From Caecitellus pseudoparvulus (taxonomy: Eukaryota; Protista; Bigyra: Bicosoecida): a stretch of DNA of 64,000 bases. Both the position numbers and the translations under genes were made by a program. Location: positions 310,001 through 374,000 of the forward strand of contig CBFFRQ010000042.1 of NCBI GenBank assembly GCA_965644315.1. Direction: 5' to 3'. Position 1 is the first letter of the stretch. The number at the start of each line of letters is the position of its first letter. Shown piece after piece: positions 1 through 64,000 of this stretch. The notes under the pieces are model-generated. The model saw nothing but the letters and a program-made list of their open reading frames with translations, made no database searches and was not told where the DNA came from.

Positions 1-2119
1 GACGCTGGAGATACAGCAGCAGCTGCGGCAGCTACTGGACCAGGCGAGCGTCACGGCCCTGGCGCGGTTCTTGTCAGGCACCGGAGAGGAGCCGGTGTTT
101 CTGCCTGCCCCCGTGGATGACAAGGCCACGCGCACTGGTGTGCACAAGCTGCTGAAGGCGTCCTTCCCACAAGTCACCTCTGACACTGTGCGCCTGTCCA
201 CGCCGCCCACTGCCGCGGGGCACGTGGCGGGCGATGTCCCTGACGTGTGGGGGGCCCGCACAGGCGACGACGCGGCCGCCGCCCCCGCAACGCCAGCTCC
301 CAGCTCAGACGCAGCAGCCCCCGAGCGCTCGTACATTCGCGTGCGTGCCAAAACCGTGCGCGACATCCAGCGCACGTGGCCGGAAGGGCGGCCGCACTAC
401 ACGCGCATGGTGCTGGCTAAAGCCAACATCGACACGATGGCAGCCATGGCGCGCCTGTCCAAGACGGCACACGTGGGCAGCAAGTTCCTGGGGTTCGCCG
501 GCACCAAGGACCGGCGTGCCATCACGGCGCAGTGGGCCACGGCGTCCCTGACGCACCCCTGGGCGCTGTCCCTCATCAATTCCAAGCGGGGGCAGGACGG
601 CGCGCTGGTGGCTGTCGGGGACTTTGACTTTGTCCCGCAGCCCCTCAAACTGGGGCAGCTGGCAGGCAACCGCTTCTTCCTCACCCTGCGCAATTTGCAG
701 CCTGTGGACAGCGACGGCAGCGGCGGCGGCGTGAGCTCCGAGGCGGGGGTGGCCCAGGCAGAGGCTGCCTTGCGCCAGTGGGCCCAGGCAGGCTGCGGCT
801 ACGTCAATTACTTCGGCTTGCAGCGTTTCGGAGCCGGCACCACTGCCACCAGCGAAATCGGGCGCTTGCTGTTGACGGGCCAGTTTGGCGCCGCTGCCAC
901 GGCCCTGCTGCGTCTGCAGCCTCTGCTCCCCGCCGACACAGTGCGAGGACTGGACGAGGGCGGCAGCGCCCGGGCGGCAGCTGCGGCCACCATGGAGGCA
1001 CAGTACCCCCCTGGCGCCCTGGACCGGTGCTTGCCGTACGGGTACCACATAGAAGCCGCCCTGCTCCGCGGCATCGACGCGTCAGGGTGGTGCGCCTTGG
1101 CGCAAGCGTTCTCCGCGGTGCCGGCGCGGTCCCGCCTCCTCTTCCTGCACGCGTACCAGTCCCTGCTGTGGAATGCCCTTGCGACGCAGCGCCTGCAGGA
1201 GCTGGGCGCTGAGGGGCCTGTGGAGGGGGACTTGGTGCTGCTGCCAGGCCTGACGGGGGAGGAAGGGGAGGGGGGTGACACCCCCCCTTGGCCCCCCGTG
1301 CGCCATGTGACGGCACAGGACATCCAAGACGGCACCTTCACCCTGAGTGACGTCGTGCTGCCGGTCCCCGGTGCAGAGAGTGTGTACCCGACGCACGCGG
1401 TGGGGGGGGGCGCCATGGCCGCCTTGTTGCAAGCGCACGGTTTCTCTGAGGAGGTGGTGCGTGGCGCCACCCTGGCCGCGGAAGAACTGACTCAAGCGGC
1501 TGTGCAGGCGGGGGGCGTGCCCAGTACGGAGGGCTTCGTGGCGGCGGAGGCGCAGGGCGGTGCGGGGGGTGCTGTCATGCGGCACCCTGCCGTGGCGAAG
1601 CATCGCAGCCACCCCGTTTGGGGGCGGGGGGCGCCCGTCGCTGCCATGGGGCTGGGCGTGCTGGCTGGCGCCTATCGGCCCCTGGTGGCTCACGTGCAGG
1701 ACGCCCGCTGGGCCCTGGTCCGCCACGAGGAGGCCCGGGACCAGCTGTACCCCACAGAGCTGGATGGCGGGCTGTCTGGCGGAGCCACGCCAGTGCGGGG
1801 CATCCTGGCTGACGGCTTGGTGGTGCAGCAGGTCCCCGGGGCGCCACAACAGCCCATGACCAGTGCTACAGGCGGCAAGTTTGGCACTGGGCCCCACACG
1901 TCTCTGGCGCTGGAGTTCACACTGCCCGCTGGCGCGTACGCCACAATGGCGCTGCGGGAGGTGATGAAGGCCAGCTCGGCGACGGGGGCTCATCGCCAGG
2001 CCACCTTGGCCCGCTTGGCGGAGCTGGAGGGGGAGGATGGGGAGGGCGCACATCCATCAGATGCAGGTGGGGCTGCAAGCTCGCCAAAGCGCGCCAGAGG
2101 GGAGGCGGAGCCGCGTTGA
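1..2119 (+). CDS. PUS7: tRNA pseudouridine synthase TruD/Pus7 family (5' end outside window)
   Basis: Motifs FAGTKDRRAITAQW (catalytic Asp), LGQLAGNRF, NYFGLQRFG, LFLHAYQSLLWN, FTLPAGAYATMALRE; frame is open at the window start. Confidence 0.93.
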   Translation, partial: TLEIQQQLRQLLDQASVTALARFLSGTGEEPVFLPAPVDDKATRTGVHKLLKASFPQVTSDTVRLSTPPTAAGHVAGDVPDVWGARTGDDAAAAPATPAPSSDAAAPERSYIRVRAKTVRDIQRTWPEGRPHYTRMVLAKANIDTMAAMARLSKTAHVGSKFLGFAGTKDRRAITAQWATASLTHPWALSLINSKRGQDGALVAVGDFDFVPQPLKLGQLAGNRFFLTLRNLQPVDSDGSGGGVSSEAGVAQAEAALRQWAQAGCGYVNYFGLQRFGAGTTATSEIGRLLLTGQFGAAATALLRLQPLLPADTVRGLDEGGSARAAAAATMEAQYPPGALDRCLPYGYHIEAALLRGIDASGWCALAQAFSAVPARSRLLFLHAYQSLLWNALATQRLQELGAEGPVEGDLVLLPGLTGEEGEGGDTPPWPPVRHVTAQDIQDGTFTLSDVVLPVPGAESVYPTHAVGGGAMAALLQAHGFSEEVVRGATLAAEELTQAAVQAGGVPSTEGFVAAEAQGGAGGAVMRHPAVAKHRSHPVWGRGAPVAAMGLGVLAGAYRPLVAHVQDARWALVRHEEARDQLYPTELDGGLSGGATPVRGILADGLVVQQVPGAPQQPMTSATGGKFGTGPHTSLALEFTLPAGAYATMALREVMKASSATGAHRQATLARLAELEGEDGEGAHPSDAGGAASSPKRARGEAEPR

Positions 2120-2316
2120 GCGGGCCAGGCACCCCCCCCGCCCCGCCATGATCGTGCCCCGCGCAAGGCCATGGTCGGCTCACGCAGCTGTGAAATGCAT
2201 AGACGGCTTTCAAATCTCAACCATCTCCCAATCACACCCCCTGCTCCAACCGCCCCAGAGCATTCGGCAGTCGCTCAGCGACATCGGCTGGAAATCAGTT
2301 CAGGCATCACATCATC

Positions 2317-2801
2317 ATGCAGCGCGCAGCCGTCAGCAGCGCCCGCGTGGCCACCGCTGTGGCACAGGGCCCTGGCCGTCGCCACAACAGCGTGGTCACT
2401 GGCTTCAGGGACTTCTGGGGCTTGACCACCAAGTGGGTCAAGGCTCCCAACAACAAGCCTCAGGGGCAGGCATACTTTCAGAAGGATGGCATCGGCAACC
2501 CCGCCCACCCCACCTACCTGAAGTGAGTGAGGGCGATGGAAGGGTGCCCTTTCATGCATTTGCTGCCAGGCAGGGGGCAGGGCTCGGCGGCGCTGCGGAG
2601 CAGGAGCGGCTGCGGGCCGTGCTCGTGCTGGTGTGAAGTTATTCCCGCTCCTCACCCTGCCTTCTTCCGCACTTCCACAGGGGCTCCAAGGACGTCCAGG
2701 TGCAGATGGGCATGTCTGCCCTGGCTGGCACTGTCACCCTGTTGACCCTCTACGGCATCCTGGTGGACATGCGCTTGGGCAAGGGCAAGTCTGAAGAGTA
2801 G
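2317..2801 (+). CDS. Small mitochondrial single-pass protein, COX7a (cytochrome c oxidase VIIa)-like; exons 2317-2522, 2681-2801
   Basis: Spliced product is 108 aa. Arg/Ala-rich presequence-like N-terminus, then QAYFQKDG..PTYLKGSKD (resembles COX7A 'QKLFQ..PVHLKGG..D'), then one TM helix. Intron GTGAGT...CAG at 2523-2680. Confidence 0.6.
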
Positions 2802-3104
2802 AGTGGTTGTGATGAGCTGGCATGCGCTGGGCCAGCCTCGGGCTCCCTGAATGCACACCCGGCAATTGTCACGCAAAGATACACCCCACATGCTGGTCTT
2901 GAGTTGCGGTGACAGGCAGCCTGCCGCAGGTGTGCCGGTGTCAAAGGTCCGCGGTACTGCCTTCGCATCAGCCTGCGCAGGCAGTGACGCGACTTGCCCA
3001 AACCATCGCCACCACGTAAAACGCCACCCACTCCTACGCAGCCCCCCCTTGTTCCTCACTAGCCCTTAGACAGGTCCGTTCGCCGCCGCCCAGCCCCGCA
3101 CTGA

Positions 3105-4113
<1,009 letters not shown>

Positions 4114-4353
4114 GCAGCCTGTCTGGCGGTCGCCAGATCGTCGCCTCCTGCCTCTGCGAGTGAATGCATCTTCCCTGCTTTCACAATCCAGTCCTGCAGG
4201 AGTGGCAGTGCGTCGTGCTGGTCACAGTTGACACCATGACGGCTTTCGACGCTCCCTGCCGTCGGTCCAGGTCAGGTCCAGGCACTTCGCAAGGCATAGG
4301 CGCGCACCTGCGGCCAGCGCACAGCCCTGCACTGGCAGGTGGCCACGGAAAGC

Positions 4354-6229
4354 ATGTCAGCTCGTAGTCCAACACCTAAGCCGCGTGTGTTCGTTGAAAA
4401 ATGGCTCTACGTCAGCCACTTCTTCTCTGCTTGGGTGCGTCGCTCGACACAGAATGTGCTGCGGAAATTGCTGCCACCCCCCTCCGCTTCGGACACTGTG
4501 CAGGGGTGGCGCAAGTATGAATACGGAATTGGATTACTACTAGCATCTCTATGGCCCGACTCAGTGCTGCTGCCGTGAGTGGCAGTGCAGGAAGTGGCCC
4601 AGCGCTGTCCACGTCAGCCGCTTTGCCTGGTCCGATATACAGGTCCATCTTTGGTCTGGTGGAGTCCACGGTGGCGGCCTTTGGCGGCGGGCCTGTCGGC
4701 CAGCTGCAAGACTCCACGCGTGACAGTAGACTCGCGTTTGTCCGGGGCTCTTTGCTGACCCAAAACGCCTGCATCGCCGCGTCTGTGGCCGCCATGTTGC
4801 CAGTGCTGCTGCTGTCCCACCGCGACGCGACTGGCGCCGTGCAGGTGTCGTGGTGGTTCGCCTTGGCCGCTGGGGCGACCATGTTGCTGGGGTCCCTTGC
4901 CCGACTTGGCAGCATCGGCTCCAACGTGGCAGTGGAGCGCGACTGGGTCACGGTGGTGGCGGGGGGAGATGCGGCGCGCCTGGCAGACATGAACGCCACC
5001 ATGCGCCGCCTGGACCTCGTGTGCAAGATCCTGGCGCCCATAGTTGCAGGCTTGCTGCTGTCTGGCACTTCCCCTGCCGTGGTGGTCATCTTCATCGGCG
5101 CCTGGAACGTCCTGTCCATGGCACCTGAGCTGCTGTTCCTGCAGTGGGCGTTTGCAGCAGAGCCGCGCCTTGCGCTGCCGCCGCCGCCTCCCAAGCAGCC
5201 CCAGCGCCCTGCCCAGCTGGCTTCGTACGGCACCTTGCCAGTGGATGCCCCAGAGGTAGATGCCTCTCCTGCCCGGCCGTCATGCTGGGCTGTCGCCACC
5301 TCCAGCTGCCGCACCTTGGGGTCTGGGTGGCGGGTGTGGGCCAGGCAGCGCATCTTCCCCGCCGCACTGGCCCTCAGCCTGCTGTACGTGTCCACCATCG
5401 CCTTCGGTGCCATCATGACTGTGTTTCTGAACTGGGCAGGCATCCCCGTCTTTGCACTCGCCGCTGCGAGGGGGGTGGGCGCTGCCTTTGGCGTCCTGGC
5501 AACGCTGACGTTCAAACCGTGCGTGCTGCGTGGTTGTCGTGTCACGCGCTGCGACTCCCCTGCTCGGTACCATGCCCCCTCTGATCGCACAGGCTCCGCA
5601 AGCGTTTCGGGGTTCACAAAGTGGGCCTGCTCAGCGTCTGGCTGCAGGTTGCCTGTGTCAGCCTGGCTCTCGCCATCGTGCCCTACACTCTCAGCACGGC
5701 AGTGGCAGACCGCACCCAGCCTCGGGAGGGCGAACGACAGCAGCTGTCATCCTGGACTGTACCTCCTGATCTGCCGGTCCCCCTTTGGGCTTCTTGCTTG
5801 ATGATTTCTGGCGTTGTACTGTCGCGCTTCGGGCTGTGGTCATTCGACCTCACTGTGACGACCCTGCTTCAGGTCGGCGTGCCAGACCACGTGCGGGGCA
5901 CTGTAAATGGAGTACAGAACAGTGTGAACATGCTCATGGGATTCCTGGAGTTCCTCATGGGCATTGCCTTCTCCAACGCTGCCTCTTTTGCTTACCCCAC
6001 CGCCATCTCCGTCGCATTCGTCCTGGGCGCAGCAGTGCTGTACACGTGGTACGTCTCCACAGCCCCTTTTGATGCACAGTTTGATCTACCGGGGCATGTT
6101 GTGGATGGTGCTGGCGGGGGTGCACTGCAGGGCCAAGGGCGCGCTGACTCTGGCGGGCACAGCACCGACGAAGAGGTGGCACCCATTGACTGCCCCCAGC
6201 CCACAGCAGGGGTGCAGACTGGTAAATAG
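4354..6229 (+). CDS. SLC40A1: Ferroportin (SLC40/IREG) iron exporter; introns 4435-4503, 4575-4642, 5519-5592
   Basis: LYVSHFFSAWG, FGLVES, VAVERDWV, MNATMRRLDLVCKILAP, SRFGLWSFDL and RGTVNGVQNS are ferroportin-family signatures. Confidence 0.9.
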
Positions 6230-6277
6230 GATATGAGTAGCACGCAGGTTGTACGCATGGTGGGTATAGATGCCGCC

Positions 6278-6285
6278 AATGCATT
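6278..6285. promoter_or_regulatory. Palindromic AATGCATT between convergent ferroportin and LSM6; candidate bidirectional 3'-end/poly(A) signal
   Basis: AATGCA recurs downstream of many stop codons in this window (see findings); here it reads on both strands. Confidence 0.45.
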
Positions 6286-6415
6286 GCAAGTCCCGTTTCG
6301 CTGGCTTGAAGTGAACGGCGAGGCCAGAGAGCCGCGAGCTACGCGCTGCTCTCGGACAGGCTGGCAGGCTCAGCGGCTTGCACGGCATAGCAGGGAGTGA
6401 GATAGCACGCCCGCT

Positions 6416-6840
6416 TCAAACCTTGGGGGCACCGCTGATGTACAAAACTGAGCAGCGAGGTGAGGTGGTGCGGCTGACGCGTTCGCTGCAGGCGTGACCA
6501 GCCGAGGCGTGCCTCACCATTGTTGCCTCGGATGAAGGCATCACCGAAGCGCTCTGTGAGCTTGCCGTCGACAAATTCTTCTGTTTGTTCCAACGCAATG
6601 TTCATGAAGCCATCCAGGCAAGCGAGGATCCCTGCAAGGCGTCGAGGACGGGGCAGGCAGGCCATGCTGCCAGTCGCGGAATTTGCACGCCATGCATCGC
6701 TCCGCACCCTTGTACACCACGCCGCTGTTCAGCTTGACTTGCACAGGGCGGCCAATGATGGATTTGAGAAACTCGCTCGGCCCCTTGGACGCTGGCGCGG
6801 CTGGTGCGGCTGTGCCGGTGGCTGGAGCAGCTTCAGCCAT
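6416..6840 (-). CDS. LSM6: U6 snRNA-associated Sm-like protein LSm6 (2 introns)
   Basis: PSEFLKSIIGRPVQVKLNSGVVYKG / ILACLDGFMNIALEQTEE / FGDAFIRGNN-VLYIS. Confidence 0.95.
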
Positions 6841-6976
6841 GGAGATTGCGGGGGGTTGCTGGTGGCTCTGGAGGCGCAAGAGTGTCCAGGGCTCACAAGG
6901 CAGCGATGGGGCGCTTCGTCGGGCGAGCACGTACAATTGCTGCATTTTGTGTGTGCACCATATTCTGCGTGTGGGC

Positions 6977-9347
6977 TTAGTCTGACATTGAGTCGCAGAC
7001 AGCCGGACTGTCGCCTGCTTGGCTTCGGGGCGAACCCTCATCAGCCGTGACACGCTCGCCACTGCTGCACTGGACAGCCTGCTCTGGAGCACGGGGCAGG
7101 CTGAAAGCCTTGGCAGCCGCAGCCCCAGCCTTGACGTCCACCCAGAACAGTGCCGTGGCTGGGATGAGCAACATGGCCAGCACGTACAAGAAGGAGAGCC
7201 TGATGTTGCCCGACTGCACTGCGGCCGCAGCCACAGCTGGGCCGACAAAAGAAGAGCCCTTGTTCGTCAGCTCGAAGAGGGACATCCACGCTGACTCAAA
7301 GCCTTTGGGAATGAGCGTCACGAAGACGGCCCGTGAGTATCCTTGCGTGACGGCGGAGGCCACTCTGTGAAAGGGGAGGGAGGGCGTGGTCGTGTGTAGG
7401 ATGGGGCCTGGCCCGCTGCCGGCCCATGGGCTTCTCACCCGATGAGGGGGGCTGCGATGAATAATTCCCAGCCCTGGTGCAGGCCCGCTTCGTTGGTGGC
7501 CATGCCAACCAGGGCGTATGCCGGCACGAGAGTGACACAGAAGAGCGTCGCTTGCAGCACCACCTTTGGCGCGACGCCGAAGCGACGCGACGCCCACAGC
7601 GTGCCCATGTTGCCGAGGATGCCGAAGAGCGGGATGATGATGATGACTGCGGCGAGGCCCAAACTGCGCGGTATGCAGCCCCACGACACGAACGAGTTGG
7701 CGAAGAGCGCGCCGATGGCAATTTGCACGGACACCCCGTCGGACAGGAGGAACCAACAAACAAGGAAAGCAGTGGAAATGGGCAGCTGGAGCACCTGCTT
7801 TACCGTCTCCACAACTCCAGACACTGACAGGCTTAGAATGGAAGTGTTTGGCGGCATTGGCGCACCCTGCCGGTCGTTCAGTTGCGTGTAAACCCAACCT
7901 GTGACGGCCACCCACCACACGCCAGCCACGGCAATGGAGATGCGGTAGGCAAGGAGGGTGTCATCCAGGAATATAGTCAGCGGCAGCACGCAGAGGACAC
8001 AGAGCAGGCCTCCGGCGTAGCCACACGCAAAACCCCGGTTCGACAGGGAGTTGCTGGCGGCTTCCACGCTGTCTAACAAGTCTCCCACTGTGGGGGGGAC
8101 ACTCACGACAGCAGCTTCCAGCCCGTTCCCAGCCTCCACATCACTGGACGCCTGGACAGGCATGACAGGGACCATCTCGAGGCCGCCTTCGTCGGTGTCT
8201 TGCGTTGGCTCTTCCATGGGGTTGGCGGCGGCTGGCGTGACTTCCCCAGCGCCCACCTCCGCACAAGACTCCACAGACACCTCTTTTACAATGTGGGCAG
8301 ACAGAGGCAGAGTGAGTTCTTCCTGGCTTTCCACACCCGCCGCTCTCACGCCCTGTGCCAGCCGCTGGATGTGGGGCAAGCCGCGCACGAGTCCAGGCAA
8401 GAAAGCGTTCAGCAGCACACTGCTGAAGCCGAAGAGGACGTTGGAAAGGATGATGAGGGGGCCTGCCAACCAGTATGTGTCTGGGGTGACTGCCAGGAAG
8501 AGCACCGTGAACAACGCACCTGCGGCTGTGGTGGCCATAAACGCTGGCTTCTTGTGCCCGGCGTAGTCAGCCAGGCTTCCAAACAGCACAAACACTACGA
8601 GCTGCGCGGCGACAGAAAGGGAAGCAAACAGGGCCGCAAAGGCAGTTGCATCTAGCCCACCGGCAACTGTCAGCTGCACTGGCTCAGCTCCATCCGCGCT
8701 TCGGCAGCTAGGAACTGAGGAAGGCAAGCCTCGACACAGATCGCCGATGCAGGCTGGAGGGCGGCCATCCAGGCACTGGGCTGGCGGCGGGTCAACGTAA
8801 AAGTGGGCCACGTGAACATCATCAGCACCAAAGACAGAATGAATGAGGGTTTCGTTGCGTGTGACGTTGGGACAGCCCGCCTGTGCGGGTGCCAGGAGGT
8901 GCATGCACGCCAAGGCGGCGTCGCGGAAATTGAATGCAGAAACTCACGTCGGGGAAACCTGCTGCAAACAGGGCTGCGGTCTGCGTTGCGAGTGGTATAA
9001 AGGATCCAATCGCAACTTGATTGTAGGGAGAGTTGCCGAAATCCCCCATGTACCATGCAAAGACCTGCGCGCACAGAAGCGGCAGTGTGTGCAGACCAGC
9101 TGCGCAAGCAGGCGATTGTCGCCAGAGCCAGGCGGCACACTGTGCTTACTTCGCGGGCGCTGGAGGGTGCCTCTTGCAGCACATCGTCCACAATCGTCGA
9201 AGCAGATGCACTGGCATCAGAGCATGGCCTTTGCTGGCCCTCGCTGGCGGCCGTGGGTGCACCCCCGTCGGCCGCATCACCGTGCGAAGGTGTGGCTTGT
9301 GCAACCTCCTCCACTTCACCGTCGCTTGCAGCGGGGCTACCGGACAT
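6977..9347 (-). CDS. MFS transporter, Atg22/UMF1 family (vacuolar efflux-like), multi-exon
   Basis: GDFGNSPY (cf. YDWANS), FGSLADY, NAFLPGLV, SNRGFACGYAGG, WFLLSDGV, SRAVFVTLIPKGFESAWMSLFELTNKGSSFVGP; many hydrophobic helices. Exact 5' exon boundaries are less certain. Confidence 0.8.
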
Positions 9348-9623
9348 GGTGGCTTTGAAGGTAGCCGTGCAACACCGTCCATGGAGATACAGTGAACTGG
9401 CGTTAAGGGACACATGGATTCTGAACACATCCCGCAAATGGCAATCAACTCCGCAGAGGGCAAGCAGTTGACAACGCGCTGTGGCTGGCTGGCCTTGTCC
9501 AGAGCTGGGCGCGGCTTCCATCAAGGCACAAGGAGGACCAAACCAACGCAACTTCGCGCATCGACCCCATCTCCTACCAGAGTGACTGGTACTGCCATGT
9601 ACAGGCTCTTGCACTGCCGGCGA

Positions 9624-11513
9624 CTACAACGCTGCGTCTGGTTCGAGCAGCACTTCACCGACACGATGGTCACACAGCAGGGGCCCAAACTGAGCCCGAC
9701 GCATGCCCAAGGCCTGCCCTGAAAATGTACTCTCAGGAGTGCCCATCACACACGACGCCAGCGTCAGCACCGCCTTGTCCAGCCAGCCCAGCATCTTCCC
9801 CGTCGCCTTGCCCCCCGGCGCCCACGAGTGCCACACCGCGCACGTGTCAGGCAGCATGTAGTCGTGCACGTGCTCCTGAGCGGGGTCCTGCACCCGCACG
9901 AACGGCGGCAAGGTGCCGGACGGAGTGCCCGCCCCCTTGCACATCTGGGTCAGCGCGGTCATGAGGTCGTCCAGCGTGAGGATGCGGTGCACCTGCAGGC
10001 CAAGCAGGCTGGAGGGCGCGGGGGACGTCGTGGCGTTGGCGGGAGCAGCAGCACGCCGTGCACGAGCCGAGCGGTACTGGCCAGCCAGCACAGGGAGCAC
10101 GGCCATGGGGCGGCCTGGTGTGCCTGCCGCTGCGTCGGTGGGGGACAGGGCGGGTGTGAAGGGGGGCAGTGGCACTTCCTTGTGCAGGAGGGCCAGGAGG
10201 GCCTTGGGGTCATTGCTGGCGATGTAGATGTTGTGCATGTCGAAGCGGGCCAAGGCATCTGCGGCGCCCGCCACATACTGCTCGTCGCTGATGAAGCAAT
10301 CCTCTACCTTCACGCAGGAGGCTGCCCAGTCGCCCCGTCTGACGTGCACGCCGACGACACGTGCGGCGGGTCCGTATGCGGCGGCGAGCATCCAGGCGGC
10401 GACGGCGTGCAGGGAGTGCGACAGTAACATGAGGGGTGTATCTTGAGCATCCCGTCCTGTTGCAAGAACGTACCTTCGTTGCACAAACACCAGGGTGTGG
10501 CTCCTGTTGGCCTCCGCGTCCGCACGTGCTTGCAGCCAGCCCTTGTCGTCCTTGCGCCAGCCTGCGGGCCAGGCAGCCACTGGAAGATTGGCTGCACCCA
10601 GCAAGCTGTTTGTGTCAAGGTGCCATGGCAGACGGCACCCGAGGTCCACTGTATCGTGGGGTACCCACCCAATGCCGCTCATCTCGGGTTGGTTGGCGAA
10701 CGCCCAGCCTGACAGGTTGCCAGGCACGCCCCCCCAGTGAGCCAGGGTATGGATGTCTTGGACCAGGTGCCTTCCATCAGGGAGAGCTGCCATTTGCAGC
10801 GTGCCACCCAGCGCCTTGATGTCTGTGCTGGTCCAGCATGCTGTCGCTTGTCGGGCCAAAGGAGCCACTCGCGGAGCCCACCGCTTGAGAGCATGCAGGG
10901 AGTTGCCAAACAAGCAGGCCGGCAAGATGGCAGTGGCAGACACGGACATAGCAGTGCGAACCAGCCCTTCCACTTCCATCGCTTCATTCGAGGCCCGTCC
11001 CCACAGCTTGCGGGGGTCCAGAGCAATGGACAGGCTGCGTGCCGGGCTGATGCTGGAGCACAGCTCAGCGTGGGCGGCTGAGTTCGAGAGCTGCACTGGG
11101 TGCACGTTCGAGTTGGCAAGAGAGGGGGAGGGTGTGGACTGCAGCGCTGCTTGCGTAGCATGCGGGCTTGGTGGTGGTGAGCAAGTGGCTGAAGCACTGG
11201 CGCTGGTAGAGGGGCTGCTGGCTGGCACCAGCACTGAAGGGGATGGAGTTGCGGAGCCGTCCACGTTGGTCCCTGCTTGAGGGGCTGCTGTGGGTGCAGT
11301 GGCCAACCCTGCCCCACTACCTTGCCCTGGCTGTGGTCCTTGTAGGGAGAGGCCAGCATCTGAGAGGCACAGCGCAGGGTGCAGGTGCGGAGCGGGCTCA
11401 AGTCTGGGACGAAGCCACCCGCAGCACCTACAAGCGACAATGGCACTAAGGACAAAGAGGCCTGGTGCCACGCGGCAGAGACATGGAAATGCAGCGTCTG
11501 TAGCTCTCGGCAT
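9624..11513 (-). CDS. Type II membrane GT-B glycosyltransferase, O-fucosyltransferase (POFUT/O-FucT)-like, copy 1; probable in-frame intron 11360-11431
   Basis: Donor-binding motifs VGVHVRRGDW, IYIASND, LDKAVLTLASCVMGTPESTFS; N-terminal signal anchor and Ser/Pro stem. Confidence 0.75.
   Translation of the reverse strand: MPRATDAAFPCLCRVAPGLFVLSAIVACRCCGWLRPRLEPAPHLHPALCLSDAGLSLQGPQPGQGSGAGLATAPTAAPQAGTNVDGSATPSPSVLVPASSPSTSASASATCSPPPSPHATQAALQSTPSPSLANSNVHPVQLSNSAAHAELCSSISPARSLSIALDPRKLWGRASNEAMEVEGLVRTAMSVSATAILPACLFGNSLHALKRWAPRVAPLARQATACWTSTDIKALGGTLQMAALPDGRHLVQDIHTLAHWGGVPGNLSGWAFANQPEMSGIGWVPHDTVDLGCRLPWHLDTNSLLGAANLPVAAWPAGWRKDDKGWLQARADAEANRSHTLVFVQRRYVLATGRDAQDTPLMLLSHSLHAVAAWMLAAAYGPAARVVGVHVRRGDWAASCVKVEDCFISDEQYVAGAADALARFDMHNIYIASNDPKALLALLHKEVPLPPFTPALSPTDAAAGTPGRPMAVLPVLAGQYRSARARRAAAPANATTSPAPSSLLGLQVHRILTLDDLMTALTQMCKGAGTPSGTLPPFVRVQDPAQEHVHDYMLPDTCAVWHSWAPGGKATGKMLGWLDKAVLTLASCVMGTPESTFSGQALGMRRAQFGPLLCDHRVGEVLLEPDAAL
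9739..10424. repeat. Near-identical duplicated segment (partner 11958-12643, offset 2219); second block 10522-10585 / 12741-12804
   Basis: Direct comparison by eye shows only about a dozen substitutions over ~685 bp and no indels. Confidence 0.9.
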
Positions 11514-11854
11514 GACACTGGCCGTCGATGGGACTCAGGAGAGGAGCCCAAGGGATGGGTTTATCTTGAGCCAAGCGGGCGCTCACACAAGAAACGCGGC
11601 CATGCAAAACTGCGCACGCCGGGCGTCTAACGGGCATGAACTCACAGCCAATAGTGAGCCCATGTCAATGTTTGCGTACCTCACCTGCATTCCTCACGTT
11701 ACATGCAATGGATTTTGCTGGAGCGGCGTGCCGCACGGTCGCTGCCGGAAATTGCTCCTGCGGAGCCAAGCCGCACAACTCTGTCAGCCTGAACAAAAGA
11801 AGCCTCTGAGTTGCAATCCAAGGCCAACTTACCTGGTTCTCTTCATGACATATA

Positions 11855-13727
11855 TCAAACGGGAAGGAGGATGTCCTCGACAAAGTGGTCACACAGCAAG
11901 GGCCCAAACTGAGCCCGACGCATATCGAATGCCTGCTCCGAAAACGTACTCCTTGGTGTGCCCATCACACACGACGCCAGCGTCAGCACCGCCTTGTCCA
12001 ACCAGCCCAGCATCTTCCCCGTCGCCTTGCCCCCCGGCGCCCACGAGTGCCACACTGCGCACGTATCAGGCAACATGTAGTCGTGCACGTGCTCCTGAGC
12101 GGGGTCCTGCACCCGCACGAACGGCGGCAAGGTGCCGGACGCGGTGCCCGCCCCCTTGCACATCTGGGTCAGCGCGGTCATGAGGTCGTCCAGCGTGAGG
12201 ATGCGGTGCACCTGCAGGCCAAGCAGGCTGGAGAGCGCGGGGGACGTCGTGGCGTTGGCGGGAGCAGCAGCACGCCGTGCGCGAGCCGAGCGGTACTGGC
12301 CAGCCAGCACAGGGAGCACGGCCATGGGGCGGCCTGGTGTGCCTGCCGCTGCGTCGGTGGGCGACAGGGCGGGTGTGAAGGGGGGCAGTGGCACTTCCTT
12401 GTGCAGGAGGGCCAGGAGGGCCTTGGGGTCATTGCTGGCGATGTAGATGTTGTGCATGTCGAAGCGGGCCAAGGCATCTGCGGCGCCCGCCACATACTGC
12501 TCGTCGCTGATGAAGCAATCCTCCATCTTCACGCAGGAGGCTGCCCAGTCGCCCCGTCTGACGTGCACGCCGACGACACGTGCGGCGGGTCCGTATGCGG
12601 CGGCGAGCATCCAGGCGGCGACGGCGTGCAGGGAGTGCGACAGCAGCGTCGGGGGGCCCGTTTCCTCGTGCAAGCCCACATAGAAGATATGCCTTCGAGG
12701 AATGACCACAAGCTGGTGCTTTTGAGTCCGCTCAGCTTCTGCACGTGCTTGCAGCCAGCCCTTGTCGTCCTTGCGCCAGCCTGCAGGCCAGGCAGCCACT
12801 GGAAGCGAAGCAGGACCCACGTGCGCAGACTCTTCAGATCGCCAGGCCACACTACAGCCTTCATCTGTGATGTCATGGGGGACCCACCCCGCGCTGGCAT
12901 TGCCTTGGTACAGCTTCCCGTCCAACTTGCCCGCTTCCCCTGACCAGTGGACCACGGCGTCGATGCCTTGCAGTGCGTTCGGACCAGAGGCCCCACCGCC
13001 CATTTTGGACAGGGCTAGTGATACCCAGCATGTTGTAAGTTGAGCTGCAACGTGGGCAGCTTCCGGTGCCCAGCGTTTCACTTGGTGTGTTGGCATGCCG
13101 TTCAGACAGCCTGGCAGCACCACCATGGCATCCAAGCTCAGCCCTGTCACCATCAATCCCTTGATAGCAAGCTCCATGTTTGATGCCCTACCGTACTTTG
13201 TTCGTGGGTCCAATGCCAACAACAAATTGGGAGGCTGCCTGCCATCAGAGCAAAAAGCGTGGCGCAGTGCTGGCTCCGAGAGGTTCACACGCTTGACATC
13301 CTCGAACACAGGCGAGGAGGATGGCAAAGGAGTTCCTGATAGAGAGGCACTTGGGGTGCATGAGGCCGTTGGCGAGGTTGACGCTAGGAGCGAGGGCGTC
13401 GCACTTGGGGTTGGTTCTGCGTGTCTATGGCGGCCTGAGCTGCTCCCGTCTGCCGCGCGTGCACCATCGCCCCCGAGTGCGGTGGAGTTCTGCTCGGGGC
13501 CATCTGATCGCAAAGAAGGAGTTGGATGTGTCTTGCCCGCCTGACTTGGGATCCCAAGTGCCAGATCTGCAGAAAGCAAGCATGCGTCGTGCAGCGTTGC
13601 GAGACAGTGCCAACTTCAGCAGTGCTCTCTCACAAGCAACCACCGACACAAGCAGCAAGGCAACAGGAGAAAATCGATGGCATGCAGTTAGCTCTGCTTC
13701 CTGGTGGTCGCTAGCACTGCCAGCCAT
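11855..13727 (-). CDS. O-fucosyltransferase-like glycosyltransferase, copy 2; intron 13567-13633
   Basis: Same VHVRRGD/IYIASND/GTPRSTFS motifs. Splicing gives the signal anchor VALLLVSVVAYLALG; the intron is at the same position as in copy 1. Confidence 0.75.
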
Positions 13728-14370
13728 GCTCTGTGGTCAGCTGCTGAGCACGTCTTGGGGGAGTGGAAATGTCGCCTGGAGGCAATCTCGCTCCTGCGTC
13801 CAATGGCGTGCTGTGAACACTCAGGGAGATCAGTTTTCATTGATGCCTGAACGTATTGTTGAGACGTGATCCATATTGTGTTGCGAAAATCTCTCAAAGC
13901 TGCTGGCGTGCTTGAGCCTCGCCATTTTTTCTCTCTTCTGCACCATCGCGTGACAGCCACGGAAAACGTGCGAAACCTTCTCCGCACACGGCTTGCCTGC
14001 GCCAGGTGTGCAATCACAGGAAGCAAAGTATGTCACTCTCTACTATGGCAGAATGCTGCGCGCCCAGGTCCACTTTCCGCGCCGGAGCGTGACGCGGCGT
14101 CTGGGTTCAACGTAACCGCACTTGGCCGCAGACCGCAGCCACCAAGACCGCTCGCGGCAGCAGCTGGTGAGGGCTTCAGTGGCGTGAGAATGCTATTTTA
14201 CAGTTCTTTCCAAACCTTAAACTCATACACACCCAAGCTCGATGCGATATTTGAAGCCCAGTTCTCGTTTCACAGCGCTTCAAATCAGCACTTGTCTTTG
14301 CCGTGGACAGCCCCTCGCGCGTGTCCGAGAAGTGAGGGGCCAATTTCCGCTGCAGCGCGGCCGACAAGCC

Positions 14371-15773
14371 ATGCAACAGGCCCTGCGGGTTCTCACTGAC
14401 TGGAGGGCCTTCCCCATACTAGCAACATTGCTACTGGTTGGGGATGCCGCCCTCACATACTTCATCATCGATCGCGTGCCATGTGAGTGACGGCTGAAGG
14501 GGTGCTCGGGCTGGCGTGGCTGGCGTGCACCCTCGCTGCACTTCCTCGCACACCAGACACTGAGATTGACTGGATTGCGTATATGCAGGAGGTGCGGGGG
14601 TTTCTGCAAGGCGAGAGGGATTACCTGCAGATGCGAGGCGACACAGGTCCCCTCGTGTACCCTGCTGTGTTTGTTTACGTGTACGCTTGGCTGCATGAGC
14701 TCACGGGCGGGGGCGAGGACATTCGCCTTGCTCAGTGGCTGTTCGGGGGCGTGTATCTTGCCACCACTGCCCTGGTGCTGTTTATTTACGCCAAGGCTCG
14801 TGTGACTCCGCCGTGGGTGGCGATCTTCCTCGTGGCCTCTCGTCGCGTGCACTCCATCTTTGTCCTGCGCCTGTTCAACGACGGGCTGGCCATGCTGCTG
14901 CTGTACGCGGCCATAGCGCTGTATATTTCGCGGGCCAAGCTTGCAGGCTGCTTCATTTTTTCCTTGGCTGTGGGGATGAAGATGAACATCTTGCTCTTTG
15001 CCCCTGGTTTGCTCGTGCTCATGCTGCGCGGGTCCGGTGTGCTGGGGACGGCTGTGGAGTTGGCAGTTTGCGCAGGCGTGCAGCTGGTCACTGGCGCGCC
15101 CTTCCTGCTGACCTACCCCGTTTCCTACTTGACCAAGGCGTTTGAGTTGTCCCGTGTGTTCACGTACAAGTGGACCGTGAACTGGCGGTTCTTGCCGGAG
15201 GAGGTGTTCGTGTCCAAGCCTCTTGCGCTGGCCCTCCTGGCTGGGCACTTGCTGTGCTTGGGCCTGCTACTGTGGAGGTGGGGAAGGCATCGCCCTGTCT
15301 CTGTCCAGGGAGGGTCAGGGAAGCAGGCAAGGGAAGTCAAGAGCTCAGGTGGGGCGGCTGCATCGCTGCAGCTTGCGGCAGGTGCAGCCGAGCACCGTGA
15401 TGCAGCTGGCTACCAAGTCCTGGTACTGTTCATGTCCAACTTCATCGGCGTGGCGTTTGCCCGGACGCTGCATTACCAGTTCTACTCTTGGTACTGGCAT
15501 GCACTTCCAATGCTCGCATTCCTTGTGTTGGGCGGGGTGGGTGTGTGGAGGCACCAGACTGCTGTCGCTGCCTCGACATGGTCACGGCATGGTCTTCTGT
15601 GTCTGGGTATGCTCCTGCTCATCGGGTGCATTGAGTTGGCTTTCAACGTCTTCCCTGCAACGTGGTGGAGCAGCGCCTTGCTGCAGGCCGCACATGCAGT
15701 GCTGTTGCTGGGCCTATTCTCACTTCGCCCCGAGGACTTTGACCAGTCAGTGGATGCCAAGAAAGCCAATTGA
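14371..15773 (+). CDS. ALG3: Dol-P-Man:Man5GlcNAc2-PP-Dol alpha-1,3-mannosyltransferase; intron 14483-14556
   Basis: VPYTEIDWIAYM, GDTGPLVYPA, RRVHSIFVLRLFND, FTYKWTVNWRFL, FARTLHYQFYSWY; C-terminal KKxx ER-retrieval signal (KKAN). Confidence 0.96.
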
Positions 15774-15859
15774 TTCGTGTTGCTTGAAACCACCAGAGGC
15801 AGAGCCAGGTGGGTGGCAGCAGCGCTTGCTGGGCTTGGGTCCCGGCCGCTGCGCACGCC

Positions 15860-17110
15860 ATGGCGGCTGGAGGTGCCGAGGCGCAAGGAAAGACGCGATT
15901 CTTGTCAAAGCAGTGGTCTGCCAGGCTGCACAAGGACAGTGTTGTGGCTTTGTTGCCACACAAGGCTGGTTTTCTGTCGCTGGGGTGAGTGCAGGCGCTG
16001 CTGCGTGCCTTGCTGGCTCGATTTCCGCAGCTGGCACGTCAGCCTTTGTCGCCCCTGCTCAGGGAGGACAAAGTGATTCAGTACTTGGAGGCGGTGACTA
16101 CCTCAGATGGACATCATGAGCTGGAAATTCGCTCAACCTTCGAGCTCGCTGCATCTCCTGAGTGTGCTTGTGTCGTTGAAGAGGAGAGCAAGGCTCTGAT
16201 ACTGGTCGGCGGCACAAGTGGCCAAGTTGACTTGCTGAGCCTAGAAGAAGACACGTGGGCAGTGGAGGGCAGGTGGAACTTGGGCGATGAAGACATATCC
16301 TGTGTCACGGCAGTATCGGGGTCAGGCACTCTGGTGGCGGTCGCAGGTGACGACGCTGGCTGCCTGTGGCTGCTTGAGCCGGCTGCCGGGGAGGCGGCCG
16401 CGAAGGGCACTAAGCTGGCGCATGGCCATGGTGCTGGCGTGGGATGTGTGTCTCTGCTCCAGCCTGCCTCCTCTGACCTCCTGCTGTTTTCTGCGGCGTA
16501 CGACTGCACAGTACTCGCACAATCCATAGGGGGCACTGCAGCGTCCCCATCGTCGGTGGTCTGGGAGTCCAAGGTGGAGGCGCTACCTCCCTTGGACCTC
16601 GCGGCCCGAGGGAGTGCTCCTGTGGAGAGCGCCGGTGCAGGGAGCATGAGCAATCCCCCCTTCCCTCACGCCTGCGCCGTGGTGGGGGATAGCCTGGCCC
16701 TGGCCTGCGGCGACGGCGTCGTGCGCCTGCTGCGCTGCGACACAGGCTCCTTACACGGCATTGTTGTTGGTCTGCATACCGCTGCAGTGACTGTGGTGGC
16801 GCCACTTCCTGGCAGTGTGTGCGACGGCGGTGTGTTGGCCGGGGGCATGGATGGCAAGGTGGGAGCTTGGCGCCTGCGGTCGGCGCCTGCAGATCCCGAG
16901 GCAGTGGACGTCTTGACGCCGCAGAACGACACCATGTGGCTTGCGCGGCTGCCTCAAGATGCAGGAGCCGGCAAGCGCTGGAGCGCCAACGCCATGGCTG
17001 GCCTGGCACTCGACGATCCCGGCGTGCTCTTGGTCGCCGTCGCTCCCGCAGGCGAACGGGCCTCTGAGAGCGGCCGTATACTGCTGTACACGTTGAATGC
17101 ACTGCCTTGA
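15860..17110 (+). CDS. WD40-repeat protein, WDR53-like; intron ~15985-16062
   Basis: Spliced LHKDSV..FLSLGEDKVIQY; repeats AGDDAGCLWL, FSAAYDCTV, NPPFPHACAV..ACGDGVVRL, HTAAVTVV..AGGMDGKVGAW. Confidence 0.7.
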
Positions 17111-17202
17111 GCCGCGAGCAGCATGGCAGGTGGGTGGGCAAGGTGTGTGTGGGAGCAGGCCAGTGCCGGGGTTCCGCAAACTGCATTTCTACGCCAGAGA
17201 GT

Positions 17203-17731
17203 TTAGGCGCTGTCAGCCTTGGCAACCAGCTCAGTCAGAGCCAGGTCGGCCTCGCCCTGTGCACACGAGACGGGGGCAGGGCCGAGTGCAGGCGAGCTGT
17301 GCACGCCGCGCAACGTGCTTTTGCGCGGCTGAAACGCTGGGGCGCAGACACACCTTGGCGCGGATGAAGCCGCACAGAGCGTAGGTCTGGTAGTCGCCCT
17401 CGTACTTGCCGGTGGTGGGGTCAATGTCAGCAACGTTGATCTGTGATGCAATTCGCCCGTCGCCACGTGTGTGCCGCCGCGGAAAAAGGCATGTTCCCAG
17501 CCGCAGCTGCCCAACTCTGCTCTGCACGCACCTGCACGGAGGCATGGTCCTTGGCCGCGATCAGGCGGTTGGTCCAGGAGCTGCGAACACAAATGGGGTG
17601 ATGCATGCCCCTTTCGCCGCTTAGGCGCCCTGCTGCGCCAGCAGCGGTATTGCCGCTCGAGATGATGGTGCTGGTACGCACCACTTGCGGGGGATGTACA
17701 GATCCACCTTCTCGCCGGAAGCAGACTGCAT
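17203..17731 (-). CDS. RPS21: 40S ribosomal protein S21 (eS21), 3 introns
   Basis: [57 protein letters not shown]. Confidence 0.96.
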
Positions 17732-18127
17732 TGTGGACGCTGGTTGTATGGGGTGAGCTCCGAACAACAAGGGGCAGGAGGGCCTCGAGCTGGCTTGCGC
17801 GATTGAAGGCTGTGGATGCTGGAAAGTGGACGCGGTGCGGCACTGGTGCAGCTTGAGCTTGCGTTGGCCAGGCACCTGCAGACTTCCAGCGCTGACGCCG
17901 CTCCAGTGCGCCGTGCTGCAACATAAACAAAGCACCAAGTGTGCCGTGCACTTCAGTGCGCCGTGCCTTTGGCAATTGCCCTTGCTTGTGACACGCTGTC
18001 TGGCACCGCCTGCCCGCGCTGCGTGTGAAGCGGTCACCTGCGCGGCGAGGAGACGCTGGGGATTGCTCAGCCCTTGTGAGTGCTACCAGCATCCCAATCC
18101 ACTTGTGAGCAAGGTGCTTCTTCCGCC

Positions 18128-21100
18128 ATGAGCAGCGGAAGGCCCCCTCCGGCCCCGCCTGGCATGTCTGCTTCAGCAGAGCGGGAGGAAGCAAATTCCG
18201 CAAGTGCACCCTCGCTGCCCTCAGCCCACGCCGGGCCCGAGGCGGAAGTGGGAGCAGGGCGGTCGCAGCAAAGTAGACGCAGAAGCCATTCACGGGGAGG
18301 GCCGCTACCCCCCTCGGGACCGCCCTCTGGGGCACCACAGCGCCCCAAGTCACTGTTGCAGCCGCAAGCAGACTCGGCACCTGCAGCAGCTGCCTCCCCT
18401 GCTTCAGCCGAGCCTCCGCGCCCCCGCTCTCTCAGCGGTAGCAGGGACTCCATCGGCAGCCACACACACTCCTTGACGTCTGACTCGTCCATGCCGTCTG
18501 GCGTGCAGTCCGTGCCCACCCACCCCGCATCTGGGCGCAGCCGGCGCCTGGACATGGAGGAGGCTGCGGCGCCCAGCGGCCAGTCCGTGCCTCCACCGCA
18601 GCGCGCCTGGCCAGCGCCGATGGGCGCAAGTCGTGGAGTGGCAGCAGGCATCACACGAGAGCAAAAGGTTGCGGCGACGCTTGCGCGAGCGAATGCCACC
18701 CTGGCCCACTTCCGGCACCGCACCAGCCCAGGCGCAGCGCCAGCCGTCACCACCGTGCACCTCGCCACGTCACCAGTCTGGCAGGGGGAAGCACGCCCCC
18801 CAGCACCCACGCCAACCACTGCACCGTATCAGCACCATCCTGCGCGAGTGCCTTCCCCACCACCTTCTGCCTCACGACTCCCAGGCACAGGTTTGCCCGG
18901 TGCAAGGGTGCTGTTTTCATCGGCTGCGTCGCCAGCGGCCAGCAGCCCTCCCTTCAGCCTGGCCAGCCTCCTGCCGCCAGCGCCGGCCGGATCCTCACTG
19001 CAAAGTCCAGCGAAAGAGCTGTCTGCACCCACTGACCAGCTGGCCGCTTCATCTGTCGCCGATGCAGTGCAGCAGGAGCGCAAACGAGCTGACGAAGCAG
19101 AAGCTGCGTTGCAAGCGGCAGAGTCACAGCTGCAAGCTGCCCAAGAAGCCTGTAGGCTCTTGAAGCGGAGAGTGCAGGATTTGGAGGAATCCAGAGATGC
19201 AGCCGCAGCTGACGCGTTGGCAAAGGCACACACGCAGCAGCGCCGCTGGGCAACACTTGCAGCTAACCTCGCAGCAGCTGGCGTGAAGGTGTCAGGTGAC
19301 GGCGACGACATCGAAGTACACGTTAAGCATGGCGATGGGAACGTTGCTGACCAAGTGCGCCGCCTGGTACCCTTGCCCGCCGCTACGGCGCAAGCTGTGC
19401 TTGCGGCAGTGCAGGCTGAGCGAGAGCGCGCCGAAGAGCGCGAGGCTGCCCTCCGCGAGGAAGCCACCGCTTCCACACGCTGGTACAAGGACGCAGCCCT
19501 GCGTGCGGCGGCAGAAGCCAGCTCAGAGCGTGACCAAGCGCACCTGGCGAGCCTGGACGCCGTCGCTCAGGCCAGCCGTGACCGGGCAGCCTTTGAAGAA
19601 CGTGTGCGTGAGAAGACCGCGGGGGTGGTGGCAGCGCTGCGCGCAGAGATGGCCACACTGGAAGGCGAGTTGGCCGCATCCACGGCACGCCAGAAGGCAC
19701 TGGAAACTGAAGTACCCAAGCACTTTGAAGCACACTGCCGCAGCTTCGAAAGCCGCATGCGAGGGAAAGCATCCGCTGCCATCTCGGCCATTCGGCATGC
19801 CAGCGAAGTGGCGGCACGGCAGCACTACACACGGCAGCTGCAGGCAGCACAAGACCACATCAAAGGTGCACTGCTGGCACAGTCGCGGGCCGGCAGTGTG
19901 GATGTTGCTGCACTGGATTCGCTGTTTGCCGACTTGCACCTGCGTCCTGTGCTAGCAACTGCCGGGACGCCATCTTCCACGCCCGTGGCGGCGTTCCAAG
20001 AGCTCTTTAGTGGAGACACGGAGGCAAACCTCCCTGAGTGGGACTTCTTCTCTTCGTCTCACCCTTCTCCCGCCACTGCGCCTGTACCCACATCCTTCCC
20101 TATCGCCCGCACTCCTCGCCCACAGCCAAGTCCTCACGCGCCGGGCCCAGTCTCAGTGCCCACACCCACACCAGCGCCTGAGCCGGCTCCAGCTCCAGCT
20201 CCAGCTCCAGCTCCAGCCCCAGCTCCAGCTCCAGCTCCAGCTCCAGCTCCAGCTCCAGCTCCAGTTCCGGTTCCAGCTCCAGCTCCAGTTCCGGCACTTT
20301 CTCGAGCTGTACAGCAGCCGACTGGGTCATCCACGGTTGAGCCCCCAGTTAGTGCCGGGCCAGGCACGCAGCAGCCTGCGCTGAATTCCGCAACTCGTGG
20401 AGACGCTCCTCAGAAGCCTCTCGCTGAGGCCCAAGTGCCGCACATCAAGGCACCACATCCTGAGAGCAGCGTCGTAGAAAGAGCAGACGCTGTCCCAAGT
20501 GCAGTGCCCCCCACTCCTCCCGCTCCGCCAGGCGAGCGCTCTGCAGCGCCTCGCCAGGCACACGCTGCTCCACCAGGCGCCCGCGGTGCACCACCACGTG
20601 GGGCACCCCCAGGTGTCTCACATCCGATGATGCACAAGGCGGGGCAGGACCCTGCGGGACATGGTGGCCACCCGGCCGAGAAGCGGTCTGCGCTCGCTCA
20701 GCTCGCGAGCCCCAGCGACAGCGGCAGCGAGGATGGCTTGTACCCAGTGCAAAGCTCTCCCAGGGAGGCATGGGATGGAGTGCACCCTAGCACCCAGCAG
20801 CGTGCGTCGGGCTCGGGCCTTCCCCGCCGTCGAGGGCTCTCCCAGCGCCCGAAGCCGAAGAGGCTGAGCGGTGCCAGTGCTGCCAGTGAGCAGTCCCAGG
20901 AATCTGTCGCCAGTTCCCATGGAAGCCAAGGTGTCAAGCGCGAGGAATTACACCGTGCCCTCTTTGCAGATGCTTCTTCCTTTCAACGGACACCGAGGAA
21001 AGCCCGAGGGCGCAAGCCCGGTGTCCAGCACAAACAGGTCATCCACGACGCAGGTTCACCTGTAAACCCGACCAGGGCTCGCCGCCTTCGTCGCGAAGCA

Positions 21101-21163
21101 GAAATAAGAAGCGGCTCCCCCCGAACTGAGCGGGACAAGCTGCGTAGTCGTATCTTCCGATAG
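18128..21163 (+). CDS. Hypothetical ~1010-aa protein: disordered Ser/Pro-rich ends, central coiled coil, (PA)n linker
   Basis: Long uninterrupted ORF with GCCATG start; heptad-rich Ala/Glu/Arg region at ~19050-19880; no recognisable domain. Confidence 0.7.
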   Translation: MSSGRPPPAPPGMSASAEREEANSASAPSLPSAHAGPEAEVGAGRSQQSRRRSHSRGGPLPPSGPPSGAPQRPKSLLQPQADSAPAAAASPASAEPPRPRSLSGSRDSIGSHTHSLTSDSSMPSGVQSVPTHPASGRSRRLDMEEAAAPSGQSVPPPQRAWPAPMGASRGVAAGITREQKVAATLARANATLAHFRHRTSPGAAPAVTTVHLATSPVWQGEARPPAPTPTTAPYQHHPARVPSPPPSASRLPGTGLPGARVLFSSAASPAASSPPFSLASLLPPAPAGSSLQSPAKELSAPTDQLAASSVADAVQQERKRADEAEAALQAAESQLQAAQEACRLLKRRVQDLEESRDAAAADALAKAHTQQRRWATLAANLAAAGVKVSGDGDDIEVHVKHGDGNVADQVRRLVPLPAATAQAVLAAVQAERERAEEREAALREEATASTRWYKDAALRAAAEASSERDQAHLASLDAVAQASRDRAAFEERVREKTAGVVAALRAEMATLEGELAASTARQKALETEVPKHFEAHCRSFESRMRGKASAAISAIRHASEVAARQHYTRQLQAAQDHIKGALLAQSRAGSVDVAALDSLFADLHLRPVLATAGTPSSTPVAAFQELFSGDTEANLPEWDFFSSSHPSPATAPVPTSFPIARTPRPQPSPHAPGPVSVPTPTPAPEPAPAPAPAPAPAPAPAPAPAPAPAPAPVPVPAPAPVPALSRAVQQPTGSSTVEPPVSAGPGTQQPALNSATRGDAPQKPLAEAQVPHIKAPHPESSVVERADAVPSAVPPTPPAPPGERSAAPRQAHAAPPGARGAPPRGAPPGVSHPMMHKAGQDPAGHGGHPAEKRSALAQLASPSDSGSEDGLYPVQSSPREAWDGVHPSTQQRASGSGLPRRRGLSQRPKPKRLSGASAASEQSQESVASSHGSQGVKREELHRALFADASSFQRTPRKARGRKPGVQHKQVIHDAGSPVNPTRARRLRREAEIRSGSPRTERDKLRSRIFR
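20186..20294 (+). repeat. (CCAGCT)n coding hexamer repeat giving a Pro-Ala linker
   Basis: About 17 tandem CCAGCT/CCAGTT units visible. Confidence 0.95.
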
Positions 21164-21418
21164 AGAGGCAAGAACTGACAAGATCGCCCGAGCGCTCGGA
21201 ACAGTGCGTAATGTAGTTGAACCCTCCATCACAATGAGGCTGCCTGCAGAAACTCCCCCCGCCCGGGATCGCGACTTTCTTGTAAACAGCGGTTCACACA
21301 ACAATTCTACGGGGAGTGAACGCGGTGCGCAGCAGCACTGCGGCGGGCGTCAGCGGCTTGGTGCCCGGAGGATACCCGTGTCCAATTCGCACTGCGCTCA
21401 AGTGTGCGCACGGTCAAC

Positions 21419-23651
21419 ATGGCCAGCAGGGAGCCTTTGGGCGACACAGCATCAGAAGCCCCATCCACCAAGGGCGAGTTAAAGGATGTCTGCGATGACT
21501 TTACCATCAATCGCCGTGACTTGCTGGGACACGGGGCATTTGCCGACGTGTATGCTGCCGAGAGCAAGGCTAGTGGCCAGCACGTGGCAGTGAAAGAGTT
21601 CCGATTGAGCAGCTCTGGCAGGACACAAGAAGCTCGGGAAGACATGCTTGCTGCATGCCGGGCTGAAGTGCGCAACATGGAGTTGGTGCGTGGACGGCGC
21701 GGCGCAGATGGCTCAAAGCGCACGCCATGTCAACGCCAGACGGCACCTTGTTGCCAACGCAGGTGAGGCAACGTCTGCCGGAAAGCTGCCCCGTGCTCTT
21801 TTCCCTCGGCACATACACGAAGAACTCAGACCTGCGGCTTCCGAATGCGGCTGGCGGTCAGTACCTCGGTGAGTTCAGAGCGACGGCATTCGGCGCAAGG
21901 CGAGCCGAGGGCAAGGCTCAAACGCACGTGAAACCCCTGCGTTTCCACATTCCCACCAGCCATGGTCATGCCACGAGCAGAAGGGGACCTCTTTGATGCG
22001 ATGGAGCGCAGCATGCAGAGCGAAGAAGGCATTTCATACGATGCTGTTGCCTCTGCGATGGCTGACAGTTTGCGGGGACTTCAGGGCATGCATGATGCTG
22101 GCTTGGTGCACCGGGACGTGAAGCTGGAGAACCTCCTCCTCGTCCCAGGGCACACCGCAGACCTGCCTCAAGTGCTGCTGGCTGACTTTGGCTTTGTTGC
22201 CGTCTTAGGGCCGGACGGCACGGTCCGGGCTGACGTGTCCGACGTCGTCGGCACGCTAAATGCCCTAGCACCAGAAGTCTTCTCAAATGGCGCCTACTCC
22301 ACCAAGTCAGATGTCTGGGCCCTTGCGTCCGCCTTCTACACGCTGTGCTTTCAGCAGTACCCAGTTGATCCGGTCAAGATGCGGACACAGTACCGCCGCA
22401 TGTGCAGACACCCGAACCCAAGCAGCGCCGCTCCCGCGCTGGCGAGCTTCATTTCAAGGTCCACGAAGCAGGCACTCCAGCTCGAGCAAGGGTCCCAGGA
22501 AGAAAGTTCAAGAGCTGCCCTGCTCGACCTTCTCGGGGCCATGCTTGAAATTGAGCCCTCGGCGCGAGCTTCCGTTGCTGATGCGCTGGGTCACCCGTTC
22601 CTGTTGGAGCACGGCCAAGCGGCTCGAGGGGGCTCCCTACCAGCATCTGCCGAGGAGCTTCGCAGGTTCAAAAATCGCCATCGAGTGCGCGAAGCTGCCC
22701 AGAATGTTGGAGAAGGGAAGTTTGCGGCTCTGCTGAGCAGCCTGCGACACGTGCTGGGTGGGCGAGACATGCCACCCATGCGGCTAGAGAGCATCTGGGG
22801 GGCGTTTCGACTGGGACTGGGCCAAGATGGAAGAGGCACACAGGGAGCAGCAGAGTCCCCACTCTCGGGGGGTGGTGGCCCACTCCGTTGTGTGTCGGAG
22901 AAAGACAGTGGCTTGGACCGAGGCCAGTTCGAGGTTACCATGAAAGCTCTCGGGCTCGGGGATGTCAACTTTTCGCGCCTCTTCGCTGTTTTTGACACAG
23001 ATGGCAACGGAACAGTGGACTACAAAGAGATGGTAGCTGGGCTGGCGCTGGTACAAGGCCCATCCGAAGCTGCATTGGAGGTGAGTCATCCTGCGTTGCC
23101 CATGAAGCCAGTCGTGCAAGCCAACGACTTGCGTGGAGTCCGCTGCCCCTGACAGATTTGTTTCGCTGCATTTGACCTGGACGGCAACGGGGCTCTGGAT
23201 GCATACGAGCTGGGGAACTTCGTGTCAATGCTTGACACTGGCAGCAAGAGCGCAAACCAAGACTTGCGAGACAGTGCGTCGCGCCCTGCGCGCCTGTCTG
23301 GTCGCTGCGCCAGACCCCAACCCCCCTCATACGTGCACCACAGACTTGGAGACCGCCTTTGTTCGCATGGACGTGAACGGTGACGGGATGGTGTCCTGGG
23401 ATGAGTTCAAGCACGGCGTGCAGGCTGATCCATTCCTAGCAAACATGCTGCTGGGCAAGATGCAAGCAGTGGGAGGGCGGCGTGTATCAGGGTGGAGGAT
23501 CAGCACTGAAGCGGAGCAAGAAGACATCATGAGGGCAGTGACTCCAAGGTGCAGCACGGCTGTGGACCGTGGAGCACTGGAGGCCGCTCGAGAGCTGTCA
23601 GCTGAGGCAGGTGGGAAGGGTGGCGCAGGGGGATGCTGTGTTGTGATGTAG
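21419..23651 (+). CDS. Ca2+/calmodulin-dependent Ser/Thr kinase with 3 EF-hands (CCaMK/CDPK-like) and C-terminal CaaX; introns 21686-21762, 21869-21959, 23081-23155, 23274-23343
   Basis: LGHGAFADVY, VAVKE, HRDVKLEN, DFG, GTLNALAPE, DVWA; EF loops DTDGNGTVDYKE, DLDGNGALDAYE, DVNGDGMVSWDE; ends GGCCVVM*. Confidence 0.88.
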
Positions 23652-24012
23652 GCAGGAGAACAACATTTGCCTTGACAGGGGAAGTTGTGCCACTCGGTGT
23701 GACCGTCGAACTCACCCGTGTGTGTCTGTTGAAGTTTGTGTCCGAGGGCGGCCAGAGGCTGTCGTCAGCGCTGGCCGCAGACACTCGCCCGCTTGGGAGT
23801 CGACGGGTATGGATCGCACTTGCTTGTGCACGGCAAAGTGGTGTAGCGAGATGGCCAAGCTTGCCCACATACTCAACGCAGAGGCTGCTTCAAATTCACA
23901 ATAGCAGTCCCCAGCGGACACACTTCCATTTGGGGACAGACGCTGATGCTTCACGCACTTTGACCACGAAGACGTTGCCCTCCACATTTCGATTTCCGCA
24001 GGCGTGCCAGAG

Positions 24013-25980
24013 ATGCAGGGCTTTTCGCTCAGCCTGGGGGCAGCTGCAGCGAGTGTCGCCCAGCGCAAGCGGCAGCGAGAGGACGTTGCTGCTGCACAAG
24101 CAGCTCTGGGGATGGATGACGCAGGAGCCGCGGCAGAGGGCCAGCAGTCCGGAGCCGCTGGCAGAGAAAAGAGGCGCCTGGTCATCCCCCTGGCCGACAG
24201 CCGGCAGGTGCCTTCTTCCAGCGAGCAGCAGGGGAGCACTAGCATCCACTCTAAGCACTCAACGGCTGAGAAAGAGTTGTCACTGGAAGAACGTGCCGCT
24301 GCAGAGCTCATCGCGGAGCTTGAAGGGGAGAGCTCAGCAAGCCGGCGAGTAGCCTCCATCCCCCTGCCAGGCACGCCCCCTGCCCGGGAGCTGCCGGCAC
24401 CGAAACCTCAAGAGGAAGAGGACGCACAAAAACAACAACAAGATGTGCTCCAGGGCGACGCGGAGCTGAAGGCGCGCCTGTTCGCCCACGCCCGCAAGAA
24501 CCTGCGCCCAGGTGCTGGCGCGCCACTCCTGCTGCGCGCCCAGGCAGGCCGTGCAGACGGCGCGGCTCAGCTCCCAGAAGCCCCTGACTTGCGCAGCTCG
24601 GTGTACACAGATGTGCCCATTGGGGAGTTCGGGGAAGCACTTCTACGGGGCATGGGTGCCAGTGACGCTGACCTGGCAGGAGGCACTGAGCCCCACCGCC
24701 TGGCTGCCATCAAGGGGCGCACGGGGCTGGGGGCGACAGCGAACCCCCTCGCAGACATGGAGAAAGCAATCAAGTCTGAGAGCAGGCGTCTTCGTCCAGG
24801 TCAAAAGGCTGGCCCCTCGGTGCAAGACGTCCTGTCCAAAGTCCGCAGCGGCGGGTATGAAGCTGCGTCAGCTTCCAAGCCTGCTCCTGCCAAGGCCGGC
24901 AAGGCAGGCGGCCTTGCGCCAATCCGCTACGGTGCCCTCAATGTGGGCACTGTTGTGCAGGTAGACCGGGCGTCCCACCCAGCGCATGGCGCCGTGGGTT
25001 GCATCGTGAAGAGCGAAGGTGTGCCCGGCCTGGATGCGGTGGAGCTCCGGGTGGCCCTGGCATCCCTGCCCTTTCTGCAGGCCCTGCCTGCCACTGCTAC
25101 CTGGCCAGACATTGCGCGTGAGCTGGGCCAGCCCGCCGCCCCTGCTCCACTCACAGCTGCCATTGTGCCAGAGCCGAAGGTGGCAGCTGCGCTGATCCCT
25201 CCCGCCACCGCTGCAGCAGCGCAAGGCATCGTCGCAGGGGCAGGGGAGTTGTTGGAAGACCATGTCGGCAGCACTGCCCCCGCTCATGCCGCGGGCACAG
25301 TTGTCTTGCGGGTCAGCAAGGCGTACTGCCAGGCACTGCCGGCAGTGGACATGACCCCCGCGCAGCACGAGCAGGCACGGCTGTGTGCCGGGCAGCAGTA
25401 CAGTGTCCGCCAGGCAGTGCAGACAGAGGCCACAGCTTTCCTCACTCGCTTGCGGGAGGTAGTCGCGGACAAGGTGCAGGAGACCTTGCAGGTGTCCGGT
25501 CCAGCGGCGCCTGCGGGGCCGGCAGACCAGCCAGCTGCGTCCGGACAGCCCGCGGCATCAGGCCAACCCGCTGCTAGGCCCTCCGACAGGGCGGCTGAAA
25601 GCGGGCAGCCACATGTGCCACGCGGGCCTCGGACATATTGGCTGCAGCGGGGTATTCGCGTGCAGGTGGTGGACAAGCGCCTGGGAAGGCTGTACAGAGC
25701 AAAGGGCATCGTCCAAGAGGTGACTCAGCCCGGCCGGTGCACGCTGCTGCTGGAGGAGGGGTCCAGGCGGCACGTGGAGAACGTGAGCCAACGGAGCCTG
25801 CAAACTGTCATTCCAAAAGGCAGCTCTGGAGGGCGTGTGGTGGCTGTGCGTGGCCGGTACAAGGGGGATGTGGGCGTTGTGATGGACAAAGACAAGCGAC
25901 GGGAGCGGCTGCACGTGCATCTTGAGGAGGCAGGTAAAACCGTGGCCCTCCGCTTTGATGACGTGTGTGAGCTCGCTTGA
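24013..25980 (+). CDS. GPKOW: G-patch and KOW domain splicing factor (GPKOW/Spp2/MOS2)
   Basis: YTDVPIGEFGEALLRGMG..RTGLGA (Spp2/MOS2-type G-patch); C-terminal WLQRGIRVQVVDK..LQTVIPK..VRGRYKG (KIN17/KOW-like). Confidence 0.85.
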   Translation: MQGFSLSLGAAAASVAQRKRQREDVAAAQAALGMDDAGAAAEGQQSGAAGREKRRLVIPLADSRQVPSSSEQQGSTSIHSKHSTAEKELSLEERAAAELIAELEGESSASRRVASIPLPGTPPARELPAPKPQEEEDAQKQQQDVLQGDAELKARLFAHARKNLRPGAGAPLLLRAQAGRADGAAQLPEAPDLRSSVYTDVPIGEFGEALLRGMGASDADLAGGTEPHRLAAIKGRTGLGATANPLADMEKAIKSESRRLRPGQKAGPSVQDVLSKVRSGGYEAASASKPAPAKAGKAGGLAPIRYGALNVGTVVQVDRASHPAHGAVGCIVKSEGVPGLDAVELRVALASLPFLQALPATATWPDIARELGQPAAPAPLTAAIVPEPKVAAALIPPATAAAAQGIVAGAGELLEDHVGSTAPAHAAGTVVLRVSKAYCQALPAVDMTPAQHEQARLCAGQQYSVRQAVQTEATAFLTRLREVVADKVQETLQVSGPAAPAGPADQPAASGQPAASGQPAARPSDRAAESGQPHVPRGPRTYWLQRGIRVQVVDKRLGRLYRAKGIVQEVTQPGRCTLLLEEGSRRHVENVSQRSLQTVIPKGSSGGRVVAVRGRYKGDVGVVMDKDKRRERLHVHLEEAGKTVALRFDDVCELA

Positions 25981-26067
25981 ATGCAGTTGCATTCCCGGGC
26001 TAGTTGCTCGATCAGGGCCTGGCATCCGTGTAGCCGTGCAAGAGCACCAGTTGGTCAGCGTTTCACC

Positions 26068-27264
26068 ATGGCCGCCAGCGGGGCAGCTGCACCAGTGACG
26101 ATAGCTGTTGTAGGGGCCGGGTAAGGGTCCTTTTGCATACCCCTTGCAGTGTGATTCCATGCACTCCTCGTTTCTTCGCAGGTATTGGGGGAAGAACTAC
26201 GTCCGGGCTTTGAATGAGCTGCCGCAGTTTGACCTGCGTTTCGTTGTGGATTCGAGGGAGGAAATCCAAGCCAGGTATAACAAGCAGCACCCTGGTCTGG
26301 TCGTCACTGGCGACATCAAGGAGGCACTGGACGATGATGAAGTACAAGCAGTCGTCATCGCCACTCCTGCCTCCACCCACCACGCGCTGGGTATGCAAGC
26401 ACTTGCGGCAGGCAAGCACTGCATCATTGAGAAGCCTCTGGCAACTAGCACAGCTGACGCCAAGGCGCTGCAGGAGGAAGCAGCCGCGCGCGGCCTGCAT
26501 ATTCTTGTGGGCTTCACAGCCATCTTCATCCCCAGTGTCATGCAGGCCAAGAGCATCATCGACTCTGCCGACTTCGGCACGCCCTTTTACATGCACTCCA
26601 CCCGGACCAACCTTGGCATCATCCGCGCCGACGTGAACGTCAACTGGGACCTCGTGCCCCATGACCTGGCCCTCTTCTTGTATTGGAATCCACACCCAGT
26701 GCAGTGGGTGTCGGCGACGGGCGTGGACTGTGTGAAGCCAGGAACAGAGAAAGCAGACGGTGAGAGCTGGCGATTCCAGGCACTGTCCCCACCGCTGCAC
26801 CGCAAATACTCCCCGTCACAGCTGTCTTTGCAACGATTAAGTTTAGCAATGGAGTCATGGGCCACATCATGGCCTCGTGGAGCGACCCTAAGAAGTGCAG
26901 GGAAGCGTTCATCGTCTCCAACAAAATGCGGGTGGCGGTGGACGATGTGGACATGTCCCGCCCCCTGGCAGTGTTCCACCAGAGCATCAAGGAGGAAGAC
27001 ATCGGCGAGAAGGTGCTGGATGCCGCGAGCAGCTTCGGAGAGGCAAAGATGATCACGACAGTGGGGGACACGGTGCTGCCGCGGGTGCAGTGGGGCGAGC
27101 CCCTCAAGAACCAGGTCCTTTCCTTCCACAGCCTGCTGACGTCCCCCGAGGCCACGACGCCTGCCTCAGCTGAGCTAGGCGTTAGGGTGGTGCAGTTGCT
27201 TGAGGCCATTGACACTTCCATGGCTGCTAACGGTGTGCCAGTTCCCATCTCCCCCCTGGAGTAG
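26068..27264 (+). CDS. Gfo/Idh/MocA-family NAD-dependent oxidoreductase, bacterial nucleotide-sugar 3-dehydrogenase (WlbA/WbpB/GnnA)-like; introns 26121-26181, 26760-26821
   Basis: Spliced IAVVGAGYWGKNYVR, AVVIATPASTH, GKHCIIEKPLA, STRTNLGIIRADVNVNWDLVPHDL, HIMASWSDPKK, GEPLKNQ. Confidence 0.88.
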
Positions 27265-27471
27265 ATGCAGCAATGAACGCGCCTGCTCGACCCACAGCAG
27301 CAGCCCGGCAGCTAGCACAAAACTCTGCACCGTGGCGGCCCACCCTGCGGTTAACGCCCAAGCGCCCAAGGCAGCTCGAATCCGCCCTCTTGTGCCCCTC
27401 TGTCATGAGTCCCTGAGGCCACACGTTTCATCCGCCGGTTCCAGTCGGCTGGCGTTTCACCTGTCCCAGCC

Positions 27472-30285
27472 ATGGCCGTCGCCCACACAGCACCCAGCAT
27501 CCCAGTGCAGATTCGGGTGCCATGGGGGTCAGGCTCGGGCATCAGTGTGGGGTCTCCGCCTTCCAGTCGCGGTTCCCCTGTGTACAGTGTCAAACAGACC
27601 CCAACAGCAGGTGTGTTGGTCTCCCAGCGTTTCGCTCGCTTGGCTCCGCCCAAACCCACCTGCTCGCCTGAGCCAACCCTCACAGCGACTCCCACTGCAT
27701 CGACAAGCGCAAGTCAGCGTTGTCTGTCCACTGCATTTCGAAGCCTGCGTCGGAGGTTGTTCTGCTTTGCAGCAGTGCTCATGTGCCTCTCACTCGGCAC
27801 CATCTCAGTCGGGCTCTTCTCAGGCAGTGTCCTGGGAGTGGCCTGGAGGCAGGCAGCTGGGAAACCAGCGCCACTGCACCTCACCGCTGTTGTGTACCCT
27901 GATGGAGGCAGCGTAGCACAGCAAGGCCGGCTGTTCCGGGACCTGCAGTCCCAGAGCTGGCTAAATCCCTGGCTGCAGCTCAGCGTGTTGTGGGTGAACC
28001 CGGCCCCTGGGAGCTGGGTGGAGCGGGCCTTGTTGCAGGAAGTCGGCTGGCACGCCGTGTATGTGGAGGAAGAGGACGTACTCCCGGTGCTCCACACAGC
28101 CGTGCGGCTGGCGGCGGCTGCCGAGGCACGCCAGGCAGCCGCGTGGGTGGTTCTCGGCGACACGCTGCGACTGGCCGACAAGTTCAGCGGACTGGTGTTC
28201 CGAGCGTTGTTCCAAACACCACCCATGGACCCCGACGTAGGCGTCTACGAGTCCACAGCGCCTGTGCCGCGCCCAGAGCTACACTTGCTGCAGGCAGGCC
28301 AACAAGTGCTGTCCCTCGGCCACGGGCTGCCAGCGTGGGCCATATCCCCCGCCGTCGTTCGAGGCTTGGAGCTTGGAGCTGCCCCCTGCCACACGACCGA
28401 GTCCACACATGGCAATGCGACTGCAGTAGCGCTGGCCTTGGACCGCTGCGCGGTGTCTGGGCCAGCAGTTACGCCGTCGGTCGCCTCATTGCCGCAAGCT
28501 CTGGTGTGCCGGGCCCAGCCAAGGGGGGCCCCGCACAACACCAACAGCACTGCAGAGGAGCTGGAGGCGCTCCCAGACCTGCCTGACCACGCAGCGGCGC
28601 GTGACTTCATGGGCGGGCCAGCTGCCTACAGTGCCCTGTGCGGCACCAGCGCCGTGGTGGGCGGGGTAGCCACCACGCGCAACCGCCTGCCCCTCTTGCG
28701 GCAGGTGCTGGCTGACCTGGCAGGGCAGGTGGACCTCATGTACTTGTACTTGAACGGCCTGTCCTCCCCCCCTGCCTGGCTGCAGTCCCCTGAGTGGGAC
28801 TGGGTGCACCCCATACCCAGCGAGGGGACACACCCCCTCGCAGTGGGGGACGCAGGGGACGCTGGCAAGTTTGCAGGCGTGGACTGGGTGCCAACGGGGG
28901 CCTTCTTCGCGACTGTGGACGACGACTTGCGGTACCCGCCCCACTACCTGCGCAGTCTAGCCTCAGCCTCCGCTGCGTACGGGGACACCGCTGCAGTGGC
29001 GTTTCACGGGTACAGCGTCGTGTCCCCGTCCTGGTCCTACCTGAGCGCCCGGGCCCTGAACGTGCGCCTGCTTGGTAGTAGTGGCATGGACATGCCCATG
29101 CACGTCGGAGGCACGGGAGCCATGGCCTTCCGCCGCTCCGCTGCTGTCCCAGTCACATTCACGGACTTCCGGGCTCGCAACATGGCGGACCTGTGGATGG
29201 CCAGCGTCCTGCAACGGCACAGAGTGCCGCTGGTGACGCTGGCACACGGCCAGGGCTTTGTCACCCACCAACCCCTGCAAAGCGTGGGTGTGAAGACCAT
29301 CTGGGATGCCTTCGACGGCGCCGAGACGCCCCTGCAAGATGCTATCCTGCAGGGGCACGCGTGGTTAGCACACTCGCCCATGTGCGAGCCCGTGCCTGCT
29401 CGGCCCACAGTGTGGCACATGCAGCAAGCAGGGGGGCAAGACCGCCTGCAGGCGGTGCAGGCGGTGCACGATGCACGCGGCGCCAACAGCGTTGCCTTGT
29501 CTGAAATGCTGGGGCGTTCAAGGGGCGCGCTGGCTGAGCGGGTGACCGGCGTCATGCGCGCGCTGTCGCTGCACGCCCCGCCTTCGTCAGCTGCACCGAT
29601 CCTGGGCACCATGGCCCTCCTCGTGGACAGTGATGCAGCTGGGCGCCCTGTGGGCTCCTCCAGCCTCGGCTTCCGGAACGAGGGGCTGTGGGATGAAGCC
29701 CTGCGCCTGCTGCAGCGGGGCCTGCACCTGGCCACCCACGCGGCAGACGTCTCAAGCATTGTCTGCCCGGAGGAGAATGCGACGGCAGCCTGCTGGCACC
29801 CTGCTCGTGATGAAGAGGGCGGCATCGCCTTTCACAAGCTGCAGGGCGGCCCGGAAGGCGAGCCAGTGGAGCTGGCGCCGTCGTACGCTGGCTTGGTGGC
29901 GTTCTTCCACGACTCCATGCCCAGCGTCGGGAGGCGGGAGTTTGAGTTCCTGCTGACTGAGATGCAGCCCCAGGCTCTGGCAGTGCTGTCCATCGCCAGC
30001 CTGCAGCGCGGCGCCTGCTGCGTTCTGCAGTGCGACGCACGCCGCAGATGGCGCGTGAACACGGCTGCCTGGAGCAAGGATGCGTGCGAGGGTGGCGAGG
30101 ACCTGGCGGGGCATGCAGCAGTAGCGCTCATGGTGCACAAGGGCTGGCGGGTGGTGGATGTCCTGTCCCACTTCACGCTACTAGAGCAGCAGAGCTTTGA
30201 TGTTCTCGTGCTGCAGGGGCCGAAGGCTCGCGAGGCCGCCAGCACTCCATCTCCCCCGGAGAAAACAAAACAAGCAAAGCGTTGA
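27472..30285 (+). CDS. Multi-domain type II membrane glycosyltransferase with a bacterial-like GT-A (GT2-like) domain
   Basis: TM anchor LFCFAAVLMCLSLGTISVGLF; ATTRNRL..LAGQVDLMYLYLNG, GDAGKF, FFATVDDDLRYPPHY (DxD), HVGGTGAMAF, RNMADLW. Confidence 0.72.
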   Translation: MAVAHTAPSIPVQIRVPWGSGSGISVGSPPSSRGSPVYSVKQTPTAGVLVSQRFARLAPPKPTCSPEPTLTATPTASTSASQRCLSTAFRSLRRRLFCFAAVLMCLSLGTISVGLFSGSVLGVAWRQAAGKPAPLHLTAVVYPDGGSVAQQGRLFRDLQSQSWLNPWLQLSVLWVNPAPGSWVERALLQEVGWHAVYVEEEDVLPVLHTAVRLAAAAEARQAAAWVVLGDTLRLADKFSGLVFRALFQTPPMDPDVGVYESTAPVPRPELHLLQAGQQVLSLGHGLPAWAISPAVVRGLELGAAPCHTTESTHGNATAVALALDRCAVSGPAVTPSVASLPQALVCRAQPRGAPHNTNSTAEELEALPDLPDHAAARDFMGGPAAYSALCGTSAVVGGVATTRNRLPLLRQVLADLAGQVDLMYLYLNGLSSPPAWLQSPEWDWVHPIPSEGTHPLAVGDAGDAGKFAGVDWVPTGAFFATVDDDLRYPPHYLRSLASASAAYGDTAAVAFHGYSVVSPSWSYLSARALNVRLLGSSGMDMPMHVGGTGAMAFRRSAAVPVTFTDFRARNMADLWMASVLQRHRVPLVTLAHGQGFVTHQPLQSVGVKTIWDAFDGAETPLQDAILQGHAWLAHSPMCEPVPARPTVWHMQQAGGQDRLQAVQAVHDARGANSVALSEMLGRSRGALAERVTGVMRALSLHAPPSSAAPILGTMALLVDSDAAGRPVGSSSLGFRNEGLWDEALRLLQRGLHLATHAADVSSIVCPEENATAACWHPARDEEGGIAFHKLQGGPEGEPVELAPSYAGLVAFFHDSMPSVGRREFEFLLTEMQPQALAVLSIASLQRGACCVLQCDARRRWRVNTAAWSKDACEGGEDLAGHAAVALMVHKGWRVVDVLSHFTLLEQQSFDVLVLQGPKAREAASTPSPPEKTKQAKR

Positions 30286-30381
30286 ATGTAGTCTGCCCTG
30301 TCTGGTCTCCTGCCGGCGCTTCTGCCACCTGCGCCGAGTGGCTGCCAGAGCGGGAGGAGGCACGCGCCCCCGCAGCCGGCC

Positions 30382-32289
30382 ATGGCTGGCTGGCGCAAGG
30401 CTCTGCACCGACAGGCGCTGACCTTGACACAGGACCTGTGCGAGCCACTACCGTGTGCTCTGCGACAGCGCCATCGTGGCAGCTGGCTGTGCCTGCTGTT
30501 TCCATGCTTGGTCGTGGGGGCCATCGCGCTGGCTTTCCTGCAAACTGCTGCGGAAATCGATGCGCCACTTCCTGTGCATGCGCCCTCGCCCGCTGCACTG
30601 GAGGCCTTGAAGCTGCAGGCACTCCGGTTGATGCACCCGGACAATGAGAAGGCCAGGCTGCTGATCTATGTGCCCTATGTTTGGTACTTGACCATGGTGT
30701 CCAGGCAGATCTTCCACATGGCCGATGCCGCCTTGGGCATGCCCGATGTGGACGTGGTCGTGTGGGGCCCGGGGTGGGCGGGGTGGGACCCACACAAGTC
30801 AGAGCAGGAAAACGTCGAGGCCGCCTTTCCGTGCGGCTCCCTGGACGTCGTGTACACCATTCAACGTGTGCGGACGCCCCTGGCAGCCTACTGCTCCGGT
30901 CGCCAGGCTTGGCTGGCCAGGGAGCGGGCGCGGGCCACAGCCCCAGCGGTCGGAGACCAAGCAGCCGTGCCAGCCGCTGCAGACAGCGTAGAAGGCAGCC
31001 CACAGGGTGTTGAGCGGGGCGATGCAGCGTGGGGTGCCAAGTGGGCCACTGTCTTGACGGATGCGGCTCGCCGCAGCGCCTGGCGCTTCCCTCGCGGCGC
31101 CCGGCAGCAGGGGGACTGGGCAGACTTGGCGCAGGGCACTGACTGGGGCAGCCAGCACTTGACAGAGAAGGAGTGGTTCCCTGCCGAGGCCAGGCAGGAG
31201 CGAGGCCATGGCGCACCAGACGCAAGCACCCTGCCCTGGCCCAGCGACACGGACGACCGCAGCGACGAACGACCGGTCATCGTCATGGAGGCGAATGACT
31301 GCTACACGGGCAAGTGCATGCTGCGGGCGGGCTCCACTGAGGGTGGCCTGGGCAACGCCCACGTCGTGGTGTACCCCATTGCCCACGAGCTGCCGGCGCT
31401 GGCCCCGCTGGCATCTTCCCACTTGGTTGCACACCTGCCTTTCTGCGCCCACGCGGGGCATATCGGGAGCCCAGTGCCCTGGGAGCAACGTCGCTTCTCT
31501 GTCGCTCTTGTGGGCATGGTGAACCCGTACTACCCGCTGCGCTCCACTGTCGCCCGGGCCATGCGAGCTGGCATGCTGACCGGCCTCACACGGCAGCTGG
31601 TGCACAAGGGGTACCCTGACGCCCAGGACCGAGCTGAAGTGGCGCACTGGTACGGCATTGACCTAGAGGCGGCGCCTGAGCCGTACAGCACCGGCGTCAC
31701 GGAGGCCACGCGGTTCGTGAAGGAGCAGTACACGGAGTACTGCCACATCCTGCGGCATGCCAAGATCGTCGCCATGGACAGCAGCATCTACCGGTACTTG
31801 GTGAAGAAGTTCCCCGAGACAGCCCTGGCTGGCACAGTCATTGCTTCAGACCTGCCCCCTGAGCACGCCCGCAGTCTGGGGGGGGCCATCCTGCCCCTGC
31901 CCCTCACCACTAATACCAGCCAAGTGGCGGCCATCCTCAACGCCGCACTGCAGGACGACGCGGCGTTGCGGCAACGCGCCGAACAGGGGCGCAAGTGGGC
32001 GCAACAGCATGCGGTGTGTGAAGACCGTGTCACGCGTGTACTGGATGCTGCGCTGGCGTTTGCCGGCGGCCGCCGCGGCACCGTGTACGCTCACCAGGAC
32101 TGGGAGGCCACTCCCTGTGGTGCCACAACTAACCCCCTCGCGTCCAGGGGGCGCGCCTACACCTGGTCTCGTGACGGCTGCTCGTGCCGCGAGAGTGACG
32201 ACTCGCAGCCTGAAGTGTGCGTGGACCCCGCTTCGGCGTTCCCGACAGACCCACTGCCGAGCCACTGGGTGGACTACCAAGGCGCTTGA
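30382..32289 (+). CDS. Type II membrane glycosyltransferase, Glyco_trans_1_2/CgeB-like GT-B C-terminal domain
   Basis: TM WLCLLFPCLVVGAIALAFL; VWGPGWAGWD, LVGMVNPYYPLR, YCHILRHAKI..DSSIYRYLVKKFPETALAGTVIASDLP. Confidence 0.65.
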   Translation: MAGWRKALHRQALTLTQDLCEPLPCALRQRHRGSWLCLLFPCLVVGAIALAFLQTAAEIDAPLPVHAPSPAALEALKLQALRLMHPDNEKARLLIYVPYVWYLTMVSRQIFHMADAALGMPDVDVVVWGPGWAGWDPHKSEQENVEAAFPCGSLDVVYTIQRVRTPLAAYCSGRQAWLARERARATAPAVGDQAAVPAAADSVEGSPQGVERGDAAWGAKWATVLTDAARRSAWRFPRGARQQGDWADLAQGTDWGSQHLTEKEWFPAEARQERGHGAPDASTLPWPSDTDDRSDERPVIVMEANDCYTGKCMLRAGSTEGGLGNAHVVVYPIAHELPALAPLASSHLVAHLPFCAHAGHIGSPVPWEQRRFSVALVGMVNPYYPLRSTVARAMRAGMLTGLTRQLVHKGYPDAQDRAEVAHWYGIDLEAAPEPYSTGVTEATRFVKEQYTEYCHILRHAKIVAMDSSIYRYLVKKFPETALAGTVIASDLPPEHARSLGGAILPLPLTTNTSQVAAILNAALQDDAALRQRAEQGRKWAQQHAVCEDRVTRVLDAALAFAGGRRGTVYAHQDWEATPCGATTNPLASRGRAYTWSRDGCSCRESDDSQPEVCVDPASAFPTDPLPSHWVDYQGA

Positions 32290-32477
32290 GGCCGTGGGCA
32301 GAGGCGCTGTGAGAATTAATTTGTATACTTCCCTTGCAAGCTTGGGTATGCACCATGGCTGCCGGCGTCAGGGGCTCCCCGTCGCGCCCAGCAGTGCACG
32401 CCTTGCTGCGTGAAGCCATCCCATCCCAGCACCACAAGTCCAATCGGAGAGGCAGTGGCTGCGAGGCCAAACCAAGC

Positions 32478-34452
32478 ATGGCGTCCCCCATCATAACCAA
32501 CACGCTTGTTGTTGATTCTGGCGGCATCATCAACGCCATAGCTCTCAACGGCAAGGCAGAGGTGTGTGGCAACGTGGGCAGGGCCGAGAAACAATTTCCG
32601 CACACGCCCCTTCCTCCTGCGTGCTTCCCAGAAGTATGTCACGATCCCGGAGGTGTTCGACGAAATCAAAGATGAACAATCACGCAAGCGCATGGCCCAG
32701 CTGCCCTTCGACTTGGATGTTCGGCAACCGAGCGATGCTGCTCTGGCAGCAGGTGCGTGGACTGTGGCGTGTTCTGTGCGCGGGTGCCGGGCAGCTCCGC
32801 CCCGCCCCCACGGCCTTGTGCGGCACACCCCACGCCGCCTCCCGCCACAGTGTCCACCTTTGCCCGCACAACGGGGGACTTGAAGTTCCTGTCCAAGGTG
32901 GACGTGCACGTTCTTGCCCTGACGTACATGGTGGCAGCCGAGGCGCGGGGCTGGGCAGACCTGGCAGAGGACATCACCACCCGGCTGCGCCGCATCACTG
33001 ACAAGGCCGCCAAAATCGCCATCCCCGGCGCACCTGCTCCCCAGCCGGCGCCATCTGCGTCCACTGCTGCCGCCCCAGGGGCCTCAGGTGCCCAGCCACC
33101 CGCTGCTGGCGCGCGCTCCGCGCCCAAGGCATGGGGCAAGCCTGCCAAGGCCAGCGGCAAGAAGCCAACCTTTGCGCAGCTCCTCGCCTCTGCCACAGCT
33201 GAAGAGGAGGACGGTGGTGATGCCCCTGCCCCGGCAGCTGCTGAGCCACCCAGCGCGGGGCGTGTCCGCTTCGCTGAGCCGACGCCGGAGGTGCCGGATT
33301 TCGGACAGGATGCCTTCCCCACGCTGCGCCCTGCCGCCGGCACAGCGGAGGCGGCCGCCTTGCCGCAGCGCATGGCGCCCCCCTCGTGGCCTCCTCCAGG
33401 CAGTGAGGGGCAGCGCCGCCCAGTTGGCACCTCCATCCTGGCCCTGGTCGCACAGGACACGGCTCGCAAGGCGGTGTCCGCGGCGCTGTCCACCATCCGG
33501 ACCCAGTACCCAGAGCCGGAGCCGGAGCCGGAGCCGGAGCCAGTGGGGGGCGACAGCGCGCCCCACGCTGGTGGGGCGGCGTCTGGTGGCGGGGCGGCGG
33601 CTTCCCGCAGCCACATCCTCAGCCACGGCGTGGCCCAGGGCTCCACAGTGCGGCATGTGAAGGCGGGGGAGGAAGACGACGGGCCTGCCTGGGTGACGCC
33701 CGGGAACTTGGCAGCAGTGCTCAGCTCAGGGGCTTCCTTTGGCGCGGGAAAGCGGGGGGGCGGGGACCCCGTCCCCGTCTCCCCCGTCGCATGTGTCACA
33801 GTCGACTTCACTATGCAGAACGTGCTGCTGGGCATGGGCCTGCGGGTGCTGGCTGCTGACGGGCGCCGTGTGAAGCGCAGCAAGCAGTTCGTGCTCAAAT
33901 GTGACTCCTGTTTCCAGTGCGTGCCCCTGCCTCGCGCGCTGTCGCGCAGCCCTGCCTCACGCCCAGCCCTCTCCCCACAGTGTGACTCGCGAAATGGACC
34001 GGCTGTTCTGCCCTGCCTGCGGCCACGCCACCCTGGCCCGCCTGGGCGTGACTGTGGACGGCAAGGGGCGCTCGCACTACCACTACTCCAAGCACCGGCG
34101 CGTGAACACGCGGGGGCAAGTGTACTCGTACGGCAAGCCGACAGGCGGCCGGGGCGGGGACCTGCTGCTCAGCGAGGACCAGCTCATGTTTGGCACGTGG
34201 GCAGGCAAGGCCAGGAAGAAGGAGCGGCACGAGTCCATGTGGGCTGACGGCGCGGAGATGATGCACAGCGTCAAGCGCGCTGGCTTTGGTGGCGGCTGGA
34301 CCAAGCCCACTGCTGGCGGGTCGGCCACCAGCGCGCCGGATGGCTTGGGCGTGCGAGGCAACAAAAACATCGTCGTGGGCAAGAAGGGCAACCCCAACGC
34401 GCGCAAGGGCCGTGAGCGACGCGGGGCCAAGAAGAAGAACAAGAAGCGCTGA
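32478..34452 (+). CDS. NOB1: 20S pre-rRNA D-site endonuclease NOB1 (3 introns)
   Basis: PIN domain LVVDSGGII, TIPEVFDEIKD, TGDLKFLSKVDVHVLALTY; ACVTVDFTMQNVLLGMGL; Zn ribbon CDSC..FCPACGHATL; NTRGQVYS, LLLSEDQ. Confidence 0.93.
33510..33543 (+). repeat. (GAGCCG)n coding repeat (Pro-Glu) inside the NOB1 insert
   Basis: About 5 tandem GAGCCG units. Confidence 0.85.
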
Positions 34453-34614
34453 GTGGGCGCGAGGCCCCTCGCGCTCTGCCAGCCTGTAGCAAGTCTCGCC
34501 TGCAGACACTTCCCTGCAGGCTCCCCAATACACTGCCTGCTGCATGACGACGCGGAGCATGCCTCCACGCGGCCGAACTCACCTCATGCAGAGCTACTCC
34601 GAATCACTTTACCC

Positions 34615-35521
34615 ATGTTCTCGTTCCGGTCCAAGGCCGATGTGGCCAGGGCTGCAAACCCGGCAGCAGCGGTGCGGACTGCGTTTCGCGGAGTTTCATG
34701 CCGGCCCGCTGCACACCGTGCGCCGCCTTGCCCCGCAGATGCGAGGGTTCGAACGAAGCCTGGTGAAGGAGCAGTTCAAGCTGCAGGCTGAAGCGACGAA
34801 GATGAAGCGCGAAGCAGATCAGTTCCTTGCAGCCGCGCGACGGGCTGCGCGCCGCGGGGACATGGCCGACGCCCGAGCCAACGCCAAGCTCGTGGTGGAG
34901 GCGCGGAAGACACAGGATCGCCTGCTGGCAGGCAGGGCACAGTTGAACTCTGTGTGTATGCAGATGAAGGGGCAGGCCGCGCTGGTGAAGGTGGCAGGCG
35001 CCATGCGCGTCGGCAGCCAGGTCATGGAGAGCCTGCAGCGGGCCATGAGCATGCCTGCCATCGCCCGGACGGCCCGGGAGTTTGCCATGGAGATGGACAA
35101 GGCAGGGCTGCTGCAGGAGATGGCAACGGACGTCATGGACGACGCCATGGACATGGCGGGGGAAGCGGGCGACATCAGCGACAGCGAGGTGGACGAGGTC
35201 GTGGCCTCCCTGACGGGGGCTGCGCTGCCCAGCCAGGCCGTGGGGCAGGTGGCAGAGGCATCGCCGGTGGCCCAGCCTGCCAGCTTGCCCCAGCCTGCCG
35301 GCCTGACGGTGTCCGAAGTCGCCGCGCTGCCCTCGGCGCCCTCCACGGCCGCGGCCACCAGCACAGCCGAGGCGTCGCCGAGGACTGCCATGGCCATGGG
35401 AGACGGCTTGCCCTCCCTCAGCGCAGTGTCACAGGAAGGCGCCCCGGCGGCGGCAGGTGCAGGCGGGGAGGCGTCGCCCATGGAGAGATCGTTGGAGGCG
35501 CGCCTGGCCGCCTTGGGCTAG
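34615..35521 (+). CDS. VPS24: ESCRT-III Snf7-family subunit, VPS24/CHMP3-like; intron ~34672-34738
   Basis: AKLVVEARK..RAQLNSVCMQM, EFAMEMDKAGLLQEM, EVDEVV; C-terminal MIM1-like LEARLAAL. Confidence 0.8.
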
Positions 35522-35744
35522 GCTTGCAGCCCCCGCACCCCGGGACCACAAGGGCCGCAAGCCCAAACTAAACTCCCTCGTAAATGCAGCGTTCATGGTG
35601 TGGAGTTTTCCTACCCCTGCCCCACTCAGCTGCCCAGGACTGCCCTGCACTCCCTCGCGCACACCAGCAGTTTCCGCACGTCTGCACGTGCAGCTCTTCC
35701 AACCGTTCTGGGCCGCGCCCCTTTGCACTGGAAAGGCAAGCACC

Positions 35745-36383
35745 ATGTCATCGTTTGCATCTGAGTTGGCCAAGGCCTTGAACAGGCCCCACGGGCCTGT
35801 GAAGGCACTCATGTGGTTCACCATCGCCTTCGGCGGCAGCTATGTGTACATGGAGCACATCAAGCCGCTGCAGGATGCTGCAGCGTGGGAGCAGATGAAG
35901 AAGGACATCAAGACTTCTGTGCGTTTGCAGGGGGCTGCGTCGCTGGCTCCCTGCATTGCCACTGGGCATGCCCACACAAGAGTGGCACCTCTCCAACTTC
36001 CACATGCACAGGGCGACGGCTGGCTCCCGCACTACGAGGCGCGGAACCCAAATGACATTGCCACTGAGTACGAGCGCACGTACGGTGTGGAGCGCCAGCT
36101 CACCACGGACTTTACTTGGGAGCAATTGGAGGTGAGGTCGCCCGCAAGGCGCAGCTGTTTGCCCGTGGAGGACCTGCCCGCTTCCCCCCCCCCTTGCAGG
36201 GTGCGCCATCCAAGGACGGGAACGACCTGAGGTATGCCGTGGAAGGCAAGCGGTTGCAGGGTGAGTCCTACCGCCAGGCAAGCAGAGCTCGTGCTGCGCT
36301 CTCGACACAGTCGCTGCCTGGGTTGCATTCACAGCCGCTTTCTCAAGGTGAGGTCGGACAGTCGAGCTGCAATGCACACATGA
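35745..36383 (+). CDS. Small hypothetical single-pass membrane protein (introns 35919-36011, 36132-36199; 3' end uncertain)
   Basis: CACCATG start; TM ALMWFTIAFGGSYVYM; plausible GT-AG introns; codon style like neighbouring expressed genes. Confidence 0.5.
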
Positions 36384-36489
36384 ATGTCCATGCCACCACC
36401 TTGCGCATGCATACACGACAAACGGGGGAGGTCTTCAGCCTGTGCCGCCATGGGTGGGATCGTGGACGCACTCTAGTCCCTTGCTCGCC

Positions 36490-37170
36490 TCACGCCATGA
36501 GGGAAGATGCTGTGGAGGCCAGGGTGCCTAGAATGCCGGCGATGTCATCATCATTGAGGTCATTGAGGCTGGGCAAGACAGCCCGCGTCATGTCCACAGT
36601 CGTGGGGCGAAGGTTCATGAGGGATACCAGCTGCGGGGAGGAAGACATGGCTGCATCGTGCGCGAGGTGTCCAAGGCAAGCCATGGCAAGCTCGACACGC
36701 ACCTCAAAGTCTGAGAGCCTGCGCTCATGCGCACCCTCGGCATCGTGGAGGTCGAACACCAGTCCAGCCAGGGTCCTGCGAGGACAGCGGGGGCAGCACG
36801 CGGTGCTTCCCTTGAATTTCCGCACACACTGCAGAGCCGGCATGGCGCTGGCACGCACGGACGCAGTGCCTCGACGACGGCCTCCGCATCAGCGCCCTGA
36901 ATGCCACCAAACTTCTTGCAGAAACTGTGCGCCTTGGTGAAGGTCCTGTGGCATGGCGGAGGAGGTGGCGCGGCAGCTGGCCTGTTGGGCAAGACAAGCA
37001 TGTGCGCACCCGGACTGCTCTTTGCCGTCTGCGTGCTTGACGTGCGCATCAAGCACGATGGCTACCTCGGCATTGGACAAGAAGGTGGCGCCCTCCATGC
37101 CAGGCCCGAAGTTCCCCTGCTCTGTGTCCTCTTGGTCCGCCTCCATGAAGCGGGTGTCCACAGCCGCCAT
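36490..37170 (-). CDS. RPB4: RNA polymerase II subunit RPB4 (3 introns)
   Basis: FGPGMEGATFLSNAEVAIVL, TFTKAHSFCKKF, LSDFE-LVSLMNLRPTTVDMTRAVLPSL..DDDIAGIL (HRDC-like Rpb4 pattern). Confidence 0.82.
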
Positions 37171-37606
37171 GGCGCTCGCAGTGGCTGCCAGGTGGGTGCG
37201 CAAGCTGATGCTGCTGCAGGCAGAGAAAAGGGGGGAGCAGCTTCGTGTGGGTTGCCCGGCGCGGCCTGCAGCTACAGCCACTTGTCCCCCGCGCAGTGTC
37301 TGCAATGTGGCTAGGCGCGCACACTGTGCGAAGAGCACTCCATCCAGCCGTGCGTTCCCCGCGCACGGCGATGTGCCGCATCGTCAAAAACAAACTCACA
37401 CATTGGGTTTCTCTGGTTGACTATGCAGGCTTCCTGGCAATGCTCTGCCGAAATTCCCAGGAGCTTTGGCGTCGAGGCACCTGCCAACCCTGCATCCAGG
37501 AAGGCTGCCACTGCCAGCCACGTGCGCCTGTCGCGCGCAGCACGGCGCAGGCCTTCTCAGGCAGGAAGGCGCAGGGTTCCAGTTTTAGAGTGACAGAGAA
37601 GGCGCC

Positions 37607-40600
37607 ATGGCATCCCAGCGTGACCAGCAGCTCGCGGAGGTCATCGTGAGTGCACTTGCGAGGCGTGTTTGCACTGCACCACCTCGCATGCGACCTGGGC
37701 AGCTGCTGGGTCGATTCCTGGCGTCCCGTGTGGTATTCAGCTGCAACTGGTGTAGCTAAGTGTTCTGCTTGGTGATCTCGCTGGTGTTGTGCCGCGTGGG
37801 TGTGTCCAGGAGCGCGATGCCGACCGTCGAGGCAGCTGGCTGAGAGCAGGCCTGATTCCGCAAGCTGCAAGGAGAAAGCCCCTCCCCGCGGAAGCGCTAG
37901 TGGCGGCGCAGAGGGCTTGTGCAGCACTGGCGATGTTCTACAGCACACCACACACATCTCCTGCCCTGCCCCCTCTTGCCCAGTCGACGGAGGTGACTTA
38001 CCTGAACAACCTTGCTGTGTTTCGCGAGGTGCTGCTGTCTGAGCTGGCTGCCAAGACGGGCAAGGCGGTCTTCTCCAACATCGACGGGCAGCTTGGCACC
38101 ATCATTGAGGTGAACAGGGTCATCCTGAGCGCGCTGGAGGACGCAGCTGCCTCAGGCTGGACCACCAAGACAGTCGGCAGCATCTTCCTCTCCTACGCCC
38201 CCATGTTGAAGTGTTACAAGAACTACGTGGCAGGCTATGCCGAGGCGGACGCACTGGTGAAGGATGCCATGACTGCACGGGAGTTCACCAAGGTGCTGGA
38301 CGGCATCATGGCTGACCCCGCCAAACGTGCCCGGCTGCAGGGGCTGGACTTCACCGGCTTCCTCATCATGCCCATTCAGCGCATCCCCCGGTACGAGATG
38401 CTGCTGGGCTCCCTGGCTAAGAGCACAGGGGAGGACCACCCCGAACATGCAGAGCTGGTGCAAGCGTACGAGGCTGTGAAGGACATCAGCAACACGTTGA
38501 ACGGCGAGATCACCCTGCGGGAGAAGCAGGCGGCAGTCATCTCCCTCAACTCGTACCTGTTCAAGCCGCCTGCCCCAGGGGCTGCTGCGCCGACGCAGCC
38601 GGCGGGCATCGTCTCCCCTTCCAGGGTGTTCATCATGTCCTCCAGGTACTTCCTCCCACGGTCACTAAACTCAGTGGCGCCGCAGTGTGTGGAGAGCGGC
38701 GCGACGAGGTACCTGGCTGGGACAAGCCACGACCGCCGTCGCTTCAGCCGGGTGCTGGAGCCCTCCAGCAGTCGCGCCGGCTCACCCACTGCTGGTGTGC
38801 GGGTCATGCTGTATCTGTTCAATGACCTGCTGCTGGTCACGCAGCCTGCTGATGTAGGGGGGGTAGGGGCCAGCACTCGCTCCATTGGCAGCTCAGGCGG
38901 CGCAGAGGACTCCCCCGGCACGGCCGTGGTACTGGCCCGCATCCCCATCACGGCCAGCGTGGACGTGACGACGCTGCCAGAGCGGGGCATCCTTGCCTTG
39001 CGCAGCCTTTCGGGCGCCGTCACGGGGCTCCTGCTCAGTGCAGTGGCAGACCAAGGCGACCCTGCCTCCAAAGTGCGCAAGTGGTCCGACAGCATCTCTG
39101 CGGCCGTCACTAGTTTGAAAGAGACCGCACAACGCAAAGCCGCCATCAGCCAGAGGCTGAACTTGGGTCCCCCACCTGCCGCTGCCGCAGCGGCCAGCGG
39201 CAACGGCACCGCCTTCTCAGCGCCGGGAGACCTGCACCTGCCAACTGCTGTTGCGGCGGCGGGGGGGCGCATGGTCCACTTCCACTCCCCTGCCGCCCTG
39301 GCTGCAGCTGGTGCGGGGGACGGCGTCATCAGCTTGGAGAGCATCCTGTCCCCCAGCGCTGTCGCAGAGAAGCGCGCGTCCCTGCTGAATTCCATCCTGC
39401 AAGGCACCGCCGGCACGCCCTTTGACGAGGCCAGCGCCAAAGTCATCACGCGTCGCGGCAGTGAGCGCTTGGTGTCGGCTCAAATGGCCATGTCCATCAT
39501 GGAGTCTCCCCTGCAGAAGCGAGGCAAGAGCGCCTTCGGCGGCTGGCGCAGCCGCTGGTTCGTGCTCCAGGTGCACCCCTTGCGAGACCCAGTGCCGGGC
39601 CTGACGCCAAACCTTGACATTGCAAAGGCGGCGCGCCTTGCTGCTGCCGCTGACGCGTCTGGGCGGCCCATGTCTGTGCCTTTTTCCTACCCGCTGCCGG
39701 AAGTGACAGGCTCCCTGCACTACTATGAGAGCCGCAAGGCCTTCGACTCGGGGGCGCAGCCCAAAGGCACCATCGACCTGGCCCAGGTGGAAGGCGTCGT
39801 CTGGTACGGAGGCTCCTCAAGCGGGGACGGCAAGCGCTTTGACGTCAAGACCAGCGGCCAGCGAGACTATGAGATCAGAGCGACGTCCGTGCCAGGGTCC
39901 ACCTCTGCGGAAGCAGTGGAAGCCCTCGCCAAGAACTGGGTTGCCATGCTCGTCTGCGTGGAGGAGCTGAAGGCCAAGGTGGCAGACCTGCACGACGAGC
40001 TGCAGCGGCGCAAGACCGAGTTGACCCTGTTCAAGCAGGACCCCCCCGCACAGGACGGCAAGGACGAGGATGCGGCAGATGCCCCCCCAGCTGAAGAGGC
40101 ATCCACGCATGCTCCGAAGCTGGGAGCTCAAAAGCGCCCCCCTCCGCCGGCTGGCGCGCGCAAAGAGCCACCTCCTGCGCTGCCAGGGCGTGCTGCAACG
40201 CCGCCCTTGGTTGGCTCAGCCATCCCGGAGGCAGAAGAGGAAGATGTGGAGTCGGAGGGCGCCCCCTCCCCGCTCCCACGGGGCGCCACGCCGCCCGTCT
40301 CTACCTCGCCCCCGGCAAGTGGCGCGCCAGAACCCTCTGCAGATGCACCTCGCCCTGCTCACAAAAAGTCCATTGCTATCCCAGCTGCAAAGCCTGCACC
40401 GCCTCAAGCGCGGCTCCCTGACACTGCACCCGATGCCGCCGAGGGTGCTGCTCCTCAGGATGCGTCTGCCAAGCCGCCTGTGCCAGCGGCTGGCAAGGCT
40501 CCCCGTGCCACCAGCTCTGGGCGTTCGCGACCTCCGCCTCCAGCCGCCGGCAAGCGAGCCGGCTCAGCGCAGAGGAAGCCCCCACCTCCCGGGAAAACTG

Positions 40601-43600
40601 CCTCCGGCTCACGAGCAGCCAGCCCGACAGACTCAGACGGATCTGACGGCAAGCGTGGCTCCGCGCCCACGCCAGCTTCCTCCTCCACTTCTCGCGCGCC
40701 CTCCCCCCCCCTGCCGGCCAGCCAGCAACCCAAGGCAGGACCGCCAGTCACCACCTCCAAGGCTGGTCCGCCCCCAGGTGCCCGGCGACACACCGGCAAA
40801 CCCGCACAACCGCCGGGGTTGCCTGCAGCACTGCAACAACCGCAGCGGAGGGCGACAGAGCCCCCAGCATCTGCCAAAGCGGCGCAGCCGAAGCCTGACC
40901 CTGCAGATGAGGCAGAGTCAGAAGTGCAGACTCCGCCACAAGCTGCACCGGGGCAGGAGCCTGCCCTGGAGGCGGTGCAGGAGGATGGGGAGGACAGCGA
41001 GGAGCAGGACGCAGGCCCCAGCCCCTTGCCCGGAACCAAGGCAGCGCCCGGTTTGCCTAGTGGGGCGACCAAGGCCCGCAAGCAATTCCGCATCACGCCC
41101 ATGAACCCGCACCTGTCAGGGCAGGTGCGGCACAAAAAGGCAGCCCGGTACTCCAAGCCCGCCATGCAGCCGCTGGAGGGGGCAGCCAGCGTCATCGCGA
41201 AGTTCCGACAGGCGGAGAAGAAGAACACTGGCCCCCGCAACCAGTGGAACCAGCACATGTGGTCCAAGTCCCAAGAGGAAATCACCAACCTGGCGCCCCG
41301 CATCCAGTCCAAGGGGCGGCGATGGCGCAAGCCTGGCTCTACCCAGCCCAGCGCTGAGGAGGAGGCGGCGGAGGAGGGTGAGGACTCCCCACTGCAGGCG
41401 GCGCCTGCACCTAAGGGTGACGGAGCCGCTGCTGCTATCAAGGCCAGCGTGCCCCCGTCCCCGTCCCCTTCCATGAAAAGCGCGACGTCGCCCGCCCCGT
41501 CCATCGGGAAGGAGGGCGCGATCTCGGGTCGGGTCGTGCGCACGCTTCCCCGCCAGGAGCTGCACAACACCGTCCTGCAGGGAGACGCTGGTACATTTGC
41601 CACTGCCTCCACCGCATCTGCCGCCCAAGCCACCGCGCTCAGCGGCAGCCACCTCGTGTACGCCGGAGAGCCAATGCCGAAGTCTGTGGTGGTGGGAGCT
41701 GAGCGACGTGCCTTGGAGCACTCCCCCGCGACAGCCCTTGCCCTGCTGCAGGAGTACGCCCGGAACGGGCTGTCTTCCCGGGCTCTGGCCTTCTTCAGCG
41801 ACATGCGGCACCACCTGGGGGTCATGGGGCTCGCGAGTGGCGTGGCAGGCGGGGGGGCCTCCACTGCCCTGCATCCAGCACAACTGGCCAGGGCCTATGC
41901 ACTGGTCATTGCGGCCTTCGGCAAGGCGGGGCGCGTCGCAGGCGCCCAGACTTGGTTCGCCAAGGGCTTGGACGACGTCAACGCCGCCGTGGCTGCCTGG
42001 TGGCGGGCTGCCCCAGACAAGGCCAGCATCAACCCGGAGAACACTCGGTCAGTGTGCGGGCTGATATTGCACACCGCCATGCTGCGGGCCTTTGCCAGGG
42101 CGGGCATGGTGTCCCACGCGCGCAACGTCGTGAAGTGCCTCATCGCGCGGCGCCTGCCTGTGCTGCCTCACCATGTGCACTGTGTCGTGGTCGCAGCGGG
42201 CGTCTCGGGCGACCACTTGGCTGTCGGGGAGGAGCTGCTGAGGTGGATGCGGCGAGGACACGTGCCCCTGGCAGCCACAGTGGCCGTCTTCATCCAAGCC
42301 CTGGGAGCGGCAGGCAAGCCCCACAGCGCAGCGACGTTGTTCGACGCGCTCACCGCAGGCGCCGACGCGCAGTTCGTGACCAGCCTCGTGAATACTGCCA
42401 CCCTCAGTGCGGAGGGCGGCGACGCTGGCCCCGGCGCAGATGCGGCCAAATGTCCGCTGTCCACGGAGTCTGGCCTCACCCGGGCGCAGATGTCCCAGAG
42501 CCGACCCGTGAAACGGGAACTGGAGGCCGTGCGCCTCATCCTCACCTCTGCGGAGGACACGCTCCGAGCCCGCAGGGAGGCGGAGGAGACGCCCAACCGG
42601 AGCGACAGCTGCGCTGCGCTGGCAGGCGGGGATGGGGGCGTGTCGCTGCTGCCGAGCCGGCCCTCCCCCTCCCCTGCACCCATCCACATGCCGCTGCTGT
42701 CAGCTTTGTTGCAGGGCCAGGGAGGCGCTGGGGAGGGCAGCCAGGCCTCCCGCCTGCACCTTTCCCGGGTGGTGGCAGAGATGACCTCTCGCCTGAACAG
42801 CATCAACGGCATCGGCAACGACGACTTGGCGGCCATCCTGCAGGCACAGGCCACGGTGCCCGGCGACTCCGCACGGGGCGTGCGTGCGACCAAGCCTGCT
42901 GCTGACCAGGGCCAGGGTGCTGGCACAACGCGAGGAGCGGTCACTCTCACAGGACTCTTCCCCTGTGTAGCGGGGAAGCGTGCAGGCGCTGGCTTCGTGG
43001 CTGCTGACACCTCCACGTATGCAGCAGCCATCGCGGCCATGGGCAGGTGTGGGCTGCCACACCTGTCTGACCGCGTCCTGGACCACATGAAGCTTGCTGA
43101 GCGCGAGAGCTGCAGGCGCCAGAACCTGATGGCCGAGGCTGCCGCCTCCCTTGGCCTGGCCACCCAACCATACGCCTGCACGCACCTGCCGCCATCTGGT
43201 GTGCTGTCCAGCAGCGTCTTTGATGCAGTGGACGATGGGCAGCTGCTGGACACGGTGCTGGAGGCAGCCAAGCACCCGCGTGTGGACGCCGCAGCAGCAG
43301 TTGAGGGCTCTGTGGCCTCCCTGCGACGCCTGTCCGCACCCCTGCCCCCTGTGCGGGCCAACGAGGTGGCGTACACCGCCCTGGCCTTCGCTCACGCCGC
43401 CGCCAACAACGTGAACGGCGTGCACCAAGCCGTGTCCTCAGCGGAGAGCGCGGGCTTGGCCAGCACACCATGCATGGCGGCGGCCCTCGTCACGGTGTAC
43501 GGGAGCAAGGGAGACCTGGACTCCGCAAGGCGCCTGTACCACCAGGCCCTGGCCGCTCAACGCGCCGCCCAGGACAATGTTGAAGCCGGGAAGGCGGAGA

Positions 43601-46600
43601 GCTGTGACGTCGTGCTCACAGGTAGCGTCCCAGCCCTGCACCAAGCGTACCTGCACGTTTTGGCCCAAGCTGGCGCCGTACCTGAGGCTCGCACGGTCGC
43701 CCTGTCCCTGCTGAGGCCCCACGACTACGTCAAGAGCATTGCGGCTGATGCTGCAAGCAGCACACCCACCAAGAACCCTACAGCGTCCCCCCTCCGCCGA
43801 TCCGTGCGGGCTGTGCTCGCAGCTGAGGAGAAGTCTGCAGCCGCGCTGGGTGTTGGCGAGAGTTCCAGCGCAGCAGCAGAGGGGAGCGAGGAGGACGTCA
43901 CGCTTGGCTGCCTCAGCACGGCCCTCTTCAATGCTCTGCTCCTGTGCTATGGAGCAGATGGGGCCAGTGACAAGCTGGCGGACCTGGCCGACACCATGGC
44001 AGGCGCCGACGTGACCCCTTCTCCTGAGAGCTTCGGAACCTTGCTGTCCACGCTGGCGGCTCACGACATGGCCGAGGCAGGGGTGCAGGCGGCTGAAGTG
44101 CTGGCTGCCAGCACCGCCCTCTCGCCCCACGCGCAAGTTGCGCTGGACGTGCAGGCCCTGTTGGCCCAGGAAGGCATCGACGCGCCCCCGCCTGCAGCAT
44201 CCCTGGGCCCAGCTGTGCAACAGCACGTCGCTGGCCGGCGCTTCGATCCCTTGGCCAAGGCGGCCCTGGTGGCTGTCAAGGAGAGCGCTGCCAAGGCGGC
44301 CCGCGCCGCCGCCTCTCTGAGCAAGGATGGCGCCAGTGGGGCGGGCACAGGCGCCCTGCAGGTGCCCTTCTCCATGACCCCCGCCGTGACGCCGGCCCTG
44401 GCCAACGTCTTGCGGGGCCGATCAGCTGTCCTCCCAGGGGAAGCGTCGCGGTGCAGCGGCGCGGCGGGCTGCTTGATGACTCACATGTATATCAAGGCCG
44501 GGCAGCTGGCTGCTGCCAGGCTGACACTGGCGGGGGTGGAGCGGGGCATCGCTGTGCCTCGTTCAGACATCCAGGGTTGCTACGACGCCCTCGTTGCGGC
44601 CTTTGCCGCCGAGGGCGCCTCGGCTGCCGTGGATGAGTGCCTGGCTGCCATGGAGGAGTCTGGGCAGATGGCAGGGGAGACGGAGCAGGGCGCGTGCCTG
44701 CAGGGCAACGACGCCCCAGCTCCCTCGCCCAGCGGGACAGACGTGCACTCCCTGGTGGCAGACCCCTGCTCCTGCACCGACAGCGGGCGTGACGACGTGG
44801 GAGCCGATGCTGCCGATGCTGGGGAAGCCCTGGGAAAGCGGGGCATGAGCCGCCTTGTGCGTTGTGCCGCCAACGCCAGCGTCATGGAGGGCACCTTCCG
44901 CAAACTCATGTCCTCCTACGGCCTGCAGGGCAAGGTGCAGCGAGCCCGGGCCACGTTCGAGGGCATTCAGCGTGTCCGCGCCAACAAGAAGCTGACGGAG
45001 GACATGGCAGCAGCTGCCCTGCCTGGTGGGGAGGACGACGCAGCCCAAGAGGTCATGCGCGGTGCCCTGAGCAAGTGGGCTGCAGACGCCACAAGGGCGG
45101 GTATGGTGGCGGAGGACGAGGCGGCGGAAGCGCTGAATGGCCAGGAGGGGCTGGCAGCGCTCATGGACAGCATGGTGGCCGTGGCTGGGGCCGGCACGGC
45201 GGCACGCAGCACCAGCCGCCAGCTGTGCGGCACCGTCTCCGCAGATGAGGTTCAGCACGGCCCAGAAGGCGGGGATGACACCCAGCATGTCTCCATGTAC
45301 ACCCCAGACACCACCAGCGACGCAGCGGACGCCTCAGCGGCGCCTCGAGCTGGCATGGATGCCCTGGTGGCAGCATCAGCCCCCGCAGCGCTGAACGTCA
45401 CTGCAGCGGCAGTGACGACCGGCTTCAGCGCAGAAGTGGAGGCGTCTGCCAAGGCCATGGCAAAGAAGCGACGTGCGTCCAAGGCAGCCAAGCAAGCGGC
45501 CGCTGCCGAGGCAGGTACAGACGACGCGTTGGCGGCTTCCTCGTCAGATGAGGAAGAGGATGCCACCGGCACATCCCTGGGTGCAGAGGCCTTCAACGTG
45601 CTCATCGACGCCTACGGCGAGGGCTGCCGTCTAGACCTGGCGGTGGGGACCCTGTCGGAGATGCTGCAGGACGGCACCGTGCCCAACGCAGGCACGCTCA
45701 TCGCGCTCATCAACGGCTTTTCCCTGTCTGGCCGTGGGGCAGAGGTGCTGGGCGTCATGGACCAGGTGCACAGCCTGCTCAGCACGCGGTCACACCTGTC
45801 CGAAGCCTCCATCAACAAGCTGCTCATGGACCACGGCGTCGTGGCAGCACGCTTGGCTGCCCTCGGCACGTCAGGCCGCCCTGACCTTGTGCATGCTGCT
45901 TGGCTCAGCTACTGCGAGTTCAAGTTGGGCTTCGAGCCCTCTGGCCCCAAGTCAGACGGCGTGAACAACGTTGAGCGGCTGCTGCCTGTCTTCCCCGTGT
46001 ACTCCCAGCTGCCTGGCAGCGTCACGTCCGACACCCATCGGGCACTGGCGGAGGCGTACTTGTCTGCGCAGGCCATGGCCCTCAGTCGTTGCGGAGGCAA
46101 CGCGCACTATGCGACGGCTTGTGTGCGGTCTGCCGCAGGGCTGGTGCGGGGACAGGAGCAAGCCGAAGCAGAGGCATCGTCCGGGGGCGACCCGCTGCGC
46201 GCTGCGCTGGCGTCGCTGCCCGTGCCCACGCAGCTGGACGAGTGCGTGGCGCTGATGCAAGACACGGCAGCTGCCTTGGCGGAGCTGGGGCACCCCATGT
46301 CCATCACGGCGCTGACGTCCCTGGCCCTGGCCTACCGCATGGCGGGCATGTCTGATGCCGGCAGGCAGCTGCTCATGCAGGCCGTGGGGCTGGTGGCACA
46401 AGCCACGTCCAGGGGCGCCTCGGCAATCAGGCACTACCACGTGCCCACGGGGACCCCTACCTCCTCGGCAGGGTGGGGGTACGGCATGGACTGCATTCAC
46501 ATGGATGGTCATGAGGACACGACCATGGTGGCTGTGGAGGAGGGAGCCACAGCGGCGCCCGTCCCAGGGACGCTGGTGCCGTCCGACGTGCGTCTGGATC

Positions 46601-49600
46601 CCGAGATCCTGGCCGCCCTCATCACCGCCCTGGGTGCCAACGGCATGACAGGGGAGGTGCGTGCGGTGCTGGAGAGCGTGTCTCGGTCTGCAGGTGTCGT
46701 GGACACGGCCGCGGCCGTGAAGCACGTCCGCAGCGCCATCGGCCTTGAGGCGGCCACCGCCCAGGACGAGGGCAGCGGCGCCTCCCAGGCCGTCGTGTCC
46801 GCTTGGAACGACTTGACAGATGACCTGCGCCACATGCTGTACGCGGCGTTCGGCATGCGGCGCGACGTGGCCACTGCTGACCGCCTGTGGCGTGCAGGCG
46901 GCTACTCCGCCCGGGTGTACACGAAGGCTATCACGTCCCGGCGGGGTGATGCGGGGGGCGACGGCATGGTATCTGCCGACCACAAAGGCATCGTCATGAT
47001 GGCAGCCGGCGGCGAGCCGGAGGACAGCCCTGCCCGCAGCACCCGCAGCGGCAAGGCGCCGCCCTCCCCCCCTCGGCGTCGACGCCACCGACAGAGCATT
47101 GCCCTCACCCCCATGAATGCCTTGGCGCCCAAGGTCAGCCTGGCCAGCATGCCCATCGGGCGCGGGTCGGGGACGGCGGAGGAGCCCGAGGCGCCCACCC
47201 CTGCCGGCGGCTTGCCCAGCGAGGATGCTGCTGCCGGGGATTGGATTGAGACGGCGGTGTTGGCCCTCGTCCGCAATGCCCAGCACAACTTGCTCACACA
47301 CATGGCCACGGTGAAGTCAGCCGAGGTGCAGGGCGACACGCAGTCCGCTGCGGCGCGCATGATGGCGGGGGAGGGCGTGCTGGGCGTCGTGTTCGACCCC
47401 ACCTTGAACACGGCCCCTGCTTCTCCGCGTGGAGGGGGGGACTTCTCCTACGCCTCGGCGAGAGACGCCACTGCTGCCTCCTTCAAGACCCCTGGCCAGG
47501 CGCCTGGGCCCCCCTCACGGCGCCCAGGCCCCCCTGCTGGGCCTCCATCCCGACGCAAGAAGACCGCGTCCGCTGCTGTGCGCCGCAGGCCCAGCATGCT
47601 CATGAGCGCTGTGGCCCTGCAAGGCGCCTCTGGCAGTGCGGCAGGCTTCAACGCCGCGGCGCTGATGGAGGAGACGCCATCCACCCCGGAACCCAGCCCC
47701 TACGCGCTGCCCTCCCTCGCGGAGGAAGGGCCTTCCGACGGGGACAGCGACGGTGCACAGGCACCCAGCGAGGAAGAGGCGGCCCAGCGCGCCCTGCTGC
47801 AGCGCGTGAGTCAGGTGACCAGTGCGCCCAACGCAGGGGGGGGCTCTGGCATGGACGAGGCGGGTGCGCTGTTCTCCCCTCTGGCTGCGGCGCTGAAAGT
47901 GGCAGCCCTGTGCGCAGAAGGCAAGGTGGATGCGGCGCTGGGCGTGATGCTGCCGTGGTGGCGCCTGCGTCTGGAGCGCCGCTCCACCTCCCTGGCTGCG
48001 CGCCGCCGCTCCAGCCGGCTGATGATGGGCAGCCAGGGGCGGGACGCGGGGGCGCCCCCTCCCCGCCGGGCGCCCGCCTCTGGCGCCATGCCAGACGACG
48101 ATTCAGTGCCGGGTGTGGGTGTGGTGTACTGGAGCGACAGCGACGACGACGAGGGAGGGGACGAGGAGGCGGCTGGCGTGCGGGGTGTGCGCAAGGTCAA
48201 GCGGCGCCTGCCTTTCCGTCCCCTGCCTGAGACAGTGTCCCACCTCCTGCACGCCATCGCCCGCACGATGCGGGAGCGCATGGGCACGCTGGAGGCCCAG
48301 GCCAAGCGCCGGGCCGCCACTGCAGGCACCACCTCCAAGCGCGGCAGTGTCAGTGTGGGGGAGCCCATGGCCCCGGCAGCTTCGCTCAGTGTGCACTCAG
48401 ACCCCGTCCTGGCCCTGTACGAAGACGTCATGTGGCGTCTCGTGCGGGCCGTCACGGTGGGCGGCGGACTCATGCTGTCCGACACCGACCACGCCGCCAT
48501 TCTGGAGGTCGTGGCCCTGCGCGGCCGCGTAAAGGAAGCCTGCGATCGCATGGTGACGCAGGCCCGTGCTGACGGCACCGCCCCCCTGCGCACCATGCGC
48601 CTCTCGCACTTGGCCGCCTATGCCGCCAGCCACAACGACGCCGCCTCCGTGGCTGCAGGCGCCGCCAGCGTGGGCCTGCCCCAGGCAGTCGCAGGCGCCA
48701 GCATCACCGCCTTCAACGCGGTGCTGGCGGGGTTGGCGGGGTCTCCCGCGCTCACCCTCAAGGCGGCCGAGTTCGTGGCCATGCGCATGCGGCAGTGGTA
48801 CGTTCCGCCCGACATGTCCACGGCATCCGCTGTGGAGGCCATGTCTCAGCGCCTCAAGGTGGACCTGCACCCACTCTTCAACACGCGCTCGCCGCGGCAG
48901 CTGCACATGCAGTCCCAGCGTGACCCCTGGGCGCGTGGGGCAGACGTGGAGGCCCCCTCCCGCCCCAACCAGCCTTCCCTGGCAGCGGCACTGTTCTTCA
49001 AGCTGCCAGGTCGTCCTGGCAGCGGCCTGACGTCGGTCACCACGGCTGTCGGCAGCGTCGTGGGGCGGTGGCGTGGCGCCACCTTGGCCCGGCGAGTGGC
49101 GCTGCTGCAGTCTGCGGTGGCCAAGGCCGTGCACACGTTCATGTTCAGCGTGGGGGGGGTCGTGGTGGGCGGCATGCTGGCTGGCGCCAGCCCCCTCTCC
49201 ATCGAAGTGCACGCTGGCATGCTGCCGCCGAGTCTGGCCAGCCTGCTGCGCGGGACGCTGGCCAGTGTGCCGCCTGTGTCCCTGCCAGGCGCCGCGCCTG
49301 TGCGGGAGGGAGCAGCGGAGGACCCCTGGTCCGCATCCCCCGACGCCGCTGCTCCGCCAACCGGCCGGCGCAGGGGGTACACCGTGCAGCGCCCGGGGCG
49401 CAAGGGTGCAGAAGAGAGCCGGGAACGGGCTCGGACTCTGTACCCCGCCGCAGACATTGTGCCGCTCGGCGGCATGGGGCAGGGCATGTGGAGCAGCACG
49501 ACGGCGGAGTTGGTGGCAGGGCAGGCCGACCTGCTGGATGCCTCCTCCTCTGTCGGCGGCGTGTACTCCGACGCAGAGGACGTGGACGCCAGTGACGCGA

Positions 49601-52600
49601 GCAAGTCTGACGGAGAAGTCAATGAGCACATCAGGGCGCTGACCCTGGGCAGCACGCTGGCTGACGCGGCCGCCAGGCGGAAACTGGATGCCCGGTTCAT
49701 CCCGCCACCCCCTCCCCGTCGCAAGGTGCGGCGTGTGGACGAGGAGAAGGCCCGTGCCGTGGAGGCCGCCAGAGCAGCCGTCTTCTCTTCCTCCCCCGAA
49801 TTCGGCTTCTTCACGGCTGACATGGCTGGGCGCTCTGCTGCACGCCGCGAGGCGGGGTCGGGCACTGTGCCCAGCCTGGAAGACATTCAGGAGTCAGCAG
49901 TCGCCTCCACAGCCCTCTTTGACAACGCGTACGACCGGGAGCTGGCGGAAAAGGCCAAGGCCAAGCAGACTGCCGCCGCCACGACGTACGATTTTGTCGC
50001 CGCTGCAGGGCTCAAGGCCGCGTCACCGCCGGCTGAGGGCCTGGACACGACGGTATTCAACCGGACGCCATCCCCAAAGAAGCTGTCCTCAGACCCCATG
50101 TCCCTCTCCCACAGCCTGGCGTGGAAGGGCATGCAGTCCCGCGTAGACCACGCACTGGCAGGGCGGGCTGTGGGCCTGTCCCCTGAGAAGGACCCCCCTC
50201 AGCAGTTGCTGGAAGCGGCGCCGGCACACTCCGAGGCGTACTCTGCACTGGCAACGGATGCCCGCCCAGCCCACCCTGGTGTTGGCCCGGGGGAGGCGCT
50301 CCCAGACCGGGTGCAGAGGGAGGTGCTGTACCAGCGCCCAGGCGGGGAGGCAGTCATCAAGGTTGCGTCCCCTGCCAAGGGTGGCCACACAGTCGCCAGC
50401 TCCACCTCCCCAGGGCACTCCCCGGGTGTGGACCTGGCCCACGACCCCACCACCCAGGCAGAGGGCGAGCTGGCCCGTACCTCCTCGGCCACATCCCCTT
50501 CACGCAAGGTGGCGGGCTTGGCCGGCGCACACGACGCCCAGCAGGACCTCCTCTCGTTCGCGGCAGGCGGCGCCAAGGAGGCTTCGGAGGCAGGCGCCCC
50601 CGTGCCCTCCGCCCTGGAGGCGTACCTGGCCGACCCCTCCTTCACCGTCACCCGTGACGACGTTCTGACGGTGCGGGCGGAGCTGGTGTCCCTGTCTGCG
50701 GAGTTGGCCTCCACGGTGGCCACCATGATGCGCTCCGAGGCCAGCCTCAATGCGACACAGGCACAGGGCGCCCAGGCAGATTCCTACGCGCGCGCCGTCA
50801 CAGGCCTGGGCCTGCGTGACGTTGGCACGGCAGCCCTGTCGGAAGCCATGGCCCTGCGCAGCGACACAGCCTTGACAGAGGCGGTGGCTGCCGTGGCCAG
50901 CGGTGCCTCCCCCAGCACAGACATCGTCCCGGCGCACCTGGCCACCGCGCAGCCCTCAGCGGCTGACCTGGTCGTGCTGTCCTCCACACACCCTGCGGCG
51001 ACCTTGCCGCCTGTGACGGCCACCGAGCTCACGCAGCGCGTGAACTGGGGTCGCCTGGTGAAGCCTTTCTCGGGCGCCGGCATCATGACGGAGAGCGGCA
51101 AGCGGGACGTGGCACGCCGTCGTGTTGCCACGCTGCGGGCCGCCCACGCCCGCCTGGAGCGAGAGGAGGGCGAGCTGGCCATGCGCCTGGCCGCGACGAC
51201 GCCCCACGCCCGGGCGGCGCGGGAGCTCCTGGCAGGGTACCAGGACGCCGTGAAGGAGCTGAACGGCCGGGAGCGCGCCATGCGGAGCCAGGTGGCTCGA
51301 GACGAAGCTGCCTGCGATGCCCTCGCTTCCGGCCCCGGTCGGGACCGTGCCACACTGCGAGCATGGGCAGAGGGCAAGCCGGGTGTGGGCGCCTTGCACC
51401 CCGAAAGCAGCATCCTGGGGCAGACGGGGCAGGTGCTGCGCTCTGCACGCACGTCCGCGGCTGCCGCCTTCTCGCGGCAGCTGGACGGCATGGTGGCCAA
51501 CGTGGCGTTGCTGGAGCAGGTGGAAGCGGACACTGCGGAGCGCGTGGCTGCCCAGCGCAAGCGGGTGGACGCCCTGGTGGCTGCCTCCCTGAACTTGGAA
51601 GAGGACATCGCCGCCCTGAAGGAGGAGGAGGCCGGCTTGGCGGCTGAGATTGCAGAGTTGGAGGAGCGCTTTGAGGAGGCGCTGGCCACCAATGACGCCG
51701 TTGCAGACCAGCTGCACCAGACGGGCATCAAGGCGAAGGAGGTGCTGGCACACACGCGCGTGGATGCGGCGACTGCCCGTGAGCACGGCATCGAGGTGGC
51801 CATGCGAGAGGCCCGTGTGCGTGGCGCACGCACCGCCGACGCTGAGGGCAGAGCCGCTGTGGAAGCTGCCACGAATGACTGGGCGGAGCGCACGGCAGCA
51901 CACGCGCACTCTGTGGCGGAGAAACTCAAGGCTGTGCGGGCGCGGGTGAGTGAGGAGATGTCGGGACACCTGCAGCCGCTGCTGAAGGAGGCAGAGGCTG
52001 AGGCCCGCTCTGCCGCCGGCGAGCGCGCCGCGCTGGAGGAGCAGCTGACTGCCATGGAAGAGCGCCTGTCCTTCCTGTCCAGCGAGACGGGGGCACTGAC
52101 CAAGCACACAGACACACTGAGGGGGGTGCAGGACAGCATCCTCAGCGGGGAGCGCCTGGCGCCGGAGGGGCTGCGGCAGCAGTTGGGGGAGCTGGCCGTG
52201 CAGCCCTTCCAGCCACAGCACGAGGGCGACGAGGACCAGCGCAGTGTCGCCCTGGACCTCATGCAGTCCCTGCGCATCCCGGCCGTGGACATGACGGCGT
52301 TCGTGGAGGAGGCGGTGGAGGTGTCTCAAGCCCAGGCTTGTGCCCCCGATGCCGTGGAAGCCATCTTCAAGCTGTACGCAGAGGAGGGCCAGACGCGGCA
52401 GGAAGCCCACAAGGCACGCAAGGCTGCGGCGGCCACCGCCGAGGCTGGTGATCTGGCTGTGGCCTCCTCCCCTCTCCGCCGGCCCTCCCCCAGCTCCAGC
52501 CCCGGCAGCTCCACAGCGGCGCAGCTCAAGGACATCTATGCGCCGCCTGTGTCACCGGATGCGGGCCCAGGTAGGTACGAGTCTGCCCTGGCGGGCCTGC

Positions 52601-53961
52601 ACGATGTGGCAGCGGCGCAGGAGCGCCTCCTGGACGCAGCCGAGGCGGAGGGGGTGGTGCGCAGCCCCGACGGGCAGGCCGGTGCCCTCGCCGCCCTGGC
52701 AGACACTGCCAGCTCTGTAGGCTCAGGGTCGGAGTTCAGCCAGGGCGGGGGTGCGGGCACTGCCACCTTCCCGCGCGGCGGCGATGGCCAGCGCACGGGC
52801 AGGCTCACAGGCGCCTACACCATGGCGCTCCTGCGCAGCGCAGGGCTGAGCGCGGCAGAGGCCGCCTCCCTGGCAGTGGCGCCCGACACCTCAGAGGCCA
52901 TTGCTGCGGGAGACAAGGAGCGCGGCGCAGGCACACAGGCTGGCTCCTTTGCCAGGCGTGTCTCCTTCACGCCGGCCCACTCCCGCACACGCCGGGCCTC
53001 CAGCATGACTGCTGGCTCCGCTCGCAGCAGCAGGTCGCGGGGAAGCTCGGCCGCTCCTGCGCCTGCCCCCGCCCCTGCCCCTGCTAGCAAGTGGGCCCGC
53101 AACACGGCAAAGAAGCAGCCGGCGCCGACCCCCCGTGCCGACGCTGCTGCAAAGCTGCTGCGGCGTGCATCTCACGGCATCCTGCCTCAGATGGGAGCTG
53201 TGCGGCACACACCAGACACCACCCGGCGCCGTATCGTGGGCGGTGCCGGCAAGGCAGGCGGTGCCTCCAACATGACCCTGACGACCAGTCCCACCCACGG
53301 TGGCGATGGCCAGCGAGTGGAGGTGCAATCCTCCGTCGCCGGCTCTCTTAGCCGCGACCTAGCGCCCACAGCCGGGAGGGCGGGCCAGCGCACCAAATCG
53401 GTCATGCCACCCAGTGTCACACGCGCCATGCTGACCAAGAGCGCTGCCGCGGCTGAGGTCATGCGCGCTGCCTTGGAGGCCCAGGAGCGGGCCGGGGACT
53501 ACGTGGGGCGGGAGGAGGAGGCCGCCGCCCCCGCCTCCACCACCAAGCTAGGCAGGAAGCCCGGTCGAGGGCAGGCTGGCGCCCGAGGCACCGTGCAGAG
53601 CGCCGCGGCCTTCAGCCCCCTGCCCACCTCCCAGCGGCGGGGCAGCTACTGGGGCTCCAGCTCCTATTTCAAGGTGCACGGGGCCAGTGCGACGCCTGCA
53701 GCCTTGGCTGGCATCGAGGAGGGCGCAGGGGTGAAGGGTGTGCAGGCGGTGCCTCGCCTAAACAAGGCGCTGCGGCGGCAGGAAGCCAACCGCCGCGCCG
53801 CGGAGCAGGCCTCCAGTGTGGCGACTGGGCAGACGTACGGTGGCGAGAGCCGCGGCCAGGACTTCATCGACCCCACTGCCTCCGGGCGCCGGGGCAGCTA
53901 CTTCGGCACGTACTCTGGGCGCGGAGGGGGGGCTGCACCCAGACGGGGCTTGCGCAAGTGA
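37607..53961 (+). CDS. Giant (~5,340 aa) RhoGEF(DH)-PH-PH / Pro-rich / PPR-repeat / coiled-coil protein; exon 1 37607-37645, exon 2 37984-53961
   Basis: Splicing gives LAEVI-STEVTYL (DH start); FLIMPIQRIPRYEMLL; PH LYLFNDLLLV; PH LQKRGKSAFGGWRSRWFVL..LHYYES..PKGTIDL; at least 12 PPR-like motifs. Confidence 0.85.
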
Positions 53962-54115
53962 GCACGTCGCAGGCTGCCGTTTCCCGCCAATGCACTGATT
54001 GCACGTGTGTGAAGGGGCGGTGGGGTGTGCCCGCGACGTGGCCACCCTGCGCCTGTGTACGAAACATGCATGCATTGGCACACGACAGGTGCACGTGGGT
54101 GGAGGGAGCCCCCGC

Positions 54116-55439
54116 TCAGCCCTGTGCAGTGGCGGCAGCTGCACTGGCTGGGGCCTCGGCGGCTGCCTCCTCCATGGCCTCCTTGAGGCACTGCACGATG
54201 TGGTCTTGCACGTCCTCCGTGAGGTAAGGGTGCATCGGCAGCGACAGCACCTCCTTGCCAAGCGCCTCCGTGACGGGGAAGTCGCCCTCCGCCCAGCCGT
54301 ACTCCGCAAAGACCGGCTGCAGGTGGCAACCGGTGGGGTAGTACACGCCGCATGGAATGCCGCGTGCCTTGAGGCCCGCCACCACGGCGTCGCGATTGCT
54401 GACTCGCACGGTGTACTGAGCGTACACGTGCGTGTTACCTGGCACCACTTGAGGAGGGGTGGCGGCAGTGCCGGACAGCAGCTCACTGTACCGTGCGCCG
54501 ATGCGGCCCCGGGCCTCCACGGCCGACGGGAAGTGCTTCATCTTCACATTCAAAACGGCTGCCTGCAGGGAATCCAGGCGCCCCGTGAAGCCCAGCCGGG
54601 TGTGCGTGTCCCGCACAACTGCGCCGTGGTTGCGGATGGCCACGCAGTTGGTGGCCAGCTCGTCGTCATCGGTGAACACGGCCCCGCCGTCGCCGAAGCA
54701 GCCCAAGGGCTTGGCGGGGAAGAAAGACGTGGTGGCGATGCGGGAGAGGCTCCCTGATGCTTTGCCGCCCTGCGTCGCGCCGAAGGATTGCGCGGCGTCC
54801 TCGATGATGGGGATGCCGCTCTCCTCGCTCAGCTCGGCCAGCGCTGCCATGTCAGCACACTGCCCGAACAGGCTCACGGGCATGATCGCCTTGGTCTTGG
54901 GTGTGATCGCAGCCTTCACCTGCGACACGTTCATGTTGAAGCTGTGGGCCTCGACATCCACCAGGACAGGTGTCGCGCCGGCCAAGACGATGGCCTCCAC
55001 AGTAGAAATCCACGTGAACGGCACGGTGATCACCTCATCCCCTGGCCCGATGTCCATGGCACGCAGGACCATGTGAATGGCAGATGTCCCGTTGTCGCAT
55101 GCGATGCAGTGCTTCACCCCAACGAAAGCGGCCAGCGTTGCCTCCAGGTCCTTGATCTGCGTCGCGGAATTTGCGGTGTTGAGCGGCGAGCCAGAGACAG
55201 CCCTGCTTGCATCGCACGAGCTCACCTGTGGCCCGTTAATGAAGCATGTCGCCTGCAAAACCTCATCCATAGCGGCTTTGAACTCTTCCTTGTGCTCATC
55301 GTACTGCGCACGCGAGCACACGCCACCAGGATGCCCCGTTGCGTGGGGGCCACTCGCAGCCGACGATTTCCGCACAGCGCCTCACCTCTGTCTTCAAGTC
55401 GATGAAGCGCAGGTCGTGGCCTACGCGTGTGTCCGCCAT
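54116..55439 (-). CDS. DegT/DnrJ/EryC1/StrS PLP-dependent nucleotide-sugar aminotransferase, WbpE/WlbC/GnnB-like; introns 55304-55385, 55157-55225
   Basis: FIDLK..FINGPQIKDLE, IGPGDEVIT, PVSLFGQCAD, IEDAAQSFGA, TSFFPAKPLGCFGDGGAVFT (PLP Lys), RLDSLQAA, VYAQYTVR, LSLPMHPYL. Confidence 0.94.
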
Positions 55440-55745
55440 GGCTGCAGGGGGGTGGGGGGGTGTGGAAAAGCAGCTAAATGACAGGATCTCGAGCACAAAT
55501 TGGACGGCATTGTCTGTAAATTGAAAAGTGTCGTGCACAAGCACAAATTGAGGCGCCGCACCTGGGCAGTGGAGACGCAGCTTCGATCACTGCTAACGGG
55601 CCCTGTGCGCCAACGAGAATGTCTTGTCCCTACATAGCTACGAGTTGAAGTGACCTTCCCCTCTTCACTGGCTTTCAACAGTAGCACCCTCCCGAGAGGG
55701 GCTTGTTTGCACCAATACAAGAACCCTCCAAGCCCTTCACGCAAT

Positions 55746-58700
55746 TTACTGCATTGCTTTTGCGAGCAAAGCAGTCAGGCGACCCTTGGTAGTCTCCAAC
55801 ATGCTCGTGAGGGCTGAGGGCCTGGTGTCGCGCGCTGGACGCTTTTTCGTCGGTTGCTGGGCCAAGCCTGGGGCCAGCTGCGAGCGCTCGTACAGCGCAA
55901 ACTCATCCAGCTCCAGCACTTGTACAGGCTGTGAAGGCTCCTGCTTTGTCGGAGAGACGAGCGGGCTGAAGTCCGGAGCTGAAGCGTGTTCATGTCGTGG
56001 GGAAAAGCGCTTGCCCGAGGGCGGGCAAGCTTCGGTGCTTTTCCTAGTCTGCCGTCGTCTTGAGAGGTTGCCTTGCAGAAGAGCCCAGGCCGCTGAAAGA
56101 GATGCCAGCGCTGAGCTGGCGGACATCTCAGCGGCTGCTCTGGTGGCCTCTTGGAACCGCCTGATCGTCTCATGAGCGGCTTGCATGCATGTCTCTGCCT
56201 CTGCTCTCTGCTGTTTGGCTATGTACTTGACGCGTCGCATGTTGGGGTGGGAGGTGCACCTCGCGCCAGTCTTCGTGTTCACGTACGACACACCAGAGAC
56301 AAGCCCTTCCCCTGCGACAAGATCTCGATGAGGGGGCGGGCGTGTGTCGTGCGAGCCTGCATGCACCACTTCCCAGTTGCTGGGCAGGCGCTCTCGAAGG
56401 AGTTCGGAGAGCAGCCTTGCTCGCCAAGCTTGGAACTGTTCCTGAAGGCGTGCCTGCATGTGTGTGTGCAGGTCTTCGCATGCTGACGACAACACTGACG
56501 CCCGGCTAAGCGTGCTACACGCAGCCTCCATGACTGGCTTGGACTCGTCGTACAGCTGGGCTGCGTCCAGAAAGGCTTGCCTGCGATGTCGACGCTGCCG
56601 AGCAGCTTTGGCGCGGGCGCGCTGCTGAAAGGCAGCCAGCGCGGGCACTCGTCGAGCAAATCGCTGGAGGGTGAGGACAGCGGAGTCTATTCGATCTCTT
56701 CGCCGCCTCGGGGCAGCAGCGGCGCGCAAGTTTACAAGCTGGAACCAGCGGGACTGAGACTTGTTCCTGTGCCACGCATGTGCTGCCCGCCGGCGGTTCA
56801 ACACTCGCAGAGCCCAAAGTGACAGGTGCTGGGCAACTAAGGAGTGAAGGAAGGTGGTGGGCACGTCAGGCACATGCACTGTCGCAGACGCCTGTGCCTT
56901 TGCTGGGCTTTGAGGATGCTGGTTTTGTTGCTGGACGGTTGACAAAGCAGTGTCGATGGAGCGTCTGACCGCTGCATGGCGTCTCTTGATGGCGCGGAGC
57001 AGGCCAGGCCTCGCAGTGGAGGGGGGTGGCTTGCTTTCATCCAGTGCCTCACCCGTCACCTCTTGCAGGGCCTCTGCTGTTGCAGCCCAGTCCACTGCGG
57101 TGGAGCGTGCTTGCGGCGACTGACTGGGTTGCACGGGGCTGGTGCGCTGAAGGAGGGAGGCGTTCCACAACCCGCTCGAGAATGGCACTTGCTTGATTGG
57201 TGAAGGTGTGGTGCTCTGGCTCAGCTCGAGACGCACGCTGTCTTCAAAGCGGTCAGCAGAAGGGGAGACCGCAGCAGTATTCTTGGCGCTGCGCACCGAC
57301 TGCGTCGCAGCCCGCGACCCCGCGGGACTGATGGGCGAGACTTGGAAGGACACACTGGGTGAGGGGAGTGCGGCACGAGCAGCCCTGGGAGGCGTGGATG
57401 TAGCCACCTCACTGCTCCACGCGGGGATGCCAACAAGATCTGGCTGCGCCGCAGGAGAGGCAGGTGCTGCAGCAACCGACAGTGGCCTCTGCAAAGGCTG
57501 CGTGTCCCACTCCGGAGCAGCGAGCTTGGCCGGGGACGGTGGCACACTGAACGACACCTGGGCAGCGGGTGTGCTTCCCTGGCTCGGCTGCCTTCTGGTT
57601 CGCGCTTTGGCCAGCATGTCACGCAGACCACTGCGCACGTCTTCAATGCCTGCGACCACTGCGGCTTCAGCCTGGATCACGGCAGCTTGTCGGTGGGTCT
57701 TGGATGGTCTGGCAGGTTGCCCGGGCGGCGTGGTGGACTGCACTCCACCCTTCATGGAGGCTTTGTGGGCTTCGAGGGCCTGCAGCAAATCTGCACTGGG
57801 TGTGGTGCTTGACCCCACGGGAGGGCCTGGCGCCCCCGCCTCATCTTGCCTTGCTGCGTTGCTGCTGTGTGCCGCAGCCCTGGCGACAGCGCGAGCCTTG
57901 CGCTTCGACTCCCGAACCCTCCACACCATTTCCATGGCAAGCTGTGCCTGGGAGTGCATGCCAGTGAGCCACTGTTCTGCCTCCCGCCTCCCAGTATCAT
58001 CGAAGCTGCCCACTTCCGCAAACCTTTCCAGCTCTGACGTAAACTTGCATCGCGCAGCTTCCACCTGTGACACCAACTGCTTGAATGAGCCCTGCCCGAT
58101 GGCAGGCACAGCGTGGAGGAGGACTCCAATGCGCAGCCTCCAATCATCCTTCAATGCCTCACTTGCGTCGGCGCTGACAGCGGCTGTCACCTCATCTGTC
58201 AGCTCTGCGGTGAGAGCCTGTGTGATGCTGACGAGAGCCTGAGTGAGAGCCTGGACTGCCGCTGGCCCGCCTGCAAAAAGCACGCTGCGCTCAAGCTGGG
58301 AGAGCAGCTCTCCTTCAGCCTCCTGTAGCTCAGCTTCCATGGTCCCGATGTCTTGCACAAGCCCTTGCACTCTGCTAGGGTCTCGAAAGAATCGCGCTCG
58401 CCCGAGCATGATTCGCGCCAGCTGTGCCTGCTGCATCTGGCGCTGAGCTAGACACTCCACTAACTCTTGCAGACAGTGCACAGAGGTTTCTTCATCCATG
58501 AGTTGTGGCTGGGGGTCTCGTCGTCGAGGTCTCTCAGGGTTGCGGCGCTGCCTCGGGCGGTAGGCACTTGTGATCTGCTGCAGCTTCGAGCTGTCCTTTC
58601 CCGGCATGCTGCGCCTGCTTCGGACTCTCGATCGACTTCTCTTGCCCGGTATGAACTCTTTTACGAGATCGGGAATTGCCCCATGAAGTAGCTCTTCTGG

Positions 58701-59117
58701 GTGTGAGACGCCTACCCGCTGCATGGCCTCCTTCAGTTGCTGCGAGTGCGGCGGTGGTGATTTCGTCGAGCTACTGCCAGCCGCTTGCTGGGCTAAAACG
58801 CGTGGCTGAAGTGGCTTGCCATGGGCAGCGTGACTTTTTTCTTTGGGGCGTCTCTTCAGTGGCCTGAGGTCCACCCGGCGTCTGAACGTTTGGTTCCCGC
58901 TGCCAGCGTGACTTGGGGTCAATGCAACGGCAGTGCCGTGAGAGACCTCCGTGGCCCTGGCACCTGCACCAGTCACTGCTGGTGCGAGCACAGGCGGAAT
59001 TCCCTCCTTGGATTTTGCCCTCTTACTTTTCATACCCCCAGGTGCTGCAGGCCCTCGCAGAGACGCCTGCATGCCTGCGGCTTTGAGCTCGGCGCTCAGC
59101 CTGCGTTTCGTTGGCAT
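55746..59117 (-). CDS. Hypothetical ~1120-aa protein with coiled coils, IQ-like motif and WW-like domain
   Basis: Likely start MPTKRRL (ACCATG); AVLTLQRFARR (IQ-like); LPSNWE...YVNTKTGARCTSHP (WW-like with insert). The ORF extension upstream overlaps RPS16 antisense and is not supported. Confidence 0.65.
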   Translation of the reverse strand: MPTKRRLSAELKAAGMQASLRGPAAPGGMKSKRAKSKEGIPPVLAPAVTGAGARATEVSHGTAVALTPSHAGSGNQTFRRRVDLRPLKRRPKEKSHAAHGKPLQPRVLAQQAAGSSSTKSPPPHSQQLKEAMQRVGVSHPEELLHGAIPDLVKEFIPGKRSRSRVRSRRSMPGKDSSKLQQITSAYRPRQRRNPERPRRRDPQPQLMDEETSVHCLQELVECLAQRQMQQAQLARIMLGRARFFRDPSRVQGLVQDIGTMEAELQEAEGELLSQLERSVLFAGGPAAVQALTQALVSITQALTAELTDEVTAAVSADASEALKDDWRLRIGVLLHAVPAIGQGSFKQLVSQVEAARCKFTSELERFAEVGSFDDTGRREAEQWLTGMHSQAQLAMEMVWRVRESKRKARAVARAAAHSSNAARQDEAGAPGPPVGSSTTPSADLLQALEAHKASMKGGVQSTTPPGQPARPSKTHRQAAVIQAEAAVVAGIEDVRSGLRDMLAKARTRRQPSQGSTPAAQVSFSVPPSPAKLAAPEWDTQPLQRPLSVAAAPASPAAQPDLVGIPAWSSEVATSTPPRAARAALPSPSVSFQVSPISPAGSRAATQSVRSAKNTAAVSPSADRFEDSVRLELSQSTTPSPIKQVPFSSGLWNASLLQRTSPVQPSQSPQARSTAVDWAATAEALQEVTGEALDESKPPPSTARPGLLRAIKRRHAAVRRSIDTALSTVQQQNQHPQSPAKAQASATVHVPDVPTTFLHSLVAQHLSLWALRVLNRRRAAHAWHRNKSQSRWFQLVNLRAAAAPRRRRDRIDSAVLTLQRFARRVPALAAFQQRARAKAARQRRHRRQAFLDAAQLYDESKPVMEAACSTLSRASVLSSACEDLHTHMQARLQEQFQAWRARLLSELLRERLPSNWEVVHAGSHDTRPPPHRDLVAGEGLVSGVSYVNTKTGARCTSHPNMRRVKYIAKQQRAEAETCMQAAHETIRRFQEATRAAAEMSASSALASLSAAWALLQGNLSRRRQTRKSTEACPPSGKRFSPRHEHASAPDFSPLVSPTKQEPSQPVQVLELDEFALYERSQLAPGLAQQPTKKRPARDTRPSALTSMLETTKGRLTALLAKAMQ

Positions 59118-59462
59118 GGTTTTTGCGGCGTGGGCATAGCGGGGTGGGTGGACACACGATCGGCACGAGTGCCCACCTGCCACGTCTAAACACCTAACGT
59201 GGACGTGCAGCTGGACGATTTTGTCCCTACTGTCGTACACCAAGCCCACCAAAGCGCCTGGGCAGTAGCTTGGGATCTCAACACCCAGCCTTCCGTGCAG
59301 CAATTCATCGCGACAGCCAAATAAAAACGCGCGCATGCAAACTGTGATCTGAGTGCAGTTTGAGGCACCATCGAGGCTTTGCTTGCTCACTGCATCCCGC
59401 TTGTGCGTGTTGCGGAGATACTGACCAAGCCAATTCCGCAGTGCTATTCCATTCAGAGCACG

Positions 59463-59991
59463 ATGGTCACGAAGTTGCGCCTTGCCCGGTTTGGGCGCAA
59501 GAACAAGCCCTTTTACCGCATTGTCGCGGCTAACTCCCGCACCAAGCGCGATGGAAAGCCCCTGGAATACGTGCGTTTGGCGCTGCTGGACAGGCTGGTG
59601 GCGCATGGTCTCACCCTCCAGTCCGCGGCCCGCTCAGGTGGGAACGTACGACCCCATCCCCAATGAACGAGATGGAATGAAGGAACTCCGACTGCGCACT
59701 GACAGGATCAAGTTCTGGCTGGCCTCCGGTGCCCAGCCGACCGACACGGTAGCTGTTCTCTTGTGGAAAGCTGGCCTGATTCCTGCCCCGCCTGTGCGGT
59801 TCCAGCCCACAAAGTCCACCCCCAGAGCTGAAAGAGGACTCCACACACAAACCGATTCAATGGGCAGTGTGTGCATTGCCGGGAGGCCAGTGCAGCACCC
59901 TGCAGCTGCCCTGGCATCCGTTCAGATTGGCATGGCACGGCAGGTGCTTGCTGCTCTTCGCCAGGCACCCAGCACGGGCCTGGGCCGGTGA
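59463..59991 (+). CDS. MRPS16: Mitochondrial (bacterial-type) ribosomal protein S16; intron 59571-59637
   Basis: [65 protein letters not shown]. Confidence 0.93.
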
Positions 59992-60010
59992 CGCTTGCCT
60001 GCACCGGTCT

Positions 60011-61555
60011 TCACTGGTAGTATCCTTGAGCTTTCACTTCGCTGAACTGCGTGGCGAGGCGCGAGCACTTGCTTTGGTGGGCCTCCAGTCGAGCACTGTG
60101 CAGCTGGCGCGCCCAGCCAAGCGTCGCATCCAAGTACTTCTCAGGGCCCCCTTCGCCATAGTCTGCGTACTCAGTGGACAGACTCAGCGCTTTACGTATC
60201 TCAAGGGACAGCCCAGCGCCCTGTGGAACCTGCAGACGAAGAGGGGGGTGGGCATGTGTTTGGTTGCTCCGCCGGCAGCCTCTCAATGCACGGCTTACCT
60301 GCGCTGGCACTGCTGGCTCAATTTGGGTCCCCTCGCCCCATTCGTTCCAGGAAGTGATGCCGACACCTGCTGGCATCGGCGTCATGGACAGAGCCGCGTT
60401 CCACATGCTGTCGTAGTACTCGCCATCCCCACGGTTCTTGGTATTGTGCCTGTTCCAAGGCCGAATGCGGCTGTCATCGTAGCCTGGGCCCACACAGGGC
60501 ACGAAGAGTGCGCCATGGCGCCTCATGAGACTGTTCATGGACGCCCAGTGGCGCGGTGTGCTGCCGAAGCTGAACCCTGTGGATGCAAAGTAAGTGTAGG
60601 CGCCGTCGAAGCCGCCCCGCACCAGGTCTGGGCCATGCCCCCGGTCCAACCACAGCCCAATGAAAATGGCATCGTGGTCGCCCCCCCTCAAGGAAGCACT
60701 ACCACCTGCCGTCAGCAGTGCCGCCCAGTCGTCAGCGCTGATGTGGTAGCTGTCGTACACAAACAGCACCGGCAGGGGTTCAGGGCAAGAAACGTCGAAC
60801 AGCACAGACGTACTTGTCCCGTCAGCAACCACACCTTTGCATGCCTTGAACAGCGCGGGTGCGTGGCCATACTGCCGCTGCAGGTACTCAACATCTTCTG
60901 CGGTGCTGGCTGCTGAGCGGCCTGGGTACGGCTCCAGGTGAAAGGCCACCTTCAGGCCAGCTACTTCCGCCTGTTCGAGGACCATGGGAATGAGGCTGTC
61001 TGTGTTCACCCCTTGGGTGTCTGCCGTCCCGCGCACAGAGGGCCGACCCCACCAGCTCACCACCGCCACGCTGATGCCTGCACGGACCATGTCATGGAAG
61101 TGCTTCTGGACAACGTCAGGGTCTGCTGACGAATATGGCCCAAGCTGGGGGTAGAAGGGCGAATGCAGCTCGCCTTCTTCAGGCAGGAAGTGCACTGCGA
61201 ATGTAGGCAGGCAAGCTGGTCAGCTGCAGCGCACTCGGTCACTAGCTCCTGATGCGCGTGTGTGCTCACCGTCGGAAGGGTAGCGACGGCGTACATCTTC
61301 GCGCCAGTGAGGGAGCACGCTGTGGTTCCAGTGCCTCCACTCTCCATCGACTTCTGGCGTGCCGTACCACAAGTAGTATGCCTGTACGTGCCAGCCGCTG
61401 TGTGTGGAGCAGAGCAAACACCAGTTGCGTGGCAACGGGTTGCAGCTACGCACAGCGAACACTGGCCTCGTCGGAAATGGCTCCGCTCGAGCTGCAATGG
61501 AAGCCACAAAGATTGATGTCGCGGCGACCAGCCCCACAGCACGTGCCCGACGCAT
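60011..61555 (-). CDS. MANEA: GH99 glycoprotein endo-alpha-1,2-mannosidase (MANEA-like), multi-exon
   Basis: Signal peptide/anchor; YYLWYG..WRHWNH, FYPQLGPYSSAD, VAFHLEPY, FDGAYTYFA, PGYDD..IRPWN, ITSWNEWGEGTQIEPA (catalytic ExxE). Confidence 0.92.
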
Positions 61556-61962
61556 GGCTCGTGAAGGGCGATTCCCAGCGAAGCTCGCCGAAGCCTCGCA
61601 ATTTCCGCACGCCGACGGCACGTTATCGGCTGTAGATCAGCCAGTGCGGAAGGCCAATGCCGGGCGTTCCTGGCACATTTGAGCCGTTTTACGTGTTTGT
61701 CCAGCGGGGGCTCTGTCCCACCCAAGCATTGTTCGCGTCCGAAGGGGGGCGTGGCTGCCCTGTGCAGTCGGCAAGCTCGAAGCACCGTCATGCATCTCCA
61801 GCAGAGTGGGGGCAACCGCCAAGTGAGCGTGTCAATTCAGATGAACCCCTACCCCGTCTCCGTCACGCTTGCTAGTGCAGCTTTGGCTTAGGTGCCCATC
61901 AGCACCTTTGTGCTGCGCTGCAGCGTGGCAAGTCAACGCTGGCAAGAAACGCGCGCCCAGCC

Positions 61963-64000
61963 ATGCAGGGCCTGACAACCAGCACGGTGAACTTGAGCGG
62001 GGGTTTCGGGCTCAAACCAATTGAGCAGGGGCCGAAGGTGAGAAAGCAAGTTGCAGCGATTTCGTAAGTTGCAGCCCTGCCCGCTCGGGAAACGTGCTTG
62101 TGAGAGACAGCTGCGTCCCGTGCACGCGATCTCAGGGATGTGCCACGCCATTGCTGGAGACGAATCAAGTGCGAGGGCCCTTCACCGCCTGTGCGCACCA
62201 AGTGCTCGCTCATTGTGGAGGGAACGACCCTTGTCTTGCACGGAGGGGAGGGGAGCGGCATGTCGAATGGAGTGCATTGCCTGGACCTGGAGCAAACCGT
62301 CCAGGGCTGGAGCAGCCAGACGCCAGCTCCCGACCTAGGCATCCCTGCCGCATCCAGTCACTCGGCGACTGTAGTTGGACGAGAGATGGTCGTGTTTGGA
62401 GGGGAGGAGTTGGTGTCCGACGCGCAGGGTCAGAGGTTTAGGTGCCTGTTGAACAAGCTGTCCACATTCAACCTCGACGAGCAGAAGTGGATCGCCCTCC
62501 CCACCCTCGGCGTGCCTCCCACCTTTGCAGTGCCCATGCCTCGTAAAGGACACAGTGCGACGGCGTTGCCCCAGAACCGCATGCTGGTGCTGGGCGGCGC
62601 AGGCAAGGCTGGAGGGGCAACTGGTCCCCAGCACTACTGGTCGGACGCTTTTGTGTTGGACTGCAAAACATGGCTGTGGACAAAGCTCCGCCTGTTTGGT
62701 GCTGTTCCTGGGAAGCGAGGGGGGCACTCGGCGGCCCTGAAGGCCGGAACAAGTGAGGTGTTCATCTACGGTGGCTTGACCGACCCTGTCCGGTGCACCC
62801 CTGACGGGACACCGCTGCCGCTTAGTGCTTGCTCAGAGCGCACCCTGCACCCAGCCCTTGTTACTGTCCTGGATACCGAGTCGGGGCGCTGCTCTCCGTT
62901 CCTCACCGTTGGCGCCCACCCAGGCCCGTTGCATGACCATGCTGCTGTGTTTGACATCCGGAGCCCCACCCTCATGTACTTGTTCGGTGGCCGAAGGCAT
63001 GACGGCACTGTGAATGGCGACTTCTACATTCTAGACACAGAGGCTGCTGCCTGGACATGCGTCAGCAGGCACTCTGTTCGCCCGTCCTCTCCTCCCGCGG
63101 CTGGGTGGTCCTGGACTCCCCCGAGCCCGCGGTTCAGTAGTGCTGTGGCAGCGCTTGACGGCGGCTTCGTCGTGTTTGGAGGGTCTTCGTCTACTGGAAT
63201 GTGTGATGCCAGTGTATTTGTGCTCTCCACCCCAGCAATGGCAGTTGATCCCATGCGGGGTGCCGCCGCCCCTCGCCATTCCTGCATTGACACTCGCGAC
63301 GTGCTGCTGCATGACCGAGCAAAGCAAGGGCTGACAACGACGCAAGCCAGTGGTGATGCCCCCGCATCTACTCAAGCGTCGCTTGCTGTGGTTTCCCCCA
63401 CCCGTGAGCGTGCTGCACCAGAGCCAGCAGCATCCCTCACGCAGCGCCGGCCGCGCACGGAGCGACGAGACATGTGGCTGTACCAACACCAGCACATGGA
63501 CGTGTGGCGACTTGCCCTTCAAATCCCAACGACAGCCTTTCACATTGCAAATGGCCGCAGAAACCGGCGGGTAGGGGCCCAGCGCAGCGGTCCTACCGGC
63601 AGAGCAGCAGGCGCCTCGCGGCCCCAGTCTCCTTGGACGCTGGCTCGCCAACGGCGTGAAGAAGCCGAAGCTGCAGCAGCACTCCGTGAAAGTGCTGCTG
63701 CTAGCCGTCCCTGCAATCCGGAGGGTCGACCTTACTCAAGGCTGGGGGAGGGTCTCGCACCCCAATTTCAAGTGGAGATCGAGCCTGCCCTCTTCACATA
63801 CCCTGGCCGGCAATCGCGAGCACCGACACCAGCAGGTGAGCCAGAGTGGGGAGACAGCAGTTGCAGTGGCTGGCTGCCCCCCTCTTCGCCCTGCCTTTCC
63901 TCAGCAGCCCTAGAGTCCTCACATCATGGGACCAAGGTGCTCGGCAAGCCGGGCAAGTGGGGCGCCCAGGAGCGCTCCCTTGCCCCAGCCAAGCCGGGCA
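61963..64000 (+). CDS. Kelch-repeat (beta-propeller) protein, runs off window; probable intron 62064-62135
   Basis: Frame open from 62136 to the window end (absent from the ORF track because it has no stop): HSATVVGREMVVFGG, PRKGHSATALPQNRMLVLGG, RGGHSAAL..VFIYGG, MYLFGGR, PSPRFSSA..FVVFGG. Confidence 0.85.

Follow-up and report, generated by a model that had tools for sequence, protein, structure and literature searches.

Three domesticated nuclear genes of prokaryotic type in the protist Caecitellus pseudoparvulus probably make up a cytosolic route to a 2-acetamido-3-amino or 3-acetamido sugar nucleotide. Two of them, encoding a Gfo/Idh/MocA oxidoreductase and a DegT aminotransferase, lie in the window, by which we mean the whole analysed stretch of 64,000 nucleotides. 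The third, encoding a WlbB/WbpD-like N-acetyltransferase fused to a short sugar-dehydrogenase-like domain, lies outside the window on another contig (G000:C200, about 5056–6684). Routes to 2,3-diamino sugar nucleotides have, as far as was found, been described only for bacteria and archaea, and no report of this three-enzyme set in eukaryotes turned up.

Gene structure and genomic setting

Both window genes were found where an earlier note on this DNA had placed them, each with three exons and two introns (Table 1). The predicted introns fit the homologues and the splice-site consensus. For the oxidoreductase, the exon joins gave a column-by-column fit to full-length homologues (alignment A2): exon 1 was aligned with the N-termini of P0122, P0126 and P0124, and the join across intron 2, GTEKAD/(A)VFATIKFSNGV, agreed with the homologues. 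P0122 (contig L022), 70% identical over its entire length, carries a 69 nt intron (GTGCGT..CGCAG), read through, at the position and phase of oxidoreductase intron 1. P0121, a fragment with 81% identity, leaves frame exactly at the intron 2 point. In the aminotransferase, RFIDLKTE of exon 1 corresponds to MQFIDLKTQ at bacterial N-termini, and intron 2 appears as a 23-residue insert that is missing in all five bacterial homologues and has edges at exactly GT and AG (alignment A1).

Table 1. Positions of the two enzyme genes and neighbouring open frames in the window.
Feature	Position	Strand	Description
Oxidoreductase gene	26068..27264	+	Gfo/Idh/MocA; three exons, two introns
Oxidoreductase exon 1	26068..26120	+	Met to bases 1–2 of the final Gly codon in the IAVVGAG Rossmann motif
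Oxidoreductase intron 1 (predicted)	26121..26181	+	61 nt, GTAAGG..CGCAG, phase 2
Oxidoreductase exon 2	26182..26759	+	NAD-binding domain (YWGKNY, EKP) and start of catalytic domain (WDLVPHD)
Oxidoreductase intron 2 (predicted)	26760..26821	+	62 nt, GTGAGA..CACAG, phase 1
Oxidoreductase exon 3	26822..27264	+	C-terminal alpha/beta domain, ends at TAG stop
937-aa open frame	27472..30285	+	Directly downstream of oxidoreductase; centre GT2-type glycosyltransferase-like; possible associated gene
635-aa open frame	30382..32289	+	C-terminal part weakly glycosyltransferase-like; possible associated gene
Aminotransferase gene	54116..55439	-	DegT; three exons, two introns (GTGAG..CAG)
Aminotransferase exon 1	55386..55439	-	MADTRVGHDLRFIDLKTE
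Aminotransferase intron 1 (predicted)	55304..55385	-	82 nt, GTGAGG..GCGCAG, phase 0
Aminotransferase exon 2	55226..55303	-	YDEHKEEFKAAMDEVLQATCFINGPQ; aligned in A1
Aminotransferase intron 2 (predicted)	55157..55225	-	69 nt, GTGAGC..ACGCAG, in frame, stop-free
Aminotransferase exon 3	54116..55156	-	Nearly complete DegT fold, PLP lysine (TSFFPAKPLG), EDAAQSFGA, TGA stop

Codon use is host-like, and the surroundings are eukaryotic, both as previously described. When relative synonymous codon usage (RSCU) was correlated with that of host genes, aminotransferase exon 3 gave r = 0.95 and the oxidoreductase exons 0.77–0.82, compared with 0.84–0.99 for host genes and 0.48–0.70 for bacterial homologues. 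A GPKOW/G-patch splicing factor gene stands immediately upstream of the oxidoreductase gene, and both window genes are flanked by eukaryotic genes on a contig no shorter than 374 kb. The two enzyme genes are about 27 kb apart in a genome of 30.6 Mb, with a 5390-aa open frame between them. Random placement would bring them this close with a chance of about 2 in 1000, a rough and post hoc figure.

A non-functional status of the genes in this organism, whether as assembly contamination or as decaying relics of transfer, is very improbable. The aminotransferase does sit on a long branch with no close eukaryotic relative, but all three reading frames are intact and retain their catalytic motifs, and each gene combines short predicted GT..AG introns with host codons. 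The aminotransferase locus, including the same flanking 1286-aa gene, also recurs in an independent metagenome assembly, and the oxidoreductase relatives at 70% and 81% identity have its intron positions in common. Contamination was rejected in view of the predicted introns, the host-like codons and the flanking eukaryotic genes.

Enzyme families

Searches for both window genes took single exons or a contiguous reference as query, and the scores refer to these queries. Aminotransferase exon 3 matched PF01041 at 361 bits. The best solved match of the aminotransferase was Pseudomonas aeruginosa WbpE (3NYU/3NU7; 327 bits, E 1.4e-96), followed by structures at 299, 281 and 258 bits, with QdtB at 226, perosamine synthetase at 221 and ArnB at 158–167. 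TSFFPAKPLG and EDAAQSFGA lie opposite the same WbpE motifs and are invariant among homologues; all five WbpE motifs named in the earlier note found their counterparts in the HMMER alignment to 3NYU. By these alignments the protein is a WbpE-family enzyme, and its similarity to WbpE exceeds that to sugar aminotransferases with other specificities.

The aminotransferase is 56–63% identical to thousands of bacterial homologues, and its closest named homologues are bacterial. No closer eukaryotic relative (above 63% identity) was found among 5.8 billion proteins and the JGI metagenome contigs. Trees built with FastTree (123 rows) and with an IQ-TREE mixture model (37 rows) both placed it inside the WbpE-like family, on a long branch of unresolved basal position; nesting in a particular bacterial clade, which had been expected, was not shown. 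Distant outgroups join this branch, probably through long-branch attraction.

A DegT-family aminotransferase is scattered in a few eukaryotes, namely Andalucia, apusomonads and an amoebozoan (PMC7050145). The two cases are alike in placing a bacterial-type DegT gene, patchily distributed, in a protist nuclear genome. The published proteins are predicted to be mitochondrial, with function unassigned and no described partner enzymes, whereas the WbpE-like aminotransferase here has candidate partners and no presequence, its N-terminus leading straight into the conserved fold. The earlier note knew of no characterised eukaryotic example; DegT in a eukaryote has this precedent, and no report of the three-enzyme set was found. 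A divergent DegT-like frame also occurs on contig C81 of the same genome.

The Rossmann GxGxxG, the EKP lysine and D-x3-H are the catalytic motifs of Gfo/Idh/MocA sugar dehydrogenases. All are present in the window oxidoreductase, as VGAGYWG, IEKP and WDLVPHD, and are conserved in alignment A2. Exon 2 matched PF01408 (75 bits) and PDB chains including 3c1a, 6nor and 7bvj; exon 3 searched alone gave no match in Pfam or the PDB. The two genes had been likened to the pairs WbpB/WbpE, WlbA/WlbC and GnnA/GnnB; the aminotransferase bears out the likeness to WbpE, but the oxidoreductase does not bear out that to WbpB/WlbA. Chains named WlbA or WbpB were absent from its PDB matches (58 for exon 2 at E <= 1e-5; the best 60 of 97 for the clade profile), as were 3O9Z, 3OA0 and 3OA2, which we take to be WlbA/WbpB entries. 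Within the Gfo/Idh/MocA superfamily these matches give no specific kinship with WbpB/WlbA, and by them the enzyme is not an orthologue of either.

Nesting in the bacterial WbpB/GnnA clades had been predicted; the oxidoreductase grouped in a small eight-sequence clade of eukaryote-like environmental sequences that includes P0126. Environmental relatives lie on contigs with large orphan reading frames. The clade profile ranked 3c1a first among PDB structures, then GnnA (7bvj, E 3.6e-35), then 6nor; 7bvj is a UDP-GlcNAc 3-dehydrogenase (bioRxiv 10.1101/2024.11.05.622173). The top NCBIfam family of full-length clade members was always UDP-GlcNAc 3-dehydrogenase (NF040723), at 113–184 bits against 83–121 for inositol dehydrogenase, scores that miss the NF040723 equivalog cut-off of 450 bits. 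The window oxidoreductase itself stands above no curated equivalog cut-off. On these scores its closest characterised relatives are the UDP-GlcNAc 3-dehydrogenases (GnnA and the archaeal family), nearer than WbpB/WlbA.

Its pairing with the aminotransferase is suggested by bacterial and environmental gene neighbourhoods. Among 80 bacterial loci of the closest aminotransferase homologues, a Gfo homologue of the window oxidoreductase (31–39% identical) is present in 48, mostly directly downstream of the aminotransferase; 43 hold a WlbB-like gene and 38 hold WbpA. Many of these homologues belong to WbpA-WbpE-Gfo-acetyltransferase clusters, and close ones are found both with and without adjoining WbpA. 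On the oxidoreductase side, clade member P0126 adjoins a WlbB-like gene and the bacterial relative P0135 lies within a Gfo-hexapeptide-GT2-DegT cluster, whereas here the aminotransferase gene is 27 kb off and the acetyltransferase gene is on another contig. Because of this dispersal, joint function of the three enzymes is argued by analogy.

We consider it unlikely that the aminotransferase and the WlbB-like fusion work as a pair alone, taking a 3-keto substrate from another enzyme, while the oxidoreductase acts on a different sugar or on inositol, for example in the service of the two glycosyltransferase-like genes downstream. Such a division would suit the separate clades of the oxidoreductase and the Gfo genes beside WbpE homologues, which indicate by sequence that its history is separate from those of the aminotransferase and acetyltransferase. 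It would also suit the position of the gene at the head of a same-strand run without other pathway genes, the three other Gfo-family genes in the genome, and the slightly better score of exon 2 alone for inositol 2-dehydrogenase (80.6 bits) than for UDP-GlcNAc 3-dehydrogenase (76.4 bits), both far under the cut-offs. When a WbpE-adjacent Gfo from a bacterial cluster was used as query, however, the window oxidoreductase was by far the best of the genome's Gfo genes (E 1e-25; the next at 7e-6 and 0.007). The leading family of the full-length clade members, the second rank of GnnA among solved structures and the WlbB-like neighbour of P0126 likewise argue for a place in the three-enzyme route.

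Of the two glycosyltransferase-like frames, the 937-aa one had no match in Pfam; its residues 370–650 resembled GT2-like clusters at 0.97–0.98 in a protein-atlas feature search, a lead only. The 635-aa frame matched PF13524 at E 0.0017, under the family cut-off, and gave no useful match in the PDB. No homology was found between these frames and the neighbours of oxidoreductase relatives (L023, L110, L111).

The earlier note was correct that neither WbpA nor WbpD is encoded within the window. The genome-wide search for WbpA, WbpD and WbpI that it had called for returned only the WlbB/WbpD-like gene on C200, and the proposal of a domesticated 3-amino-sugar pathway gains strength from this gene, with the oxidoreductase as putative partner. 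Its acetyltransferase domain had WlbB as best solved match (3MQG; E 1.1e-62, residues 4–186 of 192), matched PF00132 at 58 bits (left-handed beta-helix hexapeptide fold) and shows 52% identity with the WbpD portion of a fusion protein from a Planctomycete. Codon use in the gene resembles that of the host, and a candidate GTGAG..CAG intron lies in frame. The domain fused at the N-terminus is a member of the NDP-sugar dehydrogenase superfamily and retains the GGHC motif. It spans only model positions 114–272 of 413, without the C-terminal UDP-binding domain, and its relatives are proteins of about 250 aa that form a large uncharacterised family.

Proposed route and product

In the route that we favour, the Gfo/Idh/MocA enzyme would oxidise C3 of UDP-GlcNAc with NAD+, like GnnA and the archaeal UDP-GlcNAc 3-dehydrogenase. 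The WbpE-like PLP enzyme would then transaminate the 3-keto sugar to UDP-GlcNAc3N, and the WlbB/WbpD-like domain would acetylate the 3-amino group to give UDP-GlcNAc3NAc, both steps being proposed on strong homology. The fused dehydrogenase-like domain, with its GGHC motif, could still provide C6 oxidation.

WbpA was not found in the 30.6 Mb genome. The sole full-length member of its family is a canonical UDP-glucose 6-dehydrogenase, which matched like-named solved chains at E 5e-160 (3tdk and 3prj are presumably the human enzyme). WbpI (Epimerase_2, PF02350) gave no match in the genome, the same search being positive in 11 of 14 control genomes, and a genome search returned no Wzx, Wzy or Bac_transf (initiating transferase) genes. 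Because such bacterial-type assembly genes are absent, the product would go into a surface glycan through glycosyltransferases of the cell itself, possibly those encoded downstream of the dehydrogenase.

Since the genome lacks WbpA, we rate the neutral sugar as somewhat more probable than a uronate, and for that reason we regard as doubtful the uronate product, UDP-GlcNAc3NAcA as in Pseudomonas and Bordetella, which could arise through C6 oxidation by the fused short domain or by a promiscuous UDP-glucose dehydrogenase. WbpE and WlbB, the nearest counterparts of the aminotransferase and acetyltransferase, have a uronate as substrate (pathway: PMC10622841). WbpA often stands beside the closest bacterial relatives of these two protist enzymes, which also speaks for a uronate as substrate, and this genome has no evident source of one. 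Membership of the fused domain in the NDP-sugar dehydrogenase superfamily, with GGHC kept, points the same way, but its truncation and its family of short uncharacterised proteins speak against such a role, as does the canonical identity of the only full-length dehydrogenase. The oxidoreductase, too, is nearer the UDP-GlcNAc-specific GnnA/archaeal type than WbpB/WlbA.

Relation to known systems and origin

WbpB/WbpE/WbpD of P. aeruginosa and WlbA/WlbC/WlbB of Bordetella serve the UDP-GlcNAc3NAcA/UDP-ManNAc3NAcA pathway (PMC10622841). The protist genes would follow the same three-step logic of 3-oxidation, PLP transamination and N-acetylation, as read from sequence, and their aminotransferase and acetyltransferase have WbpE and WlbB as best solved matches. 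Unlike the bacterial operon, they are eukaryotic, nuclear, intron-bearing and dispersed. Their dehydrogenase is not of the WbpB/WlbA type, their acetyltransferase carries a short dehydrogenase-like domain as a fusion, and WbpA, WbpI and O-antigen assembly genes were not found in the genome.

In Acidithiobacillus and Leptospira, lipid A synthesis uses GnnA, a UDP-GlcNAc 3-dehydrogenase, and GnnB, a transaminase; the archaeal pathway with a UDP-GlcNAc 3-dehydrogenase includes an acetyltransferase. The likeness to these systems lies in the oxidoreductase, for which GnnA is the second-best solved match and NF040723 the best curated family of its clade members, albeit far under the equivalog cut-off. 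Both GnnA and the archaeal enzymes start from UDP-GlcNAc, and such a start would fit the lack of WbpA here. The protist differs from GnnA/GnnB in having a WlbB-type acetyltransferase, which that pair does not need; to our knowledge, eukaryotes have no lipid A. A bacterial-type nucleotide-sugar step of the Wbp pathway is already known in eukaryotes and their viruses, where UDP-GlcNAc 6-dehydrogenase (WbpA-like) is paired with a chitin-synthase-like gene in fungi and algal viruses (PMC4059230). Those pairs concern C6 oxidation, the enzyme for which is absent here, and involve no 3-amino chemistry.

Arrival of the genes by a viral route (giant virus or phage-derived DNA) instead of directly from a bacterium is improbable; it would bear on their origin and not on their function. 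The atlas clusters nearest to the fused dehydrogenase-like domain are mostly viral (Uroviricota), as are two of the three glycosyltransferase-like clusters, both being leads only. The orphan-rich contigs of the oxidoreductase's environmental relatives would also agree with a viral route, and amino-sugar pathways are known in giant viruses (PMC9614988). No viral hallmark gene was seen next to any of the three genes, however; the giant-virus glycan review is silent on 3-amino or 2,3-diacetamido sugars, WbpE and DegT; and the aminotransferase's closest named homologues are bacterial.

Conclusion

We tentatively suggest, at somewhat less than even likelihood, that this free-living stramenopile produces and exposes a 2,3-diacetamido-2,3-dideoxy hexose or its uronate, of a sugar class so far linked with O-antigens of bacteria, lipid A and the glycans of archaea, through a eukaryote-adapted pathway drawn from at least two separate acquisitions. 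An older GnnA-like dehydrogenase, common to related uncultured protists, would have been joined in this pathway by a WbpE-like aminotransferase and by a WlbB-like acetyltransferase, whose fused short dehydrogenase-like domain, a type frequent in phages, may carry out a new step. The event would be ordinary in kind, as bacterial sugar-metabolism genes often move to protists, and there is no sign of new chemistry. With three small soluble enzymes, commercial substrates and established Pseudomonas and Bordetella assays, the proposal is directly testable, and the fused-domain gene could help to give a large uncharacterised dehydrogenase-like family a function. If the enzymes are active, they would show cleanly how a prokaryotic sugar pathway of several steps can be rebuilt in a nucleus, where its genes acquired introns, became dispersed and in one case underwent fusion. 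No earlier eukaryotic route to a 2,3-diamino sugar nucleotide was found, so this one would be the first, and a sugar regarded as bacterial would join the eukaryotic glycan repertoire.

Results

The earlier note placed a Gfo/Idh/MocA oxidoreductase and a DegT aminotransferase in the window; its positions for both genes were correct, and their exons and introns were resolved there (Table). Database searches were run per exon or by contiguous reference. In alignments the aminotransferase frame contained a single 23-residue insert, missing in all five bacterial homologues, whose edges are the GT and AG of intron 2. All three oxidoreductase exons matched full-length relatives end to end. Both predicted exon-intron models are thus supported by homology. 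Neither aligned protein carries an N-terminal extension past the conserved fold.

Table. Features of the window and of related contigs. Locations without a prefix are window positions; G000 is the host genome, its contigs C200 and C81 being read as L020 and L003.
Feature	Location	Strand	Details
Oxidoreductase exon 1	from ATG 26068	+	17 codons; ends within Rossmann motif IAVVGAG
Oxidoreductase intron 1	between exon 1 and 26182	+	61 nt, GTAAGG..CAG
Oxidoreductase exon 2	26182-26759	+	NAD-binding domain, Gfo/Idh/MocA, PF01408, 75 bits
Oxidoreductase intron 2	26760-26821	+	62 nt, GTGAGA..CAG
Oxidoreductase exon 3	26822-27264	+	third exon
Open frame 1 after oxidoreductase	27472-30285	+	no Pfam match; central part GT2-like by atlas features
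Open frame 2 after oxidoreductase	30382-32289	+	sub-threshold Glyco_trans_1_2 match
Uninterrupted long open frame	37789-53961	+	5390 aa
Aminotransferase exon 1	55439-55386	-	RFIDLKTE, resembling MQFIDLKTQ N-termini of bacterial homologues
Aminotransferase exon 2	55303-55226	-	second exon
Aminotransferase exon 3	55156-54116	-	PF01041, 361 bits
Aminotransferase introns 1 and 2	between exons	-	82 and 69 nt, both GTGAG..CAG
Fusion gene	G000:C200 about 5056-6684 (L020:5056-6681)	+	single open frame; short NDP-sugar-dehydrogenase-like domain and WlbB/WbpD-like N-acetyltransferase
Candidate in-frame intron, fusion gene	L020:5179-5253		75 nt, GTGAG..CAG
Second DegT-like open frame	L003:817-2034	-	405 aa; PF01041, 80 bits over model positions 54-199
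Long bacterial aminotransferases, P0029 among them	L011:2280-3839; L012:378-1937
Orphan protein shared by L110 and L111	L110:9177-10418; L111:1593-3041	-	82% identical

Both genes are domesticated, and their codon use is the host's. Relative synonymous codon usage (RSCU) correlated with that of host genes at r = 0.95 in aminotransferase exon 3 and at 0.77-0.82 in the oxidoreductase exons, which are shorter; the reference ranges were 0.84-0.99 for other host genes and 0.48-0.70 for bacterial homologues. The surroundings are eukaryotic: directly upstream of the oxidoreductase lies a gene for a GPKOW/G-patch splicing factor, and between the two genes sits the long uninterrupted open frame that served as a host codon-use reference. 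The contig that holds the window is at least 374 kb long, the genome 30.6 Mb. The aminotransferase locus was present again, beside the same neighbour gene, in an independent metagenome assembly. Contamination is discounted on account of the introns, host codon use, eukaryotic flanks and this recurrence. For the cytosolic HSP90 of the genome, the best named matches were oomycetes and diatoms (72-75% identity), and one environmental sequence reached 90%; this marks the organism as a stramenopile that has no near relative among named, sequenced species.

Among solved structures the aminotransferase best matched WbpE of P. aeruginosa (3NYU/3NU7; E 1.4e-96, 327 bits), with QdtB, perosamine synthetase and ArnB, enzymes of other specificities, ranking below. 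All five motifs given in the earlier note line up with their WbpE counterparts; one of them, TSFFPAKPLG, holds the PLP lysine. In a 5.8-billion-protein collection its own locus was the sole match above 63% identity, and thousands of bacterial and metagenomic proteins were 56-63% identical. A tblastn-based scan of JGI metagenome contigs, able to catch intron-split genes, likewise returned no relative above 63%. Named homologues came from Planctomycetes, Verrucomicrobia, Chlamydiae, Actinobacteria and others, many labelled UDP-2-acetamido-2-deoxy-ribo-hexuluronate aminotransferase. Nesting in a bacterial clade had been expected; trees placed the protein inside the WbpE-like family, and its basal position was not resolved to any given bacterial clade or donor. 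Its terminal branch is several times the median (1.17 versus 0.25 in the IQ-TREE tree), and distant DegT outgroups join it in what looks like long-branch attraction. From its best solved match, shared motifs, bacterial homologues and tree placement, the aminotransferase is judged to be a prokaryotic-type member of the WbpE family.

P0029, the closest bacterial aminotransferase at 63% identity, is encoded in a polysaccharide cluster that also holds beta-helix, flippase, hexapeptide and NeuB-like genes. At 515-519 aa, this protein and three other bacterial homologues (P0019, P0064 and P0116) exceed the usual length by about 150 aa. A second, divergent DegT-like frame on host contig C81 might belong to the DegT proteins that occur patchily among eukaryotes and were described for Andalucia (PMC7050145).

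The earlier note compared the oxidoreductase with WbpB, WlbA and GnnA; kinship with the first two was not borne out. No chain named WbpB or WlbA occurred among solved-structure matches of exon 2, or among the best 60 of 97 matches of its clade profile. Heading the solved matches were 3c1a, which has no assigned function, 7bvj and 6nor, the last presumably a C3 dehydrogenase of gentamicin synthesis. The second, 7bvj, is GnnA, a UDP-GlcNAc 3-dehydrogenase (bioRxiv 10.1101/2024.11.05.622173). For full-length clade members the top curated NCBI family was always UDP-GlcNAc 3-dehydrogenase, at 113-184 bits, all far under its 450-bit cut-off; inositol 2-dehydrogenase scored 83-121 bits.

Environmental sequences are the closest to the oxidoreductase (P0121, 81% identical; P0122, 70%; P0123, 52%; P0124-P0128, 45-48%), followed by bacterial proteins at about 40%. 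The frame of P0122 continues through a 69-nt GT..AG stretch that coincides exactly in position and phase with window intron 1; that of P0121 is lost exactly where window intron 2 starts. It follows that the gene predates the split between at least two or three related eukaryotes. In the tree, these eight relatives formed one well-supported clade (local support 96%), apart from the Gfo genes adjoining the closest bacterial WbpE homologues. Two contigs that each hold a clade member, L110 and L111, share an orphan protein and differ in overall G+C (70% versus 38%).

The genome search for WbpA, WbpD and WbpI suggested in the earlier note recovered a WbpD/WlbB-like domain on contig C200 and neither of the others. 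The query that found this domain was a Planctomycete Gfo/hexapeptide fusion, whose acetyltransferase half is 52% identical to the C200 match. This terminal domain aligned with the whole length of WlbB from Bordetella petrii (3MQG; E 1.1e-62); in the ManNAc3NAcA pathway WlbB acts as the 3-N-acetyltransferase (PMC10622841). Codon use of the gene is host-like (r = 0.90). The N-terminal 335 residues form a short relative of NDP-sugar dehydrogenases that keeps the GGHC motif and lacks the C-terminal UDP-binding domain. Its family, made up of proteins around 250 aa in length, is large (578 representatives at E <= 1e-10) and without a curated model; one member adjoins a hexapeptide gene. As a lead only, its nearest atlas clusters are mostly tailed-phage proteins.

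We infer that the oxidoreductase is the partner of the aminotransferase, and the comparative evidence, though indirect, is consistent with this. Among 80 bacterial loci with the closest aminotransferase homologues, many on incomplete contigs, 48 carried a homologue of the window oxidoreductase (31-39% identical), which in most of them came right after the aminotransferase; 43 had a WlbB-like acetyltransferase and 38 a WbpA. Planctomycete locus L010 offers a complete example, ordered WbpA, epimerase, WbpE and Gfo/hexapeptide fusion. Within the host genome the window oxidoreductase was by far the best match to the L010 Gfo half (E 1e-25; next genes, 7e-6 and 0.007). Clade member P0126 (351 aa, without introns) has a WlbB-like gene about 440 bp downstream (the pair spans L023:538-2627) on a metagenome scaffold with eukaryote-like gene spacing (BUCK21-1...scaffold_8087); that gene is unfused and 52% identical to the C200 domain. 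The bacterial relative P0135 lies within a Gfo, hexapeptide, GT2 and DegT cluster. About 27 kb separates the two window genes, a proximity that random placement in 30.6 Mb would produce in about 2 of 1000 cases by a rough, post hoc estimate.

Discussion

In the proposed route, whose substrates and product we infer, the window oxidoreductase would oxidize C3 of UDP-GlcNAc, the WbpE-like enzyme would transaminate the 3-keto sugar, and the WlbB-like domain would acetylate the 3-amino group, yielding cytosolic UDP-GlcNAc3NAc. The same predicted chemistry is carried out by WbpB/E/D, WlbA/C/B, GnnA/B and the archaeal acetamido-sugar pathway. The sole full-length NDP-sugar dehydrogenase in the genome is a canonical UDP-glucose 6-dehydrogenase rather than WbpA (E 5e-160 to solved UDP-glucose 6-dehydrogenase chains; 3tdk and 3prj are presumably the human enzyme). 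A uronate form of the pathway is plausible but somewhat less likely than the neutral sugar; the aminotransferase and acetyltransferase are nearest to uronate-using enzymes, and the domain fused to the acetyltransferase might oxidize C6.

The bacterial-type set in the genome is limited to nucleotide-sugar tailoring steps: no Epimerase_2 gene that could represent WbpI, initiating transferase, Wzy or Wzx was present in it. Glycosyltransferases of the cell itself would then use UDP-GlcNAc3NAc from the neutral-sugar route. Downstream of the oxidoreductase, on its strand and separated by short gaps, come two large open frames that may encode glycosyltransferases; no link to the 3-amino sugar was found, nor any similarity to neighbours of the oxidoreductase's relatives.

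Full-text searches of the open-access literature that combined WbpE, DegT or diacetamido sugars with eukaryotes or with gene transfer did not yield any description of this enzyme set from a eukaryote. Only three related precedents were found: a patchily distributed eukaryotic DegT-family protein predicted to be mitochondrial (PMC7050145), WbpA-like dehydrogenases of fungi and algal viruses (PMC4059230), and other amino-sugar pathways of giant viruses, in a review silent on 3-amino sugars and WbpE (PMC9614988). The enzymes were already known; what is new is the host domain and the gene arrangement.

Follow-up and report, generated by a model that had tools for sequence, protein, structure and literature searches.

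A single conserved gene joins a Dbl-homology domain to scattered, degenerate PPR-type motifs in Caecitellus pseudoparvulus

The locus and its reading frame

The window analysed here, a stretch of 64,000 nucleotides from the bicosoecid Caecitellus pseudoparvulus, holds one giant RhoGEF-PPR gene on its forward strand (37607–53961), with a predicted product of about 5,338 aa. The gene comprises a short exon 1, one intron and an open exon 2 (37984–53961; 15,978 nt). The stop-free ORF to which this exon belongs runs from a GTG at 37789 to 53961 (5,390 codons), and the odds of such an open frame by chance are estimated at about e^-110 at 69% GC. The boundaries of the gene and of its linker region are as follows:

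37607–37645, + strand: exon 1, an ATG and 12 further codons encoding the start of DH helix 1 (read from the sequence; homologous exon in the locus of a relative, L001)
37646–37983, + strand: phase-0 intron of 338 nt, GTGAGT...CAG (position kept in L001; the Pfam DH match begins at 37984)
40060–41013, + strand: Pro-rich, poorly conserved linker of low hydrophobicity (composition; four PPPP runs)
41101–41319, + strand: conserved basic block inside the linker (orthologues 73% identical)
53989–53994, + strand: AATGCA, 28 nt beyond the stop codon, a candidate poly(A) signal (judged by where this hexamer sits relative to ORF ends in the window)

The start at 37607, placed there by the first-pass annotation, is matched in L001, where the first exon (9331–9369) also has 13 codons, shares 9 of its 13 residues with exon 1 and ends at a GTACGT donor, and where the first intron (9370–9615) has its donor and acceptor in the same place. 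The acceptor CAG of the window gene ends at 37983, and the Pfam DH match starts from the first codon of exon 2 at profile position 7; exon 1 plausibly supplies positions 1–6. With its 13 codons, exon 1 is below the length that the search tools handle, and all tool results refer to exon 2 or to the ORF without exon 1.

The region 37607–53961 is a single conserved coding unit, as the first-pass annotation had claimed. Besides the open frame itself, two syntenic orthologues, 5,285 and 5,341 aa long, preserve the full frame with approximately 50% identity across the whole length. In L001, the upstream neighbours are collinear with the window, and the DH domain is complete, across three introns. 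Of the 32 strain differences, 25 are in the third position of their codon (p 3e-7) and 24 are synonymous, a pattern that extends to the Pro-rich linker.

The linker is where a hidden boundary would have to lie. Its Pro-rich character, already noticed in the first reading, is borne out by the four PPPP runs and by an excess of PxxP motifs in ORF residues 721–1250 (13 observed versus about 4 expected). The basic block has no Pfam match. The possibility that the DH-PH-PH and PPR parts belong to two genes, divided between 40000 and 41700 by an unseen intron, internal promoter or poly(A) site, draws on the poor conservation of the linker (25–32% identity) and on the RNA library, where no single read or contig crosses the DH/PPR junction. 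It is nevertheless highly improbable. The linker frame is open in three lineages, the conserved block stands in its middle, and between-strain differences in it are mostly synonymous (7 synonymous versus 2 non-synonymous in ORF residues 761–1254, the span around the linker). RNA-library contigs with 95–99% identity lie on either side of the junction (38332–38852, 39416–39745, 40080–40357, 41071–41575, 41861–42122, and 42825–43004) and have no joints, including the two within the linker, 40080–40357 and 41071–41575. This RNA evidence consists of short contigs from one small metatranscriptome, possibly with some DNA, and a single transcript is beyond its reach. One contig of the RNA run fuses the relative's QLRGLGMHDF straight to LIMPIQ, which hints at splicing of the relative's 63-nt intron or at an intron-less relative. 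A hidden stop or poly(A) site at 40000–41700 had been named at the outset as the sign of two genes; the frame is open there, and no sense-strand AATGCA occurs between 36377 and 53988, and so none within the ORF; the candidate signal is the only copy after 36371. Since about one copy would be expected at this GC content, this absence is a matter of consistency and is not significant alone.

The DH-PH-PH head

The N-terminal part of the protein carries a DH domain and two putative PH domains, here listed with the evidence for each:

37984–38502, + strand: Dbl-homology (RhoGEF) domain (Pfam PF00621, E 7.7e-31; PDB phmmer, E 2e-13; Foldseek, E 4e-6)
38605–39156, + strand: probable DH-associated PH domain, PH1 (position after the DH, LFNDxLLV-type motif, low-confidence strands)
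39493–40035, + strand: likely second PH domain, PH2, with a loop insert of ~45 aa and a basic K...RxR motif in strands 1–2 (Pfam PH; profile versus PDB)

The DH domain, recognised as such in the first reading, scores 108.1 bits with PF00621 (cut-off 27.6) over profile positions 7–180 of 180, and Foldseek returns 69 DH matches at E ≤ 1e-3. In alignment with solved DH domains—the nearest being those of Entamoeba FP10, P-Rex1, and intersectin—all the GTPase-contact motifs are present: the CR1 Glu in TExxY, the CR3 QRIPRYxxLL, and the helix-9 Asn. These motifs are kept in the orthologues, and the domain is, as judged from its sequence, intact. The same window also contains a Rac-like gene (about 3300–4113) that is split by introns and has a CaaX terminus.

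PH1 is not matched by Pfam HMMs or by its profile against the PDB. A PH domain directly after the DH is still probable on the basis of motif and position, together with the low-confidence strands and C-terminal helix seen in an AlphaFold2 model of the DH-PH-PH head, which was built from a three-sequence alignment and, with a mean pLDDT of 38, is good for secondary structure alone. Some Foldseek DH-PH alignments extend over 310–375 columns. For PH2, two sequence methods lend weak support to the earlier assignment: Pfam PH reaches 18.4 bits (E 0.0031), under the cut-off of 25.1, and the best PDB matches of the family profile are PH domains (SBF1 and ORP11; E 0.0056, split by the insert), with ACAP1 and DAPP1 lower in the same list.

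PH2 also has a counterpart elsewhere in this genome, in another giant ORF (G000:C69:130102-142389; 4,096 aa) that combines a PH-like domain, a Pro-rich linker and dispersed PPR motifs (47 bits with PPR_2). The similarity to PH2 lies in the C-terminal half of this PH-like domain (E 6e-6 by blastp; E 3e-5 by hhalign). Unlike the RhoGEF-PPR gene, this ORF has no DH domain by Pfam or PDB search; its remainder is not alignable, the full-family HMM gives noise only, and its orthologue P0103 matches PPR families only. A two-member DH-PH-PPR family was considered and dropped, because the N-terminus of the C69 giant is not a detectable DH.

This second giant bears on whether the exchange-factor head is still at work. 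Were the GEF vestigial and the giant structural, the DH-PH head would be non-catalytic and the protein mainly a coiled-coil/helical element of the cytoskeleton or for organelle tethering. Such a role would fit a protein in which non-GEF sequence makes up >85% of the length, PH1 has diverged past HMM detection and a PH/PPR giant without a detectable DH is encoded in the same genome. However, a DH at 108 bits with its conserved motifs intact, kept by an orthologue across three introns, makes a dead head very doubtful.

PPR-type motifs, helical region and tail

The remainder of the protein consists of a long helical region, followed by a coiled coil and then a tail of low complexity:

41704–42345, + strand: first PPR-like array, about 5–6 motifs with loop inserts (Pfam PPR, 41 bits; hhalign probability 87–96%; custom HMM)
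43006–44961, + strand: dispersed PPR islands at 43006–43092, 43366–43557, 43918–44088, 44581–44664, and 44893–44961 (hhalign 65–98%; Pfam PPR_2, 30.2 bits)
45589–45774, + strand: best PPR pair of the protein (Pfam PPR_2, 31.1 bits, and PPR, 27.5 bits; PDB, E 2e-21; hhalign 99.5%)
45775–48834, + strand: most conserved part (65–78% identity); all-alpha and interspersed with long disordered inserts, PPR-like signal weak (alignment, AF2, hhalign)
46231–46392, 46609–46689, 47899–47949, and 48496–48834, + strand: weak PPR-like spots within 45775–48834 (hhalign)
51049–52155, + strand: coiled-coil region, core 51403–51975 (Pro-free stretch, 3.5-residue periodicity; weak Pfam coiled-coil matches)
52213–53961, + strand: tail rich in Ala, Gly, Ser and Arg that includes two conserved RRGSYFG-type motifs and the stop codon (sequence)

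PPR motifs exceed the Pfam cut-offs, with 50.8 bits for PF01535 (cut-off 25) and 30.2 and 31.1 bits for PF13041 (cut-off 30), and RNA-bound designer PPR structures in the PDB match at E 2e-21 and, for the island 43918–44088, at E 6e-10. In a sliding hhalign comparison with a PPR-pair profile, the signal rises above all column-shuffled controls only at ORF residues 1201–3660 (41704–48834), except that two windows of the coiled coil also do so marginally; it is strong up to ORF residue 2613 and weak after. Both the extent of the PPR region and its recognition by HMMs thus agree with the first-pass annotation. A reading of these 7 kb as a sequence-specific RNA-binding array is not supported. PPR-type motifs are scattered and degenerate over the 2,400-aa helical region, where alignments group them into about 11 islands that hold one to six motifs each and lie 30–400 residues apart. 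Only seven are strong, all at or before 45774, and neither a long uninterrupted tandem array nor a run of eight or more motifs was found in 41704–48834, in contrast to the canonical tandem PPR array of another ORF of this genome (C68). The A1 profile is matched by 97 unrelated PPR proteins only at its 45589–45774 part.

As read from the custom-HMM alignment, the two best motifs carry the canonical code pairs N5/N35 and N5/S35, and about half of the motifs lack the usual residue at position 5 and have I, G or A instead. Due to the scattered islands, the non-code residues at position 5, the weak signal at 45774–48834 and a model in which no continuous superhelix is seen, prediction of an RNA target by the PPR code is not feasible. 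The model in question (AlphaFold2 on ORF residues 2540–3700, from a three-sequence alignment) has a mean pLDDT of 36 and is informative for secondary structure only. PPR structures head its Foldseek list, at E 1.7e-3 and TM <0.15, and were discounted. A protein language model places residues 1250–2360 beside PPR families, with a recognition value under the reliability mark.

The long coiled coil reported earlier at ~51100–52130 is supported by its core, 191 aa without Pro that show the highest heptad (3.5-residue) periodicity of the protein. The RRGSYFG-type motifs of the tail lie at about 53632–53670 and 53884–53919; the tail has no Pfam match, and the C-terminal third has no usable Atlas match.

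Protein searches return three clusters only, all of metagenomic proteins, and an exhaustive HMMER search of 1.84 billion representatives for the central 1,160 aa gave no matches outside this family. In its own genome, the A1 and A3 profiles match the gene itself only, and the A2 profile matches, besides, only the DH domains of other RhoGEFs. A literature search for a protein with DH-PH-PH-PPR architecture gave nothing relevant, in keeping with the earlier statement that no such protein is described, and the combination of DH-PH-PH, PPR and coiled coil seems to be undescribed.

Comparison with known systems and proposed function

PPR motifs are generally viewed, with few exceptions, as modules for RNA binding in organelles, and Dbl GEFs as enzymes of membrane signalling. 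With P-class PPR proteins (PPR10, designer and mitoribosomal PPRs), the giant shares 35-residue helical-hairpin motifs over the Pfam thresholds. However, its motifs form islands instead of a tandem array, many are without code residues, and they stand inside a signalling protein that lacks a presequence: read by eye, DH helix 1 forms the very N-terminus in both species, which accords with the absence of a targeting peptide noted before. With the DH-PH-PH heads of Dbl RhoGEFs such as FARP1/2, it has in common a DH with the conserved motifs and, after it, a PH-like region and another PH, although its PH1, unlike theirs, is not recognisable by HMM. Compared to FARP1/2, P-Rex1, intersectin and similar proteins, it has no FERM, FYVE, SH3 or DEP/PDZ domains, and its ~4,600 extra residues are without counterpart. 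DENND4-type Rab GEFs are, as the giant is predicted to be, cytosolic GTPase-exchange factors containing PPR-type motifs, in their case an annotated PPR motif; they differ from it in having a DENN instead of a DH fold, another GTPase family and far fewer repeats.

The protein is somewhat more readily understood, from these features, as a Dbl-family GEF of the cytosol that is recruited to membranes and carried by a giant, dimerising scaffold of helices. The N-terminal DH-PH pair would load GTP onto a Rho/Rac GTPase (for which the Rac-like CaaX gene lies in the same window), PH2 would recruit the protein to phosphoinositide membranes through its basic K...RxR motif, and the Pro-rich linker may offer docking sites of the SH3 or profilin type. 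The helical region with its degenerate PPRs, together with the coiled coil, would be a platform for dimerisation by which the GEF is positioned or gated on some large structure of the cell. The PPR motifs would then be chiefly a helical-repeat scaffold, and RNA contact, if any, would be secondary. A scaffold is consistent with the prediction of an all-alpha region containing disordered inserts, with the coiled coil and with the restriction of the central region to this family; the folds of PH1 and of the helical region, given the poor AlphaFold models, are putative.

The PPR part may bind RNA: its islands might pack, with their inserts looped out, into an RNA-binding surface, and the protein would tether or regulate certain cytosolic mRNAs at the membranes where it activates a Rho GTPase. 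A precedent exists in RGNEF/p190RhoGEF (ARHGEF28), a mammalian Dbl GEF with a non-PPR RNA-binding domain, reviewed as the only family member with both GEF and RNA-binding activity (PMC4159981). The architecture of the giant seems undescribed, but any claim that Rho/RNA coupling is unprecedented must be tempered, since RGNEF already pairs a Dbl GEF with RNA binding, which in the giant is only putative and would occur by PPR motifs. Such a link is favoured by motifs that pass the Pfam cut-offs and match RNA-bound designer PPRs, by the code pairs of the two best motifs (Asn 5 with Asn or Ser last), by the language-model placement and by the Arg/Gly/Ser-rich tail. Moreover, the retention of real PPR motifs at 65–78% identity might reflect a specific ligand, RNA for example, and not a plain scaffold. 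On the other hand, the lack of a contiguous array of eight or more motifs, the non-canonical position 5 in about half of them, the weak signal past 45774 and the Atlas recognition value under its reliability mark render this link unlikely. Its bolder form, in which the islands are a real RNA-binding surface and the giant, perhaps with the C69 giant, represents a class of cytosolic, membrane-anchored PPR proteins coupling Rho activation to the capture or local translation of certain mRNAs, is quite unlikely; if true, PPR function would extend outside organelles, in a heterotrophic protist.

The practical value of this narrow family, with its degenerate repeats and a function predicted from sequence, is limited. 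It adds to the lineage-specific giant signalling proteins of little-studied marine stramenopile-like protists. One gene under selection, kept in at least two protist lineages, joins PPR motifs to a Dbl GEF without a presequence, and it offers a concrete case for asking whether PPR repeats work in the cytosol, be it to tether RNA or simply to provide a helical scaffold.

Gene model and continuity of the giant frame

The open frame at 37789-53961 (+) comprises 5,390 codons, a random occurrence of which is effectively impossible at the 65-71% GC found around it; the several antisense ORFs of 400-500 aa each lying opposite are the usual high-GC by-product. The start at 37607 proposed in the first-pass annotation holds, since an ATG plus 12 codons is followed there by a GTGAGT donor, and the same arrangement occurs in L001, a related metagenomic locus bearing an orthologue. 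With the acceptor CAG ending at 37983, the ORF frame resumes at the following codon (S-T-E-V-T-Y-L), and the spliced product would have ~5,338 aa.

Gene model and upstream neighbour
37607-37645 (+): exon 1, ATG plus 12 codons, as read from the sequence
37646-37983 (+): intron, GTGAGT...CAG
37984-53961 (+): exon 2, open frame
about 36493-37383 (-): small coding region, conserved in L001 (8247-8840)

In L001, an exon of 13 codons, matching exon 1 at 9 of 13 residues, precedes an intron whose donor is GTACGT and whose acceptor CAG lies immediately 5' of T-T-E-V-S-Y-L. The Pfam RhoGEF match opens at the first codon after the window acceptor, at profile position 7, and exon 1 thus plausibly encodes the opening of DH helix 1 that the match lacks. 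The minus-strand gene separates the giant gene from the run of genes upstream, leaving no room for further upstream exons and implying a short divergent promoter region (37384-37606). Residues are given below as ORF aa n, counted from the in-frame ATG at 37936 (nt = 37936 + 3(n-1)); as this ATG falls within the intron, true protein numbering is ORF aa minus 3.

The DH region of L001 has two extra short introns without counterpart in the window. Of the orthologue's three DH-region introns (246, 62, and 63 nt; L001:9331-10127 vs. window 37607-38380), the window retains the first only, a difference that is a loss or gain between lineages ~50% identical in protein.

Several lines of evidence bear on whether the DH and PPR parts belong to one gene. 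A word search retrieved P0001, a database protein 99% identical to the window protein, together with P0002 (5,341 aa) and P0003 (5,285 aa), which are ~83% identical to each other and ~50% identical to the window protein over its entire length; P0002 carries precomputed Pfam matches to RhoGEF and PPR. The upstream genes of L001 are collinear with window 23.9-37.4 kb, which identifies positional orthologues. Between the window and a DNA run with the P0001 haplotype, 32 differences are listed (37946-42906); third codon positions account for 25 of these (binomial p 3e-7), and 24 are synonymous. Over ORF aa 761-1254, which extend from the poorly conserved linker as far as the first PPR array, 7 differences are synonymous vs. 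2 non-synonymous. A small marine metatranscriptome contains contigs 95-99% identical at 38332-38852, 39416-39745, 40080-40357, 41071-41575, 41861-42122, and 42825-43004, which flank the DH/PPR junction on both sides and fall within the linker, and in which no joints were seen over the giant gene; being short Logan contigs, they indicate presence rather than a continuous transcript, and DNA carry-over is possible. The candidate poly(A) signal AATGCA occurs on the sense strand at 53989, 28 nt past the stop, with no sense-strand copy between 36377 and 53988, an absence that amounts to consistency, given that ~1 copy is expected in the ORF by chance. Taken together, orthologues, synteny, strain differences, RNA-library contigs, and AATGCA make two separate genes very improbable, and the single gene originally proposed stands.

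Across the window, AATGCA tends to follow same-strand ORF ends at a distance of about 0-150 nt (4163, 25980, 35583, and 53989 on the plus strand; 6941, 36324, and 55750 on the minus strand), a placement that fits a role as poly(A) signal in the source genome; window-wide, its 34 copies do not exceed the 28 expected from shuffling. The same marine metatranscriptome (run X1), with a loose end at window 38362, also contains a contig of a P0002/P0003-type relative, where QLRGLGMHDF is joined straight to LIMPIQ without the relative's 63-nt intron, which hints that this orthologue is expressed and spliced.

The DH-PH head and the linker

The N-terminal DH domain is confirmed by Pfam (RhoGEF, E 7.7e-31) and by phmmer against PDB, where the DH of an Entamoeba FYVE-GEF is the best match (E 2e-13), followed by P-Rex1 and intersectin. 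Its TExxY and QRIPRYxxLL motifs and helix-9 Asn align with solved DH structures, and the AlphaFold head model, although poor (pLDDT 55-72 in the DH part), still retrieves 69 DH structures with Foldseek (E<=1e-3). A structural protein with a vestigial GEF is an improbable reading of the protein.

Of the two PH domains annotated initially, the second (PH2, ~39493-40035) is likely on sequence evidence, and the first (PH1, ~38605-39156) is probable by position and motif. PH2 reads as a textbook PH domain in its sequence pattern, with G-x-L-x-K-[KR]-G...W-[KR]-x-R-W-F-V-L; its last helix contains a conserved Trp, and one loop carries an insert of ~45 residues. Pfam detects its first strands only, under the cut-off (E 0.0031), and the family profile against PDB returns PH domains as top matches, in two pieces (E 0.0056). 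Strands 1-2 hold a K...RxR pattern, which in PH domains is associated with phosphoinositide binding. PH1 escaped sequence-based detection (profile vs. PDB); its assignment as a probable PH domain draws on its position 3' of the DH, an L-F-N-D-x-L-L-V strand motif, low-confidence strands and a terminal helix in the AlphaFold model, and several Foldseek DH-PH alignments reaching 310-375 columns, at high rmsd.

The head is followed by the Pro-rich linker already described, in which ORF aa 721-1250 hold 13 PxxP vs. about 4 expected, and by a basic block without any family match.

Linker features
40060-41013 (+): Pro-rich linker, hydrophobic-poor, 25-32% conserved, four PPPP runs
41101-41319 (+): basic block, 73% conserved, 3' of the Pro-rich linker

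A T-P-M-N motif after basic residues occurs twice, at 41095-41106 (TPIN in orthologues) and 47107-47118, each within a conserved block.

PPR islands and the C-terminal third

The repeats do score as PPR: Pfam PPR (50.8 bits) and PPR_2 (30-31 bits) exceed the cut-offs, with only three of the 250-aa pieces of the protein scoring. Family profiles against PDB match designer PPR structures (E 2e-21 at ORF aa 2550-2611; 6e-10 at aa ~1991-2051) and, more weakly, a plant mitoribosomal PPR (aa 1375-1468). A custom two-motif HMM, built from 47 unrelated PPR proteins among HMMER search returns, finds eight islands at aa 1269-2613; run on 20 locally shuffled copies, it finds none. In a sliding hhalign scan with this profile, the three-species alignment exceeds the control (column-shuffled windows, maximum 14.3) only at aa 1201-3660, two marginal coiled-coil windows aside.

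PPR islands (+; hhalign)
aa 1257-1470, 1691-1719, 1811-1874, 1995-2051, 2216-2243, 2320-2342, 2552-2613: strong (probability 65-99.5%)
aa 2766-2819, 2892-2918, 3322-3338, 3521-3633: moderate or weak

The extent first assigned to the PPR motifs (41730-48840) is nearly identical to the hhalign span; within it, the motifs form about 11 islands, each with one to six, rather than a tandem array. Position 5 is Asn in the two best motifs, whose last residue is Asn or Ser; in other motifs Ile, Gly, or Ala occupies position 5.

When 1.84 billion representatives were searched exhaustively with HMMER, a profile covering aa 2540-3700 matched no protein outside its own family at full length, and 97 further PPR proteins at its one PPR pair only; the protein's best-conserved kilobase (65-78% identity) is thus without detectable relatives. 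The AlphaFold model of this region is all-alpha with long disordered gaps (mean pLDDT 36), and its Foldseek list is headed by PPR structures, not significantly. In a protein language-model search, aa 1250-2360 adjoins PPR families, with a recognition value under the tool's reliability mark.

The long coiled coil expected further downstream is substantiated by a Pro-free core within a charged helical region, where Pfam gives only weak matches of coiled-coil type. The final ~580 aa are rich in Ala, Gly, Ser, and Arg, and neither Pfam nor the Atlas gives a match there.

C-terminal features
51049-52155 (+): charged helical region enclosing the core
51403-51975 (+): coiled-coil core, 191-aa Pro-free stretch, heptad periodicity stronger than elsewhere in the protein
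about 53632-53670 and 53884-53919 (+): two conserved RRGSYFG-type motifs (RRGS-[YF]-[WF]-G), kept in both orthologues

The RRxS of the tail motifs resembles a basophilic-kinase site.

Genomic context and possible function

The assembly (30.6 Mb, 215 contigs) yields PF13041 matches in at least five open frames, including a canonical tandem array on contig C68 and two giants. The second giant (C69:130102-142389, loci L011 and L013) is intron-less, with 4,096 aa, and holds a PH-like domain, whose C-terminal half resembles PH2 of the window protein, a long Pro-rich linker, and PPR motifs (PPR_2 47 bits). Neither it nor its orthologue has a detectable DH, and a two-member DH-PPR family is not claimed. 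An NCBI partial protein 99% identical to this giant is labelled Symbiodinium sp. KB8, an assembly that the source protist or a near relative may contaminate.

The window also encodes a GTPase of a candidate substrate class for the GEF:
about 3300-4113 (+): intron-split Rac/Rho-type GTPase gene, TNAFPxEYxPTVFDNY switch-1 signature, C-terminal CIIV CaaX box

A coupling of the GEF to RNA through the PPR part is unlikely, even with PPR motifs that are real and conserved and with a functional precedent in RGNEF/p190RhoGEF, described as the sole Dbl GEF combining exchange activity and RNA binding (PMC4159981). The safest mechanistic reading, held with slightly better than even confidence, is a cytosolic Dbl-family GEF whose PPR motifs would serve chiefly as a scaffold: PH2 would recruit the GEF to membranes, and the head would sit on a platform of great length, helical and in part disordered, that would dimerise via the coiled coil.

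In agreement with the first-pass annotation, which knew of no described protein with this DH-PH-PPR architecture, no paper joining both domain names in one protein was found in the literature searched, and only three unnamed clusters share it in sequence databases. Judged by its sequence, the window protein is a Dbl GEF whose accessory region has no precedent and whose distribution is narrow.
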